Origin: a virus
Taxonomy: Duplodnaviria; Caudoviricetes
Length of the DNA: 44,295 nt
IMG/VR virus record: IMGVR_UViG_3300025837_000005
Coordinates: 1-44,295 of that record
Strand: one strand, 5' to 3'
Part shown: positions 1-44,295 of the stretch, one piece after another
Layout: each line of letters begins with the position of its first letter
How positions within the stretch are numbered: the stretch's first letter is position 1
Made by a program: the position numbers and the translations under genes
The notes under the pieces: model-generated
The model's database searches: none
What the model saw: the letters and a program-made list of their open reading frames with translations, nothing else
Told to the model about the DNA's origin: nothing

Positions 1-319
1 TTTAAAACAAGAATTATTGCAAATTGAAATTGAGAAAAAACTTTTTATTGGTAAAAATATGGAATGTACTGCTGGAGATCGGCTTCGAGAGATACTTGAA
101 TGGTCGGCAATCAAAAAGGAATTAACGCCTTTTATGAAATACGGAGTGAATAATGTTGATACTCATCAGTTGGAGGCAATGAGAATGCGATATCAAATGG
201 AAGCTTCACTTGTAAATAATGGAACAGCGATAGCGGATGCTCGAAATATATTGGGTTTGGAAAAAACATCTACCAGGATAGTGATGAGAAAGAAAGGCGG
301 GAATGGTGGCATACATTAA
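1..319 (+). CDS. Phage hypothetical protein, probably 5'-truncated by the window edge
   Basis: ORF 17..319; DRLREILEWS...VDTHQLE resembles (from recall) proteins found next to Kelch-like virion genes in uncultured phages. Confidence 0.55.
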   Translation, partial: LKQELLQIEIEKKLFIGKNMECTAGDRLREILEWSAIKKELTPFMKYGVNNVDTHQLEAMRMRYQMEASLVNNGTAIADARNILGLEKTSTRIVMRKKGGNGGIH

Positions 320-360
320 ATTAAGTGAAAAAACAGATACTAATAAAGGATTTATCACCC

Positions 361-482
361 ATCAATTACTAATCGGCTATAAGCCGATAGTTTGCAAGTA
401 AGTCGGCTGAAGCCGACTCCCTGCGATAGGTTTATTGACCAAAACCCTACCTGGATAGCATGTAGCGTCCAAGTAATTTTGC
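361..482 (-). ncRNA. TnpB omegaRNA scaffold overlapping the tnpB 3' end; predicted guide GGGTGATAAATCCTTTATTA (reverse complement of 341-360)
   Basis: Position at element right end; hairpins ATCGGCTATAAGCCGAT and AGTCGGCTGAAGCCGACT; same block recurs at 20887-21008. Confidence 0.75.
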
Positions 483-1531
483 CGGATATTCCGGCTTGCG
501 TTTAAATCAGCATTGAGAAAGAAACCACAATGTTTACATTTAAAGATAGTTTGAGATTGACGGTTGGAACGGGAGATGTAGCCGCAAGCGGAACATTTCT
601 GGCTGGTATAACGAGCATCAACATACTTGACCTTCATCCCTCTGGCCTCAGCTTTGTAAGCAAGGAATTGCTCAAATTGGAAGAAGTTCCATTTATGCAA
701 CTCTTTACGTTGCTTTTTACGAAGCCTTACAGTTTGCCTGATCCCAGACAAATTCTCAAGGGCAATTACCGTTCCGTTATCAAGAGATTCTACAATTTGC
801 TTTGTTATCGCGTGGTTAGTATCAGTTCTGAAGCGGTTCTCCTTCTTAGATATTTTTTGAAGGTGTCTTTTAGCCGATTTGCTGCCACAAGATTGCAAAA
901 CACTTCTAATCTTTTCGTAACGCCTGGAAACTCTTTTAATTTGACCGCCGCCAAAGAATTGATTTTCAGAGGTAACTGCAATCTTCTTAATCCCCCTGTC
1001 AACGCCGACAACATCGCCGGAGAGTTCCGAATCGGAAACCTCCTTACTGAAAACTATATTCAGAAAAACTTTATTCTTTCTGATAAACAGGTCAGCGGAA
1101 CATCGTTTCCATGTAAGATATTGTCGAAAACATTCAGGAACAGAGACAGGGATTTTGATTCTTCCTTCGATAGTAAGCAGAGAAAGCTCGTTTCGTTCAA
1201 ACCAAACATTGAAACTTCGAGCATCATAACGAACAGAACATTGCTTGCTTTGTGGGCAGGTCGCCTTTTGTTTCTTTTTCAATTTTGCTTTAACGGCCTT
1301 AATGGCTTCAGTAGCTTTCATTCGGGCAGATACAGCAAGCTGGGACGGAAGATATTCTCTTGTTTTAAGATAGGTTTTGTTGTGCAGAGAAACCCCATTA
1401 GAATCGCTGTCATTCCATCCTACTTGACAAACAAAATTAAAAGCCTTTGTGTAGGCGTCCAACGTTGGTTTGATGCTTTCTACCGGGATATTAAGTTTAA
1501 GCTTTATGGTTCTTACAAGCTTCATGTTCAT
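377..1531 (-). CDS. tnpB: RNA-guided endonuclease TnpB
   Basis: RuvC motifs VGVDRG, IALENL, NADLNA all intact; Zn finger CSAC...CKHC; YTSQKCS motif; 384 aa. Confidence 0.96.
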   Translation of the reverse strand: MNMKLVRTIKLKLNIPVESIKPTLDAYTKAFNFVCQVGWNDSDSNGVSLHNKTYLKTREYLPSQLAVSARMKATEAIKAVKAKLKKKQKATCPQSKQCSVRYDARSFNVWFERNELSLLTIEGRIKIPVSVPECFRQYLTWKRCSADLFIRKNKVFLNIVFSKEVSDSELSGDVVGVDRGIKKIAVTSENQFFGGGQIKRVSRRYEKIRSVLQSCGSKSAKRHLQKISKKENRFRTDTNHAITKQIVESLDNGTVIALENLSGIRQTVRLRKKQRKELHKWNFFQFEQFLAYKAEARGMKVKYVDARYTSQKCSACGYISRSNRQSQTIFKCKHCGFFLNADLNASRNIRQNYLDATCYPGRVLVNKPIAGSRLQPTYLQTIGL

Positions 1532-1560
1532 ATAATAAGCACATTAAATATATTTGTCAA
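1532..1560 (-). promoter_or_regulatory. sigma70-type promoter of tnpB, likely giving a leaderless mRNA
   Basis: TTGACA-17 nt-TATTAT on the minus strand, directly before ATG 1531 / ATG 1525. Confidence 0.7.
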
Positions 1561-1629
1561 GAGGAAAAGCGCTAAAGCGACTCGCCTGAAGGCGAGGGTT
1601 TCCGCTTCGCTCCTCCAGGAGACGAGACA

Positions 1630-1740
1630 ATGAGCGAAATAAAAATTATTGAACTGACAAGCCTGAAAACTGAAATATTATTACTTAAGGGTGAATTAAC
1701 AGAGAAGAAAAAGAAATTTACGAAATTATCAGGGAAATAA
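1630..1740 (+). CDS. Small hypothetical protein (36 aa, MSEIKIIELTSLKTE...)
   Basis: ATG at the element junction with AGGAG upstream; stop lies 3 nt before the next gene. Confidence 0.45.
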   Translation: MSEIKIIELTSLKTEILLLKGELTEKKKKFTKLSGK

Positions 1741-1743
1741 ACG

Positions 1744-2586
1744 ATGGGAACTTGGTCATCGGGTGGTAATTTAGCAACAGCGAGAAGCCGTTTAGCAGGT
1801 TGTGGAACACAAGCTGCTGGGTTAAGTTTTGGGGGATATACTGGCGCTAATTCTGCTGTTACCGAGGAATATGATGGAGCAACTTGGTCAGCTGGTGGTA
1901 ATCTAGCAACAGCAAGAAGACTTTTAGCTGGTTGCGGGACACAAACTGCTGGGTTAAGTTTTGGGGGGTATAGTGATGCTAATTCTGCTGTTACTGAGGA
2001 ATATGATGGCACAAATTGGTCAGTTGGTGGTAATATAGCAACAGCAAGACATACTTTAGCAGGTTGTGGAACACAAGCTGCTGGGTTAAGTTTTGGGGGA
2101 TATACTAGCGCTAATTCTGCTGTTACTGAAGAATATGATGGCACAAATTGGTCATCGGGTGGTAATTTAGCCACAGCAAGACGTGGTTTAGCAGGTTGTG
2201 GAACACAAGCTGCTGGGTTAAGTTTTGGGGGATATAGTGATGCTTATTCTGCTGTTACTGAGGAATATGATGGCACAAATTGGTCAGCTGGTGGTAATCT
2301 AGCAACAGCAAGATATTCTTTAGCAGGTTGTGGAACACAAGCTGCTGGGTTAAGTTTTGGGGGATATACTGGCGCTAATTCTGTTGTTACTGAGGAATAT
2401 GATGGCACAAATTGGTTAGCTGGTGGTAATCTAGTAACAGCGAGAAACTATTTAGCAGGTTGTGGGACACAAACTGCTGGGTTAAGTTTTGGGGGATATA
2501 GTGATGCTTATTCTGCTGTTACTGAGGAATATACAGAACTAACAGAACTATTGATATTTATTCCATGGATTGGGGAATGTATGTAA
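1744..2586 (+). CDS. Kelch-like beta-propeller repeat protein, putative virion/receptor-binding protein
   Basis: Six ~47-aa repeats WSxGGNLATARxxLAGCGTQAAGLSFGGY...TEEYDG. Confidence 0.8.
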   Translation: MGTWSSGGNLATARSRLAGCGTQAAGLSFGGYTGANSAVTEEYDGATWSAGGNLATARRLLAGCGTQTAGLSFGGYSDANSAVTEEYDGTNWSVGGNIATARHTLAGCGTQAAGLSFGGYTSANSAVTEEYDGTNWSSGGNLATARRGLAGCGTQAAGLSFGGYSDAYSAVTEEYDGTNWSAGGNLATARYSLAGCGTQAAGLSFGGYTGANSVVTEEYDGTNWLAGGNLVTARNYLAGCGTQTAGLSFGGYSDAYSAVTEEYTELTELLIFIPWIGECM

Positions 2587-2834
2587 GTGAAGCGATTGCG
2601 TTAGAGAATAAATTATGCCGAACGGAATAATAGGCATTGAAGATTTTTGAGAAGAGCAAAGATGTTGATTGGAAACTTAATGTTTTTTTTAATCTAATCC
2701 CAAGAAGTCCCCAATCCTATCTTTGATAGGTGGGGGAGTGTTCACAACGATAGTTTCCTATATAAAAAAAATTGACAAACGTTTCGAGGCAGGAAATAGT
2801 CGATTTGTGAAGTTAGAAAAAAGGAGGCCACCTG

Positions 2835-3851
2835 ATGGCATGGACAATAAACGATTTAAAAAAACCAGGCGTCCGCGGTCTTTTATCAAACCGAACGTCC
2901 CCTGCGGCCAGGATTGCGCCTAAACCTGTCGTTCCGATAGCGGTTGATACAAAAAACCAGGCGCCTTTTAATGTTGACACCGTTGAGGGCCGCCTCAACA
3001 ACTTGTTGAGCAAAGACAACCCATATATTAAAACGGCCAGAGCAAATGCGGCTGAAGCGTCAAACCAAAGGGGCTTGTTAAACACCAGTATTGCGGCTGG
3101 AACAGGGGAGAAGGCTGCTATTGAATCAGCTTTTCCGATTGCGGCTCAGGATGCGAGCACGGCCAACGCCTTCAGGCAAAACGAGCAGGCATTTAATTAT
3201 AATGCCGCTCTTCAGAACGCGAGTGCGGCTAACACCCTCAAGCAAAGAGAGCAGGCATATGAATATGACCTCGCTCTTCAGAACGCGAACGCGGCCGACA
3301 TCCTCGAGCAAAACAAGCAGGCATATAAATATAACACCGCTCTTCAGAACGCGAACGCGGCCGACATCCTCAGGCAAAAAGAGCAGGCATTTAAATATGA
3401 CACCGCTCTTCAGGAAGCGAATGCGGCCGACATCCTCAGGCAAAAAGAGCAGGCATTTAATTATGATACCCAAATGCAGTCTCAGCTTTTTGAATACAAC
3501 GAGGCCCTCGGCCAAATGAACATAGATGCCGATTTAAAAGCAAGCACGTCGGAGAGCCTTCGACTCCTGGCACAGCAGAATATGACTGAAAGGACAAACA
3601 TCCTGACATCTCCGGAGCTCAATACGGAGACGAAAACGACTATGCTGAACGAGCTGAACGATTATACCACGCAGAACATGGCCCTCGTTGCTGAATTAGC
3701 CGGGTATGATGTCTCGATGTTTGATGAATCAGCCGGGCATAGTGCCTCGGATGAATCAGCCGGGCATAGTGCCTCGGATGAATCAGCCGGGCATAGTGCC
3801 CCGTTATATTATGACACGTATGGTCTCCCGGTATATTATCCCGGCATGTGA
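2835..3851 (+). CDS. Putative internal virion/DNA ejection protein
   Basis: AGGAGG RBS; NPYIKTARANA...NQRGLLNTSIAAG segment; Gln/Ala-rich 21-aa repeats; position before gp14/gp7-like genes. Confidence 0.6.
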   Translation: MAWTINDLKKPGVRGLLSNRTSPAARIAPKPVVPIAVDTKNQAPFNVDTVEGRLNNLLSKDNPYIKTARANAAEASNQRGLLNTSIAAGTGEKAAIESAFPIAAQDASTANAFRQNEQAFNYNAALQNASAANTLKQREQAYEYDLALQNANAADILEQNKQAYKYNTALQNANAADILRQKEQAFKYDTALQEANAADILRQKEQAFNYDTQMQSQLFEYNEALGQMNIDADLKASTSESLRLLAQQNMTERTNILTSPELNTETKTTMLNELNDYTTQNMALVAELAGYDVSMFDESAGHSASDESAGHSASDESAGHSAPLYYDTYGLPVYYPGM

Positions 3852-3990
3852 TGCATTAACCGGGAATTGGGTATGATTCCTCGATGCTTGATGAATTAAC
3901 CGGGTATGATGTCTCGATGTTTGATGAATCAGCCGGGGATAGTGCCTCGATGCTTGATAAATTTGATAGCCCCGATGCTTGATAAATTTG
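3693..3990 (+). repeat. Degenerate tandem repeat (GATGAATCAGCCGGGCATAGTGCCTCG-type) spanning the CDS end and the intergenic region
   Basis: Three 27-nt copies at about 3724-3800, with degenerate variants continuing after the stop codon. Confidence 0.8.
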
Positions 3991-4033
3991 GTAGAGTTAA
4001 AAAGACCAACTGAAATAACAGGAGCCACAAAAA

Positions 4034-4504
4034 TTGAAATGCACGCTGAAAAACTTTGAGTGGTTTTACGGGCTGCTTGATGCGAAAAAAGAAAAGATCA
4101 CGGACGATCACAGCGGGAGCATGTTCGATGTGGCTAAGCATTTACTGACGTGCCCTTCCGTAATCGTCTTAATGTCGTCTGAACGCACTGCGTTTGTCCT
4201 GTCATGCGTGAACTCAATTTTATATGAGGCGCATCTTCTCACGACCGACAAAAAAAACGTGATGCGAAACACGCTGAGCGCCGCCAGGTGGGTTAAGGAG
4301 AACACTGTAATTGAACGATTTATATCAAAAATTCCGGTTATTTCTATCTCGACAATGATGTATAGTGAATCAATCGGGATGGAGAAAATTGGAATCATTA
4401 AGGATGGATACCTGAAGAATGGTAAACGGATTGACATTGCCGTGGTCGGGTGTTCCGTCAACAACATTATAAGGAGGTTATCAAAATGGCAACAGCAGTT
4501 ATAG
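4034..4504 (+). CDS. GNAT-fold-like phage protein (P22 gp14/DUF2824-like)
   Basis: YEAH motif and GMEKIGIIKDGYLKNGKRID C-terminus; usual position before an ejection protein. Confidence 0.6.
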   Translation: MKCTLKNFEWFYGLLDAKKEKITDDHSGSMFDVAKHLLTCPSVIVLMSSERTAFVLSCVNSILYEAHLLTTDKKNVMRNTLSAARWVKENTVIERFISKIPVISISTMMYSESIGMEKIGIIKDGYLKNGKRIDIAVVGCSVNNIIRRLSKWQQQL

Positions 4505-5289
4505 CTGTAGCAGCGGCAGTAGGAGGAGGTCTGGCTGGCTCGGCGGCGGCCGTTGGTGTATCAGGCTACCTCTCTTCGATAGCTGTCGGGGCGATCGTCG
4601 GTGCTGTTGTGGGTGGCGCTATCTCTGCGGTCGGCGCAGCTATAACAGGCCAGGACGTTGGCAAGTCGTTTAAAAGCGGGTTAATTTCAGGCGGCATTGC
4701 CGGAGCAATCGGTGGGTACGTCACAGCTAGTAGCACCATGGCCATGTCTGAAGGAAACGCCGTCGGCGGCGGCGCGCAGGCAAGCGGGGCTGGAGGAAAC
4801 GCCGCCGTCGGCGCGCCGGCAAGCGGGGCTGGTGTTCCCCTTAAAGCGTCGCAGGCCGGTCTTTTGCAAGAACAACCAGTTTCCGGCGCGGTAAGCAGCG
4901 CCCCGGTTAAGGCGGGGACTACAGCAGTCAACCCAACCGGGAACGTCGCGGAAGGATTGGGTAATGCCATAAAGACCCAGGCCGTTGCCGAACAACCAAC
5001 GCAGCAGGCGGGCCTCCTTAGCGGACTCGGAAAGATAATGCCTAAGTCAGAATTTGGGAAATATGCTGTTCTTGTAGGAGGGACGACCGCCCTTGGCAGT
5101 GTTTACCAGGGAATGTCCGAAGATGAAAGGGCTGCAAAAGCTGAAAGATTGGTGGAAGAGAAACGGCAGCGGCTTAATACGAGCCTACTCGAAGCAGCTC
5201 CGATGTCTCCGCCTATGAGCTTTGGCTTTAAAGACAATAGGTTGTTTTTTAGTCCAAGCTACAGCAACAGATATTTGGAGACGATGTAA
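4486..5289 (+). CDS. Gly/Ala-rich DNA transfer (ejection) protein, P22 gp7-like
   Basis: AAGGAGG RBS before ATG 4486; hydrophobic Gly/Ala-rich N-terminus. Confidence 0.6.
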   Translation: MATAVIAVAAAVGGGLAGSAAAVGVSGYLSSIAVGAIVGAVVGGAISAVGAAITGQDVGKSFKSGLISGGIAGAIGGYVTASSTMAMSEGNAVGGGAQASGAGGNAAVGAPASGAGVPLKASQAGLLQEQPVSGAVSSAPVKAGTTAVNPTGNVAEGLGNAIKTQAVAEQPTQQAGLLSGLGKIMPKSEFGKYAVLVGGTTALGSVYQGMSEDERAAKAERLVEEKRQRLNTSLLEAAPMSPPMSFGFKDNRLFFSPSYSNRYLETM

Positions 5290-5969
5290 TGAGAAAAACG
5301 AAAAAAAGAAAGCAAGCGGCGAGGCAGCCACGCGGCCAGGAACTGCCGGCTAATTTTGACCAGCAGGTCGAGCAAGTGACGGCGATGGCGATGTCCATCA
5401 TCTACGATGAGAAGAACGGCATCGTCGAAAGACAACTCCCAGATGCGTTACAGGATGCACAACAGATCGTTCAAGGAGAAGAGGATGTTATCCCTTCTGC
5501 TATTGCGAACGTTGCCTTGTGGGTATTGGCTACCGTTGAAGCGAACATTGAAAGCAAGGGCCATTCCGTCAGGCCGATTGTTGTTCTTGGGGCTATCGGC
5601 AGGATCGTTGCCGAGGTCTCGGAGGCTGCACAGGCAACCGGAACTGTCCAGATGAATAAAGAGGATATTCAGGTTGCGATAGCCGCTGCAATTAGTCTAT
5701 ATATCTCGCAGGCAAGGAAAGAGGGTAAGGTTACAAACCAACAGCTTATAGAGGCAATCAAGGCGCTCCAGAAAGCGTATCCGAAAGAAGCCGCCAATTT
5801 TCAACAGATGATACAGGCAAGGGCTCAGCGACAAGCCACTGGCCAGGGCAAAATCCTGGCTCAGCCCGGCATGAAAGGGTCGGTACAGCCGCTTGTTAAA
5901 CAAGGCATGGCAGGCCAAGCGCCCAAACCAGGATTACTTGGAGGCGCCAGGTCAACTACCGTCAGTTAA
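5289..5969 (+). CDS. Hypothetical virion-module protein; last 5 residues supplied by the inserted element
   Basis: Start overlaps upstream stop (TAATG); removing 5951-6297 restores GCC AGA TGA. Confidence 0.7.
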   Translation: MRKTKKRKQAARQPRGQELPANFDQQVEQVTAMAMSIIYDEKNGIVERQLPDALQDAQQIVQGEEDVIPSAIANVALWVLATVEANIESKGHSVRPIVVLGAIGRIVAEVSEAAQATGTVQMNKEDIQVAIAAAISLYISQARKEGKVTNQQLIEAIKALQKAYPKEAANFQQMIQARAQRQATGQGKILAQPGMKGSVQPLVKQGMAGQAPKPGLLGGARSTTVS

Positions 5970-6297
5970 AGCAGGCGGCTTGTAACTGCACTCCGCCGCA
6001 ATTTCCCATAAGGGGTTTTGGCATCATCGTGCGTTACGATACGGCTATTGACTGAGCCGCTACCTGGATAGCATATAGCGTCCAAGTAATTTTGCCGGAT
6101 ATTCCGGCCAGCATTAAGATCAGCATTAAGAGAGAAACCGCAATGTTTGCACTTGAAGACAGATTGAGATTGACGATTGGAATGGGAAATGTATCCATAA
6201 TATGCACATTGAATGCTTTTATCAAGAAAAATCTTTTAAGAAAGGAGGACGGCATTTCTCTCCCAGCTAAAGCAGGGAGTTTCCTGCCGTGTGATTT
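5951..6297 (-). mobile_element. Internally deleted IS200/IS605 derivative (PATE/MITE-like) with omegaRNA, tnpB 3' remnant and promoter
   Basis: Right end ...GGTAGTTGAC; left-end hairpin CTCCCTGCTTTAGCTGGGAG; 6060-6195 similar to tnpB 3' end; TTGATA-17-TATTAT at 6225-6197; followed by ATGA. Confidence 0.88.
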
Positions 6298-7296
6298 ATG
6301 AAAGCAGGTCTTTTAAGCGGAATCGGCCAGGGTTTGGGCAATATTGCGAATATGGCCCAGTGGTATTACGGAGAGAAGAAAGAGGCTGACCGGCAAGAAG
6401 AACTAAAAAAAATTCTGGTTGGAGAAAAGGCCCTCGGAGCAAAACAATATGAAGAAAAGATTATTGGATACACAAAGGACGGAAGACCAGTAACCCAAGG
6501 CATGTTGTCCGGCGGAGAGTATGAAGGAGCAATCTACGGACAGCAGATAAGGGATGACAACTCACAGGTGTATGTTGATAAAGACGGGAACGTTATCCCG
6601 GATATTTCTAAACATAAGGGGCCTGCGTTTAAGATTGGACCGTATATTCCAGGTTATAAAGAAAGGGAGTATGACAACTCACAGGTGTATGTTGATAAAG
6701 ACGGGAACGTTATCCCGGATATTTCTAAACACAAGGGACCTGCGTTTAAAATTGGACCGTATGGTTATGGGCAACAGATAAGGGAGCATAACAACTCACA
6801 GGTGTATGTTGATAAAAACGGGAACGTTATCCCGAATATTTCTAAACACAAGGGGCCTGCGTTTAAGATTGGACCGTATGGTTCAGGTGACGGTAGCGAT
6901 GGCGGCGGGGAGGTAGACCTTGTTAATATTAAACGATTTAATGATCTTGCCGCACAGATGCTCGGCGTCAAGAAGTTTTCGGTTGGGGCAAGAATAAAAG
7001 GCCGGCCGCCGGACGAGACGACCATAGACTTATTAAGCAAAATGGCTGGCGAACAGTTGGTCGTTAAGCCGGATAACGGCGGGTTGCTTGGAAAGAGGGG
7101 ATACACAATATTGCCAGCCTCGTCGGTTGGTGTGGGGAGCAGTGAGGTCAATTTTTTTGTCGGTGATGATCCGAATGCACCTCCGCTTATTTCTAAAGAA
7201 GAAAGAAACGAAAAACTGAAGACCAGAAGGGAAATTGAGAAAAAGATGACGTTTATGGAAAAGTTCAGGGCTAAAAACGCGAATTCTAATGAATAA
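6298..7296 (+). CDS. Putative internal virion protein with three internal repeats
   Basis: 3x (D/N)NSQVYVDK(D/N)GNVIP(D/N)ISKHKGPAFKIGPY; GLLSGIGQGLG N-terminus. Confidence 0.65.
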   Translation: MKAGLLSGIGQGLGNIANMAQWYYGEKKEADRQEELKKILVGEKALGAKQYEEKIIGYTKDGRPVTQGMLSGGEYEGAIYGQQIRDDNSQVYVDKDGNVIPDISKHKGPAFKIGPYIPGYKEREYDNSQVYVDKDGNVIPDISKHKGPAFKIGPYGYGQQIREHNNSQVYVDKNGNVIPNISKHKGPAFKIGPYGSGDGSDGGGEVDLVNIKRFNDLAAQMLGVKKFSVGARIKGRPPDETTIDLLSKMAGEQLVVKPDNGGLLGKRGYTILPASSVGVGSSEVNFFVGDDPNAPPLISKEERNEKLKTRREIEKKMTFMEKFRAKNANSNE

Positions 7297-7313
7297 TAAT
7301 AGAGAATGACTTA

Positions 7314-10300
7314 ATGGCTCTTTTAAAATATATCCGGGAGAAAAACGGCGGCCTCCCAAACATAGATTCTTTTGCTCTTGCCAAAGCGGTTTATGACGCG
7401 AATCCGAAGTATCAAACAATGTCGTTTGATAACTTTGCCAGCGCTGCTGGAATCGAAGAAGATATAGCAGCGACAAGAAGCGGTTTAAAGGATACTGCTG
7501 CTGCCGTTATTGAAAGCGTTCCTGTTGCGGGCATGGGTCTGCTGTCATCCGCTGTTGGCGCCATAAAGGGCGTCAGTAAAAATGCCGGGGTATATGCAGA
7601 AGACCTTACGATGGCAGAACGGCTTCAGTCTAAGTCTGATAAAATGACGGCGGAGTATCTTCAGAAGCATGGCATAAACACAGGTGATAAGTTTTTAGGA
7701 CTAACGCCTGCTGGGGTTGCACAGGCCATGTCAAACATGGGTTACACCGGCCTGGGCATGGTGTCCGGCGGTGCTGGCGGTGCTGCAGGGCTGGCTGCAA
7801 CCGGAGGGAACCCGGTTGGCGGTTATGTTGGCGCTGGTGTTGCTTCAGCCGGAGTGCTAACATCTGCCGCTAAAAACCAAATCATGCGCGCCTACCGGGA
7901 TGCCCTGAATGAGAAAAGGGAAGAAGCGGGTGAGCCTATTCTGTCAGATAAAGAATGGTTTGAAACAGCAGCGGCCTTCAATAAAGAAGCCAATAAACAC
8001 GCCCTCTGGGAGTCCGGCCTCGAGACAGCCGGGGAGCTTCTCGAGTTTGGCGCTATTACCGCCCCGCTCAAAAAAATAGTTGGAAAAGAAATAGCCGAGC
8101 GGATGGCTAAAAACTGGATAGGGAAGACCGCAAATGTTGGCGTCCGGAGCGCGGCTGCAAGTGGATCAGAGCTTGCGACAGAAGCGGTCACACTTCTCAA
8201 ACAAGCGCCGATTGAAAAAAAAGCTGGTCTTAGAGAAGACGTACCTGAAAATTTTCTCGAAGCCGTTAAAGAGGTTTACCCGGTTGTCATGCCGATGGCG
8301 ATTATAGCTGGCGGCGGGGCGAAGTTGGGTCATGTCGCATATAAAAAAGCGTCTGAAAGAATAAAAGAGGCCAAAGAGAAGCGGGCTAACACCGCAGTGG
8401 AGCAGGCAAAAAAACTGGCGGAAAGCCTTATCGGGAAAGAACCCTCTGATACCGGACTGAGAGACCGGGATTTAGCTATTATCGCAGAAGAGATACTGAA
8501 CGATATTGAAACAGGGCTTTATGACAATCCGGCGGTAGCCAACGACTTGGCCGGTGAGGTTGAAAGAACCCCGGGGCTTTTGGATGCCATTGAAAAAGCA
8601 AAGAATGTGCGGGTTGGCGTGATCCCTACCCCCGCCACGCCCAGTCCGTCTTTATCTGAAACCAATCTCGGGCCCGACTTTAAGAATGCCCCGGTAAACC
8701 GGTCCGCTCTCGACGCTGAGGATTCAGAGAAAAACAGGATTCGGCAGGTTTATGCCCTGAAACAGCAAATTGCTGCCGTAAAGCAACAAGCTCCCGGGGA
8801 AACACAAACTCCGTTCCGGGCCCGGGTTATCAAAAAGCTTGAGGCAGACCTGGAGGCCCTTGGCCCGGTTAATCTTTCGGCAGAAGCTGCAAAGCGGAAC
8901 CAGGTTGTTCTCTCCGGCATGAAGCCTGAGATCGCCGGTTTTAATGTGCCGAAGACAAAAGAGGACGTTTTGGCAGAGCAGGCTTTAGCAGGGGCCGAAG
9001 AGACCGCTTGGGCCGACGAGCAGAAGACGATACAGAAACAACGCAACGATCAACAAGTCATTTCCTTAAGGAAGAGGCTTGCGGATCTCAAAAAGCAGAA
9101 ACAGACCAAGCCTGTAAAGAAACAGATAAAAGAGACGGAAGATCGTCTGGGCTCGCTGAAGCCCGCGGATATAATTCGCCAAAAAGCAAGGGAAAACCAA
9201 GCCCGAATTGATGCCGGGCTGTTCCCAGAAGAATTCCCGGAGCCTCGGACATTTGAGAATGCCCCGGTAAACCGGCTGGCCGGGAAAGCGAAGACTTTGG
9301 CCGATATGTCGGCAAGCCTCCAGACGACCGAAACAAGGGGTGTGGCGACCGATAAAGAAGGAAATCGATATTCTTTCGGTGCATCGTCTCCAAGATGGTT
9401 TACAAAACTGAACGAAAAGACGAAGTCTGTAGGGCAGGAGTTTTTTTCCAGGAAAGAAATTGACGTACTCGCAAGGAAATACGTCTCCAGGGCGAAGCTG
9501 ACGGCGAAACAACGTCAGCGCATGTTTCTTCTTGATCAGGCGGTCACCGATTTTGAGAACGAAACTGGTAAAGAGAAAAAAGGAACAGTAACCCCTTCTC
9601 CTGAGACGCCCCAAACAATCTCCAGCGAACCACTGGCTGCACCACAGTCTGACGTAACCAACACCCTTACCCCAACCGATAACAAATTGTTACCAGTTGC
9701 AGAAGCCAAATCAGTCCCCGCCGAAGTTCTGAAAGACTACCCGGACCTTGCGGCAAAAACAAAGCCGGCAGCATGGGAATCAAGTGAGCTTGTCCAAAGT
9801 CCGAACATCCAGATAGACAGAACCGAGGCAAAGAAGCAGGCCGATGGATCGTTTAGGCTGTTCTTCCGTGGCACTCGCAATGAGGTTTTTGCCGGGCAGA
9901 CGTTCGGGTCCGCATCCGAGGCCCGTCAATTTTTTAAAGTCCAGCAGGCAAAAGCGCAGCAGGATGCCGCTTCCAGCAGAAAAGAACCTGACGACAGCCC
10001 GAAATTCAGCCTGACTGAAGACAAATCTCTTTATATCACACACAATATCACCGAAGACAAGCTGCGCCATGCGCTAGATCTTGGTGGATTGGCAATGCCA
10101 TCCTCCGCCGTGTCTAGTATTAAAAACGAAGCAATGGTGAAATTTGGGGATATTTCTCTTCTCGCGCACCCTAATTTTTTACAGTCTGGTAAAGTGCGTG
10201 TGTTTGACGCCGATATTTATTCTCCGCGCTACCCGGCAGCCAAATATGATATTAACGAAAAAGCCATTACCGATTTTAATAAATGGATAGATGGGGACTG

Positions 10301-13300
10301 GAACCCATTCGTGTCGACACAAAACAAGTGGTCCGGCCATCTTGATGGTTCTGACATACAGGGCCATGGCCTAGACGCCATTTTAAATAAAAATTCTGTA
10401 AAGTATGCATGGCTTCGGGATAATGGTATTGCTCCCAAAATAACCAAGAACACGGAATCGCCGTATAAATCATTGAGCCAGGCTTTCAGGTCTCATAAAA
10501 CAGAAAACGCCTTCCGTACTTTCGTAAGGGAAAAGTTTAAAACACTCGTTACCGGGCGCAAGATTTTAAAAGGAGTTACCTCTTTAGGCAACCGGAGGTA
10601 CATACCGTATACTCTTGATAATATTATAAAACAAATGCGGTCGGGCGCATTGCGTAGTGGAGAAGCTTCTTTTTACGGCGTCGGCAGCATCCGAGCGTCA
10701 CATGCAAAAGAATACAAAAGCCTCGGGAGCATCAAAAAAGACAAGGACCGGCTAGTTAACTCTGAACAAATGAACAAAATTAAAAATGACCTACAAAACC
10801 AACTGTCAGATCTTCTTGAATCGTTGAAACCGTTTTATAAATTTGAATCAACGTCGTTTGGTTATTATGATGACGCAGGTCGCGCATTAGCTGAAGGGCG
10901 CCATGGTATAAACGAAACCTTTAAAGAGTTGCCGAAAGAGGCGCTTGATAAGATTGACGCTTTTTTAAAATCTTTAAAAGAGGCGCCGACTGAATATTTT
11001 GAAGCGAAGGCTCAAAGGATTGTCGGTTTTAACGAATTTCACACGGCAGTTGTGCCAAAAAACACATCGCCGGACGTTGTTGCCGCACTAAAAAAACACG
11101 GTCTAGCCATCAACTATTACAAGAACGGCGACAATGCCGACAGGCAGCGAGCTATACGGAAAGCCGATAAGGTGTTGTTCCAGAAGACCACTTCTCTAGG
11201 CAGCGGCTTTCCCATTGCCGAAGTTAAGGCCATTGTTTTGCCACTTTTGAACAAGCTGACCGCTGGACCAAAGGCTCACTTCGTTCAGTCAGAAGCGGAG
11301 CTTCCCCCCAGGATTATAGACATCATCCAGCGAAAAAACGCATCCGGGCAGATTGTCGCCGTTAATGATCGTGGTGACATCTATTTCGTGGCAGACAATA
11401 TCCGTTCGACCGAAGATGCAGAGTCTGCATTCCTCCACGAGGTGTTCGGGCACTACGGTGTTGAGGCGATTCTCGGCAAGGAAAAAGCCAAGCGGTTTTT
11501 CACCAGCGTCTGGATGAGCAAGCTCAATGACCCGGAGTTCATGAAAATCGCCACTACCTACGATTCAGACCTGTCCACGGTTGCTGGCAAGGTGGAAGCG
11601 GCCCGCGAATATGTGGCAAAGCTGGCAGAATCCGGAGTAGACAACTCACTAATTACGAAATTGATCGGCATGATCCGGGGCGCCCTGCGGAAGTTGGGCG
11701 TGAAAATGAAGATCAGCAACAACGATATCCGCCAACTAATTGCCCTGGGCGCCCGGCAGATGAAGGGGGTGCGGTCTAAACTGCTCGTTGCCGAAAAAAC
11801 TGTTAATTTTCAGATTGCTGAAATGGTGAAGCATGTGCTCGGCATTAAGTTAGACCCGGCACAACCATCCGACGATGTTTTTTTTATGCGGACCCCCGCT
11901 CCTACTCCCGCCCCGATGATTGACAATTTCAAGGCGCTGAAGAAAGCGTTCGGCGAAACGACAGCCAGGGTGATTCGGGGTAAGATGCCGATTGCTTATG
12001 ATCACAGTGAAGAATTGATTGCTTTTCTTCAAAAGAAAGTGCCCGTCAAGTCGCATCTCCCCTACATCATCACAAATATGGGGATGGAGTTAGAGGTAGA
12101 GTTTTTATCCGAGAAGATGATCATTGTAGCGCCTGTCAAAGAAAAACTTACGCTGTCCGCTAAGGAGTTAGCCGAAAAAGCAGGATATAGGCTGACGGAG
12201 ACGAAAACTCGAAAAGATGTTCTTTCGTTTCGGTCAGATTACTCAAGAAACAGTGTAATATGTACGTACAATGACATAGAAGGCCGGTTGCGTGACCGTT
12301 TTATATTCTGGTTGCGCCGGTATAATGCTGATGTAACGCCGAGGGCCGAAGAGTTAACACAAGATAATCTTACCCCGGAATGGAAAAAATATCTGGAAAA
12401 AAGGGGTTGGTTAAAAGATGACGGGACGTATGCCCTGTCTGGGCTAAAGAGAGAACGGGAAGATCCTTATGGTACGTCGTCAATGTGTGTGCAAATCTGG
12501 CGTAAAAACGATAAATCAAAGGGGTCATTATGGATTCTCAACAGATATAATCATACCCTTCAGGACGGGAAAAATCCCGATGTTACATATAATAGAAAGC
12601 TAAACAAAATTATAGATGGTCTTGAGGACGCCATTTATGATTATGTAAAGATAAAAAAACCCGCAACGACCACGGACACGCCCGTCCTCTCCCCCGGCAT
12701 AGTCGAAGACGCGCAAGGGAGCCTATATCACTATGCCCGTGAGCGGAATGGCGTATATTGGGGCGACGGTTTTATTATGAGTGGTGGAGCGGCTACGATT
12801 GTCAACCCGGGCATTGAACGAGTGGTGGAGGGGTTTGTTCTGCGGGCTGACGGGATTGTAAATGGGGTTGGCTTATTCGCCAACTACGAGAACAGCATTT
12901 TTAGCCTTATCGGCAAGACCCGCTTTGGCAAAAAAGGGTTGATTGAGTGCACTACAAAAGACAACAAAAAGTTTTCTTTTTTTGTGCAAAATGGGCAGAT
13001 AATAAGATTCGATACCGGCGATCTTACTGAAATCAGCGGCTACTCCCTGTGCGACAACGCCGCCCTGACTTCAATTGCCCTGCCGAACGTGACTACCATT
13101 GGCGCCTTCTCCCTGAGTTACAACTCCGCCCTGACTTCAATTGCCTTACCGAACGTTGAAACCATTGGTAATAGCTCCCTGCGTGACAACGCCGCCCTGG
13201 CTTCAATTGAACTGCCGAACGTTAAAATCATTGACAACTACTCCCTGAGCGGCAATGCCGCCCTGACTTCAATTGAACTGCCGAACGTGACCGCCATTGG

Positions 13301-16300
13301 CAACTACTCCCTGCGTGACAACGCCGCCCTGGCTTCAATTGCCTTACCGAACGTTGAAACCATTGGTAACAACTCCCTGAGCAACAACCCCGCCCTGGCT
13401 TCAATTGAACTGCCGAACGTTAAAATCATTGACAACTACTCCCTGAGCGGCAACGCCGCCTTGGCTTCAATTGCCTTACCGAACGTGACCACCATTGGCA
13501 ACTACTCCCTGAGCAACAACGACTCTCTGACTTCAATTGCCTTACCGAATGTGACCACCATTGGCAACTACTCCCTGCGCGGCAATGCCGCCCTGACTTC
13601 AATTGCCTTACCGAACGTGATCACTATTGGCAACCACTCCCTGCGCAGCAATGCCGCCCTGACTTCAATTGCCTTACCGAACGTGATCACTATTGGCAAC
13701 CACTCCCTGTGCAACAATGCCGCCCTGGCTTTAATTGAACTGCCGAACGTGACCACCATTGGCGACCTCTCCCTGATCGACAATGCCGCCCTGGCTTCAA
13801 TTGCCTTACCGAACGTTGAAACCATTGGTAACGATTCCCTGAACAACAACCCCGCCCTGGCTTCAATTGAACTGCCGAACGTGACCACCATTGGCAACTA
13901 CTCCCTGAGCGACAACGCTGCCTTGGCTTCAATTGAACTGCCGAACGTTAAAATCATTAGCAGCTACTCCCTGTGCAACAATGCCGCCCTGGCTTCAATT
14001 GAACTGCCGAACGTTAAAATCATTAGCAGCTACTCCCTGTGCAACAATGCCGCCCTGACTTCAATTGCCTTACCGAACGTGATCACTATTGACAATTACT
14101 CCCTGCGCGACAACGCCGCCCTGGCTTCAATTGCCTTGCCGAATGTGACCACTATTAGCAACAGCTCCCTGAGCAGCAACCCCGCCCTGACTTCAATTAC
14201 CCTGCCGAACGTTGAAACCATTGGTAAAAACTCCCTGCGCAACAACGCCGCCCTGGCTTCAATTGCCTTGCCGAATGTGACCACCATTGGCAACTTCTCC
14301 CTGAGCGACAACGCTGCCCTGGCTTCAATTGAACTGCCGAACGTGACCACCATTAGCGACTACTCCCTGAGCAACAACGCTGCCCTGAAGAATATTATTT
14401 TACCTTTCGGGAAGAAAATTGTCCGCAACAACAAGACGTTTACGGGTGTGAGAGCCGAAGATCAGGATAAGCCGCTGTTTCAAACCGTAAAGGCAGGCGT
14501 CTCAAATTTTTCCGGCGTTACCACAAAACAGATACGGTCTTTTTTTAAAGGCCTTGATTCCGGCCGGTCGCCGGATGGTAAGGTCTGGGTTCGGATCGGC
14601 AAGCGAATCGTAATCGTGGAACAGGTGGAGGGGTTGATCAACAAGAGACAGTTTGTGGCCACCCTGTCCATCCGGGATCCCGGCAAAGCGTTCGGTGCAT
14701 ACAAGAACAAAACCATTTATTTATCTTCCCTGGGTGATAAATATACGCTGGCCCATGAGGGCATCCATCTTCTGGATGACATCGGTCTGATAAATAGGCT
14801 GGAGCAGACAGTTATTGAAAAGGCGGCCGGTGTTGAGCGTGGGGCCTCTGTCGGTGACCGAGCTGAAGCAAGGGCTGAATATCTTACCGCCTTATTGGAG
14901 GCCCGCGAGAAAACCCGCAATACGGTCCTGGGCCGAATCGTGCAAAAGGTGCGGGATTTTATTGACGGCCTGCGGGCGCTGTTTGGGGCGACGGTCGGGC
15001 AGGTGGCCAAGGGTATTGAGACCGGGCAGGCGTTCCAGAGAGAGGCCGGTAAGGGTGAGAGTGGGGCTGGCAAGATCATCCCCCTGCTCGAGCGGTTCAA
15101 CGACCAGAGCGATGATATCCGGTTCCAAACAGTAGGCCCTGCCGATGCCCTTGGCACAGCCGATACAATCGACAAAAAAGCCGCTGAGAAAACCAGAAAG
15201 GCCGTCGATGCAATTATAGCCGACATTAAAAAAACCACAAAGAAAAATACTATCACGGTCTCTGAGACAAAGGCCCGGAAGCTGGCCAGTGATTACGTTT
15301 TTCTTAAGACTATGATGAAAGACAACAGCGTTGACTTAGAGCAAAAAATAAAAGAATACAAGGCTTTCCTTATGAAGTTGCCCCCCGGCGTCAGAGCGAA
15401 AGCGCTGGCCGGTATGCCGAAAATAGTCACGGCAAAAACCAAAAAGACGCGGCAAAAATATTTTGACCAGGTTATCGTTCAAGCGCAAAAGTTTCTCTCC
15501 GAAGAGGTTAAAAAAGAACTCCGCCGAGACATCCATAAACTGCGTCGCAAACCGCGCACGGCCAAAGGCGGAAAGGTAAAAAAGAACGTCCTCTCCCAGC
15601 TTGAAAAACTAAACAAAACCGTTTTTGGTAAAACCCCGATAAATACAATGCCGGCGGCTGAGTTTCATATCAACGCCTTATCAAAACAGCGGGAGACGCT
15701 AGAGGAAAACGTTCCTGATTCGGACAACAAGATTGCTACAAACAAGTGGTTTTCAGATATCGAAGACATTGACCAGAAGATTGCTCTGATAAATACCTTC
15801 GGTGGCATAAAGGAAATGTCCGAAGCGCAGCTTGTCAATGCTTATGAAGAGTTACAGAGGATAATCGCTGAAGGCCGGACAAAATGGCAGGTAAGTGAGG
15901 CCATACGGAAACAAAAAATGGAGGAAATCCGGGGACGCCTTGACCGTGAGATTACTGGCGAAAAAGCCCCGAAGCCGGAAACCATTGGTCAAAGAAACCA
16001 GAGAATCCGTGACCAACAAAAAGCGTGGAACCGGATCGCCGACAAACTATCTCAATTCGATACCATACATCAAAGCTGGCGGTTCTTGATGGACAAACTG
16101 GCCAGAAAGTCCGGGAAGGGTACGCTGAAGTCCGACGCGGTTGAGATTATCGGTGGGGCAGCTCATTACGCAACAAACGAAGAAAACGCGCTCAACGGTG
16201 CGGCGATTGCTATGATAACGAAAAAAGTGAAGGATTTGATCGGCGGAACGGGGCACAAAGTCAAGAGATGGGTTGATAACCAATCAAATAAAGAGGATCT

Positions 16301-18053
16301 GTATATACTAACGTATGAAAATGGAAAGAACGAACAAATCAAATTGACCCCGATGACGGCGGCATATTGGTGGGCAGTAAAACAACGGGGCGACGCTCTC
16401 GCCGAAGATGGTATGGCAATGGTCAATACGACGTTCCAGAAAATGGGTGCAGACGCAGCTTTTTTCGGGCAGATTAAGAAAACGATTGATCCCGCGGTGA
16501 TTGAGTTATCCAGGTGGCTGTCAGAGACCCTGGGAGAGCACATCTACCAGACCGTTTCGCCTGTTTACAAACAGCGGTTTGGCGCCGTCCTTGATCACGG
16601 TCGAGCATATACCCCGATTCAGCGACAAATTTTTCGTAAAGAGAGGGATGTTAATTTGCTTCAGCAGTACCAGGAAACGCCGTCGATTATTAAAGGAGCA
16701 CTTCACACGCTGACGCACTCAACCAAGTCCATTCGGGAAACCAACCTGCTAAAAGTTTGGATGGATCATATATATGACATGAACCATTTCGCGGCTTGGT
16801 CGATTCCAATACAGATGATGCAGAGTGTTTTCGGCAACCCGATCACTAAGGGATATATTGAGCGGATTCACGGAACCAACATGAATTTCGCCATAGACGA
16901 GTTTATAAAGAAATTTACTGCCGGTCGCCGTAAGCTCAAGGATGTGTTTAATGTTTTAAATCTCGATTCCTGGCGGGGCCGGTTCAGCTCGGCCGTCATT
17001 GGCGCGAACCCTGTTATTTACATCAAACAGCTTACTTCCATCCCGGCAATGGCGGCGGATATCCCGACGAACGATTTTATCGCCGGGTTTGCCGACTTCC
17101 TGAATCCGACAACCGGCAGCCCTTTGGAAAAAATGCGGATTCTCGGAAAATCTCAGTTCGTTAAAATGAGATATGAAAAAGGCCATACCCGGGACGTGGC
17201 CATTGCCAGCAGGAAGACCCTTGGGCAGACAATCGGGCAGCAACACAACTGGCCAACGAAACTGATGTTTCTGGCACGCCTGGGCGACATGCAGGCCATT
17301 TATGCCGGAGGGTGGGCCGTCTATAAGTATCACCTTGAAGCCGGTCTTAAAAACGGCTTGGGTGAGCCTGAAGCGAAAAAACGGGCGATTATTAAATTTG
17401 AGGAGGTCGCAAGAGATACCCAACAGTCTGGAGAAATTATGGACCTGGGCCTTGTCCAACAGGGAGGCGACTTTTCAAAGCTGATGACCATGTTCTTCAC
17501 TGCCCCGGCCAGTTATTATCGGGAGATATCCGCCGCCATCAGAAATATGCCTGCCAACCCTGGTAATTCCGCAAAAAGATTGTTTCTCTTCTGGGTGATT
17601 GTCCCGGCAATGTTCGAGGCAATAGCCTCCCTTCCGCTGGTATTCGATGATGACGATGACGATTTTACTCTTTTCTGGAAACGAATGTTCCGATCTGTTG
17701 TTCTCGGGCCTACAAATGGGCTTTTTCTTGTCAGAGACATCGCAGAGACGCTGTATAACATTCTGTTTCTAAAGAACGATTCCGGATGGGGCGACGCTCA
17801 ATATTCTCCGGTCGGCAGCGTATCGGATACAACAAACAGGATTGCTAAGGATCTCCGGGAAATAGTCGAAGGCGACGACGATGATTTTGAGAAGCTGTTA
17901 AAAGACGCCGTCGATATCGCTGGTTATGTGTCGGGTTACCCGCTACCGGCCGCAAGCAACTTGATCGAAAACTGGGTGGATGTCGCTGCCGGGGACACGG
18001 AGCATCCTATGGCGCGGTCTATCGGTTATAGACAATGGGCTACCGGGGATTAG
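7314..18053 (+). CDS. Giant polyvalent (probably injected virion) protein with two zincin-like HExxH motifs and a BspA-type LRR array
   Basis: 3579 aa; HEVFGHYG and HEGIH motifs; about 21 x 22-aa LPNVTTIGNYSL repeats; last gene of the ejection-protein block. Confidence 0.8.
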   Translation: MALLKYIREKNGGLPNIDSFALAKAVYDANPKYQTMSFDNFASAAGIEEDIAATRSGLKDTAAAVIESVPVAGMGLLSSAVGAIKGVSKNAGVYAEDLTMAERLQSKSDKMTAEYLQKHGINTGDKFLGLTPAGVAQAMSNMGYTGLGMVSGGAGGAAGLAATGGNPVGGYVGAGVASAGVLTSAAKNQIMRAYRDALNEKREEAGEPILSDKEWFETAAAFNKEANKHALWESGLETAGELLEFGAITAPLKKIVGKEIAERMAKNWIGKTANVGVRSAAASGSELATEAVTLLKQAPIEKKAGLREDVPENFLEAVKEVYPVVMPMAIIAGGGAKLGHVAYKKASERIKEAKEKRANTAVEQAKKLAESLIGKEPSDTGLRDRDLAIIAEEILNDIETGLYDNPAVANDLAGEVERTPGLLDAIEKAKNVRVGVIPTPATPSPSLSETNLGPDFKNAPVNRSALDAEDSEKNRIRQVYALKQQIAAVKQQAPGETQTPFRARVIKKLEADLEALGPVNLSAEAAKRNQVVLSGMKPEIAGFNVPKTKEDVLAEQALAGAEETAWADEQKTIQKQRNDQQVISLRKRLADLKKQKQTKPVKKQIKETEDRLGSLKPADIIRQKARENQARIDAGLFPEEFPEPRTFENAPVNRLAGKAKTLADMSASLQTTETRGVATDKEGNRYSFGASSPRWFTKLNEKTKSVGQEFFSRKEIDVLARKYVSRAKLTAKQRQRMFLLDQAVTDFENETGKEKKGTVTPSPETPQTISSEPLAAPQSDVTNTLTPTDNKLLPVAEAKSVPAEVLKDYPDLAAKTKPAAWESSELVQSPNIQIDRTEAKKQADGSFRLFFRGTRNEVFAGQTFGSASEARQFFKVQQAKAQQDAASSRKEPDDSPKFSLTEDKSLYITHNITEDKLRHALDLGGLAMPSSAVSSIKNEAMVKFGDISLLAHPNFLQSGKVRVFDADIYSPRYPAAKYDINEKAITDFNKWIDGDWNPFVSTQNKWSGHLDGSDIQGHGLDAILNKNSVKYAWLRDNGIAPKITKNTESPYKSLSQAFRSHKTENAFRTFVREKFKTLVTGRKILKGVTSLGNRRYIPYTLDNIIKQMRSGALRSGEASFYGVGSIRASHAKEYKSLGSIKKDKDRLVNSEQMNKIKNDLQNQLSDLLESLKPFYKFESTSFGYYDDAGRALAEGRHGINETFKELPKEALDKIDAFLKSLKEAPTEYFEAKAQRIVGFNEFHTAVVPKNTSPDVVAALKKHGLAINYYKNGDNADRQRAIRKADKVLFQKTTSLGSGFPIAEVKAIVLPLLNKLTAGPKAHFVQSEAELPPRIIDIIQRKNASGQIVAVNDRGDIYFVADNIRSTEDAESAFLHEVFGHYGVEAILGKEKAKRFFTSVWMSKLNDPEFMKIATTYDSDLSTVAGKVEAAREYVAKLAESGVDNSLITKLIGMIRGALRKLGVKMKISNNDIRQLIALGARQMKGVRSKLLVAEKTVNFQIAEMVKHVLGIKLDPAQPSDDVFFMRTPAPTPAPMIDNFKALKKAFGETTARVIRGKMPIAYDHSEELIAFLQKKVPVKSHLPYIITNMGMELEVEFLSEKMIIVAPVKEKLTLSAKELAEKAGYRLTETKTRKDVLSFRSDYSRNSVICTYNDIEGRLRDRFIFWLRRYNADVTPRAEELTQDNLTPEWKKYLEKRGWLKDDGTYALSGLKREREDPYGTSSMCVQIWRKNDKSKGSLWILNRYNHTLQDGKNPDVTYNRKLNKIIDGLEDAIYDYVKIKKPATTTDTPVLSPGIVEDAQGSLYHYARERNGVYWGDGFIMSGGAATIVNPGIERVVEGFVLRADGIVNGVGLFANYENSIFSLIGKTRFGKKGLIECTTKDNKKFSFFVQNGQIIRFDTGDLTEISGYSLCDNAALTSIALPNVTTIGAFSLSYNSALTSIALPNVETIGNSSLRDNAALASIELPNVKIIDNYSLSGNAALTSIELPNVTAIGNYSLRDNAALASIALPNVETIGNNSLSNNPALASIELPNVKIIDNYSLSGNAALASIALPNVTTIGNYSLSNNDSLTSIALPNVTTIGNYSLRGNAALTSIALPNVITIGNHSLRSNAALTSIALPNVITIGNHSLCNNAALALIELPNVTTIGDLSLIDNAALASIALPNVETIGNDSLNNNPALASIELPNVTTIGNYSLSDNAALASIELPNVKIISSYSLCNNAALASIELPNVKIISSYSLCNNAALTSIALPNVITIDNYSLRDNAALASIALPNVTTISNSSLSSNPALTSITLPNVETIGKNSLRNNAALASIALPNVTTIGNFSLSDNAALASIELPNVTTISDYSLSNNAALKNIILPFGKKIVRNNKTFTGVRAEDQDKPLFQTVKAGVSNFSGVTTKQIRSFFKGLDSGRSPDGKVWVRIGKRIVIVEQVEGLINKRQFVATLSIRDPGKAFGAYKNKTIYLSSLGDKYTLAHEGIHLLDDIGLINRLEQTVIEKAAGVERGASVGDRAEARAEYLTALLEAREKTRNTVLGRIVQKVRDFIDGLRALFGATVGQVAKGIETGQAFQREAGKGESGAGKIIPLLERFNDQSDDIRFQTVGPADALGTADTIDKKAAEKTRKAVDAIIADIKKTTKKNTITVSETKARKLASDYVFLKTMMKDNSVDLEQKIKEYKAFLMKLPPGVRAKALAGMPKIVTAKTKKTRQKYFDQVIVQAQKFLSEEVKKELRRDIHKLRRKPRTAKGGKVKKNVLSQLEKLNKTVFGKTPINTMPAAEFHINALSKQRETLEENVPDSDNKIATNKWFSDIEDIDQKIALINTFGGIKEMSEAQLVNAYEELQRIIAEGRTKWQVSEAIRKQKMEEIRGRLDREITGEKAPKPETIGQRNQRIRDQQKAWNRIADKLSQFDTIHQSWRFLMDKLARKSGKGTLKSDAVEIIGGAAHYATNEENALNGAAIAMITKKVKDLIGGTGHKVKRWVDNQSNKEDLYILTYENGKNEQIKLTPMTAAYWWAVKQRGDALAEDGMAMVNTTFQKMGADAAFFGQIKKTIDPAVIELSRWLSETLGEHIYQTVSPVYKQRFGAVLDHGRAYTPIQRQIFRKERDVNLLQQYQETPSIIKGALHTLTHSTKSIRETNLLKVWMDHIYDMNHFAAWSIPIQMMQSVFGNPITKGYIERIHGTNMNFAIDEFIKKFTAGRRKLKDVFNVLNLDSWRGRFSSAVIGANPVIYIKQLTSIPAMAADIPTNDFIAGFADFLNPTTGSPLEKMRILGKSQFVKMRYEKGHTRDVAIASRKTLGQTIGQQHNWPTKLMFLARLGDMQAIYAGGWAVYKYHLEAGLKNGLGEPEAKKRAIIKFEEVARDTQQSGEIMDLGLVQQGGDFSKLMTMFFTAPASYYREISAAIRNMPANPGNSAKRLFLFWVIVPAMFEAIASLPLVFDDDDDDFTLFWKRMFRSVVLGPTNGLFLVRDIAETLYNILFLKNDSGWGDAQYSPVGSVSDTTNRIAKDLREIVEGDDDDFEKLLKDAVDIAGYVSGYPLPAASNLIENWVDVAAGDTEHPMARSIGYRQWATGD
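13020..14400 (+). repeat. About 21 tandem 66-nt repeats encoding BspA-like leucine-rich repeats
   Basis: Unit GCCCTG(A/G)CTTCAATTG..(C/T)T.CCGAACGT......ATTNNCNNCNNCTCCCTGNNCNNCAAC. Confidence 0.92.
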
Positions 18054-18136
18054 TGTCGCCTTTCAACGAGCTTGCCATAATTTCCTCTGCTAAAAGATAC
18101 AATTTTTTTGTGAATTCATTGAAACGCCGTCGATTA

Positions 18137-18313
18137 TCAAAGGAGCGCTTCACACGACAGATAGGGACCCTTATAGTCAAGCTCACAATCCGAACAAGAC
18201 TCTGAACAGGGCGCTAAATCCTCAATCAGACACGCGCACTCACCTGCCGTGTTATATAAGCCGTCATATCCGTTCTGGATAAGATATTCTTTGACAATTT
18301 CCAAAACATTCAT
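18137..18313 (-). CDS. Small Cys-rich phage protein (58 aa, MNVLEIVKEYLIQNGYDGLYNTAGECACLIEDLAPC...)
   Basis: Hand-translated ORF below the track cutoff; purine-rich RBS. Confidence 0.6.
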   Translation of the reverse strand: MNVLEIVKEYLIQNGYDGLYNTAGECACLIEDLAPCSESCSDCELDYKGPYLSCEALL

Positions 18314-18454
18314 GGCCTTTCCCTCTTCCCTTAATAGATTAACGCAGCAGCTATATTATAATGGTCTCGTAAAAAGTATTCTTAAATAATAGGTTGAATT
18401 AATTTGATAAATTGTTATTTTTCACTAGTAAAGTTTTACTTTATTTTGATCTTT

Positions 18455-18515
18455 ATTTACCACACGGAAAAAAATTTTCTCTGTGAACTCTGTGGCCTCT
18501 GTGGTGGTGAAAAAA
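18455..18515 (+). repeat. Bacterial-type short interspersed repeat (CTCTGTGAACTCTGTGGCCTCTGTGGT)
   Basis: Three CTCTGTG units at 9-nt spacing downstream of ssb. Confidence 0.5.
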
Positions 18516-18523
18516 ATTTAATG

Positions 18524-19045
18524 CTAAAATGGAATATCATCGTCAAAATTTTTAGGCGGCGGGGTCTGATTCTCGGAGGATGACCCGCTGGAATAACCGG
18601 AAGACGGCTGGCTGGACGGCTGGACGGAGGGCTGAGCCGCACTCTGCACCCCCTGGGCTGCACCGGATACTTTCCGGCTGGAATAGCCGAATTCATTTGA
18701 TGTGCCGGCTCCCTTTGAATCCAGCATCTGCATGTCGCTGGCCACAATTTCCGTGGTATACTTGGTCACGCCGTTCTGTTCCCAGGACCGGGTTTGAAGC
18801 TTGCCTTCAACGTACACCTGCTTGCCTTTGGCCAGGTATTCCCCGCAGATTTTCCCCAACTTGCCGAAAGCCACGATCCGATGCCATTCGGTGCGCTCTT
18901 TCTTCTCATTGGTGGCTTTGTCCATCCATCCCTCGTTGGTGGCGATCGTAAAACTGGCCACCGCCATGCCGCTCTGGGAGAACCGCATATCCGGGTCCTT
19001 TCCCAAACGTCCGATCAGCATTACCTTGTTGAGTCCGCGTGCCAT
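18524..19045 (-). CDS. ssb: Single-stranded DNA-binding protein
   Basis: [30 protein letters not shown] and DDDIPF C-terminus. Confidence 0.97.
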
Positions 19046-19182
19046 TTAATCCCCTCGCTTTTTATGAGTCTGTTAATCTGCTTTTCCAATGTAACCGCCA
19101 AAATAAAGAATTACTAAGGTCATGATTATTCAAGTGGTCCCGGAAAGTTCGTCTCTGAATTTTACTGTGTGTCTTTCTTGCC

Positions 19183-20706
19183 TCATGATTGTCTCGTCTC
19201 TTGAATTTTTTTAATGGCAATTGACTTCGGCACGCTCCAAAACGGCTCATTTTTTGTCTCGGGATTAGATTGAGCTTCATATTCACTTACAAGCTTTACC
19301 CATTTCTCGATCTGGTTTTTTGCCGGTGGCCTGTGCCCGCTGACAGTTTTTTCGAGCCTTAGCTTTTCGCTCGCATATGCTTTAGCCTCTCTTGTCGCCG
19401 TCACGACCAGTCTGTCGTATGAGTTCTTCAGATCGGTTTCATGCTTGGGATCGTCGGTTTCAGGTTTGGGATAGCCGATTTTAGGCTTGGGATCGTCGGT
19501 TTCAGGCTTGGGATCGGGCTGGCCGAAAGGAAACGGTCCCTTATCGATGTCAAGCAGGCTTGTAGCTGAGGCAGCGACATCCCGCAAAAGTTGGTGTGCA
19601 TCTCGTAGCGCCAGACTCGTGATGTTAATTTTTCTTTTTTCACACTCATTTTTGATAATCGCGGCCTTGTCCACACTATAGCGATGTTGCAGATCTTCAT
19701 TGTACGGGTTCCACTCTTCCTTTTGGGGAATTTTTTTTCCTGCGTTTGTCCCGATCTCTAAACCGTCGCTTGTTTGTGCGCCGGGCGCAGGGCTGTCTGC
19801 GCTAGATTTGGGCTTAAGTTCAGGCTCTGCGCTAGGTTCGGGCTTAAGTTCAAGCTCTGCGCTAGGTTTGGGCTTAAGTTCAGGCTCGGTCTTTTTTTTC
19901 AGCGCGCTCCTGAGAGCATCAATGCCGGATATAGACTCGCCCGGTTTGGCACGGACGATTTCGAACCAGTCGCTCAGGACACTCATATTATCCTGCAGCG
20001 AAGTATAAATTTTTCGCAAACTGACGATCTGGGATAGGGTAATTGTATCAATGCGGCGCTGAATGCGCCTTTCAATCATTTCCTTCTTAACGCCAAGAGC
20101 GTTAAATGCGTCGATCATTTTTTTGATAGCCACAGGGGACACATCGGTGCTGGCCTTCAGAGTCTCCTCACATTGACTAACGGCGACATCGATCACATCG
20201 CCCGGTATGATGCCTAGAATACACGCCCGCAGACGCCGGCTGCCCTGATTAGCCGTTGCCTCGTAGATGTCGCGGCCGTCTTCCAGCGCGTAATTTCCTC
20301 GCTTCGTGTACCGAACATGCTTGACTACAAAAATTTTAACCTGGCGCACATTGGTTTCTAAATCCCAAGCATATGCCATCATTTCGGATTCGCCTTGGTT
20401 TTGCGCGATTTCTTTGATGCCATAGTCTATGTTTCCCCAATTCCGGGCCATAACTTCGGCCAGCCGAATTGAAGGACCGGAGATATCTGTACCGCCACGG
20501 TTATAAGAGTAAAGCGCTTTTTCGGCCAGCCCTGGCCGCTGGCATTCCCTTAAGATGCGATCAACGCACAGTTGCGGCATTCGGCCGAATCGTTTTGCCA
20601 AAATGATACCCGCCTGGACTTCGGCCACTGCCCGGGAGGTTTCAATACTAATTGCGTTGTTTTCTTGACTTTGGCCATTCCCGTAGGGATTCATAATTTT
20701 GTTCAT
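19183..20706 (-). CDS. Putative single-strand annealing/recombination protein with Pro/Lys/Glu repeat tail
   Basis: GPSIRLAE...WGN...AWDLETN motifs; lies between yqaJ and ssb; GAGGAG RBS. Confidence 0.6.
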   Translation of the reverse strand: MNKIMNPYGNGQSQENNAISIETSRAVAEVQAGIILAKRFGRMPQLCVDRILRECQRPGLAEKALYSYNRGGTDISGPSIRLAEVMARNWGNIDYGIKEIAQNQGESEMMAYAWDLETNVRQVKIFVVKHVRYTKRGNYALEDGRDIYEATANQGSRRLRACILGIIPGDVIDVAVSQCEETLKASTDVSPVAIKKMIDAFNALGVKKEMIERRIQRRIDTITLSQIVSLRKIYTSLQDNMSVLSDWFEIVRAKPGESISGIDALRSALKKKTEPELKPKPSAELELKPEPSAEPELKPKSSADSPAPGAQTSDGLEIGTNAGKKIPQKEEWNPYNEDLQHRYSVDKAAIIKNECEKRKINITSLALRDAHQLLRDVAASATSLLDIDKGPFPFGQPDPKPETDDPKPKIGYPKPETDDPKHETDLKNSYDRLVVTATREAKAYASEKLRLEKTVSGHRPPAKNQIEKWVKLVSEYEAQSNPETKNEPFWSVPKSIAIKKIQETRQS

Positions 20707-20763
20707 TTTGAACTCCTCACTTAGTTGTTTTGATTAAAAATCTTCTATAACTTGGTTTGTCTA

Positions 20764-20844
20764 CCAAAATTTTATGCACGTCTCCCAAAATTTTATGCAC
20801 GTCTCCCAAAATTTTATGCACGTCTCCCAAAATTTTATGCACGT
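20764..20844 (+). repeat. About 4 tandem copies of 21-nt CCAAAATTTTATGCACGTCTC
   Basis: Direct reading; unit derives from yqaJ sequence near 21476-21497. Confidence 0.9.
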
Positions 20845-20886
20845 TTTCAAACTTAAGAGATTTAGCCCGTCTCTGCGAACCGATAT

Positions 20887-21008
20887 GTCAATTACTAATC
20901 GGCTATAAGCCGATAGCTTGCAAGTAAGTCGGCTGAAGCCGACTCCCTGCGATAGGTTTATTGACTAAAACCCTACCTGGATAGCATGTAGCGTCCAAGT
21001 AATTTTGC
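20887..21008 (-). ncRNA. Orphan TnpB omegaRNA scaffold; predicted guide ATATCGGTTCGCAGAGACGG
   Basis: 122-nt block differing from 361-482 at about 3 positions, ending in ...TAATTGAC. Confidence 0.8.
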
Positions 21009-21034
21009 TATACAGAGCAGTAATATCCGCCACA

Positions 21035-21973
21035 TTAACCGCTGCAGGCGCGTGGCGTTTTTGCACTGACTCCCAAAATTTTATGCACATCTCCAGACTT
21101 AGTTGCTTTGATTAAAAGCCTTCTAGAGCCTGGTTTATTTACTAAGTATTGCCGGAATAACTCCGGTTGCTCTGTCTGGAATCGCTTCTCGTCTAATCTA
21201 GTAGAATCCTTGCTTTTTTTCCAAGTACACAGTGGAGCGCCGTCCAATCCAATGAGCGTATCCGCTTCGCCCAGAGCTTGTAAAATTTGGAACTTAAATG
21301 CTTCTTGCTCTACCTCGAGAGATTTAGCCCGTCTCTGCGAATCGATATATGCCCGGACTGCCGCCTCAACCTCGGCTGATGCCAAGACCTGCGCGGCCAT
21401 GGACTTTCTGCCATACAGAGCAGTAATATCCGCCACATTAACTGCTGCAGGCGCGTAACGTTTTTGCACTAATTCCCAAAATTTTATACACGTCTCCAAC
21501 AACATTTTCTGGATTTCTACGTCCTCTCTAATTGTATAAATTTCCGGCACGGTGCCGTGAAATGAAACAGGAAGATCGGTGATGGTCCGACCGGCCATCA
21601 TCATATAAAATTGTACCTGAGTCTGATAATAAACCGGGATCTGATCGGTGCCGGGGTTCCCCCAGTCAACGGATGACCGTGCCGTCTTGATCTCAATTAC
21701 TCTGTCCGGGGTCAGACCATCCAGGTGGGCGATCAGGTAGGGATATCGGGGGTGCTGTAATGGGCCGGGCACAGCGACTGTCTGACCCGTATATTGCTCA
21801 TACCATTGCAGTATAACAGGTTCAACCATGCGCCCGTAAGCCATGGCTGGATTATCGGGCGAGCCAGCCGATTCACCGATTTTTTCTAAATAAATTTGCA
21901 GCGGTGTTTTCCACGGCGACACGCCACAAATAGCGGCTACGTCTGAACCGCCGATTCCTTTTGTTCTATCCAT
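21035..21973 (-). CDS. YqaJ-like viral recombinase (lambda exonuclease family)
   Basis: GIGGSDVAAI, AHLDG, IEIKT, YQTQVQFY motifs; C-terminus extended about 20 aa by the duplication. Confidence 0.92.
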   Translation of the reverse strand: MDRTKGIGGSDVAAICGVSPWKTPLQIYLEKIGESAGSPDNPAMAYGRMVEPVILQWYEQYTGQTVAVPGPLQHPRYPYLIAHLDGLTPDRVIEIKTARSSVDWGNPGTDQIPVYYQTQVQFYMMMAGRTITDLPVSFHGTVPEIYTIREDVEIQKMLLETCIKFWELVQKRYAPAAVNVADITALYGRKSMAAQVLASAEVEAAVRAYIDSQRRAKSLEVEQEAFKFQILQALGEADTLIGLDGAPLCTWKKSKDSTRLDEKRFQTEQPELFRQYLVNKPGSRRLLIKATKSGDVHKILGVSAKTPRACSG

Positions 21974-22078
21974 TTTTTCTCCTTTGGCCCCTATCGGGGC
22001 CGTTGATGTCCAGGCCGTAAGGCTTGGATATTCCCGGATGCGCCGGGTCGGTTGCTTTCTTCCACGGCATAAATCATA

Positions 22079-22783
22079 TTATTTGCCAGATACCATCTCT
22101 CTAAATTTGGCAGCTTGAGCGGCCTGTATGGTTTTCCGTGCGGCATCTTCTGCGACCCATGTGGCGGCCTTTGTGTCTCTTGTGGTTTTCCGTGCAGCCC
22201 ATGCGGCGACCCATGTGGCGATTCCTGTGGCGATCCCTACGACGTTCTTTGCGACATTCTTTGCGACGACCCCTGCGGCCACTAGGGCGGCCCTTTCGGC
22301 CAGTGTGGCGGCCTTTTCGGCCAGTGCGGCTTCCCGTGCGATATCTCCTGCGATGCATGCGTCCTCTGTGGCGACCCCTGTGGCAATCCCTGCGACGGCC
22401 CTTGCGGCGGCCCCTGCGGCGGCCCTTGCGGCACCCCATGCGTCCTCTGCGGCGTCCTTTGCGGCGGATAGTTCTTTATCGGTGGCCTGTCCGTTAGCGT
22501 ATCTCTCAGCTACACCGAGAGCATTTAAACTTCGTTGATCTGTCATCAGGTATTGCCCTTGCCGTGCGCACCACACAGCATACAGTCGCCATACCCGATT
22601 ATACTCTGGTGCAGCATAGCAGCACCAGAGAGCATCCTCCAAGCCATTGCTGTCGAGGATGACGCTAAAAGGCAACGATTCATCATCTAACATGGTTTTG
22701 CCAAGATATTTTAATAGTTTTTTCCATCCTCTGGAACCTATATTGCACATTTGAATTTTGTTTAGCGTTGTTGTCAATTGCAT
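22079..22783 (-). CDS. Ala-rich phage protein, tandem paralogue 3
   Basis: MQLTTTLNKI...ILDSNGLEDALWC...AERYANGQAT; variable Ala-rich tail. Confidence 0.85.
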   Translation of the reverse strand: MQLTTTLNKIQMCNIGSRGWKKLLKYLGKTMLDDESLPFSVILDSNGLEDALWCCYAAPEYNRVWRLYAVWCARQGQYLMTDQRSLNALGVAERYANGQATDKELSAAKDAAEDAWGAARAAAGAAARAVAGIATGVATEDACIAGDIAREAALAEKAATLAERAALVAAGVVAKNVAKNVVGIATGIATWVAAWAARKTTRDTKAATWVAEDAARKTIQAAQAAKFREMVSGK

Positions 22784-22849
22784 TTCTCTCTCCTTTTTGT
22801 TTTCCCGGATGCGCCGGGTCGGTTGCTTTTTCCTGCGGCATAAATCATA

Positions 22850-23485
22850 TTATCTGCCAGATACCATCTCTCTAAATTTGGCAGCTTGAGCGGCCTGTGT
22901 GCTTTCCCGTGCGGCATCTTCTGCGACCCATGTGGTGGCCTCTGTGTCTCTTGCGGTTTTCCATGCGGCCCATGCAGCGATCCTTGCAACGGCCTGTGCG
23001 ACGGCCCTTGCAGCGTTCTTTGCGGCCAGTACGGCGGCCAGTGCGACTTCCCGTGCGGCATCTTCTGCAACCCATGCGGTATCTTCTGCGACCCGTGCGT
23101 CCTTTGCGGCGGCCCATGCGGCGTCCCTTGTGACGGCCCATGCGTCCTTTGCGGCGGTCCATGCGGCGGATAGCTCTTTATCGGTGGCCTGTCCGTTAGC
23201 ATACCTCTCGGCCACATCGAGAGCATTCAAACTTCGTTGATCTGTCATCAAGTACTGTACTTGCCGTGCGCACCACACAGCATACAGTTGCCATACCCGA
23301 TTATGCTCTGGCATAGTATGACAGCACCAGAGAGCATCCTCCAAACCATTGCTGTCGAGGATGACGCTAAAAGGCAACAATTCATTATCTGCCACGGTTT
23401 TGCCAAGATGTTTCAACAGTTTTCTCCAACCTTTAGAGCATGGACTGCACATTTGGATTCTATTCAGCGTTGTTGTCAATTGCAT
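22850..23485 (-). CDS. Ala-rich phage protein, tandem paralogue 2
   Basis: Same motifs as its neighbours; 211 aa. Confidence 0.85.
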   Translation of the reverse strand: MQLTTTLNRIQMCSPCSKGWRKLLKHLGKTVADNELLPFSVILDSNGLEDALWCCHTMPEHNRVWQLYAVWCARQVQYLMTDQRSLNALDVAERYANGQATDKELSAAWTAAKDAWAVTRDAAWAAAKDARVAEDTAWVAEDAAREVALAAVLAAKNAARAVAQAVARIAAWAAWKTARDTEATTWVAEDAARESTQAAQAAKFREMVSGR

Positions 23486-23551
23486 TTCTCTCTCCCTTTT
23501 GTTTTCCCGGATGCGCCGGGTCGGTTGCTTTCTTCCACGGCATAAATCATA

Positions 23552-24187
23552 TTATTTGCCAGAGACCATCTCTCTAAATTTGGCAGCTTGAGCGGCCTGT
23601 ACGGTTTTCCGTGCGGCATCTTCTGCGACCCATGTGGCGGCCTTTGTGTCTCTTGTGGTTTTCCGTGCAGCCCATGCGGCGATCTCTGCGACGGCCTGTG
23701 CGACGACCCCTGCGGTGTCCCCTGCGATGACCCTTGCGACGACCCCTGCGGCGTTCCTTACGGCCAGTGCGGCTTTCCGTGCGGTATCTTCTGCAATCCA
23801 TGCGTCCTTTGTGACGGCCCATGCGTCCTTTGCGGCGGCCCATGCGTCCTTTGCGGCGGCCCATGCGGCGGATAGCTCTTTATCAGTGGCCTGTCCGTTA
23901 GCATACCTCTCGGCCACATCGAGAGCATCCAAGCTTCGTTGATCTATCATCAGGTACTGCACTTGCCGTGCACACCATATAGTATACAGTCGCCATACCC
24001 GATTATGCTCTGGTGCAGTATGACAGCACCAGAGAGCATCATCCAAGCCATTGCTGTCGAGGATAACGCTAAAAGGCAACGATTCATCGTCTGCCACGGT
24101 TTTGCCAAGATATTTCAACAGTTTTCTCCATCCTTTAGAGCATGGATTGCACATTTGAATTTTATTCAGCGTTGTTGTTAATTGCAT
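23552..24187 (-). CDS. Ala-rich phage protein, tandem paralogue 1
   Basis: Same motifs as its neighbours; 211 aa. Confidence 0.85.
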   Translation of the reverse strand: MQLTTTLNKIQMCNPCSKGWRKLLKYLGKTVADDESLPFSVILDSNGLDDALWCCHTAPEHNRVWRLYTIWCARQVQYLMIDQRSLDALDVAERYANGQATDKELSAAWAAAKDAWAAAKDAWAVTKDAWIAEDTARKAALAVRNAAGVVARVIAGDTAGVVAQAVAEIAAWAARKTTRDTKAATWVAEDAARKTVQAAQAAKFREMVSGK

Positions 24188-24252
24188 TTCTCTCTCCCTT
24201 TTGTTTTCCCGGGTGCGCCGGGTCGGTTGCTTTCTCTCGCCTTTTGTCTCAT

Positions 24253-24417
24253 AACATATATCCTCATTTCCTGCTTGTCAAGTTTTTTTTTAACACTTTT
24301 TTATTTTTAGCCTCTTTTTTCTAAGGCTTGATTTTTGTTGTGTTTTTTTATTCTGGGTACATTTGTTCTTCTATGATGTAAAAAAATAGTTGACAAACAG
24401 TTTTTATGCCATAGAAT
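24253..24417. promoter_or_regulatory. Divergent sigma70-type promoters
   Basis: Minus: TTGACA (24281-24276)-17-TATGTT; plus: TTGACA (24390-24395)-16-TAGAAT about 7 nt before ATG 24425. Confidence 0.65.
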
Positions 24418-24424
24418 ATATGGC

Positions 24425-24637
24425 ATGGGAAAAACAGCACTACGACAATATCTTGATTTAACCGGCCTCTCATATCGCGAGGCTGCCCGTCGCACCGGGC
24501 TAACCCATCAGTCCGTGTTTATGCATGCCCGGGGCAAAACTCCTATCGGCGCGGCCAGCGCCCTGATTTACTACAGAGTATTTGGGATTAGCCTGGAAAA
24601 ATTGCTGGCAGACAAAGCTATGCCCCGGCCCAAATGA
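24425..24637 (+). CDS. Cro/XRE-like HTH protein
   Basis: GLSYREAARRTGLTHQSV HTH pattern; first gene after the divergent promoter. Confidence 0.75.
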   Translation: MGKTALRQYLDLTGLSYREAARRTGLTHQSVFMHARGKTPIGAASALIYYRVFGISLEKLLADKAMPRPK

Positions 24638-24889
24638 TTTTTTTGAAAAACCACAGACGGCAAACATGAAAGTCAAAATATCTACTGTAATAAAAAAAAT
24701 ACTGCTAGCTGCGGTTATCATAATGCTGGTTAAGCTGCTTTTCCGCAGCGGTTTTCTCGGGTTGCGGGACTGTCTGGTTTGGCTGATAGAGAACTGAGAC
24801 GCTGCTAAGTTTTAGCAGATGGCCACGCCAAAAAACGTTCAGAATGCTGGGCTGCTTGAAAATAATAAAGACAAAATTATGGTTCCCCA

Positions 24890-25010
24890 AAAAAATATCA
24901 AATACGCACACCCTGACCAGATATAGGTTTGGCGACAACGGCAACGAAGGGATCTTCTTGGCGTTCCCTATTATATCATTGTCAAACTGGTGGGGTGCGC
25001 ACTTTTTTTA
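24890..25010 (+). ncRNA. Diverged third copy of the structured repeat
   Basis: CGCACACCC...ACGGCAACGA...TCATTGTC...GGGGTGCGCACTTTTTT. Confidence 0.4.
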
Positions 25011-25093
25011 AAAGGGGTTTATAATGAGTGGCGGATATTTCGATTACAAAGATCATCACATCCCGGCATTTTTCGCTTGGCATAAAGAATAAA

Positions 25094-25600
25094 ATGGAAA
25101 CAAATTTTGAAATAGCCATGGATACAGTTTTAAAGCACGAAGGTGGTTATACTGGAGATCATGCAGGCGCTACAAAATATGGAGTAACATTAAGATCTCT
25201 TAATATTGATATAGACGGTGATGGAGATATTGATTCCGGTGATATCCGGGTTATGACGTTAGCGGATGTTATGCGGTTTTATAGAAGAGAATGGTGGGAT
25301 AAATATAATTTTGATAAAATTGATAATAGTCTTATTGCTACTAAATTTTTTGATCTGGCAATTAATATGGGGATAAAACAAGCCACATTGATTGCTCAAA
25401 GAGCCTTGCATGCTTGTAGTTGCCCTGTAAAAGAAGACGGACTGCTTGGTGATCAGACTTTTAAAGCCATAAATCGGGCAGATGAATCGCTTATTATTGC
25501 TATCAGAAGCGAGGCCGCAGGATTTTATCGAGGGCTACTTGTTCAAAAGCCTGAGTTCGAAAAATTTAGAAATGGCTGGCTGAACCGGGCATATTCATAA
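25094..25600 (+). CDS. Glycoside hydrolase family 108 lysozyme with peptidoglycan-binding C-terminus
   Basis: HEGGY, GATKYGV, FDLAINMG, DGLLGDQT, FRNGWLNR. Confidence 0.9.
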   Translation: METNFEIAMDTVLKHEGGYTGDHAGATKYGVTLRSLNIDIDGDGDIDSGDIRVMTLADVMRFYRREWWDKYNFDKIDNSLIATKFFDLAINMGIKQATLIAQRALHACSCPVKEDGLLGDQTFKAINRADESLIIAIRSEAAGFYRGLLVQKPEFEKFRNGWLNRAYS

Positions 25601-25835
25601 AAAACCCGACATTTTCGCTTGACAACGCCGCCGGTTGATGACATGGTGGCGATAACCTGGAAATACGGCATGCCCAGGAAACCAACTGGAGACAGAAAAT
25701 ATCCCTCACGAAAATTTCACATGCGCACCCCGAGTCAGGACTCGGGCCTGACGGCAACGATGCTCTCTCCCTGACAATTCTGTTATAGAGTCCTCCATTA
25801 CATCGTTGTCTGCCGAGCGAGGTGCGCATTTTTTT
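25600..25835 (+). ncRNA. Promoter plus structured RNA candidate, copy 1
   Basis: TTGACA; closing helix TGCGCACC/GGTGCGCA followed by a T-run; hairpin CCCGAGTCAGGACTCGGG; helix GGCAACGATG/CATCGTTGTC. Confidence 0.55.
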
Positions 25836-25954
25836 GAGCGGAACTATGCAATTTAAAATTCGCCCATCAGATCGTGTGATCCCATCCTCTCCTTTTGTTG
25901 ATTTCATTATAACACGGTTTTGATGGACGATTTTTCTTTGGAGGCTCCATGAAA

Positions 25955-26192
25955 AATAAAGCCCAATATTTTCGCTTGACAACGCCGCCAGTCGATGACA
26001 TGGTGACGATAACCTGGAACTACGACATGCCCAGGAAAACACGCAGGGGAGAAAAATATCCCTCACAAAACTTTACGTGCGCACCCCGAGTCAGGACTCG
26101 GGCCTGACGGCAACGATGCTCTCTCCCTGGCAGCCCTGCCATAGAGTTTCCCCTGCACATCGTTGTCTGTCAAGTGGGGTGCGCATTTTTTA
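25955..26192 (+). ncRNA. Promoter plus structured RNA candidate, copy 2
   Basis: Near-duplicate of copy 1 with pairing-preserving changes; immediately upstream of the primase. Confidence 0.55.
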
Positions 26193-26209
26193 AAGGGGAA
26201 AATTGTTTT

Positions 26210-28516
26210 ATGAGCGGAAGAACAATGGCAATAAGCACAAAAGACGAGATTGTTCAGAGCATAAATTATCTCGAATATTACAAAACCGAGCTTGGGCAAT
26301 TATTGAAACCCGATAGACGAGGTTGGGCCACGGCGCTATGCCCATTTCATGAGGACACTAAACCGTCCTTGGGAATTGATGTTCACACAGGCATATTCAA
26401 CTGTCCAGGATGCGGGGCTAAAGGTGATGTCATAAGTTTTTATAAAAAAAAACATGGTTGCGATTTCAAAACCGCCATTATTGAGCTTGGCATTATTGCG
26501 GGCGTAAGGGGGACCCAGACAATTCCCGGCAAACAGAAGGGCAAACGGTCCGGAAGCAATCAGCCAACACAAAAAGCCAAAATAACAACGGTATATGACT
26601 ACCATGCCGCCGACGGAAGTCTGCTGTTTCAAGTATGTCGGTTCTCACCCAAAGATTTTCGGCAACGTCGCCCGAACGGACATGGCGGACATATCTGGAA
26701 CCTCCAGGGAATTACGCCCGTTTTATATCACCTTCCCCAGGTGCTGGCCGCCGATCAGGTAATCGTGGTTGAGGGCGAGAAAGATGTTGATAATCTATCT
26801 GCCCTCCAGGACATTGGTGTTGTGGCGACCACTTGTCCTATGGGTGCGGGCAAATGGCGCAAATTCTATACCGAGGCCCTGCGCGGTAAAAATATTATAG
26901 TTATCCCGGATAACGATGAGCCAGGCCAAAAACACGCTGTTCAGGTGGCCACGGCGCTTTACGGTGTGGCGAAGAGCATTAAGGTGGTGGAACTGCCCGG
27001 CCTGCCGAAAGGCGGTGACGTGAGTGATTTTATAGCCCGGCATAACGATCCACTGGTTGCCGTTTCTACCCTCATGGCGCTGGTCGAGAAGGCGCCGGTC
27101 TGGATGCCGGGAACGGCGAAACCAACGGACGATGAAAATATCAACTTCGCTGATAGGCCCCACTTTACTGATATGGGAAACGCCTTTCGGCTAGCCCATT
27201 TTTGTGGTGAAAATATCCGTTACAGTCATGAAGAAAAAGGCTGGTATGTATGGAACGGCGACCGCTGGATGCAGGATAATACCGGGAAAATAAAATGCCT
27301 GGCGAAAAAGATGGTAAAGCTGCTGTATAAAGAGGCCGCCGGCTTACATGATGACGATGCGTGGAAAGCACTCGTTAATCATGCCTTGAAATCAGAAAGC
27401 GATAATCGCATAAAAGCCATGATGAGCTTGGCTGAAAGCGAGCCGGGAATACCTGTTTTACTAAATCAATTTAACACTGATTTATTTTTATTGAACTGTC
27501 AAAATGGAACTCTGGACCTAAGAACTGGAAAACTTAAAAAGCATGATCCGAAAGACCTGATAACAAAAATAACTCCTGTTATATATAATTCTGAAGCGAG
27601 AGATGAAAAATGGGAACGATTTTTAGAACAGACAATACCTGATGCAGATGTGCGGTCCTTTGTGCAGCGCTTTTCCGGATACAGCATTACGGGCGATATA
27701 AGCGAAGAAAAAATGGCGTTTATGTATGGCCCACCGGCTACAGGCAAATCCACTTTTTTACGGGCTATCGCAGCTGCCCTGGGAGACTACGCAGCCTTCG
27801 CTGATTTTGAGGCTTTTTTGCAAAAGAGCCAGACTGGTGGAGCAAAAAACGACATAGCCAGGCTGGTGGGAAAAAGACTGGTAATCGGCATTGAAGTTGA
27901 GGAGGGTAAAAAACTGGCGGAGGGTCTGGTTAATCAACTCACCGGTGGTGATGTTATTGCAGCCCGGTTTCTACATAAAGAATTTTTTGAATTTGTGCCG
28001 CAGCTAAAATTATGGTTGGCGGCAAATAATCAACCGCGAATCACCGGGATCGATGGGGCGATCTGGCGGCGTATCCTGCAAATTCCTTTTGATCAACAAA
28101 TATCTGAACAGAAAAGAGATATACACCTTAAAAATATTTTGTGCAATATAAAAAAAACAGGACCCGCCGTCCTGTCTTGGCTGGTGCAGGGGTGTCTTGC
28201 CTGGCAAAAAGAAGGCTTAAGGCCGCCGGACGTCGTGAAACAGGCTACAAATGAATATAAACAGAAAATGGATCCGCTAGCCGACTTCATGCAAGACATG
28301 ATAATTCTACAAGAAACCGCTTATGTTAAAAATTCTGAATTATGGGCCGCATATATATCTTGGTGTAATGCTAATGGAGAAAAATATCCGATAGGACGGA
28401 AAAAATTCACGCAGCTTTTAATCGCCAAGGGATTTAATCAGTATCGCAGCGGCAAGGAGCGTATGTGGATGGGAATCGAATTAATTTTAGAGGAAAAATA
28501 TGTTCAATCATATTAA
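26210..28516 (+). CDS. Primase-helicase: CHC2 Zn finger, TOPRIM and P4/D5-family SF3 helicase
   Basis: CPFHED...CPGC; VEGEKD, PDNDEPG; Walker A GPPATGKST; LTGGDVIAARFL; IWRRI. Confidence 0.93.
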   Translation: MSGRTMAISTKDEIVQSINYLEYYKTELGQLLKPDRRGWATALCPFHEDTKPSLGIDVHTGIFNCPGCGAKGDVISFYKKKHGCDFKTAIIELGIIAGVRGTQTIPGKQKGKRSGSNQPTQKAKITTVYDYHAADGSLLFQVCRFSPKDFRQRRPNGHGGHIWNLQGITPVLYHLPQVLAADQVIVVEGEKDVDNLSALQDIGVVATTCPMGAGKWRKFYTEALRGKNIIVIPDNDEPGQKHAVQVATALYGVAKSIKVVELPGLPKGGDVSDFIARHNDPLVAVSTLMALVEKAPVWMPGTAKPTDDENINFADRPHFTDMGNAFRLAHFCGENIRYSHEEKGWYVWNGDRWMQDNTGKIKCLAKKMVKLLYKEAAGLHDDDAWKALVNHALKSESDNRIKAMMSLAESEPGIPVLLNQFNTDLFLLNCQNGTLDLRTGKLKKHDPKDLITKITPVIYNSEARDEKWERFLEQTIPDADVRSFVQRFSGYSITGDISEEKMAFMYGPPATGKSTFLRAIAAALGDYAAFADFEAFLQKSQTGGAKNDIARLVGKRLVIGIEVEEGKKLAEGLVNQLTGGDVIAARFLHKEFFEFVPQLKLWLAANNQPRITGIDGAIWRRILQIPFDQQISEQKRDIHLKNILCNIKKTGPAVLSWLVQGCLAWQKEGLRPPDVVKQATNEYKQKMDPLADFMQDMIILQETAYVKNSELWAAYISWCNANGEKYPIGRKKFTQLLIAKGFNQYRSGKERMWMGIELILEEKYVQSY

Positions 28517-28664
28517 AAAAAGAAATGGTCGGGTGGATGATTTTGACTCTTCAAAAATTACGGCCGCCATCACGAAAGCCGGACAGACCACTGAAGAATT
28601 TGGTGAAAAAGAAGCAAAAAAAATGACGTTGCGCGTCTTGATCCTTCCGGGCCGGTCACGGTGA
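28500..28664 (+). CDS. Truncated stand-alone ATP-cone fragment (ribonucleotide reductase N-terminus-like), 54 aa
   Basis: Hand translation MFNHIKKRNGRVDDFDSSKITAAITKAGQTTEEFGEKEAKKMTLRVL; GAGG RBS. Confidence 0.7.
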   Translation: MFNHIKKRNGRVDDFDSSKITAAITKAGQTTEEFGEKEAKKMTLRVLILPGRSR

Positions 28665-28750
28665 ATTTCAACGGGCTGGAATTGCTTTTGCGGCGGTCGG
28701 AGATCCGGATTATTAAGATGATGGCTTGTATATCAACGAGGAGGGATTTT

Positions 28751-29776
28751 ATGGCTAAATTAAAAGCACCGTTCCCATATTTTGGAGGAAAATTAAGAAT
28801 GGCCTCTCTAATTTGGAAAGCACTTGGGAATCCAAAACATTACATCGAGCCTTTTTTCGGGTCTGGCGCTGTGCTTCTTGCGCGGGAAAGATTTAATCCG
28901 GCAGAAACAATAGAGACGATATGTGATAAAGATGGATTTTTGGCGAACGTTTGGCGGTCTTTACAGCAATGTCCGGATGAAGTCGCGAAATGGTGCGACT
29001 GGCCCGTGAATCATGTCGATTTGAACGCTCGGCGGCGGCGGTTGCTTGCCGAAGAACCAGCCCTTTTAAAAAATCTTGCAGAAAATGACGAATATTGTAA
29101 TCCGAAGCTGGCTGGATATTGGGTTTGGGCGGCGTCCTGCTGGATCGGTTCGGGCTTGACGCGTTTAAACGCGATACCCTCTATCAGCGACAGCGGGATG
29201 GGGGTGCACGCCATTGGGCAGATCCCCCACATCAGCAGCAGCGGGATGGGGGTGCACGCCATTGGGCATATCCCCCACATCAGCGACAGCGGGATGGGGG
29301 TACACGACCCGTACAATACCAATATTTATAAATTATTCAGGCAATTATCAGAGCGGTTACGGTATGCCCGGGTAGTGTGCGGCGACTGGACTCGTGTTTG
29401 TGGTGGCAAATGGCAAGACAAAGCTGGTGATGTCGGTATTTTTTTTGATCCGCCATACGGGGTTAAGGATAGGGATTTGTTTTTATATCGTCACGATTCA
29501 TCAACCATCGCTGCCGATGTTATGGCCTGGTGTAAGGAGCGCGGTAACATTCCATCATATCGCATTGTCCTGGCAGGCTATGAAGAATATCAAGAGTTGA
29601 TTGAAAATTACGGTTGGAAGGCTCAAGTATGGCAATCAAATGGCGGATATGCCAACACGAGCACCAATAAAACCCGTGGAGACGATAATAAAAAGCGGGA
29701 ATGTCTGTATTTTTCACCGTATTGTATGAAGCAATTACAACAGGGGGAGCTTTTTAAGTCAACTACCGCCAGCTAA
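28751..29776 (+). CDS. DNA adenine methyltransferase (Dam/D12-like)
   Basis: PYFGGK, EPFFGSGAV, DPPY; three internal 15-aa repeats. Confidence 0.88.
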   Translation: MAKLKAPFPYFGGKLRMASLIWKALGNPKHYIEPFFGSGAVLLARERFNPAETIETICDKDGFLANVWRSLQQCPDEVAKWCDWPVNHVDLNARRRRLLAEEPALLKNLAENDEYCNPKLAGYWVWAASCWIGSGLTRLNAIPSISDSGMGVHAIGQIPHISSSGMGVHAIGHIPHISDSGMGVHDPYNTNIYKLFRQLSERLRYARVVCGDWTRVCGGKWQDKAGDVGIFFDPPYGVKDRDLFLYRHDSSTIAADVMAWCKERGNIPSYRIVLAGYEEYQELIENYGWKAQVWQSNGGYANTSTNKTRGDDNKKRECLYFSPYCMKQLQQGELFKSTTAS

Positions 29777-30001
29777 AGCAGGCGGCTTGTAACTGCACTC
29801 CGCCGCAATTCCTCATAAGGGGCTTTGGCATCATCGTGCGCTACGATACGGCTATTGACTGAGCCGCTACCTGGATAGCATATAGCGTCCAAGTATTTAT
29901 ATAATATGCACATTAAATGCTTTTGTCAAGAAAAATCTTTTAAAAAAGAAGGACGGCATTCCTCTCCCAGCTAAAGCAGGGAGTTTCCTGCCGTGTGATT
30001 T
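29758..30001 (-). mobile_element. Minimal IS200/IS605 derivative: left end, promoter and omegaRNA only
   Basis: Near-identical to both ends of 5951-6297; TTGACA-17-TATTAT (29929-29901) abuts the scaffold; followed by ATGA. Confidence 0.88.
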
Positions 30002-30107
30002 ATGACTACCCATTATGCTGAAGACAAACTCGCCCGTGCCCAAGCCCTTGGCTACCAGGATTATTTATCCGCAATTAAGGAATAAAGGATAATTCTTGAT
30101 GCCATCC

Positions 30108-30209
30108 ATGACACTTCATGACACTTGAAGGGCATTTTCATATTAGCCCCAGAAAAAAGCCCTAAGGGCATTTTAATGAAAATGCCCTTCAAGTGTCATG
30201 AAGTGTCAT
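30108..30209. repeat. Perfect 34-bp inverted repeat followed by an AT-rich tract; candidate replication origin
   Basis: ATGACACTTCATGACACTTGAAGGGCATTTTCAT (30108-30141) and its reverse complement (30176-30209). Confidence 0.8.
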
Positions 30210-30366
30210 AAAAGTTGCTAATATATTGAAATTATTAAGTTTTTATAAAAACACGGTAAATTTTAGGCTAAAGAATTGAAATTATTAAGAAAATACCCTA
30301 AAAAATAAAAAAGAGATGGACTTTGTAAAGATTAGACGAAAACGGAGTTGATGACATGGTGTAAAA

Positions 30367-30745
30367 ACCATGCAAATCCAGATCAAAAATCAGATATGGT
30401 TCAAGACCGTTTTTTGTGTTTGGTTAGCCCTGTCTAAAACTCCGTTGGGATAAACACATGGGTCGATGGAACGGCAAGGTGGCCAAAAAGGTGGGTAATT
30501 AAGCACTCACAGTAAAAAAAAGGGGGAAACCATGCAAATTCGGATTAAAAACCAGATATACCTCTCAGACTACCTTAAATCGTTCAGGACCATTCTTTCT
30601 ACTCGGCTGGTCTAACCTACCCTCACATGGATTGAAAATGAGCGTATGGGGCAATGGAACGGCAAGATGCCGCAATCTCTATGCTGCTTTGAAACCGATC
30701 CGGCTGGCAACCTGACCATCCTGCGCGGACATACCCCGCACCTTT
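30367..30745 (+). pseudogene. Two decayed copies of a bacterial helicase-like N-terminal fragment
   Basis: Twice MQI(Q/R)IKNQI and MG(R/Q)WNGK; second copy continues WIENERMGQWNGKMPQSL...LTILRG with interruptions. Confidence 0.45.
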
Positions 30746-31095
30746 AAAAAAAGGCGCATTAACCCAGTTAGGGTCAATGCGCCTTGAGGTGGCCCGAAAG
30801 GGCCGGTTTTATACGCTTGGGGTTATCCGATATCCTGAATTTCACCCCTCCAAAACTCCAAAGCCGCCTGAAGAGCGGTTTTTATCTCTTCAGGATCAGC
30901 TTTGCGCCGTTCCAGGTCCAGGCAATCCAGCCGGATCCGGTTTTCGAGCCGACGGCGGACGGCTCTGACTTCTTCCCATGAGGTGGCGTCCATTATACCA
31001 CCTCGAATATTTGTTCCAAAAAGCCTGACTTCAGAAGGGATTGCGACCCCCACCTATTCTATCCATACATAATCCGCAATATCTCCACAAATCGT

Positions 31096-31517
31096 TTTAT
31101 CTTCGGCATGAGGTATTTATCCCTGACACGCTCAACAATACACATCGAGCCGTAATTGGTTTTCCGTTTTTAGTTATTTCTAAAACAATAGCCGCCTCTG
31201 AGCGGCATTTTCTGTTTGATAAATTAAATGTCCGGCGTACAAACCACGGAATCCGCAATTTGACAATTGCGCCAGAATCAGCCTTTTTCCATGCTATAAA
31301 ACTTCCGCTCAGGGGGCAGGTCGCTTGCTTTTTTATCCACTCTTGGTCTATTTTAGCGCCTAAGAGTCTGGCATCCCTAAAATCGGAGTTCCGGAGATCG
31401 GCACCCCGGAGATCGGCACCCCAGAAATCGGAATCCCAGAAACTGGCACCCCTAAAATCGGCGTACCGAAAACTGGCACCCCGGAGAGAGACACTATCTT
31501 CCCATGTTTTTTTGGCC
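31096..31517 (-). pseudogene. Pentapeptide-repeat protein remnant lacking a start codon
   Basis: Minus frame reads ASFRY ADFRG ASFWD SDFWG ADLRG ADLRN SDFRD...GSFIAWKKA..IVKLRIP...RKCRSE, preceded by TAG. Confidence 0.7.
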
Positions 31518-31568
31518 TAAAAAAGGTGCGCTGGTCAGTTTATGGCCATGATCGGGGCCTGGATAAAA

Positions 31569-32036
31569 TTATTCGGTAAACGGGATTTTTACGCTCAGAG
31601 TTTGAGCAATTCCGAATAGTGCGGCCTTGTCGCTGGATTTGCGCAAGGCGTCTTCAACCTTGCGGCGCAACTTTGTCCAGTCTACCGGCTGGATGGGCAG
31701 GTATTCTTCCCATCCATCTTCCCCATTTTGCCCCCATTCTTCATAAATGAAAACAAGGGCCGTGGCATCAAGGCCAGCGATTTGAACGCCGATGGTGTCG
31801 GCGGTTGTGTCAATATCGGCAATATGATTATTGCCGTCGCTGACGGTGCCGGCCTGTTGCAATTCCTTCTCAGATCCGTCACGAAGCCGCACAATAACCC
31901 GCGTCCCTTCGTGGTTCTGACCGTCGCACCAGTTGTGGGTGCGAAAAAAAGGGACGAACGACATAACGTCGTTAATTCCTTTAAAGTTGTTCCGGCCGGC
32001 AATCCCTCTGTTTGTATTCAGGTTCATAATTTCCAT
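31569..32036 (-). CDS. Hypothetical protein
   Basis: AAGGAGG RBS and upstream TTGACA...TATACT promoter; 155 aa. Confidence 0.7.
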   Translation of the reverse strand: MEIMNLNTNRGIAGRNNFKGINDVMSFVPFFRTHNWCDGQNHEGTRVIVRLRDGSEKELQQAGTVSDGNNHIADIDTTADTIGVQIAGLDATALVFIYEEWGQNGEDGWEEYLPIQPVDWTKLRRKVEDALRKSSDKAALFGIAQTLSVKIPFTE

Positions 32037-32246
32037 AATTTCCTCCTTTTCAATGGCCTGTTTTCAGGCCGGTGACTTGGTGGGCGATATGCCCCTATCT
32101 TTAAGATCAGTATAATTTATTGTTTGGAGGTTGTCAAGCATTTTTTTTAGCGTTTTAATTAATTTTTTTTTCTTGACTTAATAAAAATTAATGATATTAT
32201 CACATCATAAAAGCCACCGAACCGCCGAGGAAACCCGGCAAATCAA

Positions 32247-32288
32247 GGGCAGATTTGGATTTTTCCAGGTCTGCCCTTTTTTATTTTT
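32247..32288 (+). terminator. Intrinsic terminator-like hairpin in the leader of the HTH gene
   Basis: GGGCAGATTTGGA...TCCAGGTCTGCCC followed by TTTTTT. Confidence 0.6.
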
Positions 32289-32300
32289 AAGGAGTAAAAT

Positions 32301-32501
32301 ATGCCAATCAAATTAAATTCCGAAAAAATCAGTGAGTATCTCCAGATAAACCAGCGGTCAATTAGCTGGTTGGCAAAACGGATTGGAGTATCCCCTGAAG
32401 TGATGCTTTATCGTTTAAAAAAACAAGTTCCCGGTGATGCCGATGCCATTGCAGCCGTGATTGGGGAACCTGATCCTAAAAATCTTTTAACGGTGGAATA
32501 A
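32301..32501 (+). CDS. Cro-like HTH protein
   Basis: SISWLAKRIGVSPEVM; AAGGAG RBS. Confidence 0.7.
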   Translation: MPIKLNSEKISEYLQINQRSISWLAKRIGVSPEVMLYRLKKQVPGDADAIAAVIGEPDPKNLLTVE

Positions 32502-32504
32502 ATT

Positions 32505-32666
32505 ATGAAACACGTATTCGGATTGCTTTTTTTCACAACCCTAATTTTCGGCATGGCGGACGCCGATTCCATGCCGCTGTTTATTACAACCAAAATTATC
32601 GCTATCATCACCATCATTGGAGCATTGGTTGCTGGCATGGCGGTGACTTTCGATGGGGTGAAATAA
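32505..32666 (+). CDS. Small two-TM membrane protein (53 aa)
   Basis: Hand translation MKHVFGLLFFTTLIFGMADADSMPLFITTKIIAIITIIGALVAGMAVTFDGVK. Confidence 0.55.
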   Translation: MKHVFGLLFFTTLIFGMADADSMPLFITTKIIAIITIIGALVAGMAVTFDGVK

Positions 32667-32848
32667 TGAGACATAATTATATATATGCATAAGGGAATAA
32701 CTCGAAGCAGAAAATGCTCAAGGGGCGTCGGTGCCGAGTTGTCTCCAGAGGCAAAAAGAATAGTATTTGAAAAAATCACTTGACAAACAGAAAATAGAGG
32801 AAATAAAAGCGTTTATTAAAAAACTTTTAAAAAAGTGGAGGCAAAAAA

Positions 32849-33226
32849 ATGTGGGAAAAAATTAAAGGTTGGTTTATGAGCATCGGGGAATTTATGTTTC
32901 AATTTTTGAAAACAGCAATCAGCGACACCGTCGCGGACATCGGGCCTACCGTGTTAGATATTGTACGGCAGGTTGAAGCTGAGTGCGAAGGTGGCTGTTC
33001 AGGTCAGGAAAAATTCGACAAGGCGCTTGCTCTAGCGGTTATGAAACTTCCGGAAATTGCCATTAATGCGATCAGGATTGCTATTGAAGTGGCGGTAGCG
33101 ATAATGAACGAGAACGCAGACGACGACAAAGACGGTGTCTTGAATAAAAATGACAAGTGTCCAACCGAAGGAGACACAGGGTGCGGCGTAACGCTTGACG
33201 GCTGCACGATTCTATGTCCTAAGTGA
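32849..33226 (+). CDS. Hypothetical protein with C-terminal thrombospondin type 3-like Ca-binding repeat
   Basis: DDDKDGVLNKNDKCP; GGAGG RBS. Confidence 0.65.
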   Translation: MWEKIKGWFMSIGEFMFQFLKTAISDTVADIGPTVLDIVRQVEAECEGGCSGQEKFDKALALAVMKLPEIAINAIRIAIEVAVAIMNENADDDKDGVLNKNDKCPTEGDTGCGVTLDGCTILCPK

Positions 33227-33451
33227 AAACAACACTCGCCCGCGCCTTCTGGCAGCCTGGACAATTTCGTCGGGCGTAAGTAAGCCCATGCGCGGCGGGT
33301 TATTTGTTTAGTGTTCCACCGATAATTTTTTGATATCTGGGTGATATAGTCCATTCGATCGATATTGCCCAGTTGATCGATGATGAAAATATTCTGAAGG
33401 CTGAGGGGGTAATTCGTAAAACCGATTTTTGGCCTCAGACCGATCCATTGA

Positions 33452-33865
33452 GTGAATATAGTAAAATGCTCACAGAATTCACCAAAGTGGAAAAAAATTT
33501 TGATTAATATAAACCCTACAGAGCACGAGGAGCAATGTGCCCTTTTCGAGTGGGCTGATTGTTGGCTTCCGATGGTAAGCGCGCTGCTTTTCGCCATTCC
33601 CATGGGTGGGCATCGGCATATAGCCGTTGCCGCTAAACTCAAGGCTGAGGGCGTTAAGGCAGGCGTGCCGGATATTTTTTTCGCTTTGCCTAGGAACGGT
33701 AAACACGGGCTTTTTATTGAGATGAAACGTGTTAAGGGTGGGTCGGTTCGGCGGGAGCAAAAAGCTATGATCGACAGGCTCCGGGCGGCCGGATATCAAG
33801 TTGAAATATGTAAGGGCTTTGATGCGGCAAGGAATGTTTTAGTAAACTATATGGGCATGGTTTAA
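33452..33865 (+). CDS. VRR-NUC domain nuclease
   Basis: EHEEQ...LFAIPMGG...GVKAGVPD...LFIEMKR...EQ. Confidence 0.9.
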   Translation: MNIVKCSQNSPKWKKILININPTEHEEQCALFEWADCWLPMVSALLFAIPMGGHRHIAVAAKLKAEGVKAGVPDIFFALPRNGKHGLFIEMKRVKGGSVRREQKAMIDRLRAAGYQVEICKGFDAARNVLVNYMGMV

Positions 33866-34049
33866 GATAAGGCTTAAGGCTGATATAGCCATGCATTATC
33901 GGGAAATAAAATACGGATTCGAGTGGGGATCAGCTAAGATCACCCGGTTTTTTTCGGATGAAAAAGCGGGTTGGGTTACGTTTATGAAAAAGATGGGACG
34001 GAAAAAAAGTGAATGGGTTTTTTATCCCAGGCTAAAAGGAGGCTAAAAA

Positions 34050-34280
34050 TTGAGTCCACTTCACGAAGGTAAAAGTAAGGCTACTGTCAGTAAAAACATT
34101 AAAGAAATGGTGAAGTCCTCGACGTTTGCACCCGGTAAGTCAGATGCAAAGCGTCGGGAGATGGCAATTGCGGCGGCCCTTGATAAAGCAAGGGAAAGCA
34201 AGGCAAAGATTTCTAAAACCTCTAAAAAAAAGGGCTCAAATAAAAAAAAGGGCTCAAAAAAAAGCAAAAAGATTCCGTAA
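34050..34280 (+). CDS. Small basic phage protein
   Basis: GKSKATVSKNIKEM...AIAAAL; AGGAGG RBS, TTG start. Confidence 0.7.
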   Translation: MSPLHEGKSKATVSKNIKEMVKSSTFAPGKSDAKRREMAIAAALDKARESKAKISKTSKKKGSNKKKGSKKSKKIP

Positions 34281-34422
34281 GCTGATTGCACCGTGGATCG
34301 TGCGGTAACTATTTTCAAGGATTGATTTTCCGGCCCGATTGAACCGGCGATTTCGTTGATAATAGACACGTCTTGTCTTACAGTTATCACCAATAATTAC
34401 AAAATTACAGGAGAATGGAACC

Positions 34423-34689
34423 GTGAAAAAACTTTGTTTGACGTGCAGTAAGTGCGGGACGGCGGCGTGCATTTCGCCGGACAAGTGTATAGCTGAGGAA
34501 CACAAGGATTACTCAGGCCGGCCGCTACAGCATTGGCAATATTGTCGGCAGTGTGGAGCCAAACTTATCACTAGCGCGACTTGCATCGAAACGGAGGATA
34601 TTGGCGTGGAATACAAACTTTGTCCCAACTGCGGCTCGAAGGAAAAGGTTATCAGGTCGTGTTGTTTTGGCTCGTCAATTTTGCAATAA
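34423..34689 (+). CDS. Cys-rich zinc-ribbon protein
   Basis: Several CxxC motifs; AGGAG RBS. Confidence 0.55.
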   Translation: MKKLCLTCSKCGTAACISPDKCIAEEHKDYSGRPLQHWQYCRQCGAKLITSATCIETEDIGVEYKLCPNCGSKEKVIRSCCFGSSILQ

Positions 34690-34836
34690 TATCTTTTGTT
34701 TGTTTTTTAAACAAATAAATATAATAGTCTTGTGCTGATAACCGATTGGATATAGTTTGAAGCCGTAACCTTGGATATTGTCCGGGTAAACGGCTTTTTT
34801 TATTCGTCACTGGTCCGAAAATAAAGAGGTTTTTAC

Positions 34837-35328
34837 ATGAGCGTTAAGCCTAAAAAGAAAATAGCGCCACCGAAAAAGAAAGCCGGTCGCGGTCGGAAGA
34901 AATTTTATGAAACTCCGGAACAAATGCAAAAAATTATTAATAGCTATTTTAAAAAATGTAAAGAGGATAAAGAAATCCCTGGGATGTGCGGGCTGGCAAT
35001 TGCCCTTGGGATGGACCGTGGGACGCTGTTGGCCTATAGAGACCGTGAGGAGTTTCACGCCACGGTAAAAGAAGCACGGTCCAGGATAGAGGGAGTCTGG
35101 GAGCAAAGGCTATTCACGAACGGCTGTACCGGCGCTATTTTTTGGTTGAAAAACAATGGTGCCGGTGGAGGCTGGAAGGACAATCAGGATATTAAGAGTC
35201 AGATATCCGGGCCGGACGGTGATCCTATTCGGTTGGAGTGGACTGTAAAATTCAAAGACGTGAAAAGGATAATACCCGAAGATGCAGATCAACATGGAGC
35301 TTCCGAAAAAGATCAGGCCGCTACTTGA
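34837..35328 (+). CDS. Terminase small subunit
   Basis: GLAIALG, GAIFWLKN, ISGPDGDPI; overlaps the large subunit start. Confidence 0.85.
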   Translation: MSVKPKKKIAPPKKKAGRGRKKFYETPEQMQKIINSYFKKCKEDKEIPGMCGLAIALGMDRGTLLAYRDREEFHATVKEARSRIEGVWEQRLFTNGCTGAIFWLKNNGAGGGWKDNQDIKSQISGPDGDPIRLEWTVKFKDVKRIIPEDADQHGASEKDQAAT

Positions 35329-36721
35329 GAAAAAGAAGCGGTTCAAGGTTGCCATTGGTGGTCGTGGGTCTGCTAAGTCGACATCTTTTGCCGATATTTT
35401 TTTACTAAAAGCTTGTACTGAGGCGGCCAAGATAGGTTGTTTCCGGGAATTCCAAAATTCTATTGAAGAGTCAGTTTATGTGTTGCTCAAGACCGAGATC
35501 AAGCGTATCGGCGCCCCGGGGTTTGATATCAGTAAGACTTCGATTGATCATGAAAGCGGGGGAGGGTTTCGGTTTAAGGGGTTAGCCAGGTCTATTGATG
35601 CAATCAAGTCCATGTATGGATTTAAATATTTTTGGGTTGAAGAAGCTCAGTTTCTGTCAAAAGAGTCCATCGAGATACTCGTCCCCACTGTCCGCGAGAC
35701 GGACTCGGAGCTGTGGTTCTCGGGCAACCCGAGGAACAGTAACGATCCGTTTTCCCAGCGGTTTATTGTTCCGTTTCTCAAGGAGTTGAAACGGGATGGG
35801 CACTATGAGGACGCCGATCACATCATCGTATTCATCAATCATGATGATAATCCATGGTTTCCAGCAGTACTTGAGACTGACCGCCGTCGGGATTTTCATA
35901 ATCTGGACCGGGCGCTGTATGATCATATCTGGGAAGGTGCGTTTTCTGACTATGTTGAGGATAGTATAATTAAGGCGGAATGGTTTGATGCCTGTGTGGA
36001 CGCTCACCTCGCACTTGGGTGGAAGCCCAGGGGGGCTATTATCGTGGCGCACGATCCGTCTGACCTGGGGGCTGATGATAAAGCTTTCGCTGTTAGACAC
36101 GGCGGCCTTGTTTTAGATGTCCAAACCCGAAAAATAGGCGACGCCAACGAGGGTTGTGACTGGGCATTGGATGCCGCTATAAACCATCGGGCCGATGCGT
36201 TTGTGTGGGATTGCGATGGCCTTGGCGCGTCTCTGGCCAGGCAGGTAAGACAGTCTTTGGCAGGCAAAAAAATCGAACCAATAATATTTAAAGGCTCTAA
36301 CTCAGTTGATTTTCCAGATCAGTTATACGAAAACCCGGCGTTACAACAGAAGGATCACCTGATTTCTAACGCAAACACGTTTAAGAACAAGCGGGCTCAG
36401 TATTACTGGGCGCTCCGGGATCGAGTGTTATCAACATATCAGGCGGTGGTTAAAAACGAGTATAAAGACCCCGATACAATTATCAGTTTCTCTTCCAAAA
36501 TTAAAGATTTACAACAGCTAAGATCGGAGGTATGCAGTATCCCTCGGAAATATAATAGCAATGGCCTGATACAGATCATGGATAAAGATCAGATGAAGCG
36601 GCTTTTAAAGCTGTCATCACCGAACATGGCCGATGCGTTGATGATGAGTATGATTCCGTATTCATCGGCGCCGATAATGTCCCAGGCTGACGCTATGCCG
36701 GAATATGAGGAGGCATATTAA
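35282..36721 (+). CDS. Terminase large subunit (PBSX-like)
   Basis: GGRGSAKS, REFQNSI, WVEEA, SPNMADALM. Confidence 0.95.
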   Translation: MQINMELPKKIRPLLEKKKRFKVAIGGRGSAKSTSFADIFLLKACTEAAKIGCFREFQNSIEESVYVLLKTEIKRIGAPGFDISKTSIDHESGGGFRFKGLARSIDAIKSMYGFKYFWVEEAQFLSKESIEILVPTVRETDSELWFSGNPRNSNDPFSQRFIVPFLKELKRDGHYEDADHIIVFINHDDNPWFPAVLETDRRRDFHNLDRALYDHIWEGAFSDYVEDSIIKAEWFDACVDAHLALGWKPRGAIIVAHDPSDLGADDKAFAVRHGGLVLDVQTRKIGDANEGCDWALDAAINHRADAFVWDCDGLGASLARQVRQSLAGKKIEPIIFKGSNSVDFPDQLYENPALQQKDHLISNANTFKNKRAQYYWALRDRVLSTYQAVVKNEYKDPDTIISFSSKIKDLQQLRSEVCSIPRKYNSNGLIQIMDKDQMKRLLKLSSPNMADALMMSMIPYSSAPIMSQADAMPEYEEAY

Positions 36722-37125
36722 TGTCTGATGAAATTCTTACCTGCCTGGATGTGCGCGATAATCTGGCCAGGGAAGCGGAGTATGTAAGGGCCATTCGGAC
36801 ATTTGGATATCTGCCGATCTACGGCCCGACGATTGAAGATGTACATTACGCAAAAGAGCTGGTTGGTTATATTATGTCCGAATACCCCGGATACCGGTGG
36901 ATTATAGAGGTTCGTAATGGAATGGTGACATGTGTCAACGAAACGTTTTGCCCGGATTACGGGTTTCGCTTGTACGTCTCTCAGCTCGATAATGACGGTA
37001 AGGAGATAAGGCGATGGGCCGGTGGTCTTCTGGAGCGGTTTGGAGTGCCCAGGAGTAAGATGGTTGTTGGCATGGTTGATGAGCTGGTAAAAGATAGCCG
37101 TGGAAACGTGAAGAGGCTGGATTAA
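36721..37125 (+). CDS. Hypothetical protein
   Basis: Coupled between terminase and portal; GAGGAGG RBS. Confidence 0.75.
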   Translation: MSDEILTCLDVRDNLAREAEYVRAIRTFGYLPIYGPTIEDVHYAKELVGYIMSEYPGYRWIIEVRNGMVTCVNETFCPDYGFRLYVSQLDNDGKEIRRWAGGLLERFGVPRSKMVVGMVDELVKDSRGNVKRLD

Positions 37126-39309
37126 GTGGAAGACAAAGCACATCTCGAAGGCGGAGACGCTGGGTACACGGATACAGACCGCGAGTTGGTAGATTGGTTA
37201 GCCGTCGCTAATGCGGCTTATGACGGATCAACGGATTTTCTTAACACAAATTATCGTGGTCAATGGGCTCGTAATGTATCAAATTTTCAAAGCAAACACC
37301 CTCCGGGAAGCAAATATATATCAGACGCATACAAGACAAGATCGCGTTTTTTCCGGCCAAAAACCCGGACCGCAATCCGTAAGAACGAGAGCGCTTTCGC
37401 TTCTGCGCTGTTTTCTGCCAGTGATGTGGTTGTCTTGTCGGCGGAAAACGAAAATGACAAGAGGGCTGTCCGCGATGCGATGTTCTGGCATTATATCATA
37501 AACTATCGTCTCAATAAGACAATTTTGTGGTTCCCGATCTCTGTCGGAGCGTTTCAAGAGGCTCAGATTTACGGGTGTGTGTTCTCAAAGCAATGGTGGG
37601 ACGAGGAAACCAGGGTGTCCGGGCAAGACCCGGTGACGTTGTCTGATGGAGAAGAGGTTTTTGATAAGGCCGGGCAGCCGTTAATGGTCGACCGGGTGGA
37701 AAAAGTTAAGGCGGAGCCGCGAATCCGATTGGTGGAAATTGAAAATTTCCGATTTGACCCTGCCTCCGATTGGACTGATGTAATTGGAGCCAGCCCTTAT
37801 TTAATTGAGTTAATGCCGATGAGGGTAATGGACGTCGCCGCTAAGATGGACGATCCGGAAAGTGAGTGGAAGAAACTCTCAAAAGATCAGATTTACGCCT
37901 ATGGTCAGGATGATCAGTCTGACGATATAATCAAAAGGGCCCGGGAGAAAGGCAAGGATACCGAGTTGGACCATGGAGTCAAGGATTTTGAGATTGTATG
38001 GGTTCGCGAGATAATTATGCGGCGCAATGGCGGCGACCAGATATATTACACACTTGGGTCTAAGTTTCTGTTGTCCGAGCCAGTCCCAATTGAAAAGGTG
38101 TATGCACATGGCAGGCCGTATGTGCAAGGCATTACTGTGATAGAGGCGCACAGGTCCATCCCGTCGGGAGTTATAGAGCTAAGCCAGGAGCTGCAAGCCG
38201 AGACCAACGACATAGTCAACACCAGGATGGACAATGTCAAGCTTGCGCTTAATAAACGCAAATATGTTCAGCGCAAGTCCGGTATTGATCTGACGGCGCT
38301 TAAGAGATCTGTTTCCGGTGGAATTATTGTCGGTGATGATATCAGCCCGAGGGGCATTCATGAAGAGGATACCCGGGATGTGACAAGCTCTTCATACAAC
38401 GAGCAGACTCGACTGGACGCTGATTTCGATGATCTTTCCGGCGTGTTTTCAAATAGCTCGGTCCAGACAAACCGAATGCTCAGCGAAACCGTTGGTGGAA
38501 TGCAACTTATGTCTGAATTTGCGAACCGCGAATCTGAGTATCTGATTCGCACGTTTGTCGAGACTTGGGTTGAACCGGTAATCAGGCAGTTGGTTACAAT
38601 CGAGCAGCTGCACGAAGATAATGAGATGTTGGTAAATCTGGCAAGGCAAAGCGTTGAGAAAAGGACTGCCGACGACGCGCAAAACCCCGCTAAAAGCACA
38701 ACCGAGGAAGACATGGTGATGGATGTCCCGTTTGAGGAACCTCACCCGGTTGATGTGCGGGTTTCCGTTGGATTTGGTTCCCTGAACCCGACACAGCGGG
38801 TGGGTAAAATAACGCAGGCAATCCAGGCTATTGGTACTCTGGCGCCGTGGACCTCTTCAAAGCTGAATGTTGAGGCTGTGGCAAATGAGGTTTTCGGTGC
38901 ATTTGGATATAGGGGCGCCGGCCGTTTTTACGCGGATTTTGCGCCTCCCGACGGGACAAACGCCGAGATGCAGATCGAACAGAAAAAGCTGGAATTACAG
39001 GAGATGGATTTGTCTGTTAAGGCGAAAAATGACGAGGCTAAGTTGAAGTTACAGGAGATGGATTTGTCTGTTAAGACGAAATACGACGAGGCTAAGCTGG
39101 CGATAGACAGGGAAATTGCAATGGCTAAGCTGGCGATTGAAGAAAAAATTACGCTCGAAGCGCTTTATGCTAAATTAGGCATTGAAAGAGAGAAAATAAA
39201 GCTGTCTGGGAAGGTCGCTGGCCTGGCAAATCTAACAAGAGTGGCGGAAATTGAGAGAAGAGAGGAAGAACTCTCGTTTAAAGAAAAAACGGGGAGACAG
39301 GGGATTTGA
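37126..39309 (+). CDS. Portal protein
   Basis: 727 aa after terminase; FFRPKTR, FRFDP, ETVGGM motifs; coiled-coil C-terminus. Confidence 0.85.
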   Translation: MEDKAHLEGGDAGYTDTDRELVDWLAVANAAYDGSTDFLNTNYRGQWARNVSNFQSKHPPGSKYISDAYKTRSRFFRPKTRTAIRKNESAFASALFSASDVVVLSAENENDKRAVRDAMFWHYIINYRLNKTILWFPISVGAFQEAQIYGCVFSKQWWDEETRVSGQDPVTLSDGEEVFDKAGQPLMVDRVEKVKAEPRIRLVEIENFRFDPASDWTDVIGASPYLIELMPMRVMDVAAKMDDPESEWKKLSKDQIYAYGQDDQSDDIIKRAREKGKDTELDHGVKDFEIVWVREIIMRRNGGDQIYYTLGSKFLLSEPVPIEKVYAHGRPYVQGITVIEAHRSIPSGVIELSQELQAETNDIVNTRMDNVKLALNKRKYVQRKSGIDLTALKRSVSGGIIVGDDISPRGIHEEDTRDVTSSSYNEQTRLDADFDDLSGVFSNSSVQTNRMLSETVGGMQLMSEFANRESEYLIRTFVETWVEPVIRQLVTIEQLHEDNEMLVNLARQSVEKRTADDAQNPAKSTTEEDMVMDVPFEEPHPVDVRVSVGFGSLNPTQRVGKITQAIQAIGTLAPWTSSKLNVEAVANEVFGAFGYRGAGRFYADFAPPDGTNAEMQIEQKKLELQEMDLSVKAKNDEAKLKLQEMDLSVKTKYDEAKLAIDREIAMAKLAIEEKITLEALYAKLGIEREKIKLSGKVAGLANLTRVAEIERREEELSFKEKTGRQGI

Positions 39310-39596
39310 CCGAAGAACAGGAAGAATATAAAACGCTCATCAAAAGCGCAAATGCCGGTGCTGATATGGAGACCTTTAGGAGGTCGAACGCCGGTCAAAT
39401 ATTGCACCAGAAGGCCGTAGAGGACGAAATGGAGGCCTTGCGGAAGCTGGCCGTTGTCGACCCGGCTGATCCGGTCACTATCCGGGCGTTGCAGTTGGAG
39501 GCGGCGGTCCCCCGGCTGGCAATCAGATGGATTGAAGAGATAATTGAGCAGGGCGAGGTTGCCAAGTTCTCGATTGAAGAAACAAAGACAACATAG
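39306..39596 (+). CDS. Hypothetical head-module protein
   Basis: TTGA overlap with portal stop; usual position between portal and scaffold. Confidence 0.7.
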   Translation: MTEEQEEYKTLIKSANAGADMETFRRSNAGQILHQKAVEDEMEALRKLAVVDPADPVTIRALQLEAAVPRLAIRWIEEIIEQGEVAKFSIEETKTT

Positions 39597-39614
39597 TGAA
39601 AAAGGAGATTTTTT

Positions 39615-40697
39615 ATGGTTGGCAAAGAAGCTACCCAACAAGGCGTTTCTCGAAGGGATCAGATGATGGCTGATATTATTAAGCAGCGAGCGGACGAAAA
39701 GACAAAAGAAAGTGGTCGTGAACCCGACGAAAAGACAAAAGAAAGTGGTCGTGAATCCGACGAAAAGGCAAAAGAAAGTGGTCGTGAACCCGACGAAAAG
39801 GCCCTTGCCGAAGAAGAAATGAGCGCTGAAGAAGATGTCGAGGAGGAAGAGATAAAGGAGGAAGAAGATGCCTCTGACATCGGTGATCAGGAAGACAAAG
39901 AGGAATCGCGAGCGTCAAAAAATACAGTCAGCATCGTTGGGACCGACGGCCGGATGTATGAAATCCCTGCGGACGGCAGGGTGAAACTGAAAATTGACGG
40001 CGAAGAGATAGAGGAGACAATCGACTCCGTCATGCGAGCCCATCAGAAAGGTGCCGCGGGCGACCGGCGGCTCCAGCAGGCATCCGAAATGATGCATGTG
40101 TTGGAGCAGAGGGCGACCACCCTTTCGCGAAGAGAACAGGAATTTTTACGGCGGATGAAAGCAGCTGATACAGACAAAGCCAAGGGTGCGCTATCCCCGG
40201 ACGAGCACAAAGAAAAGGCCAAGAAGCTGGTTGACGCTCTTTTGGATGCAGATGAGGATACGGCTGCGCAGATTCTGGGAGAGGCTTTTTCAGGGTCCCA
40301 GCCAAAGCAGGATATCGACCTGAATGCTGTTGGGAAAATGGTAAACGATAAAGTAAATGAGATCACCAAAGCCAAGGAGCTTGAGGATGCTCAGGAGCGT
40401 TTTAAAAAGGAATACAAAAATTTACATGACGACCGCTACCTGTTTAACCTGGTAGACGCCGAGACCTTGACTGTCATGGCCGAAACGCCCTCAGCTACCC
40501 CATGGGAAATCATTGACAAAGCCGCAAAGCGTATTTCCAACTGGAGATCGACGAACAAGCAGGTCAAACCAAAGCCTTCCATAAGGCGCCCCCCCACCCC
40601 AGCAAGTGGACGGGCGGTGATAGGCAAAGACATAAAGCCGAAAATGAGGGAAGATATCCTGAGAGAGATGCGGGAGTCACGGGGACAACCCGTATAA
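39615..40697 (+). CDS. Capsid scaffolding protein
   Basis: Acidic; VKLKIDGEEIE...HQKG motif; precedes capsid gene; three 33-nt repeats near the N-terminus. Confidence 0.75.
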   Translation: MVGKEATQQGVSRRDQMMADIIKQRADEKTKESGREPDEKTKESGRESDEKAKESGREPDEKALAEEEMSAEEDVEEEEIKEEEDASDIGDQEDKEESRASKNTVSIVGTDGRMYEIPADGRVKLKIDGEEIEETIDSVMRAHQKGAAGDRRLQQASEMMHVLEQRATTLSRREQEFLRRMKAADTDKAKGALSPDEHKEKAKKLVDALLDADEDTAAQILGEAFSGSQPKQDIDLNAVGKMVNDKVNEITKAKELEDAQERFKKEYKNLHDDRYLFNLVDAETLTVMAETPSATPWEIIDKAAKRISNWRSTNKQVKPKPSIRRPPTPASGRAVIGKDIKPKMREDILREMRESRGQPV

Positions 40698-40723
40698 ACA
40701 CATAAAATAGGAGGATGTAAGAT

Positions 40724-41977
40724 ATGGGACAATTATGGTCAGTTAATACTCTCGGGGGCTATATGTACTCCGACAATCTAAGCGCTGAGCTGCGGACCGC
40801 GGTTCAGCCGGGTCTGAGATTCCGTTAAGATAGGCGGAATTAAAACTTTGCTATATGCGGGAACGAACTGAGTATATATCACTACCAAAGTGTAAAAATG
40901 TGATATTGCAGTCAATCCGCAGGGAAGTCAAATATGGTATTTTGACCCCCCAACGACTACACGCAGAGCAAACTCAGTATTTGAGTTTGATGATATAGTC
41001 TGGACTTACGGGCGACCGTAAGAGGGATTACGAAAAGAAACCCCGCCTCAGTAGAGGTCAGTAGGCTTTAGCCTGTCCGCCGGATGACAGGCGGGGCCGA
41101 AAGCAACAGATTGCAGTTTTGCGATGTCAAAGACCCTGAGCAGAGCAAGCGGCACAAGGGTGCTATATTTCACTGGAACGTTTATTCGGACGTTGAGACG
41201 CAGGGTAAAAACCTGGCGGAAACCAGCGTTATGCCTGAAACGCAGTTCACCATCACTCCAGGGACTCTTACCATTACGGAATATGGGAACTCCGTACCTT
41301 ACACCGGGATACTCGATGAGCTTTCTGAACATCCCGTGAAAGAGCTGATTCACAAGGTTTTGAAGAACGACTGTAAAAAGGCTCTTGACACCGCTGCACA
41401 CGATCAGTTTAAGCAGACTCCGTTACGAGTTGTACCGGCGGACAACGGTGCCAGTCTTGACTCCCTTGTCATGACTGAGAACGGCGCTACTACCATAACG
41501 AACAACGTTGCGATGGGGAAGAATCACATTAAGGTGATTATCGACACCATGAAAGAGCGGAATATTCCGCCCTACATGGAAGAGGATTACTACGCCATCG
41601 CCCGGCCGTCCACTTACAGAACGTTTAAGAACGACTTGGAGACTATCAAGCAGTACGTTGAGACCGGGTTCGGCCAGATTCTCCGTGGGGAGATTGGCCG
41701 ATACGAAGGCTGTCGGTTCGTTGAACAGACGAATATCTTGGCTGGGATCGGATCCACAGCGGATGCGCCTTGGACAAACGCCATGTCTGACTGGGCATTT
41801 TTCATGGGCGAGGACACCGTAGCAGAGGCTGTCGCGGTTCCCGAGGAAATTCGTGGAAAATTGCCCGGCGATTTTGGGCGAGACAAGGGCATCGCATGGT
41901 ACGCGCTTTTGGGATACGGTCTGGTTCATACTGACGCAACTCAGGCTCGCATTATCATGTGGGATTCTGCTGCATAA
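40724..41977 (+). CDS. Major capsid protein (N4-gp56-like), spliced: join(40724..40825,41114..41977), 321 aa
   Basis: Exon 1 MGQLWSVNTLGGYMYSDNLS...LRFR joins in frame to QFCDVKD...; TITEYGNSV, GEIGRYEG, DFGRDKGIAWY; AGGAGG RBS. Confidence 0.88.
40826..41113 (+). ncRNA. Group I intron without ORF (288 nt)
   Basis: Exon-terminal U in P1 (TTCCGT/GCGGAA with G-U pair); ATGCGGGAA and AATCCGCAG core; R CGACTACACG and S GATATAGTC forming P7; terminal G; removal restores frame. Confidence 0.88.
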
Positions 41978-42000
41978 TACAATGAAAGGAGATATAACTT

Positions 42001-42456
42001 ATGAGTTACGCAAACCCGAAATATAGCGTTATCCATCAACATCGGTTCACCGGTAACGATGCTTCGACGTTATTACTTACTCCCATAGCGGGCACGAGCA
42101 CCGCGCTAGAAAATAGTCTCACCTGCGACCCGTGGAATCCCGGCCGGGCGATCACCCTGAAGAAGTTGTCGTATCAGGTGAAGACCCCCCGGACCGATTC
42201 CGGCAGTAGCCTGGAGATCGAAGTTCACAACGTCGATGTCAACAACGGCGATGTCAAGGTGGGTAGCCTGGTTATTACCGGCACGGCCGCAAATGGCATC
42301 GTTACGATGCCTGCTGATTTGGATTCCAAGATTGCGGCGGACGGGTATGTCGTGCTGGTTGCTAAATCGACCACAACGGCTGCAAACGAGAATTCTGCCA
42401 TTGGCCAGGCGAGTATCACTTATCAGGAGACCTATTGTCTAACAGGTGACGAATAG
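42001..42456 (+). CDS. Putative capsid decoration/minor structural protein
   Basis: Beta-rich ORF immediately after the capsid gene; AAGGAG RBS. Confidence 0.6.
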   Translation: MSYANPKYSVIHQHRFTGNDASTLLLTPIAGTSTALENSLTCDPWNPGRAITLKKLSYQVKTPRTDSGSSLEIEVHNVDVNNGDVKVGSLVITGTAANGIVTMPADLDSKIAADGYVVLVAKSTTTAANENSAIGQASITYQETYCLTGDE

Positions 42457-42570
42457 CGCATAACGTGAAGCAGGAACCAAATACTATTTAAGAAGTGGTC
42501 TTAAATGGATAAATTTTAGAGAACGGATACAATCGTAACCATCTACAACAATTGGAAAAGGAGCGTTAAT

Positions 42571-42714
42571 ATGGACGCATTAAAAGAAGGCTTGTCCGAA
42601 AAGATCGATATTTCCAAGGTTGACCCGGATCTGGAGCGTCATGGACCTAATCAGGTGCCTAAGAAGACCGGGGAGACCGTCAAGAGAGACGGCAAGAGCT
42701 ATAAAATTAAGTGA
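42571..42714 (+). CDS. Small hypothetical protein (47 aa)
   Basis: AAGGAG RBS; MDALKEGLSEKIDISK... Confidence 0.6.
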   Translation: MDALKEGLSEKIDISKVDPDLERHGPNQVPKKTGETVKRDGKSYKIK

Positions 42715-42769
42715 ACACCAAACCGCTACGGGGGGGGGGCCTCCCGTAGCTCTAAAAGGAGGTTAAAAC

Positions 42770-42958
42770 GTGGCCTACTTTTCTGCTAAGCCTCCGGTGC
42801 CGGACGCCAAAAAAATGCACGACCCGGAATTCACCAAACAGGATATTAAAAAGGGTTTTTCGGTTTCCCCTATGTATGGGAAAACCGGTGAGCCTTCCAA
42901 TATACTAACTGTTCGAAACCGAGAGTGGCGCAAGGAAGTGGAGAATGCTTTCGGGTAA
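42770..42958 (+). CDS. Small hypothetical protein
   Basis: AGGAGG RBS, GTG start; current stop supplied by the inserted element. Confidence 0.65.
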   Translation: MAYFSAKPPVPDAKKMHDPEFTKQDIKKGFSVSPMYGKTGEPSNILTVRNREWRKEVENAFG

Positions 42959-43079
42959 ACTACCGTCAGCTAAAGCAGGCGGCTTGTAACTAACAGATAG
43001 AAACTGTTGCTACGATAGTCTATTCGTTAAGCAAAATCTTTTATAAAAGGAGGATGAGCAATTTCTCGCTCAATTTATT
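42955..43079 (-). mobile_element. Highly eroded IS200/IS605 derivative (same family as 5951 and 29758)
   Basis: GTAAACTACCGTCAGCTAAAGCAGGCGGCTTGTAACT right end; AAAATCTTTTA..AAAGGAGGA..GCA.TT remnant; ends at ATGA. Confidence 0.75.
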
Positions 43080-43244
43080 ATGAAACTAGACAAAAAAAGA
43101 CCGTTTGGAGAGATTTTGGGTAAGTCTCCCAAGCCAGGCGCAAAGTTTGAACAGGATGGAAACTATTTTAATAGCGTTGGGGATTTAGTCGGGCCAGAGA
43201 AGCCCGCGGTTAACCCGGAGACGTCCAGGCGTCCTCGAAAGTGA
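43080..43244 (+). CDS. Small phage protein (54 aa, MKLDKKRPFGEILG...KFEQDGNYFN...)
   Basis: Hand translation; flanked on both sides by IS derivatives at its start and stop. Confidence 0.65.
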   Translation: MKLDKKRPFGEILGKSPKPGAKFEQDGNYFNSVGDLVGPEKPAVNPETSRRPRK

Positions 43245-43437
43245 ACGCTCCCCTGAATAAATTCAGGGGCTTCTCAGTTCAACGAGGGGCATTACAACGC
43301 CGCCTCTCCCTGAGCGTTTAGATGGTTTGGACGGTTCTCGCCCTACCATATTTAGTTGTCCAATTATCGCATTCTTTTCCGGTAAATCTTGAGGTAAGCC
43401 GGCCGAACGCGACAACTCTGGTTCCATGCGGGGTGAA
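43241..43437 (-). mobile_element. IS200/IS605 derivative of a second family carrying a TnpB-type omegaRNA scaffold
   Basis: Minus strand GTAGGGCGAGAACCGTCC...AACGCTCAGGGAGA...CTCGTTGAACTGAGAAGCCCCTGAATTTATTCAGGGGAGCGTTCAC; followed by ATGA at 43438. Confidence 0.78.
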
Positions 43438-44121
43438 ATGAGCACATATCTTCAATTATGCCAGAAGATTACAAGAGACCTTGGCGTTGGAACGTCGATC
43501 TCGACAGTATCAGATCAGATAGGGATGTCGCGCAAGTTCGTGGACTGGATTGCGGACGCTGATGAATATGTTCAGTCCCTTTATTTTGACTGGAACTTCT
43601 TGTGGAGCCAGTACAGTACTACAACGGTGGTTGGCACACGTGAATATAGCGCCCCTTCAGATCTCGGTGTGTGGGATAAAGATTCGTTTTATCTCGATTA
43701 TCTTTCTGATGGTTATATTAAGTTGAGCGAAATTCCGTACCTGACATGGCGTCAGGCATTTCTGCCAGGGTCTCACACAAACTCCAAATCTTCATCTTTT
43801 CTTTTAGCCCCAAACCATAACGTGTATTTAGAGCCGATTCCAGACGCAGCCTATATGTTGACCGCTGATTATTGGAAGTCGGGAACCAGAATGACGACCA
43901 ATGTTGATACGTCGGATATTCCTGCCAGGTTCGAGCGGATCATAATCGCCCGGGCAAAGATTTACTACGCCGAACACGAAGAGTTGCCGAACGTGTTTGA
44001 ACTCGCAACCAATGAATTTGACAGTCTTTTAAAGCAACTGGAAGCAGCCGAACTTCCTGGGAGGGAAGAGTACGGTCGCGGTCATGCTCACGACTCTGAC
44101 ATGGTTATAAGGACTGAATAG
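43438..44121 (+). CDS. Head-tail adaptor / tail tubular protein A-like
   Basis: MSTYLQLCQ...WIADA...WNFLW...LEPIPD; position after the head genes. Confidence 0.75.
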   Translation: MSTYLQLCQKITRDLGVGTSISTVSDQIGMSRKFVDWIADADEYVQSLYFDWNFLWSQYSTTTVVGTREYSAPSDLGVWDKDSFYLDYLSDGYIKLSEIPYLTWRQAFLPGSHTNSKSSSFLLAPNHNVYLEPIPDAAYMLTADYWKSGTRMTTNVDTSDIPARFERIIIARAKIYYAEHEELPNVFELATNEFDSLLKQLEAAELPGREEYGRGHAHDSDMVIRTE

Positions 44122-44295
44122 TGAAAGACACAAGGCGCATAGAGTATTTTCCATTACAAGGCGGGGAGGACCTGATAACTCCGCTTTATTCCAGAAACCC
44201 CGGCAGCCTTGTTGTGTCTCAGAACTTTGAGTGCGATCCGGGGGGAAGATACCGCCGCATTCTTGGTTATGAGCGGTTCGACGGGCACCCAAGCC
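44121..44295 (+). CDS. Tail/DNA-stabilisation protein N-terminus, truncated by the window edge
   Basis: GTG overlapping the adaptor stop; reads YFPLQGGEDLITP...NFEC...GRYRRILGYERFDG. Confidence 0.65.
   Translation, partial: MKDTRRIEYFPLQGGEDLITPLYSRNPGSLVVSQNFECDPGGRYRRILGYERFDGHPS

Follow-up and report, generated by a model that had tools for sequence, protein, structure and literature searches.

Results

The groundwater phage genome analysed here (IMG/VR record IMGVR_UViG_3300025837_000005; the window is the whole stretch of 44,295 nucleotides) holds one intact tnpB element, E0, and five gene-less remnants, E1 to E5, all on the minus strand. Comparison within the window bore out the coordinates and strand that a preliminary description of this DNA had given for the five non-coding stretches. 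The tnpB reading frame that it reported at 377-1531 is also right, but E0 itself is longer than this frame. The features are as follows.

361..1629, minus strand: E0, a tnpB-only IS605-family (IS1341-type) element, with ends taken from homologous loci
377..1531, minus strand: intact tnpB, 384 aa, Pfam PF07282 and PF01385
1532..1560, minus strand: sigma70-like promoter of E0, 11 of 12 consensus positions, a consensus match only
341..475, minus strand: predicted omegaRNA of E0, scaffold 361-475 and guide 341-360 (intergenic)
5951..6297, minus strand: E1, with both ends, promoter, the last 60 codons of tnpB and the whole scaffold (5951-6088)
20713..21095, minus strand: a second copy of the 3' half of yqaJ, broken and rearranged, holding E2 and a 21-bp tandem repeat
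20887..21008, minus strand: E2, scaffold 20887-21001 plus 7-8 nt, guide 20867-20886
21329..21352, minus strand: stretch of the working yqaJ (gene 21035-21973) that nearly matches the E2 guide
29758..30001, minus strand: E3, a PATE of 244 bp with left end, promoter and scaffold, the whole tnpB being deleted
42955..43079, minus strand: E4, a decayed remnant of 125 bp from a sister subfamily
43241..43437, minus strand: E5, a remnant of another tnpB clade, right end TTCAC, left boundary uncertain

The left end of E0 follows TCAT (1630-1633) and its right end is TTGAT at 361; family homologues end in TTGAC or TTGAT. E0 has the features of an IS1341-type element, namely OrfB_IS605 and zinc-ribbon domains, an intact RuvC D/E/D triad, subterminal hairpins at both ends, a tetranucleotide outside the left end and no target duplication. 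RuvC residues D178, E259 and D342 and two CxxC motifs align with AsCas12f1, and the best structure matches are Cas12f1 and a TnpB (PDB 8j12, 9nzp), so that the tnpB is catalytically intact by sequence, as had been claimed. The dN/dS of tnpB is 0.08-0.18 against seven relatives, and by this comparison the active site of E0 TnpB is under purifying selection. Since D178, E259 and D342 are present, a TldR (a nuclease-dead TnpB transcription factor) was ruled out. A CRISPR-Cas12f identity was likewise rejected because there is no repeat-spacer array (none among the 20 largest repeat families of the window) and each guide comes from the local flank, foreign spacers being absent. The second ATG, at 1525, is likely the leaderless start of tnpB. 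The predicted scaffold of E0 folds into four stem-loops, with a GUCAA loop able to pair with the 3' end; Rfam holds no family for the scaffolds. In agreement with the preliminary description, no Y1 TnpA (PF01797) was found in the phage record (83% complete), in any of the five overlapping viral records or among 94 flanking ORFs.

TCAT precedes the left end in eight homologous viral loci and in further loci. Its position before the element across the family makes it, as proposed earlier, the likely TAM. In other contigs, the family is joined to about 50 different right flanks, and this diversity implies mobility. The CAAA/TGAT pair of E0 could be a compensatory change; TGAT is also paired with CAAG in three further flanks, and because the "guides" of loci L026, L031 and L036, which are counted in the survey of 56 guides, are chance matches inside genes, E0 is the one locus that speaks for such compensation.

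The preliminary description took all five remnants for derivatives of this tnpB, which they are not. E2 is 98% identical to the right end of E0 and, on that evidence, belongs to the subfamily of the E0 tnpB. E1, E3 and E4 differ from E0 and E2 in the left end and the 3' half of the scaffold, and sequence comparison places them in a sister subfamily with a TnpB about 86% identical to that of E0; a full-length element of their type, encoding a TnpB of 86% identity, lies in locus L092 and shares the left flank of E1. E5 comes from a distant TnpB: its tail (43266-43361) is identical at 30 of 32 positions to TnpB P0121, itself 25% identical to E0 TnpB. No BLAST match joins E5 to E0-E4, no promoter was found in it, searches of phage and plasmid records gave no match, and the viral contigs gave same-phage matches only.

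E1, E3 and E4 have both IS ends and no intact protein gene and are thus PATEs, the left end of E4 being reduced and its right end changed (TTTAC). The promoter of E1 (6225-6197) agrees with 10 of 12 consensus positions and has a weaker -35 box; that of E3 (29929-29901) agrees with 11 of 12, and the E3 scaffold (29758-29895) starts 6 nt past the -10 box. All three lie in stop/start overlaps. The guide of E1 (5931-5950) is the end of gene 5289-5969, and that of E3 (29738-29757) is the end of a methylase gene. When viral contigs were scanned with the gene preceding E1, the three loci found were identical.

The scaffolds of E1 and E3 have only stem-loop 1 and the structure in common with that of E0. 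The same four stem-loops are predicted for E2 (z -5.6) and E3 (z -2.2), and the predicted fold of E1 is less clean; stem-loop 2 covaries across 36 distinct sequences of the family. Sequence and folding models therefore suggest that E1, E2 and E3 keep a whole scaffold compatible with E0 TnpB. Each would be a standalone omegaRNA, having a complete predicted scaffold and an effector encoded elsewhere in the genome. E4 lacks a promoter, stem-loop 1 and the pseudoknot loop, and probably does not guide; E5, with a foreign scaffold, is also predicted not to serve with E0 TnpB. Neither has a complete compatible scaffold, and both are likely inert toward this enzyme. The four scaffolds of the preliminary description accordingly reduce to those of E1, E2 and E3, E4 being without its 5' half and E5 foreign, and its five served cassettes become three at most.

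E2, listed before among the derivatives, has no left end, TCAT or promoter of its own and lies inside the broken second yqaJ copy, co-oriented with yqaJ and ssb. We rejected it as a PATE, the left end and TCAT having gone together with about 60 nt of flank, and regard it as a right-end remnant. Its guide matches the working yqaJ of the same phage at 19 of 20 positions, with the mismatch at position 7, in the seed, and GCAT in place of TCAT; at the 12% divergence seen upstream, both changes are within chance. In the yqaJ of a related phage (L065), TCAT is followed by a sequence matching 16 of the 20 guide positions, including the first 9, with 4 mismatches. E2 may have struck yqaJ within the reading frame, the phage retaining a working copy that lacks the TAM. 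Because its own yqaJ has no TAM, the E2 guide would now cut only the yqaJ alleles of other phages. Neither the guides of the window nor those of other family loci have a TCAT-preceded match within the window.

Insertion-free forms, for which a search had been proposed, were found in the same samples (for E0, E2 and E3) and in the related phage. One joint skips E0 (runs X10 and X17), with 1267 letters skipped against 1269 for the element by its predicted ends; another, in run X19, skips E2 together with the yqaJ duplicate (20718-21098); two joints in run X10 skip E3. None of the joints listed skips E1. With the right flank of E0 as query in viral contigs, all five loci were filled and none was empty. 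The alleles are polymorphic, filled or empty, in the phage population, although the contigs that gave the read joints were aligned at 85-88% likeness, the short sides measuring 21-48 letters, and may belong to other organisms.

Discussion

The locus comprises one intact TnpB element and gene-less IS605 derivatives, of which E1, E2 and E3 are, in our judgement, probably guide-only, selfish homing elements relying on a TnpB produced elsewhere. The course of events would be the following. Full elements were inserted behind TCAT by a TnpA present elsewhere in the cell, and they persisted chiefly at sites where an ATGA stop/start overlap reads TCAT on the reverse strand. Internal deletions took tnpB and left promoter and omegaRNA. 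The RNAs of E1, E2 and E3, the guide of each being its own right flank, would be loaded by the TnpB of E0 or by one from a sister element that a co-infecting genome carries. In a mixed infection, the complex would cut TCAT and flank in sister genomes that lack the insertion; the cassette would be copied when the carrier serves as repair template, or else the cut genome would be lost. Any gain to the phage would be a by-product at most.

The breakpoints of the gene-less lineages bear on whether these cassettes are functional or are inert relics, with E0 guarding its own site and the others decayed by microhomology deletion and tolerated between genes, their guides unused. In 7 of 10 lineages, the breakpoint lies at most 17 nt from the scaffold start (stem-loop 1), which in the 1057-nt interval has a binomial probability of about 5e-11 under a uniform model, although part of this clustering could stem from a hot spot of microhomology close to the start codon. 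The deletion joints of E1 and E3 both lie at a short ATAC/TAC likeness beside the start codon, as decay would produce. Mere relics would also agree with the loss of the 5' scaffold in E4 and in the L065 element, with the foreign nature of E5, and with the housing of four of the six elements in low-cost stop/start overlaps, for which 7 of 320 ATGA sites give a rough baseline. Against decay alone stand the breakpoint clustering itself and the exact fusion of promoter and scaffold in two deletion types. Stem-loop 1 lies 6 nt past the -10 box in 9 of 61 loci, by two deletion types and with the same spacing as the second ATG of E0, and in two gene-less lineages the scaffold starts at the predicted transcription start. 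The second of these deletion types is mobile, being found with four different flanks, and the stems of the E2 and E3 scaffolds are unbroken. The survey was anchored in stem-loop 1 and derivatives without it are therefore invisible, the three known (E4, the L065 element and L009) having been met by chance. Taken together, these data show signs of selection on guide-only cassettes, and we consider inert relics a possible but rather unlikely explanation.

Another reading is that the cassettes owe their persistence chiefly to portable homology at module borders, or to antisense regulation of the flanking operons, and not to guiding. In L005, L087 and L092, one and the same element stands between differing left and right modules, and the promoters of E0, E1 and E3 point against the flanking genes. 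Such roles, on the other hand, predict neither the scaffold boundary nor the covariation, and the loci with swapped modules, L087 and L092 among them, may be chimeras formed in assembly across a repeat. We consider the homology-block or antisense reading very improbable. The suspicion of chimerism also touches L015, a locus counted in favour of guide-only homing, in which a CDS end 95% identical to E0 is joined to a scaffold 97% identical to E3. A tree of 19 TnpBs (three loci were dropped as no start was found) did not show whether scaffold types cross protein lineages.

The preliminary description had proposed a multi-guide nuclease that cuts insertion-free relatives of the phage, and one could suppose that the phage domesticated TnpB as a multi-guide weapon, its immobile cassettes being kept since the cutting of competitors raises the phage's share in mixed infection. 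E2 is the element most suggestive of this, as it is immobile, pared down to the scaffold and 31 nt of flank, placed in sense in the recombination operon, and aimed at yqaJ, of which the phage's own copy has no TAM. Moreover, the near-identical viral contigs that were found all carry the cassettes in identical or almost identical form, and TnpB is reported to give conjugative plasmids an edge over insertion-free rivals (10.1101/2025.02.20.638934). Against this stand the transposon ends kept in E0, E1 and E3, the polymorphic alleles of the population, and guides that are local flanks only, with no acquired foreign targets; the family and its gene-less kin also occur at many unrelated sites, and selfish homing predicts the same anatomy with no benefit to the phage. 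Nothing we saw indicates that the benefit falls to the phage and not to the elements, and domestication is not supported; we hold it to be improbable.

E2 allows a further proposal, which we hold to be rather unlikely. It could be a transposon-free guide gene, read from the recombination operon and loaded on E0 TnpB, that cuts the yqaJ of sister phages, the own copy having escaped by the TAM and seed change; with E1 and E3, it would then form a multi-guide, RNA-directed inter-phage marker exclusion. If true, such elements would represent a step from selfish TnpB to inter-phage interference with no CRISPR array.

Comparison with Known Systems

In Geobacillus stearothermophilus, PATEs, or minimal non-autonomous IS200/IS605 elements, often encode omegaRNAs and need the TnpB of another element, and TnpB cuts the empty site, restoring the element (Meers et al., 10.1101/2023.03.14.532601). 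Gene-less elements with IS ends are common to both cases, whereas the Geobacillus PATEs concern a bacterial chromosome and restoration after excision, and the present elements belong to phages among which filled and empty alleles coexist, one cassette, E2, lacking the left end. In OMEGA systems, one effector can use the guides of other copies and standalone omegaRNAs in trans, the biological role of the latter being stated as unknown (Altae-Tran et al. 2023, PMC10691335). What is added here is that co-occurring genomes offer identifiable natural targets and that breakpoints cluster at promoter and scaffold start, a sign of selection. Derived TnpBs are reported to have two conserved 5' stem-loops and a 3' stem-loop (Nety et al., PMC10278001). 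The same plan is predicted here, and no CRISPR array was seen.

A gene drive by IS605 TnpB, which cuts insertion-free copies, biases inheritance and gives an edge over similar rivals, was reported in plasmids (Mears et al., 10.1101/2025.02.20.638934). That work used plasmids, one complete element and engineered assays, whereas ours concerns natural phage loci known from sequence; its main text makes no mention of "phage" or "in trans". In a review (PMC13565253), free-standing phage endonucleases, T4 SegF among them, are described as agents of intronless homing, or localized marker exclusion; it also lists, on evidence from plasmids, a category of "non-restorative transposon homing" whose recipients are co-infecting phages or plasmids. 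The layout at E2 would correspond to intronless homing, in which the target is a neighbouring conserved gene and the self allele differs by substitutions. The SegF type relies on recognition by protein, in contrast to the predicted RNA guide of E2.

The service of PATE guides in trans and the TnpB drive are thus already published, the drive for plasmids and, in the sources consulted, not for phages; the phage case with filled and empty alleles is the addition made here. The locus unites one enzyme with three natural guides and a predicted TAM, a single population supplying natural target, escape and empty alleles, and the repeated natural minimisation of the family to promoter and scaffold predicts the 5' end of the omegaRNA. 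If E2 works, it would be an RNA-guided counterpart of intronless homing.

Intact TnpB element and five gene-less remnants

One tnpB-bearing element and five gene-less remnants lie in the phage genome:

361-1629, minus strand, E0, element carrying tnpB
5951-6297, minus strand, E1, gene-less
20887-21008, minus strand, E2, gene-less
29758-30001, minus strand, E3, gene-less
42955-43079, minus strand, E4, gene-less
43241-43437, minus strand, E5, gene-less

The tnpB frame of E0 (377-1531) matched PF07282 and PF01385, D178, E259, and D342 of its product lined up with the acidic residues in its best structural match, AsCas12f1, and dN/dS was 0.08-0.18 against seven relatives over 345 codons (custom counting script). 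The catalytic integrity asserted in the preliminary description is thus borne out at the sequence level. At an E-value cutoff of 1e-100 there were 626 homologues, of which those with names were IS605 OrfB transposase or TnpB. A promoter-like box (11/12 matches; 3' end at 1532) stands 6 nt before the second ATG of tnpB, which, taken with general sigma70 spacing, suggests a leaderless start at 1525. An AGGAG in the left end of E0 (1610-1629) points outward, 8 nt ahead of the start codon downstream, and could give the flanking gene a ribosome site. The stated absence of tnpA also held: a Y1 TnpA was detected neither in the record (83% complete) nor in any of five overlapping viral records, nor among 94 ORFs beside 51 loci of the family, where the few neighbours with an annotation were mostly phage genes.

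The preliminary description saw a dispersed set of guide cassettes served by this TnpB and derived all five remnants from one tnpB. The dispersed elements are real; the common derivation is an overstatement, since the following likenesses show three or more element lineages in the window. Between E2 and the right end of E0 identity is 98%. E1 and E3, with 95% identity between them, have stem-loop 1 in common with E0, from which they differ in left end and 3' scaffold sequence; contig joints indicate full-length forms of their type in the samples, and one such element, L092, has the left flank of E1, a different right flank, and a TnpB 86% identical to that of E0. E4 has the right-end hairpin of the E1/E3 type, is without promoter, stem-loop 1, and GUCAA loop, and terminates in TTTAC. 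In its tail, E5 matches P0121 at 30 of 32 positions; P0121 is a TnpB that carries an HTH domain and shares 25% identity with E0 TnpB. At three loci (L005, L087, and L092) one flank is that of the window and the opposite flank is not, owing either to an exchange of modules at the element or to chimeric assembly.

Predicted scaffold, ends and insertion sites

The E2 and E3 scaffolds were predicted to fold into four stem-loops, with the GUCAA loop of stem-loop 2 complementary to the terminal UUGAC (pseudoknot assigned by eye). E0 showed three of the four in the same run, owing to competition from its guide for stem-loop 2, and the lowest-energy fold of E1 departs from this structure in its 3' half. 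Each of the three inner pairs of stem-loop 2 occurred as A-U, G-C, and C-G types and was paired in 30-33 of 36 distinct sequences, a set including one chance match and three rows out of register. Because stem-loop 1 overlaps both the coding frame and the motif used in the search, its conservation is not independent. For derived TnpBs, Nety et al. (PMC10278001) described a conserved pair of stem-loops on the 5' side and another stem-loop on the 3' side.

TCAT, the likely TAM, precedes the left end in eight homologous viral loci, where the right ends shown are TTGAC except in E0's own allele, and further loci are consistent with these ends. By the pairing rule of TnpA guides, TCAT is matched by GANA as left guide and TGAC by CAAG as right guide. 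E0 combines CAAA with TGAT, which, on the basis of E0 alone, would be a compensatory pair. Read on the plus strand, a minus-strand TCAT is ATGA, and removal in silico of E1, E3, E4, or E5 restored an exact stop/start overlap in each case, against a rough baseline of 7/320 ATGA sites; E0 lies before a start codon. This placement may be read as survival of harmless insertions.

Breakpoints of gene-less elements

A motif-anchored survey, which sees only elements with stem-loop 1, recovered 61 metagenome loci with the motif in that stem-loop; three elements without it (E4, the L065 element, and L009) were met by chance. The breakpoint input was 12 gene-less types, L110/L126, which are without a right end, being left out; 10 were retained after dropping L091, which follows the end of another element, and the L105 type, whose junction is that of L111. 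Seven of these 10 lineages, their independence judged by eye, retain at most 17 nt upstream of the motif, the others retaining 31, 89, and 110 of ~1057 nt (binomial 5e-11 under a uniform model). The motif lies 6 nt past the -10 box in 9/61 loci, comprising two deletion types with different left ends, at the predicted start of the tnpB transcript. The second promoter-to-motif deletion type occurs at four unrelated flanks and is therefore mobile. We take the clustering as a sign of selection on guide-only cassettes; short likenesses beside the start codon may favour the observed joints. That the remnants are inert relics we consider unlikely. In a third gene-less type, seen at three different flanks (L118, L124, and L129), the scaffold is preceded by ~190 nt of conserved sequence that is not tnpB.

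E2 and yqaJ

A second, broken copy of the yqaJ 3' half (20713-21095, minus strand) contains E2, which has lost its left end and ~60 nt of flank and retains 31 nt of flank between the scaffold and the next break. At 21348 the working yqaJ agrees with the E2 guide in 19/20 positions (mismatch at position 7), and the match follows GCAT, so that the only in-genome near-target is without the TAM. At the same place the related contig L065, with a single-copy yqaJ 91% identical, has TCAT and a 16/20 guide match (first nine matched), indicating that the insertion site of E2 carried the TAM. A near-target of this kind is what survival with an active E2 guide would need; it can also be due to chance, because the yqaJ copies are ~12% diverged upstream. 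No promoter of its own was found in E2, which is in sense orientation with yqaJ and ssb, and TnpB is reported to trim its RNA out of longer transcripts (PMC10278001). E2 is the best fit for a TnpB domesticated by the phage as a weapon, an explanation that makes no prediction beyond those of selfish homing and that we regard as improbable. In L065, a remnant of the E0 subfamily without stem-loop 1 (3697-3800) follows the gene after yqaJ.

The phage and its samples

The viral record (44,295 bases; completeness 83%, CheckV) includes terminase, SU10-type portal and adaptor, capsid, primase, methylase, yqaJ, and ssb genes (35/168 ORFs scanned). The 24 runs listed for 20500-30400 are groundwater or aquifer metagenomes, with no RNA dataset on record among them.

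The preliminary description had proposed a search for empty alleles, and such alleles occur among contigs of the 6/24 runs aligned to the window; the contigs matched at 85-88% likeness, the short sides of the joints were 21-48 letters, and the joints show presence only. Two joints in run X10 skip E3, one with an intact ATGA at the junction; one in X19 skips the yqaJ duplicate together with E2; and one in X10 (depth 15.5) and X17 (depth 5.3) skips E0, spanning 1267 letters against 1269 from the assigned ends. None of the joints listed skips E1. Element bins were covered more deeply than most flanking bins, which would be expected of a multi-copy family; ~50 different right flanks were collected for it.

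Several further features were observed. A group I intron (40782-41113, plus strand; Rfam RF00028, 70.8 bits), with no endonuclease ORF inside it, splits the major capsid gene after exon 1, which begins at 40724; the capsid region of relatives L034, L035, and L036 has group I introns too, and L038 (7452-8379) and L039 (549-1476) have ~930-bp intein- or intron-like capsid-gene insertions, each with a 256-aa frame and no Rfam match. A 3579-aa protein (7314-18053, plus strand) combines a PBECR5 nuclease-like domain with an array of 66-bp BspA-type leucine-rich repeats. Three tandem paralogues (phrog_18326; 22031-24235, minus strand) have Ala-rich repeats and a conserved 30-nt block before each, and 132-bp tandem repeats at 1744-2586 (plus strand), with many read joints among them, code for a beta-propeller-like repeat protein (phrog_27227). 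A perfect 34-nt inverted repeat with a hairpin inside (30108-30209), origin- or operator-like, adjoins the left flank of E3.

Mechanism and comparison with known systems

We favour, with moderate confidence, selfish homing of elements with a shared enzyme. Elements would arrive through TnpA from elsewhere and shrink to promoter and omegaRNA; in mixed infection, TnpB would cut the empty allele and repair would copy the elements, leading to their spread. At L105/L120, a scaffold without left end follows TCAT and eight duplicated flank letters (a short direct repeat of the target), and in L116 the same site is filled by an element with tnpB sequence; the former looks like an aborted product of gap repair.

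No description of an active TnpB with dispersed phage guide cassettes was found in the titles and abstract openings covered, which included few subscription journals. Gene-less IS200/IS605 derivatives (PATEs) are reported often to encode omegaRNAs requiring TnpB in trans (Meers et al., 10.1101/2023.03.14.532601), and standalone omegaRNAs to act in trans, with a role stated as unknown (Altae-Tran et al., PMC10691335). TnpB drive and competition were shown in plasmids (Mears et al., 10.1101/2025.02.20.638934), and homing into co-infecting phages appears as a theoretical category in a review (PMC13565253). The feature is an element of a known type whose setting is new, and the E2 variant and the population evidence make the question it raises testable.

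Follow-up and report, generated by a model that had tools for sequence, protein, structure and literature searches.

In classical IS elements such as IS5 and IS903, the strand opposite the main gene bears a further ORF in codon register with it. Other described systems resemble the locus examined here in target or in function. An N|ATGA target has been published for IS605B elements, e.g., IS605B-1_MA and IS605B-1_HM, in the passages devoted to them by Kapitonov et al. (2016, PMC4810608). In the ISGst elements, with omega-RNA-guided TnpB or IscB, TnpA and the nuclease use one and the same TAM, beside the left end; that of the IscB element ISGst5 is TTCAT, and an orientation bias of IscB relative to neighboring genes is explained by omega-RNA transcription in the relevant part of the preprint (bioRxiv 10.1101/2023.03.14.532601). 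MIRUs insert at start codons and carry a −4-coupled ORF, which the corresponding sections of PMC12548453 propose to minimize harm. IStrons are TnpB elements that keep the burden of an insertion on host expression low; they are spliced out by a group I intron, according to the portion of bioRxiv 10.1101/2023.11.20.567912 that concerns them.

The present locus lies in a 44.3-kb phage contig, the whole of which (44,295 nucleotides) is referred to as the window. Like IS605B (PMC4810608), its element contains tnpB only and has subterminal hairpins; it is likewise placed, probably without target duplication, directly ahead of ATGA, with tnpB read from the other strand. As in ISGst elements, a putative TAM adjoins the left end. 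The passages on IS605B describe the target only, and an antisense ORF, an SD or coupling was not found in them.

Overall organization of the element

Profile matches identified a terminase, an SU10-type portal and adaptor, a primase and a major head protein in the window. The virion genes are on the + strand, and the element lies antisense to them. Its parts and immediate surroundings are as follows.

346..350, + strand: AAGGA, an SD-like motif of the host that in the reconstructed empty site lies 10 nt ahead of ATG 1630
361..1629, − strand: tnpB-only IS200/IS605 element, 1,269 bp, with ends predicted from termini conserved across relatives
361..500, − strand: right end and predicted omega-RNA scaffold; predicted guide, the flank at ~341–360
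377..1531, − strand: tnpB, intact (NF040570, 200.6 bits against a cut-off of 100; Pfam match)
1532..1560, − strand: sigma70-type promoter of tnpB, TTGACA-17-TATTAT, 11/12 consensus match
1561..1629, no strand assigned: left end with subterminal hairpin; on the + strand, AGGAG at 1617–1621, 8 nt before ATG 1630
1630..1633, + strand: target motif, ATGA on + and TCAT on −; antisense-ORF stop and next start
1630..1740, + strand: putative 36-codon ORF, overlapped (−4) by the antisense ORF and ending 3 nt before ATG 1744
1744..2586, + strand: following gene of the chain, 280 codons, encoding a repeat protein (phrog_27227)

The RuvC residues D178, E259 and D342 and four cysteines of TnpB are invariant across 14 aligned relatives, i.e., both the RuvC triad and the zinc ribbon are present. 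Subterminal hairpins without terminal inverted repeats occur at both ends in the window and in relatives. tnpA is absent from the 1,269 bp, which hold only tnpB and an antisense ORF without a family match. The element is placed 3′ of TCAT (minus strand), in front of ATG 1630. TCAT was likewise found, between unrelated flanks, at 39 of the 41 called close-relative sites; since the target caller preferred TCAT, such counts are partly circular, and five close-relative sites were not called. Two viral scans (7 and 5 loci) returned no empty allele: five of the candidates carried the insertion at the main site, and the others were not orthologous. The element belongs to the tnpB-only IS200/IS605 group (IS1341/IS605B type).

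The −10 box of the promoter lies 6 nt upstream of the second tnpB ATG (1525), where room for an SD is often lacking. This ATG is kept in all 45 close relatives, and tnpB likely starts there, on a leaderless mRNA. From tnpB codon 346 onward, synonymous change drops to 0.67, 0.31 and 0.20 of expected, which would fit the overlapping predicted omega RNA. On the host side, the insertion would now separate AAGGA 346–350 from ATG 1630. The 36-codon ORF that begins at this ATG matched no Pfam or PHROG family. Its interpretation as the broken N-terminus of the protein at 1744, with which it shares a frame, was rejected as unsupported, nothing alike being present in 120 homologues of that protein.

Several other features were noted. 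A third remnant of IS200/IS605-like type, recognized by eye, lies on the + strand at ~2620–2745, after the 280-codon gene, with a hairpin right end and a terminal TTCAC. No group I intron was detected inside the element, the sole Rfam match of the window being RF00028 at 40782–41022. This intron appears to split the major capsid gene (region 40724–41977), as it is flanked by a short ORF at 40724 and a capsid-matching ORF at 41084–41977. The product of positions 7314–18053, a virion-type protein of 3,579 aa, contains BspA-type leucine-rich repeats and a PBECR5 domain. Among the relatives, a second tnpB of another family stands in tandem directly upstream of the studied element in L079 (1189–2301) and L080 (1–1329).

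Antisense open frame in the window

530..1633, + strand: antisense ORF, 367 codons, codon-aligned with tnpB, within a stop-free frame at 506–1630
512..532, + strand: predicted initiation region of the antisense ORF, a purine-rich tract plus ATG, weak in this copy
5951..6297, − strand: 347-bp sister element, which differs from the full-length relative L036 by an internal, in-frame deletion of 951 nt

An earlier note, made from the letters of the DNA alone, had reported a 367-codon ORF running antisense through tnpB. It is indeed present at 530–1633 (+), in codon register with tnpB 377–1531 (−), and its ATG 530 is the reverse of tnpB His334. The statement that tnpB uses no TTA, CTA or TCA over 334 codons is correct and even conservative: the first such codon is 343, so that 342 are free of them. 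As also stated, leucine and serine are plentiful, with 24 and 30 residues, respectively, within the first 334 codons. However, the description of tnpB as AT-rich is only moderately apt (41% GC, GC3 0.40). With codon usage taken from 26 other genes of the window, such an open frame has a probability of 5.5 × 10−6. The longest antisense-open run among those genes is 207 codons, in the 3,579-codon gene, and the other genes of the phage use the stop-making codons freely (TTA 143, CTA 63, TCA 119). The open frame is confirmed as real and beyond chance.

The frame was further said to end exactly on the downstream start. TGA 1631–1633 does overlap ATG 1630, but that ATG opens only 36 codons. The sister element, claimed to keep the same frame open across its internal deletion, does so: the frame is open from 6056 to TGA 6299–6301 over ATG 6298, with an ORF at 6143–6301. 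The deletion of 951 nt is a multiple of 3, by itself a 1-in-3 event. The sister occupies a reconstructed ATGA stop/start overlap and supplies the upstream gene with a stop, TAA 5967–5969.

Conservation of the open frame among relatives

Three collection scans gave 104 loci, which were reduced to 66 distinct full-length genes by removal of partial, broken and identical copies. They comprise 45 close relatives (68–100% identity), 8 deeper relatives, 7 members of a clade lacking the frame and 6 outgroup genes. A wider viral scan gave 70 loci, 13 of which were dropped as duplicate or partial, for a total of 123 genes reaching down to ~35% identity. Two further scans aimed at the frame-less and deep clades returned already-known loci only, and no close relative was found in annotated phages, where all matches were under 60% identity.

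Over codons 7–337 of the 45 close relatives, CTA accounts for 2 of 719 CTN codons, TCA for 3 of 967 TCN codons and TTA for 3 of 222 TTR codons; A-ending codons make up 17–30% in the six other four-fold boxes. By parsimony, arrivals at stop-making codons number 8/474 inside the ORF, 33/125 outside it and 345/1,512 in the control boxes. In the whole family, 83 of 123 members carry no more than one antisense stop, 71 of them none at all. Of the 45 clusters formed at 70% identity, 32 reach no more than 0.25 of the number expected from their own composition. The frame is open at GC3 values of 0.17–0.30 (0/48 in L140, GC3 0.17; 0/44 in L050; 0/48 in L174), and in ~15 distant members the entire tnpB is devoid of TTA, CTA and TCA.

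As a control, 56 viral tnpB genes of another family were used (81 loci, minus 3 broken and 22 near-duplicates). They contain 1,107 stop-making codons against 1,251 expected, i.e., 0.88 of expectation, and only two have at most one antisense stop, both with GC3 of at least 0.77. In this survey of homologues, which the earlier note had proposed as a check, the open frame is thus not general among tnpB genes, although the controls differ by family and their operon context is unverified.

Openness also extends past tnpB. The non-coding promoter stretch is open in 53 of 63 open elements and in 4 of 17 closed ones, and the other two frames across it are open in 15 and 29 of the 63. Because this stretch is non-coding, codon choice in tnpB cannot account for its openness. 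By contrast, the distal 54 nt of the left end are open as often in closed elements (12/17) as in open ones (40/63).

Predicted initiation and coupling of the antisense frame

In the 45 close relatives, the start column reads CAT in 36, CAA in 8 and CGT in 1, CAT and CAA being antisense ATG and TTG; CAC and CAG do not occur. His codons elsewhere in these genes are divided between CAT (146) and CAC (119). SD strength, taken as pairing with an anti-SD motif, exceeds that of synonymous shuffles in 40 of the 45 (mean −6.1 vs −3.0 kcal/mol). No excess is seen in the 8 deeper relatives (4/8) or in the frame-less clade (1/7). Since the 45 are kin, these start and SD counts are not independent. The sequences show a predicted antisense start codon and an SD-like site conserved in close relatives. 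The SD before ATG 530 of the present copy is among the weakest (−2.7 kcal/mol), and a scan by consensus found no element-borne promoter on the + strand ahead of ATG 530. Distant members share no one start, and their frame often opens within the right end.

At the other end, the element target TCAT is ATGA on the other strand, so an ATGA overlap is partly built in. The exact overlap with the start described in the earlier note is present in this copy but in only 16 of 41 close relatives, whose frames end on the target ATG: −4 in 12 and −1 in 4. In 4 more, the frame ends within 12 nt of it; in 7, it stops 27–42 nt short and in 14, more than 100 nt short. Among 63 open TCAT elements, 36 have the target TGA in frame, and 25 of these read through the left end, with 5.5 expected from shuffles (−1 included); of the other 27, 3 do so, with 3.8 expected. 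With one vote per cluster, read-through is 8.6/20 vs 1.2 expected. Given the open distal 54 nt in closed elements, part of this excess is attributable, as far as sequence goes, to the geometry of the end. An SD-like site next to the ATG occurs in 17/63 open vs 1/17 closed elements, and one beyond the hairpin in 27/63 vs 6/17. A phase bias (target TGA in frame in 36/63) was discarded as evidence, being weak by cluster (9.8/20 vs 6.7) and present in closed elements as well.

A separate observation concerns L005/L292, where an element with a 94%-identical tnpB has the same right-end flank as window 341–360 and a different short ORF downstream. This suggests that the downstream module was exchanged at the element.

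Openness of the frame and its putative peptide

The third positions of tnpB are the first positions of the antisense frame; if the antisense protein were constrained, synonymous change in tnpB would therefore be expected to slow. The median dN/dS of tnpB is 0.09–0.13 in the open clade and 0.07–0.12 in the frame-less clade, and synonymous sites are near saturation among relatives. CAA/CAG changes, silent on both strands, occur at 0.92, no faster than the antisense-radical changes AGA/AGG (Ser/Pro antisense, 0.84) and TTT/TTC (Lys/Glu antisense, 1.12). The synonymous profile is flat except for the omega-RNA region and a dip at codons 211–255, whose invariant codons are partly common to the frame-less clade. 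Neither dN/dS nor the doubly silent changes revealed purifying selection on the antisense amino-acid sequence.

Within codons 221–232 (window 836–872), CAC CTT and AAG GAG AAC are nearly invariant in the 45 close relatives, and the pattern is largely kept in deeper relatives, including most of the frame-less clade. A tnpB-strand stem, CCTT(N)...(N)AAGG, is possible there, with an inner pair that varies among C-G, A-T, G-C and T-G; it is predicted to hide an internal AAGGAG.

The peptide itself has no Pfam or PHROG family and no usable Atlas match. A homologue search with it gave 8 matches, all other tnpB-antisense gene calls. AlphaFold returned no confident fold (pLDDT 28, pTM 0.18; weak evidence, from a 7-sequence alignment), the Atlas pLDDT is 0.32, and the C-terminus varies among relatives. 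Selection thus appears to act on openness rather than on a peptide product, and openness conserved without amino-acid constraint is what a function in ribosome transit predicts.

Insertion sites and lineages without the frame

Empty sites were rebuilt at the 21 loci with enough flank. They correspond to a start or stop in 11 of 21, whereas the remaining ATGA sites of those flanks do so in 224 of 1,059 (P 0.0016); 10 are neither start nor stop, and 1 of 21 is internal. At 12 sites, the antisense strand carries most of the flanking coding; at 7, the tnpB strand does.

The frame is absent from a TTAT-targeting clade (91 stops vs 123 expected) and from 17 of 80 TCAT-targeting elements. A separate clade that lacks it, on very large phage contigs (L142, 327 kb; L146, 406 kb), includes L086, beside a PhuZ-like tubulin, and L090, beside RF2. 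L192 (183 kb), whose sisters are open, and L102–L104, of which L103 has archaeal-type neighbors, are frame-less as well. The TCAT-targeting elements of very large phages, L142, L146, L152, L086, L090 and L192, all lack an open antisense frame. With the TTAT clade excluded, the frame is missing in 6 of 11 viral contigs of at least 100 kb vs 5 of 47 below that size, a comparison that serves as a lead only, contig size being a poor stand-in for genome size and several cases sharing a clade. Perhaps an RNA polymerase of their own or a phage nucleus removes the need for the frame in very large phages.

Proposed function and alternative explanations

According to the relevant sections of PMC12548453, operon RNA that is not translated attracts Rho in bacteria and, in archaea, likely FttA; the most frequent coupling geometry is NTGA (−4), and coupling fades beyond ~30–40 nt. 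A backward insertion before ATGA would often part a gene from its RBS or from an upstream stop and would add 1.2 kb of antisense RNA to the host operon transcript. Host operon RNA would enter the element at its right end, where a codon 16–19 nt inside would become the stop of any upstream gene that had relied on the target TGA; this early stop is also present in 8 of 9 TTAT elements and is therefore probably a matter of the conserved hairpin loop. Ribosomes would then start at ATG 530, the reverse reading of the zinc-finger His codon, and cover ~1.1 kb of otherwise naked antisense RNA open to Rho (FttA in archaea). They would end on the host ATG, through coupling as here, or earlier, with the left-end SD restarting translation. 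Of 5 MAGs in which relatives occur, 3 contain Rho, a figure from incomplete MAGs that is no measure of Rho dependence; TATA-like promoters were recognized by eye in some open elements, and the mechanism therefore need not depend on Rho specifically.

We therefore propose, with a probability of roughly 0.7, that a dummy ORF opposite tnpB carries ribosomes over the insertion, whereby the host operon would escape premature transcription termination. The earlier note had already suggested selection for ribosome transit. That suggestion agrees with an open frame that is conserved and not general, with the open promoter stretch, with the start and SD, and with the lack of peptide constraint; its exact coupling is confined to a minority of close relatives. 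In general, the frame likely serves to relieve polarity, with exact coupling as a refinement that some lineages have. We also lean toward a wider proposition: a broad TnpB branch found in bacteria, archaea and their viruses may approach start codons from behind and hide its insertion via a kilobase dummy ORF, overprinted on the nuclease gene and serving solely to bring ribosomes across, which would replace the upstream stop, suppress polarity and re-initiate the host gene, and which would be shed where unprofitable (the clade with another target, very large phages). Points against such a bridge are the 7 of 21 sites with coding mainly on the tnpB strand, where it would be useless, the 10 of 21 that are neither start nor stop, the 17 of 80 TCAT-targeting elements without the frame, the weak SD of this copy, the lack of SD excess in deeper relatives, and the ORF that would be coupled here, which has 36 codons and no homologue.

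Openness without amino-acid constraint would also arise if the frame were translated mainly for the element, with ribosomes blocking the pairing of antisense RNA with tnpB mRNA or omega RNA and hence silencing or RNase III attack. Indeed, 14 of 41 frames stop at tnpB codons 4–13, where the overlap with tnpB mRNA ends. Yet, in close relatives, the omega-RNA part (codons above ~340) would be left uncovered, and neither the excess read-through past tnpB to the target TGA nor the open promoter stretch is accounted for; we consider this explanation unlikely. A functional overprinted protein, e.g., a regulator of TnpB or of transposition, seems less probable again. Length and start are conserved in close relatives and gene callers provide 6 full-length homologues with 50–66% identity, but that identity follows from tnpB conservation, the synonymous rate of tnpB is not lowered, and doubly silent changes are not preferred. 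The variable C-terminus, the missing family match and the two low pLDDT values also speak against it. A short constrained segment could escape detection; the dip at 211–255, however, holds codons that are invariant in the frame-less clade too.

If tnpB avoided TTA, CTA and TCA for its own translation, owing to scarce or cleaved Leu/Ser tRNAs, the open frame would be a by-product, and the ~15 distant members wholly devoid of these codons would be expected. In close relatives, however, avoidance ends at the antisense start (8/474 vs 33/125), the other genes of the phage use the three codons freely, and openness continues in the same frame into non-coding DNA, by which this idea is largely refuted and retains very little probability. 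Codon-aligned antisense frames are often long. Chance or composition, with ATGA simply the target, can also claim that ATGA is indeed the target of such elements (PMC4810608, in its target descriptions) and that the distal left end needs no selection. Set against this are a P of about 5 × 10−6, frames open at GC3 0.17–0.30, synonymous sites near saturation and a control family at 0.88 of expectation, which make chance a negligible contender next to ribosome transit.

Implications and comparison with known systems

If ribosome transit across the element is correct, the frame would provide a clear example from nature of selection on the openness of a long ORF and on nothing else, and the divergence to ~35% TnpB identity gives a range over which such selection can be measured. 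It would also explain how RNA-guided TnpB elements persist in essential operons, here those of the phage virion, without an intron, and would constitute a third way of hiding an insertion, besides splicing it out as RNA or as protein. Stops can be added without changing TnpB, which makes the element a clean test bed for polarity and coupling, and a design for non-polar insertion cassettes is suggested. For annotators, antisense “hypothetical proteins” across tnpB should not be taken as evidence of a functional product.

A literature search confined largely to openly accessible papers did not find an antisense ORF across tnpB, and a prior description may exist. The term “start codon” is absent from the main text of PMC4810608, as is “antisense” from those of bioRxiv 10.1101/2023.03.14.532601 and PMC10691335. 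No paper on the codon-register antisense ORFs of IS5 and IS903 was found in the literature search. Those ORFs are short and not known to be tied to a start-codon target.

Unlike an IStron, the element contains no Rfam intron match and would act via translation of the other strand. The closest functional analogue is provided by MIRUs: by sequence, this copy and 12 of 41 close relatives have the −4 arrangement, and 4 more the −1. Yet MIRUs are short mycobacterial repeats, whereas here a 1.27-kb nuclease-coding element resides in a phage. Its bridge ORF, unlike that of MIRUs, is ~1.1 kb long, is overprinted antisense on the nuclease gene and extends to the ATG in part of the family only. By analogy, the element would work like a MIRU without being one.

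Follow-up and report, generated by a model that had tools for sequence, protein, structure and literature searches.

Some IS605B elements of the IS1341 type, which carry only TnpB, have an N|ATGA target, for example IS605B-1_MA and IS605B-1_HM (Kapitonov, Makarova, and Koonin 2016, PMC4810608). The elements described here are like them in encoding only TnpB, in having subterminal hairpins and short non-coding derivatives (PATEs), and in inserting right before ATGA, without target duplication and with tnpB antisense to the ATGA reading. However, the main text of that paper does not tie ATGA to start or stop codons (the term stop codon does not occur in it), and it mentions neither enrichment at gene junctions nor an open reverse frame. 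IsrB has been described with an NTGA TAM (PMC9581776). Geobacillus carries ISGst elements (Meers et al. 2023, 10.1101/2023.03.14.532601) in which TAM and TEM pair with the guide and covary with it, a kind of pairing also seen here, and in which the TAM is the transposase target, as would be predicted here. ISGst5 has a TTCAT TAM for its IscB, and there are non-autonomous, PATE-like copies. The TTCAT element there encodes IscB, whereas tnpB is encoded here. For iscB, that preprint describes an orientation bias relative to the upstream gene, which it attributes to transcription of the guide RNA; for tnpB overall it describes none. Here, tnpB elements that share one target class run opposite to the host genes. 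IStrons, which combine IS605 or IS607 elements with a group I intron (10.1101/2023.11.20.567912), are also TnpB elements that likely lower the cost to the host gene, but they splice out of the mRNA, whereas the elements here are intron-free and sit at gene starts, where ribosomes are proposed to translate through them in an open reverse frame. In the literature searched, which consisted of main texts and included few subscription papers, there was no report of junction enrichment or of an antisense frame kept open along tnpB, and the Arc preprint (10.64898/2026.09.24.754181) contained nothing pertinent. Both the family and its targeting of ATGA were known before, so any novelty lies in the gene-start niche and the open frame.

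Elements of the phage and their ends

The window, the whole stretch of 44,295 nt that was analysed, is from an SU10-like phage and contains one tnpB-only IS200/IS605 element (E1) and four deletion relics (E2 to E5). All five end right before an ATGA (at 1630, 6298, 30002, 43080, and 43438), so that the element strand reads TCAT, and all are reversed relative to the downstream host start codons. The preliminary description had already placed five elements at these positions, and the empty alleles confirm this directly for E1 and E2. It had also counted at least two families in the ATGA niche; at least three lineages occupy it in this phage. A sixth relic (E6) and the stop-free reverse frame are additions to that description. 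The features of E1 are as follows.

361..1629, minus strand: E1, full tnpB-only IS200/IS605 element of 1269 nt, without tnpA, both ends intact, placed by the hairpin and guide rule; start-only site
377..1531, minus strand: tnpB, 384 aa, matching PF01385 and PF07282, with RuvC D/E/D and a zinc finger in the translation
530..1633, plus strand: antisense ORF of 367 codons, whose frame is open from 506 and shares the codon register of tnpB; its stop is the TGA of the target ATGA
1532..1560, minus strand: putative sigma-70 promoter for tnpB, near-consensus (11/12 matches, by consensus match only)
1581..1629, minus strand: left end of E1, with hairpin (1581-1596), guide GAAA (1599-1602), and a 27-nt spacer
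1630..1633, plus strand: target ATGA, where a host ORF of 36 codons starts; 1630 is also the junction in the empty allele

E1 to E5 belong to the IS200/IS605 elements and are non-autonomous; one has tnpB and the others are relics. No match to the Y1 transposase (PF01797) was found in the phage record, which is 83% complete. The ends fold into the subterminal hairpins typical of IS200/IS605, except that the left-end hairpin is gone from E4, E5, and E6, and no pair of terminal inverted repeats was found at the element ends. The right end, from which a guide RNA would be made, gave no Rfam match. There was also no match to HEARO RNA and the encoded protein is TnpB, so this is not an ISC/IscB element. 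A search for group I introns found none within the elements, the sole match in the window being in the capsid gene, so they are not IStrons either.

To look for empty alleles, contigs of four public runs were placed on positions 1-8000, which covers E1 and E2, and filled and empty alleles of both were found side by side in the sampled runs. The empty allele of E1 (run X7) joins 362 to 1630, with the right end at most 2 nt from the predicted 361. Since the spacer of E1 is unusually long (27 nt vs 12-19), an end 13 nt earlier, at TCCT, was suspected, and it was rejected because the empty allele joins at 1630. The spacer carries an outward Shine-Dalgarno motif, AGGAG (1617-1621), with the host ATG following after 8 nt, and the copy in a 95% relative of E1 (L005) places AGGAGG ahead of a different gene. 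The gene upstream of E1 stops at 319, 41 nt ahead of the element, and thus the site of E1 is a start only and not an overlap. The relics are as follows.

5951..6297, minus strand: E2, internal-deletion derivative with intact ends, at the ATGA overlap between the genes 5289-5969 and 6298-7296
29758..30001, minus strand: E3, derived from the E2 lineage and shorter, flanked by a DNA methyltransferase gene and an ORF of 27 codons
42955..43079, minus strand: E4, 125-nt relic of a third lineage
43241..43437, minus strand: E5, relic of 197 nt preceding the head-tail adaptor gene; its right end is a different one (guide GAAG, end TCAC)
20887..21008, minus strand: E6, right-end relic belonging to the E1 lineage, in a 3' piece of the YqaJ exonuclease gene that has been duplicated

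The empty allele of E2 (run X13) joins 5950 to 6298 and fits the predicted ends exactly. E3 has the ends of E2 at 95% in different flanks, and both retain sequence related to the tnpB promoter of E1. In the reverse frame of E2, 81 codons are open through the deletion joint up to ATGA, and in E3 the last 39 codons are open with no start codon among them. E4 has its guide GAAA 14 nt from TCAT and matches the right end of L009 at 78%. Its right end has changed from TGAC to TTAC, which created an immediate stop and lost the fit to its own guide CAAG. The left boundary of E5 is uncertain, being TCAT or TCAC. If it is at TCAC, with a TCAC/GTGA target (43433-43436), stop and start would be 1 nt apart rather than overlapping. 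The corresponding junction in a related phage (L028) is an ATGA overlap. The right end of E5 also occurs in a tnpB element of L381, and no full-length parent was found among the sequences searched. The left end of E6 is deleted and its target is unreadable, but compared with E1 one base is changed in the guide and in the end alike (CAAG/TGAC vs CAAA/TGAT), which is covariation.

In the scheme from work on IS608, a four-base DNA guide at the foot of the hairpin pairs with the cleavage site. Using a search pattern that contained no TCAT, we found TCAT 11-20 nt before the guide in 151 of the 168 distinct left ends of the family, where the guide has the form GAnA; the next commonest 4-mers merely overlap TCAT. 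The earlier proposal of TCAT as the insertion target therefore holds, and together with the empty alleles of E1 and E2 these ends show insertion 3' of a fixed target without duplication. By the published rule that the TAM is the transposase target, TCAT would also be the TAM of the TnpB nuclease.

Excision of E2 to E5 gives the upstream gene an in-frame TGA overlapping the next ATG (for E5, if its end is at TCAT). Thus the stop/start overlaps proposed for four of the five elements are recovered, with the reservation on E5, and E1 has a start only. Replacement stops lie, as described earlier, within the first codons of the elements (5, 5, 0, and 0 codons into E2, E3, E4, and E5). However, elements with other targets share the same right end: an in-frame stop lies 5 codons in for 12 of 13 right ends read (7 readable of 8 elements with TTAA, TCAA, or TTAT targets and 5 of 6 unassigned elements), and 8 codons in for the other. 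Therefore the replacement stop is a by-product of the family's end sequences, and we rejected the idea that it is an adaptation to ATGA overlaps.

Distribution of insertion sites

We rebuilt 83 empty sites of the family. They comprise 18 overlaps, 29 plain starts, 4 stops, 27 intergenic sites, and 5 sites in genes, against 16, 82, 24, 299, and 1236 among 1657 background ATGAs; the gene finder was home-made and overlooks small genes. Overlaps make up 18/83 of the sites vs 1% of the background (OR 28; OR 12.5 against intergenic ATGAs), which is the enrichment elsewhere that the preliminary description had named as a check. Plain starts are also enriched (29/83 vs 5% of background; OR 4 against intergenic ATGAs), while stop-only sites are not (OR 1.8, P=0.29). 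Overlaps are in turn favoured over plain starts, but modestly (OR 3.2, P=0.006), and not significantly among ATGAA sites alone. Since related elements are not independent, these P values are nominal. Of the ORFs of at least 40 codons that start at the target ATG, 28 of 65 match Pfam, most with the beginning of the profile intact, and two of the 28 are at sites that the gene finder had classed as in-gene. The safe-harbour niche between coupled genes that was proposed earlier thus stands for the overlaps but is too narrow: plain starts outnumber them, and the niche is gene starts generally.

Occupancy in the phage itself also argues against chance. Its genome before insertion had 320 ATGAs on both strands. 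By a hand-made gene list, in which a few starts are wrong, elements occupy 4 of the 6 candidate overlaps and 1 of the 9 plain starts, but none of the 49 intergenic or 255 in-gene sites (P=4e-5 for overlaps against intergenic sites and P=0.09 for overlaps against starts). The two free candidate overlaps lead into ORFs of 11 and 18 codons.

The site data appear compatible with both targeting and retention. A 4-nt target with purifying selection might yield such sites by survivor bias, the open frame then having an unrelated cause such as codon preference. We regard this as unlikely. Only 5 of the 83 sites are in genes vs 75% expected, E6 in a redundant coding piece suggests that the transposase can reach coding DNA, and the right-end stop is not specific to the target, all as survivor bias would have it; but starts are 4-fold and overlaps 12-fold enriched over intergenic ATGAs, which should be no more harmful, and the frame itself, described below, is poorly accounted for.

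Alternatively, TnpA, or the single-stranded DNA that it needs, might favour TCAT at translation starts or coupled junctions during insertion. This would explain the enrichment above intergenic ATGAs and the filling of most candidate overlaps in this phage, and the bias in the fifth base (ATGAA at 48/83 sites, ATGAT at 1/83) shows recognition past four bases. However, the start and overlap enrichment persists after matching for the fifth base, so we rejected this bias as its source. The lack of enrichment at stop-only sites and the position of E6 within coding-derived DNA also count against active targeting, and we know of no mechanism by which a Y1 transposase could sense translation. We therefore consider it quite improbable.

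A third explanation is that junction copies persist since both flanks are conserved coding DNA, which would be copied efficiently between related genomes through TnpB cutting and repair. The coexistence of filled and empty alleles at E1 and E2, the intact tnpB of E1, and the enrichment of overlaps above plain starts all fit such homing, and TnpB-driven maintenance has been published (Meers 2023 preprint, 10.1101/2023.03.14.532601). But it leaves the stop-free reverse frame unexplained and is compatible with a ribosome runway rather than excluding it, and as the main cause it seems very unlikely.

The stop-free reverse frame over tnpB

In tnpB of E1, the codons that read as stops on the opposite strand (TTA, CTA, and TCA) are absent from the first 334 codons, while 11.3 are expected from host usage (P 3e-6). 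On the reverse strand the chosen frame has 2 stops across the element vs 21 and 36 in the other two. Among 33 tnpBs with the TCAT target, there are 9 antisense-stop codons vs 209 expected, and 30 of the 33 have none. The 8 control tnpBs with other targets have 29 vs 64.5 expected and none of them is free of such codons; they are few, 6 of the 8 are from one clade, they are themselves below expectation, and 4 of the 5 genomes searched for controls yielded none. Below 56% GC, antisense-stop codons are absent from 11 of 14 TCAT-target tnpBs vs 0 of 8 controls. Other A-ending codons are freely used (AGA 1.75, GGA 1.31, CCA 1.63, ATA 0.5), and the trimers TTA, CTA, and TCA are common in the other frames of tnpB, so we rejected the idea that rare codons, A-ending codons, or the trimers themselves are avoided in general. 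In 26 of 33 cases tnpB and the target TGA share one register despite varying leader lengths. The open frame turns up in several deep TnpB clades, with stop-containing lineages in between. These results bear on survivor bias: the controls likewise underuse the antisense-stop codons, as it would predict, but that only these three codons vanish, in frame only, and that the frame keeps register with the target TGA, both argue against it.

The reverse frame might instead encode a functional protein. In favour of this, it has 367 codons with an ATG in E1, and its openness persists among distant lineages. However, the antisense ORF of E1 matches no Pfam family, and deletion relics retain only the end of the frame. 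Moreover, fourfold sites differ by about 0.6 at 82-85% protein identity, which is near saturation, and antisense amino-acid identity (0.55) is no higher than in closed-frame controls (0.60). Thus openness is kept and not a protein; the loss is specific to the three antisense-stop codons, and we rejected an overprinted gene as highly implausible.

The frame has its exceptions. Among long elements it is open over 80% of the length up to the target in just 29 of 66, and in many of the others it breaks or shifts inside the left end. There are 7 antisense stops in L311 (TCAT) but none in L381, whose target is likely TTAC, or in L223, where it is possibly TCAC; therefore the link between the trait and ATGA is not a strict one. 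A bridge over the whole element from its first base would require a length of 2 mod 3, but lengths are distributed 32/30/21 over the three classes, and this rule was rejected. An outward Shine-Dalgarno-like motif is present at 32 of 83 left ends vs 9% of intergenic ATGAs. The stop-free antisense frame ending on ATGA is the best sign of adaptation, and a stronger signal than the replacement stop.

Proposed translation across the elements

The target TCAT is ATGA on the opposite strand, and therefore the elements sit backwards at host starts and stop/start overlaps. We think it probable that they persist there both because insertions in genes are purged and because ribosomes can cross the stop-free reverse frame. 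Host TnpA would move the elements in trans, with the DNA guide GAnA fixing the choice of target, and selection would likely purge insertions within genes and leave the copies at starts and overlaps. TnpB with its guide RNA may cut empty alleles and thereby maintain filled ones by homing. The reverse frame would be translated from the host operon mRNA, which may shield that mRNA from Rho-type termination and restore coupling at ATGA. Such a ribosome runway would likely remove polarity, as IStrons do but without splicing, and the replacement stop at the right end is a lucky by-product of end sequences shared across the family. Points against this proposal are that E1, the only intact element here, is not at an overlap, that the ATG at 530 in its reverse frame lacks a clear ribosome-binding motif, and that 27 of the 83 rebuilt sites were classed as intergenic.

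We also lean, though only slightly, towards a broader reading, in which TCAT-target IS605 elements are translationally transparent transposons. Their stop-free reverse strand would have evolved across several TnpB clades, often with an outward ribosome-binding site, and would turn a 1.3-kb insertion into a ribosome bridge to a rebuilt stop/start overlap, opening essential operons to insertion. This would be a second route to harmlessness beside IStron splicing. If true, it would explain how a densely packed phage genome survives the build-up of nuclease-carrying transposons (five here) within its essential operons for head and tail, and part of the codon usage of tnpB would serve host translation instead of the enzyme. 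Long antisense ORFs over tnpB would then not be protein genes, which is a warning for annotation. The runway could be tested cheaply by synonymous changes that close the reverse frame, and it would offer a design idea for non-polar insertions.

Elements in the phage record and their boundaries

The window is a complete 44,295-nt virus record (estimated genome completeness 83%). Its genes for terminase, SU10-type portal and adaptor, capsid, primase, YqaJ exonuclease, SSB, and endolysin mark it as a tailed phage. Each of the 24 listed runs in which the record occurs, entirely or in part, is a groundwater or aquifer metagenome. Self-comparison of the window and folding of the ends yielded the five IS200/IS605 elements or relics that the preliminary description had placed directly before ATGA (TCAT on the element strand), all on the minus strand:

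E1: 361-1629, minus strand, intact tnpB (377-1531) preceded by a near-consensus promoter
E2: 5951-6297, minus strand, deletion derivative of a lineage sister to that of E1, both ends intact
E3: 29758-30001, minus strand, deletion derivative of the same sister lineage, both ends intact
E4: 42955-43079, minus strand, right end matching a third lineage
E5: 43241-43437, minus strand, right end different again from those of the other elements

In the features open to testing, these elements agree with tnpB-only IS200/IS605 elements; they are neither IStrons nor ISC elements. No TnpA gene was found in the 83%-complete record. In the IS608 pairing scheme, a four-base guide beside a hairpin fits the cleavage site, and each intact end here has a hairpin and a guide that fits in this way. 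Between E1 and a sixth relic, E6, one base of the guide differs and so does the matching base of the end, which supports this type of pairing. Guide and end covariation of this kind was reported by Meers et al. 2023 (10.1101/2023.03.14.532601).

Contigs of four public sequencing runs were aligned over window 1-8000. Empty alleles were present at 5950/6298 in run X13 and at 362/1630 in run X7, and therefore E2 is fixed exactly and E1 at its left end. Read-level support covers E1 and E2, and the boundaries of E3-E5 are predicted from sequence. E5 may end at TCAC instead of TCAT, although the corresponding junction in a related phage is an ATGA overlap (upstream stop and next start sharing ATGA). 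E1 sits at a plain start; within its long left end, a Shine-Dalgarno motif is placed 8 nt ahead of the host ATG. The copy of E1 at a locus in other DNA, L005, has AGGAGG ahead of a different gene.

The window also contains a 53-nt single-hairpin IS200/IS605 mini-element (2693-2745, plus strand), intergenic, after TTTAA and on the strand opposite to E1-E5. The foot of its single hairpin seems to hold overlapping left and right guides, and three of the four runs have the empty allele. The YqaJ gene has a tandem duplication of about 400 nt at its 3' end (20692-21500), with 21-nt repeats and E6 in the second copy, which may record rescue of an insertion-hit gene. A group I intron (40826-41113, plus strand; Rfam RF00028 at 40782-41022, 70.8 bits) interrupts the major capsid gene; the exons join in frame (FR|QF), and no homing nuclease ORF lies inside the intron. 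Directly past the ORF downstream of E3 is a perfect inverted repeat of 34 nt whose arms are 34 nt apart (30108-30209), possibly an origin or packaging signal. Three tandem paralogous genes (22079-24187, minus strand; 211-234 aa, period 702-771 nt) have alanine-rich repeats, and the two tested gave no Pfam match. A 3579-aa protein (7314-18053, plus strand) combines a PBECR5 nuclease-like domain with BspA-type leucine-rich repeats and is likely to be an ejected virion protein. A 245-nt non-coding stretch is present in two 84% identical copies (25601-25843 and 25958-26200) between the endolysin and primase genes, and a 280-aa protein (1744-2586, plus strand) built from 132-nt repeats matches PHROG 27227 of unknown function.

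Target motif and insertion sites

Three scans with left-end hairpin patterns without TCAT gave 172 distinct ends, 168 of them with sufficient upstream DNA. TCAT was 11-20 nt ahead of the guide in 151 of the 168. Both N|ATGA as the target of TnpB-only elements (Kapitonov 2016, PMC4810608) and TTCAT as the target-adjacent motif (TAM) of an IscB (Meers 2023, 10.1101/2023.03.14.532601) have been published, and thus the target itself is already known. TCAT is probably also the TAM of this TnpB.

Empty sites were rebuilt for every retrieved element whose two ends were found and whose flanks reached 300 nt on each side; 16 loci were excluded as copies of this phage. Of 160 left ends in the first pass, 76 could be paired with a right end and 68 were usable; metagenome loci brought the total to 83. 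Sites and background were classed by the same small home-made gene finder, which missed small genes and some starts: the 83 sites comprised 18 overlaps, 29 starts, 4 stops, 27 intergenic, and 5 in genes, and the 1657 background ATGAs comprised 16, 82, 24, 299, and 1236, respectively. Relative to intergenic ATGAs, overlaps had an odds ratio of 12.5 and starts one of 3.9; the value of 1.8 for stops was not significant. Comparing overlaps with starts gave 3.2 (P = 0.006). The overlap and start enrichments persisted after fifth-base matching, while the preference for overlaps over starts was not significant within ATGAA sites alone. Among ORFs of at least 40 codons starting at the target ATG, 28 of 65 had a Pfam match, with the beginning of the profile mostly intact; two of these were sites that the gene finder had called in-gene. 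In the window, 4/6 candidate overlaps, 1/9 starts, and 0/49 intergenic ATGAs are occupied. A safe-harbour niche between coupled genes had been proposed. Enrichment at overlaps does exist elsewhere (18/83 vs 16/1657), but what the elements occupy is gene starts in general, with some preference for overlaps.

TCAT-target single-hairpin mini-elements of 47-51 nt were seen at L033, L037, L080, L032, L076, L062, and L068. Three 47-nt ones have a Shine-Dalgarno motif and a reverse frame that is stop-free from first to last base.

Each element had also been said to supply a replacement stop, and 81 of the 83 elements do so within six codons, in the frame that would be read by an upstream gene overlapping the start. 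This is because of the end sequences: when read in reverse, right ends TCAA, TTAC, TTAA, and TCAC spell a stop at bases 2-4; in TGAC right ends the stop is in the hairpin loop. A stop five codons in is also found in 12/13 readable right ends of elements without a TCAT target, and thus the replacement stop is a by-product. The right end of E4 is altered, giving an immediate stop and no longer fitting its own guide, which looks like repair after insertion.

The reverse frame over tnpB

On the plus strand, E1 has a 367-codon ORF (530-1633) in codon register with tnpB, and its stop is the TGA of the target. Such an open reverse frame requires tnpB to avoid TTA, CTA, and TCA. None of the three occurs in the 334 codons counted in E1 tnpB, where host usage predicts 11.3 (P = 3e-6), and the reverse frame in this register has the fewest stops in all five elements (2, 1, 3, 1, and 1 in E1-E5). 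We counted these codons across 250 codons in each of 60 distinct tnpBs (33 with an assignable TCAT target, 8 with another, 1 with TCAC, and 18 without an assignable target). The TCAT-target tnpBs had 9 against 209 expected, and 30/33 had zero; the other-target tnpBs, which are few, clustered, and themselves partly depleted, had 29 against 64.5 expected, and 0/8 had zero. The loss is limited to these three codons and to the frame of tnpB, and the target TGA is in register with tnpB in 26/33. In the tree, some of whose long branches are unsure, the trait is spread across several deep clades, and lineages that have stops fall between these.

A conserved antisense protein could keep such a frame open. 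Antisense identity does not exceed that of the controls, and fourfold sites have come close to saturation, so it is the open frame that is kept, not a protein. Against a strict link with the target, the frame is open for 80% of the length up to the target in only 29/66 long elements, one TCAT element has 7 antisense stops, and two elements whose targets are probably different lack them. At L381, another locus (1317-2454, reversed), a tnpB element with a likely TTAC target is directly ahead of a host ribosome-binding site. Its reverse frame is stop-free as well, at 37% GC, and the trait may extend beyond TCAT targets.

A possible mechanism

The observed target, ends, site bias, and codon constraint suggest the following account. 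A host TnpA would insert the element at TCAT, and copies landing inside genes would be purged; in-gene sites are 5/83 against 75% expected, and relic E6 survives in a redundant gene piece. Insertion at an ATGA start or overlap would leave both proteins nearly intact. Host mRNA would then run across the 1.3 kb antisense element, where ribosomes on the open reverse frame may shield it from premature termination. They would re-initiate at the rebuilt overlap, probably helped in some lineages by the outward Shine-Dalgarno motif, which is present in 32/83 elements. TnpB might maintain filled alleles by cutting empty ones, and both coexist in the sampled runs. The start bias could arise at insertion, by homing, or by retention, which the sequence data do not separate.

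The observation in the preliminary description is confirmed and its interpretation supported in part: it holds for the TCAT target and for overlap enrichment, but not as worded for the niche or the replacement stop. A literature search, covering mainly the main text of openly accessible papers, found no report of junction enrichment or of an open antisense frame. The finding is of value for the stop-free reverse frame, which lends itself to a simple bench test, rather than for the target motif.

Follow-up and report, generated by a model that had tools for sequence, protein, structure and literature searches.

A probable transposon insertion scar in a phage yqaJ gene and the possible by-product activity of its orphan omegaRNA against sister alleles

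Standalone omegaRNAs that act in trans have been described, and in the available portion of that report their role is stated as unknown (PMC10691335). PATE-like, protein-less derivatives of IS200/IS605 elements often encode omegaRNAs, according to the accessible text of another study (PMC10055086). During TnpB-dependent homing of IS605 elements, an empty allele that carries both the motif and the guide match is cut and inheritance is biased among co-resident replicons (PMC10055086 and PMC11870625, in the sections available), and a TnpB gene drive among plasmids has been reported in the available part of the latter study (PMC11870625). In phage T4, SegF and SegG are responsible for intronless homing and marker exclusion, in which self and non-self are distinguished by substitutions in a nearby conserved gene (available passages of PMC2988022 and PMC13565253); interference competition by an intron endonuclease is a comparable relative-cutting system (PMC11620839, available part). 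TldR repressors represent another related system, in which a TnpB-family protein and its guide are found on a phage and the target lies in a bacterial or phage gene region (PMC10705468 and PMC13622181, as far as their accessible text goes). No description of an orphan omegaRNA within the duplicate of a phage gene whose self allele lacks the motif was found in the literature searched, in which subscription journals and supplements had limited coverage.

Such an omegaRNA is present in the window, by which we mean the whole stretch of 44,295 nt that was analysed. This linear virus record has a completeness of 83% (CheckV) and contains genes for terminase, an SU10-type portal, primase-helicase, ssb and yqaJ. 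The features of the locus are as follows.

19183..20706, minus strand: next gene of the leftward cluster (phrog_3657)
20717..20767, minus strand: 3' end of the yqaJ remnant with stop codon; the ribosome-binding site of the next gene follows
20759..20855, minus strand: a stretch that resembles a junction, and four 21-bp units in tandem whose source is yqaJ coding sequence
20856..20886, minus strand: guide position, the yqaJ sequence that flanked the insertion site; its first ~16 nt would serve as guide
20887..21008, minus strand: orphan omegaRNA scaffold, the last 122 nt of a tnpB-only IS605 element
21010..21097, minus strand: yqaJ remnant upstream of the scaffold (second allele)
21035..21973, minus strand: intact yqaJ, 312 aa, a RecE-like recombination exonuclease (PF09588, E 8e-28; phrog_434, E 2e-75)
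21318..21352, minus strand: self site in intact yqaJ, GCAT (21352-21349) followed by the guide match with a mismatch at position 7

Like standalone omegaRNAs and PATEs, the orphan is a right-end omegaRNA with no effector in cis and a compatible TnpB elsewhere in the genome, and its guide is the flank of an insertion site; the known ones are described as trans-acting in the text available (PMC10691335, PMC10055086). Unlike them, it has no left end, and hence is immobile, and no promoter was seen for it. Its surroundings are a dead, incomplete second copy of a phage gene, and the intact copy of its target, which lacks the motif, is 430 bp away. With left end and motif absent and a yqaJ remnant abutting the scaffold, it is not a PATE or another mobile derivative. 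In contrast to the TnpB gene drive, self and non-self would differ here by substitutions in an intact gene rather than by whether the element is present. The predicted activity would moreover take place on a phage replicon, with 20 kb between the nuclease gene and the guide. The comparison with T4 intronless homing is that a phage nuclease would cut a relative's allele of a conserved gene, its own being protected by sequence differences; as in marker exclusion, the self allele (GCAT) differs at the recognition site from all six sister alleles listed (TCAT). Unlike for the T4 homing endonucleases, recognition is predicted to be RNA-guided and to stem from an insertion scar. Membership of the TldR group was considered and rejected, since the window's TnpB keeps its catalytic triad (D178/E259/D342) and is enclosed by both transposon ends; unlike the TldR targets, the site here is mid-gene and has a changed motif.

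The complete element, which is the likely partner in trans of the orphan scaffold, and the other members of its family are listed below.

361..1629, minus strand: full tnpB-only IS605 element with left-end hairpin, sigma70-like promoter, tnpB and overlapping omegaRNA
377-1531, minus strand: tnpB, 384 aa (PF01385, OrfB_IS605, E 7.7e-11; PF07282, TNB domain, E 1.4e-23)
5951-6297, minus strand: relic that keeps a piece of tnpB
29758-30001, minus strand: relic, a minimal cassette of left end, promoter, omegaRNA and right end
42955-43079, minus strand: relic with the last hairpin only, ending in TTTAC
3695-3790 of contig L005: relic in the sister phage

TnpB contains two CxxC motifs that form a zinc finger, its best matches among solved structures are Cas12f/TnpB proteins, and its gene is preceded by a promoter match (TTGACA-17-TATTAT). 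A tnpB-only IS200/IS605 element of this kind belongs to the IS1341 group. The three relics of the window are protein-less derivatives of a related tnpB element that keep both ends, with TCAT outside each left end, and their guides have no self match with fewer than three mismatches in 16 nt; the full element has TCAT at 1633-1630, so that the motif precedes all four window elements that keep a left end. Relatives from six genome contigs and 20 viral loci were used to define the element ends. Of the 14 relatives whose left end is visible, 11 have TCAT at a distance of 15-30 nt ahead of the left hairpin (the exceptions being L023, L025 and L041), and the right end is TTGAC in 17 of 18 aligned copies and TTGAT in one. 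A fixed left motif of 4-5 nt, a fixed right end, hairpins at both ends and variable flanks are the features of the tnpB-only class, and from this pattern TCAT is read as the insertion motif of the family. It has been established for the family that TnpB and the transposase share one motif (PMC10278001, available text); by analogy, TCAT may also be the motif of the window's TnpB. Neither a tnpA (PF01797, Y1; PF00239, serine) nor an integrase or resolvase was found in the window's record (83% complete), and PF01797 was absent from all four related records searched, which are fragments. A search for the empty site of the tnpB-bearing copy gave 12 matches, none of which continues like its flank.

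Several minor observations concern the ends of these elements. At 1520-1570 (minus strand), a first ATG immediately follows the -10 match of tnpB and a second lies 6 nt further; the second would fit a leaderless mRNA, and the arrangement recurs in relatives. Contig L008 (60-1692) resembles the window (1-1633) with 94% amino acid identity in tnpB, and in both the omegaRNA end and the right flank are the same, down to the rare TTGAT; it differs in the left-end hairpin and in the neighbour beyond it, a sequence pattern that suggests recombination or gene conversion inside the element. The TCAT of the minus strand forms the ATGA start of the next plus-strand gene at 1630-1633, 6298-6301 and L005 3780-3800, and thus these elements land on start codons; the left end places GGAG/GAGG just ahead of the start codon at these sites. 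The insertion in yqaJ is the sole mid-gene insertion seen here.

The orphan scaffold begins shortly ahead of stem 1 and finishes with TTGAC, and left end, motif and tnpB are missing. The first-pass annotation had described it as a near-exact copy of the cognate scaffold in sense orientation, and both points hold: 119 of 121 nt are shared between 20888-21008 and the right end of the tnpB element (362-482), making the scaffolds 98% identical, and the orphan is on the minus strand, like yqaJ, the gene after yqaJ and ssb. Calling this cluster an early operon, as was done there, would fit its gene content and one sigma70-like site. Positions 20887 and 361 also differ, giving TTGAC in the orphan and TTGAT in the tnpB-bearing copy. 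As the orphan holds the family's common base at all three differences, it is undecayed and probably derives from a sibling of the tnpB-bearing copy.

Comparative analysis of 18 homologues supported the structure of this RNA. The 26 named pairs are paired in 97.2% of cells, with 48 two-sided changes in the alignment (13.4 in shuffles, at most 8 when the pairs are slid) and a covariation of 0.342 (0.144 in shuffles, at most 0.087 when slid), which is strongest in stem 2. The GUCAA/UUGAC pseudoknot is nearly invariant among these homologues and therefore carries no covariation. TnpB omegaRNAs are structured over some 110-130 nt, have a pseudoknot that involves their 3' end and, in full elements, overlap the 3' part of tnpB; the folding z of the orphan is -4.9, and 38 of 39 scaffold pairs keep p>0.5 within a 421-nt context. 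No family was matched at the locus in an Rfam scan. In the available text on ISDra2 TnpB, a 116-nt scaffold is sufficient (PMC10097598), and AmaTnpB trims RNA 5' of its own omegaRNA to 126 nt and tolerates extra 3' sequence (accessible part of PMC10278001).

No promoter was seen for the orphan scaffold itself, and its expression would rely on read-through, which counts against activity. The only candidate source is a sigma70-like consensus match on the minus strand (24281-24253), 3.2 kb upstream, which could drive transcription into the scaffold; one weak terminator-like hairpin lies between the two, and the scan found no more of these than expected by chance.

What surrounds the scaffold is another, incomplete copy of yqaJ, with 21010-21097 on one side and the 21-bp repeats and 20720-20767 on the other, a feature missing from the coordinates of the first-pass annotation. 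The last ~20 codons of the intact gene read into this remnant; the homologous end is at 21098, and the sister protein has 295 aa. In the sister phage (contig L005), a single intact yqaJ, 90.3% identical at the nucleotide level to the intact copy of the window, runs straight into the next gene, with no remnant and with TCAT directly before the guide-matching stretch. This next gene corresponds to 19183-20706 and occupies what is presumably the typical position of a recombinase partner; a contig of run X7 also joins 21098 straight to 20706. Upstream of the scaffold, 85 nt of the remnant were compared, showing seven differences from 21413-21497, six from L005 and no private base. The joint between remnant and scaffold shows GCA(A/G)AA microhomology. 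The scaffold stands in place of 64 nt of yqaJ that end exactly at the motif, and the motif itself is gone together with the left end and tnpB.

On the other side, the guide stretch matches intact yqaJ (21318-21348) at 30 of 31 positions, with its mismatch at guide position 7, exactly as first described, and GCAT was likewise seen ahead of the site on the minus strand. The expected chance count of such a match is ~2e-12. The stretch matches L005 at 26 of 31 positions (mismatches at 10, 14, 16, 19 and 23) and has no base private to the remnant. The segment at 20759-20855 stands in for ~170 nt of the remnant, and the core of its 21-bp unit occurs in five copies in the carriers and once in L005. 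These repeats were considered as CRISPR-like repeats or iterons and rejected, as spacers are absent and the unit is a piece of yqaJ coding sequence that is single in the sister. The 3' end of the remnant (48 nt compared) has nine differences from 21098-21145, eight from L005 and five private bases. Taken together, the TCAT site of L005, the family motif and the yqaJ sequence on both flanks support well the earlier proposal that an insertion destroyed one yqaJ allele. An intermediate with the full element in yqaJ was not found; all four junction matches belong to carriers.

Tandem duplication is habitual in the region of yqaJ. Three tandem Ala-rich paralogues (phrog_18326) with repeated 5' regions lie at 22079-24187 (minus strand). 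Five starts are present in this array in contig L002 and a rearranged order in L007, from which it follows that the copy number varies or assembles unstably. Upstream of the primase-helicase there is a 243-nt direct duplicate (25601-25843 and 25958-26200, 84%), each copy of which begins with a TTGACA hexamer.

To see how the guide relates to other phages, five further sister alleles were read from per-position depths among the contigs listed, and the mismatches per allele are at least those given.

Run X24, record 21: sister yqaJ allele with TCAT; listed mismatches at 10, 14 and 16
Run X24, record 22: sister yqaJ allele with TCAT; listed mismatch at 7
Run X7, record 28: sister yqaJ allele with TCAT; listed mismatches at 7, 10 and 16
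Run X2, record 13: sister yqaJ allele with TCAT; listed mismatches at 10 and 14
Run X2, record 14: sister yqaJ allele with TCAT; listed mismatch at 10

Among the alleles listed, TCAT is thus present in all six sisters, L005 included, and the carrier alone of the seven has GCAT. One mismatch falls within guide positions 1-12 in five of the six as listed, and none of the six matches the 16-nt guide perfectly. A pattern scan of metagenomes for TCAT followed by a perfect 16-nt target gave three contigs (two carriers and the sister), and a viral scan gave 25 stretches, of which four are from carriers, one is from the sister and the other 20 are short, unrelated matches whose agreement ends no later than position 14-15; such a target appeared in neither scan. 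The TCAT-bearing alleles that the first-pass annotation advised looking for in related phages are real as far as the motif goes, and the perfect guide match did not appear among the six listed.

The self site was proposed earlier to be an escape allele. This holds for the motif (TCAT in all six sisters, GCAT in the carrier) and fails for position 7, where the base of the carrier occurs together with TCAT in two of the six sisters and is therefore standing variation. Moreover, GCAT lies inside a block of three changes within 8 nt (the two others at 21354 and 21359), a pattern that resembles a block of allelic variation more than escape by a point change.

In our view, it is somewhat probable that the locus is the scar of an old insertion whose RNA would likely load on TnpB and cut the TCAT alleles of sisters in preference to self, as a by-product of the usual homing chemistry of transposons. 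The completeness of the scaffold, TCAT in the six listed sisters and the intact TnpB triad support a scar with retained activity. The mismatch rules are borrowed from other TnpBs, and the motif and the mismatch tolerance of the window's TnpB are assumed to be comparable. In the available text on ISDra2 TnpB, about 12 bp of motif-proximal pairing are needed and double mismatches there abolish cleavage (PMC10097598); for a Sulfolobus TnpB, targets with a single mismatch are cut at a strong motif and not at a weak one (PMC11043419, accessible part). By the latter rule, sisters would be substrates and the self site of the carrier would not. Biased cutting of sisters is thus plausible from the sequences, five of the six listed alleles having TCAT and one mismatch in the first 12 nt.

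The history might be reconstructed in five steps. Insertion at TCAT, for which motif and empty site are seen, would have turned the downstream yqaJ sequence into a guide. An intact yqaJ may then have been placed upstream by partial tandem duplication or by recombination with a relative, though these events could have occurred in another order. A deletion, probably at the microhomology, would have taken the motif, the left end and tnpB and left the structured scaffold entire. With an active guide, no allele but a motif-less one could coexist, and GCAT would represent a filtered pre-existing variant or a chance one rather than a demonstrated point escape. During mixed infection, cutting and repair would favour the yqaJ region of the carrier, as predicted from other TnpBs. 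We infer read-through transcription, processing and loading in trans, cutting of sisters and filtering of GCAT alike.

Any preference of the guide for the yqaJ of sisters would probably be a by-product of an old insertion rather than an evolved weapon, because the locus occurs in one strain only, three more relics are present in the window and one in the sister, and tandem duplications lie nearby. Depth over stems 1-2 of the scaffold (20951-20991) is ~10- to 40-fold above that of the flanking phage DNA in runs X1, X2, X7 and X24, and several foreign flanks are seen beside these stems in the same runs. The element family is therefore abundant in the community, and TnpBs from other sources could read the orphan guide.

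An inert scar with the same history is unlikely in our estimate. According to this explanation, either the RNA is not made, processed or loaded usefully or none of the living sister alleles is cut; GCAT would reflect the usual variation among alleles, and the match would be without consequence. The missing promoter of the orphan and the want of a perfectly matched allele among the six listed sisters are consistent with it, as is the general divergence of the gene: of 860 positions compared between the carrier and L005 yqaJ, 286 show a difference within a 4-nt stretch and 670 within a 16-nt stretch. Besides the target site, yqaJ and the initial 800 nt of the gene that follows contain 16 TCAT sites, three of which have also changed. 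Relics of the family are common here, and two of them, 42955-43079 and L005 3695-3790, are too short for function. However, the orphan scaffold is complete, in sense and folds in its context, TnpB is intact behind a good promoter match, and the carrier has the sole allele of seven without TCAT, which is the direction required for self-tolerance.

A second alternative, which we consider improbable, is that the guide has been kept since it wins mixed infections, TnpB cutting the yqaJ of a sister and blocking or converting that phage, as an RNA-guided form of intronless homing or marker exclusion. Such domestication would agree with a deletion that stops 6-7 nt before stem 1 and leaves just the conserved part, the scaffold, undecayed, with a motif missing in self and present in all six listed sisters, and with the carrier contig L003 and the sister contig L005 sharing an IMG data-set number. 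The exact guide haplotype is absent among the listed sisters, and the target site is locally divergent, with six amino acid changes in codons 207-215. Few stretches of the gene diverge as much (5 differences in 20 nt, a level found in 45 of 857 windows; P 0.04 gene-wide). This divergence is suggestive and not significant, since P is 0.12 against the C-terminal rate, and it extends beyond the first 12 nt; it could reflect past selection, which favours domestication, or sisters that are already immune, which favours an inert scar. The breakpoint is not special either: those of the relics scatter at the 5' side, and 29758-30001 ends at nearly the same point as the orphan.

Two further observations weigh against domestication. 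A self match with at most one mismatch in 16 nt was found for one of the 22 distinct right-end guides examined, that of the orphan, most of the loci being short. Scans of the collections placed the locus in one near-clonal strain, so that no conservation is demonstrable and selection on the guide cannot be shown.

Whether scar or module, the case bears on the role of standalone omegaRNAs, given as unknown in the available text (PMC10691335). It is doubtful that a transposition accident has become RNA-guided marker exclusion, in which an immobile, promoter-less omegaRNA programs a distant TnpB against the yqaJ of sisters. If so, the carrier would be immune through its motif-less working copy, and the phage would gain a programmable anti-sibling guide without acquiring a CRISPR spacer. 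The locus represents a complete natural test set, comprising an intact TnpB, an orphan guide, a motif-less self site and six listed TCAT sister alleles from the same kind of sample as the carrier. Asymmetric cutting would mean that insertion scars can give phages anti-sibling guides. This would parallel intronless homing, with an RNA as the guide, and could plausibly be how selfish homing begins to turn into competition between phages. If cutting is not asymmetric, the locus would show a functionless origin of self-matching orphan guides, a caution for genome mining.

It is very improbable that TnpB and the guide bind the GCAT site without cutting and damp yqaJ and the following genes in the manner of TldR. 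The self site has three of four motif bases and 15 of 16 guide matches, and in the available text the motif matters more than seed pairing for off-target binding by a Geobacillus TnpB (PMC10055086). On the other hand, the changed base sits in the very motif on which such binding depends, the site is mid-gene rather than in a promoter, and the RuvC triad is intact, unlike that of the nuclease-dead TldR described in the accessible part of PMC13622181. The regulation by weak self-binding once suggested for the locus thus found no support in a TnpB that keeps its catalytic residues.

We give hardly any credence to an assembly chimera, in which two yqaJ alleles from the same sample would have been joined with a transposon end present in many copies. 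Short-read data, the high scaffold depth, several alleles per run and a joint at 21009 absent among the bridging pieces shown might suggest one. Against it, 20707-21500 is identical in five other contigs, two of the three joints are bridged without a difference, and the remnant shows alleles of its own as well as private bases in its 3' part. In detail, 20707-21500 is letter-identical across all six carrier loci tested, representing five distinct contigs (L017 and L002 counted once). The guide-scaffold joint is spanned by Logan contigs from runs X1 and X2, and the joint between yqaJ and the remnant by those from X1, X2 and X7, each with no differing letter; no listed piece covers the entire stretch. 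The misassembly that the first-pass annotation had considered was therefore not borne out. The carrier records may come from a single sampling campaign, and their identity shows reproducible assembly rather than a widespread locus.

Some other features of the window were also observed. Just after a methyltransferase gene and the relic at 29758 there is an inverted repeat (30108-30209) whose 34-nt arms match perfectly and which encloses part of a third copy; it is a possible origin or operator. A 3579-aa protein (7314-18053, plus strand) contains a PBECR5 nuclease domain and a long block of BspA-type leucine-rich repeats in 66-nt units, presumably resembling a phage polyvalent protein. Finally, a group I intron (40782-41022, plus strand; Rfam RF00028, 70.8 bits), which contains no endonuclease ORF, appears to split the major head gene into a short exon from ~40724 and the remainder in the ORF at 41084-41977 (phrog_1357).

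Follow-up and report, generated by a model that had tools for sequence, protein, structure and literature searches.

A 121-bp TnpB right-end remnant joined to a native gene stub in front of a phage head-tail adaptor gene

Background

The closest described systems are the omegaRNAs of ISDra2 and ISGst. In the accessible part of PMC10097598, the active scaffold of ISDra2 is given as 116 nt, with a pseudoknot between positions -5 to -3 and positions -103 to -105. The phage locus described here resembles these RNAs in that the 3' end of tnpB lies over a structured RNA, with a subterminal hairpin, a TCAC end, a scaffold of about 120 nt and a predicted pseudoknot. It differs in that tnpB is reduced to its last 32 codons and that neither a left end nor a cognate nuclease was found in the record.

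PATE-like elements carry no genes but an omegaRNA, as far as the available text of Meers et al. (bioRxiv 10.1101/2023.03.14.532601) describes them. The phage remnant is like these in having no intact protein gene and in keeping a predicted omegaRNA that would need TnpB in trans. PATEs as described there have both ends and can be mobilised, whereas a right end alone was found here.

Two further systems concern ribosomes that cross small inserts. For mycobacterial interspersed repetitive units (MIRUs), translational coupling has been proposed to soften the effect of insertion (available part of PMC12548453), and the phage locus shares with them a short ORF, located in a small insert and overlapping the start of the next gene at -4. 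The MIRU ORF belongs to the repeated unit, however, while in the phage the coupled end is native and one site is known; the overlapping end of the ORF, the Shine-Dalgarno (SD) motif and the ATGA are all native, and no repeats at many sites were found in the collections searched, which are incomplete. In integrons, ribosomes may be brought to the following gene by ORF-11 of attI1 and by short ORFs within attC sites, according to the portion of PMC8876359 available. The likeness lies in short ORFs across a structured site of a mobile element, and the difference, judged from the same portion, in that ORF-11 has its own SD and a tested function, whereas the phage mini-ORFs are without SD. A literature search gave no title on the replacement of stop codons by IS200/IS605 ends, which is a weak negative as most subscription papers were outside its scope.

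Sequence data and comparisons

The window is the whole virus record of 44,295 bases. The region is present in 24 runs, all of them aquifer or groundwater metagenomes; no RNA run is listed among these, which has no bearing on expression. For the contig comparison 4 of the 24 runs were aligned to positions 42400-44295, using the best-supported contigs only. The DNA of other alleles is known from contig ends of 13-30 letters and from one joint with a 24-letter side. Right ends were compared with those of 11 other TnpB loci, which are distant relatives and whose ends were chosen by eye; three near duplicates (L020, L027 and L032) and one locus with no clear end (L030) were left out. Three gaps with wrong start coordinates were excluded. 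In the dinucleotide shuffles both outer junctions were fixed, and a chain was counted as gap-free at spacings from -4 to 0.

Results

The locus lies inside the head-tail cluster, between a gene of 54 amino acids and the adaptor gene (Table 1). An earlier note on this DNA had described a gap-free relay of reading frames through this gap, and when checked on the sequence the frames are as described. TGA 43242-43244 overlaps GTG 43241, which opens 26 codons ending at TAG 43319-43321, and ATG 43322 follows directly; its 39 codons end at TGA 43439-43441, in overlap with ATG 43438 of the adaptor. Both mini-ORFs share one frame, broken by a single TAG and then ATG. For neither was an exact sequence found in a collection of 15 billion proteins or a match found in Pfam. 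A representative search with mini-ORF 2 gave two long repeat proteins, which were rejected as chance-like matches.

Table 1. Features of the locus between the small phage gene and the adaptor gene (positions in the window).
Feature	Coordinates	Strand	Remark
Small phage gene, 54 aa	43080..43244	+	Its TGA stop is contributed by the right end of the transposon
Flank that would be the guide	43221..43240	-	Would target its own site, judging from TnpB biology
IS200/IS605 remnant, 121 bp	43241..43361	-	tnpB 3' end, predicted omegaRNA scaffold and right end
Terminal TCAC of right end	43241..43244	-	Reads GTGA on the plus strand, which makes the overlap of stop and GTG automatic
Mini-ORF 1, 26 codons	43241..43321	+	Antisense of right end and tnpB codons
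Subterminal right-end hairpin	43250..43269	-	8-bp stem, 4-nt loop
Last 32 tnpB codons and stop	43263..43361	-	32/32 residues identical to P0022 367-398
Mini-ORF 2, 39 codons	43322..43441	+	Chimeric: 13 antisense-tnpB codons linked through one junction codon to 25 native ones
Predicted pseudoknot loop bases (-97 to -94)	43334..43337	-	Pairable with terminal -6 to -3
Native stub, the final 25 codons of an older phage frame with its stop	43364..43441	+	Overlaps the adaptor start
SD-like motif of adaptor	43430..43436	+	Inside the native stub; -10.9 kcal/mol pairing; predicted 6-bp hairpin
Head-tail adaptor gene, 227 aa	43438..44121	+	PF24175 SU10_adaptor, E 8.5e-16; phrog_10775

By its sequence, the stretch 43241-43361 clearly derives from a TnpB element. 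The minus-strand frame matches P0022, an intact TnpB of 398 amino acids, to its very end; P0022 contains the Pfam domains PF01385, PF07282 and PF12323 and in NCBIfam is above the cut-off for NF040570 and reaches 420.6 against 425 for NF038281. A search with this frame gave seven proteins among 19 candidates, all of them TnpB. The 27 nt of the right-end hairpin are all identical in the full TnpB element of another phage contig (L010). Both the terminal TCAN motif and the subterminal hairpin of a right end are present, and by prediction so is an omegaRNA scaffold, with at least the length of about 116 nt and the loop-to-end pseudoknot. Measured against shuffled sequences, the fold of the 121 nt has a z of -4.39 for the minus strand and of -2.91 for the plus strand, and a comparable loop partner is found at -83 to -101 in six of the 11 other loci, two of them with a changed pair. 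The proposal in the earlier note that one strand encodes a guide RNA agrees with this prediction, in which the 3' end of tnpB and the right end combine with a stable fold and a pseudoknot-capable loop. A pseudoknot partner at -41 was also considered and was rejected, the loop at -97 being closer to the geometry of ISDra2.

No left end was found, and beyond 43363 there is a native coding stub; no hairpin resembling the left ends of L010 or L019 was seen by eye. A remnant of this kind, without a left end, is likely unable to move. There is one copy in the record, and matches in viral contigs are either the same site or the hairpin alone, in collections that are incomplete. No DNA match was found in plasmids and GenBank phages, and exact and degenerate right-end patterns gave nothing in genome contigs. 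The DNA of the parent element was not found in viral contigs (best match 70%) or in plasmids (all below 60%); the parent is seen in the same aquifer metagenomes as the window allele. At 42400-43800 Rfam gave nothing beyond two chance hits, and the group I intron core that would mark an IStron was not found.

The sequence from 43364 to 43441 is of native phage origin. The residues of the stub match the C-terminus of P0064, a protein of 138 amino acids from another allele, at 24 of 25 positions, and the one differing residue corresponds to a T>C change at 43395 that is present in all four runs. When the frame was read through its TAG, the search gave one protein among 36 candidates, which was P0064; this is a single predicted protein on one contig, known as a protein sequence. 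Because P0064 ends in the stub and the contig ends agree, the stub together with its SD-like motif and ATGA overlap also occurs where the transposon piece is absent. In both relatives examined (L004 and L005) the gene upstream of the adaptor overlaps it by ATGA, and the L004 gene is identical to the stub at 13 of 28 positions (pairwise E 5e-6). This gene scores 0.97 with clusters of PF01075 (GT9 glycosyltransferase) in the Atlas and has no match in Pfam, NCBIfam, PHROGs or PDB; its GT9 label is therefore that of the Atlas, the profile libraries having missed it. The stub is likely to have been derived from a GT9-like glycosyltransferase gene, to judge from these similarities. The front part of P0064 is unrelated to the L004 gene, so that more than one rearrangement has taken place at this site. 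When the stub motif, the small protein or the L004 gene was used as the query, only the same allele or the contig of the query itself was recovered. At 43360-43432, in the native stub, the minus strand forms a 12-bp stem that includes G-U pairs (z -2.0, with six of 200 shuffles as good) and that may be due to chance.

The limits of the transposon piece are given by the contigs. Among those listed, contigs stop at 43240 in X10 and X11, and in at least three of the four runs (X11, X12 and X17) the right end runs on into a different flank. At 43361 contigs of X11 and X12 diverge, and their minus-strand letters, read by eye, give AQNILQF, which are the next residues of the parent. At 43364 contigs of X11 and X17, again among those listed, join from other letters in the frame TFTNKIIL, which are the residues just before the stub in P0064. 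At least one X10 contig lacks the transposon part and connects 43240 with 43364, the shorter side of this joint being 24 letters. The listed contigs also converge at 43437. Because contigs diverge or join at 43240, 43361 and 43364, the transposon piece is 43241-43361 and not the whole gap. The earlier note had let an inserted element span the entire gap, which does not hold, since transposon-derived sequence stops at 43361 and 43364-43441 is found behind other upstream sequence. Three other delimitations were rejected: an element of 192 bp between two GTGAA words (no contig break at 43245 among the contigs listed), one of 153 bp ending at 43393 (the stub frame continues through that point in P0064) and a single one of 197 bp (the sequence beyond 43361 is phage).

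At least one X11 contig continues past 43240 as ATAA, which places a TAA stop in the codon of the TGA of the window. On the minus strand this reads TTAT, a known TnpB motif; the observation is from a single contig end, and the left junction of the element is lost. The ends of the proteins encoded upstream vary. Of 13 longer relatives of the 54-aa protein, which end 4-6 residues past RK, 11 end in Ala and two in ARG, while four forms of 54 amino acids end in RK and relatives show still other endings. The 54-aa protein clusters with peptidylprolyl isomerases of 428 amino acids (protein cluster 4), apparently a clustering artefact.

Each of the three junctions has a source of its own. Junction 1 is the terminal TCAC read backwards and is inherent in any TCAC end; the other right ends, when reversed, give NTGA in 11/11 cases and ATG, GTG or TTG in 9/11. 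Junction 2 (TAG/ATG) is the reverse complement of the Pro-Ser-Lys codons of tnpB, and the Ser whose codon makes this junction is absent in two of seven related TnpBs. Junction 3 and the SD-like motif are native phage sequence. The motif GGGGTG is present on the plus strand at 43430-43435, where the earlier note had placed it, but it sits in the native stub and is not supplied by an inserted element. The note had suggested checking whether other family members keep the frames open. In the 11 other TnpB right ends, which are from distant relatives, a start directly after the first stop was found in none and a -4 overlap in two. The relay is thus real as text, but it is mostly inherited and is no property of the element, as had been claimed. 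The only free variable is the frame of the deletion join, and when the breakpoints were slid 24 of 74 positions (about 1 in 3) kept the chain.

A gap-free chain was obtained in 2507 of 20000 dinucleotide shuffles of the whole gap, rising to 4289-5265 of 20000 with looser spacing. When only the transposon part was shuffled the chain appeared in 4664/20000 with a fixed frame and in 2111/20000 with a random frame, and synonymous recoding of this part gave 3735/20000. Over the null models the gap-free chain thus had a frequency of 11-23%. Most of the null chains are one open frame; the exact form with two ORFs was seen in 341/20000 dinucleotide shuffles and in 226-528/20000 across the nulls. The chain is not clearly more than chance would give. 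In this phage it crosses one of three mini-elements that lie between co-oriented genes; for the minus-strand miniatures at 5951 and 42955 there is no chain, even with loose spacing.

The two mini-ORFs have no SD-like pairing (-3.4 kcal/mol for mini-ORF 1 and -3.0 for mini-ORF 2), compared with -10.9 for the adaptor and -7.4 to -12.8 kcal/mol for six other genes. This absence proves little, since the real 54-aa gene, with a pairing of only -0.3 kcal/mol, is also without SD. The opening energy at the start of mini-ORF 2 is 13.5, the highest of the 12 starts tested, and that of the adaptor is 6.7, within the range of other starts (4.9-10.3). The spacings along the chain are -4, 0 and -4, and on sequence grounds would be compatible with translational coupling, for which spacings from -4 to +3 are reported to be best in the available part of PMC12548453. 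Tight junctions of -1, 0 and -4 are also found at 3/3 valid junctions among the first large structural genes. The SD of the adaptor is close to its start and in a predicted short hairpin, and considering this together with the ATGA overlaps of the relatives, ribosomes that cross the stub could bring some benefit.

Discussion

The locus is probably best explained as a 121-bp TnpB right end joined to the last 25 native codons, with the chain of mini-ORFs as a likely by-product of a deletion. The element would have entered antisense at a TTAT-type motif containing the TAA stop of the small gene, and its TCAC end would have swapped this TAA for TGA. A later deletion would then have removed the left end and the greater part of both tnpB and the next gene, leaving a join that may have come to be in frame by chance, at about 1 in 3. 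Insertion followed by deletion would be the order of these events, with capture of a fragment as the alternative order. The adaptor likely starts mainly from its own native SD-like motif. The scarcity of the exact two-ORF chain in the nulls speaks against this explanation, and the position of the adaptor SD, near the start and within a predicted hairpin, together with the ATGA overlaps of the relatives, makes selection for the in-frame join plausible. The earlier note regarded the insertion as nearly silent, which is probably wrong, as the remnant replaces a longer frame with the same 25 terminal codons in other alleles. The event is likely to have removed most of a gene and would therefore not have been silent.

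It is unlikely, though worth weighing, that the phage kept a deletion which, from parts of accidental origin, restored ribosome traffic through the stub into the adaptor. Ribosomes would then open the SD hairpin, and the chain would be a functional patch selected in the phage and no trait of the element, a proposal to which the same low probability is given. The ATGA overlaps in 2/2 divergent relatives and the end of P0064 in the stub frame are in line with it, as are the pairing of the adaptor SD in the predicted fold, the tight junctions between structural genes, and the spacings that fall within the range given as best for coupling in the available part of PMC12548453. The window allele also recurs in four other contigs, but these are more than 99.8% identical where compared and therefore count as one allele. 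Against selection, an in-frame join needs just a 1-in-3 chance, and three successive reinitiations, including two at structured starts without SD, would be expected to give little output; the opening energy of the adaptor, moreover, is not outside that of other starts. A mobile unit that itself keeps mini-ORFs on the sense strand, so that any insertion would pass ribosomes on in the manner of a MIRU, is highly improbable. A coupled start would come free with the right end, given the NTGA and NTG frequencies above, and the MIRUs offer a precedent; however, neither the last junction nor the SD belongs to the transposon part, a left end was not found, and no copy was seen at another site in the viral contigs or genomes searched. 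The lack of a start directly after the first stop in the other loci (with the -4 overlap in 2/11) and the loss of the Ser in some TnpBs also speak against it, and the boundary at 43361-43364 largely refutes it.

That the remnant is a stand-alone guide-RNA locus, which loads a cognate TnpB in trans and cuts the empty-site alleles of co-infecting relatives, is a doubtful reading, although one compatible with the others. The 121 nt kept are close to the 116 nt of the active ISDra2 scaffold, the fold is strong with a pseudoknot partner in the loop, and the parent element occurs in the same metagenomes; the available text of Meers et al. adds that PATEs often encode omegaRNAs which need TnpB in trans. 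The TnpB of the phage itself, however, shows only 25% identity with the parent over 189 residues, the 400 nt upstream on the minus strand gave no sigma-70-like promoter, and any recent remnant would be expected to fold well. A broader speculation, with slim prospects, is that IS200/IS605 ends are pre-adapted to hiding at stop codons. Antisense insertion at TTAT or TTAA inside a TAA would regain a TGA and a coupled NTG from the TCAN end, and selection would here have kept a deletion that leaves one strand with a complete guide-RNA scaffold and the other with an in-frame path for ribosomes into the adaptor, making a dual-use homing cassette of 121 nt.

If the locus is a scar, as in the preferred explanation, it matters little beyond illustrating the decay of TnpB ends in densely packed phage genomes and the way in which tidy chains of ORFs can mislead. 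Should the relay be shown to be necessary, it would provide a natural example in which antisense transposon sequence has served to rebuild coupling. If the swap of stop codons is general, it would help to explain how IS200/IS605 insertions survive at the ends of phage genes.

Other features of the phage and its relatives

The window contains further IS200/IS605 sequences. A full TnpB gene (377-1531, minus strand) lies with its ends at 362-1700, and its product is the phage TnpB whose 25% identity with the parent of the remnant at 43241 is noted above. A second remnant of 121 nt, at 20888-21008, reproduces at 98% the 3' end and right end of the TnpB element that this phage carries; no left end was seen, and it lies beside duplicated gene fragments and 21-nt repeats. 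This remnant is the better candidate for a stand-alone guide because its cognate TnpB is in the same record. Three related miniatures are found on the minus strand, at 5951-6293, 29758-30000 and 42955-43070. The first two have both ends and inner pieces derived from tnpB that differ in length. In the miniatures at 5951 and 42955 the stop of the upstream gene lies inside the element, and in the latter an ORF of nine codons overlaps the start at 43080 by ATGA. In L010 a full TnpB element is located at 2501-3715, and its right end supplies the TGA of a convergent gene of 705 amino acids. By eye its left flank starts with a TAA-containing motif, which gives a second case of a stop-codon swap.

The major capsid gene contains a group I intron (RF00028, 70.8 bits) near its 5' end, at 40782-41022, which is the only gathering-level Rfam match of the window; no endonuclease ORF was seen in this intron. 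The gene at 7314-18053 encodes a protein of 3579 amino acids with 19 tandem units of 66 nt (22 residues, leucine-rich-repeat-like) at about 12970-14460. At 22031-24235 there are three or four paralogous genes in tandem, each about 700-770 nt long and with a common upstream motif of 30 nt, and a perfect inverted repeat of 34 bp with a spacer of 34 nt is located at 30108-30209.
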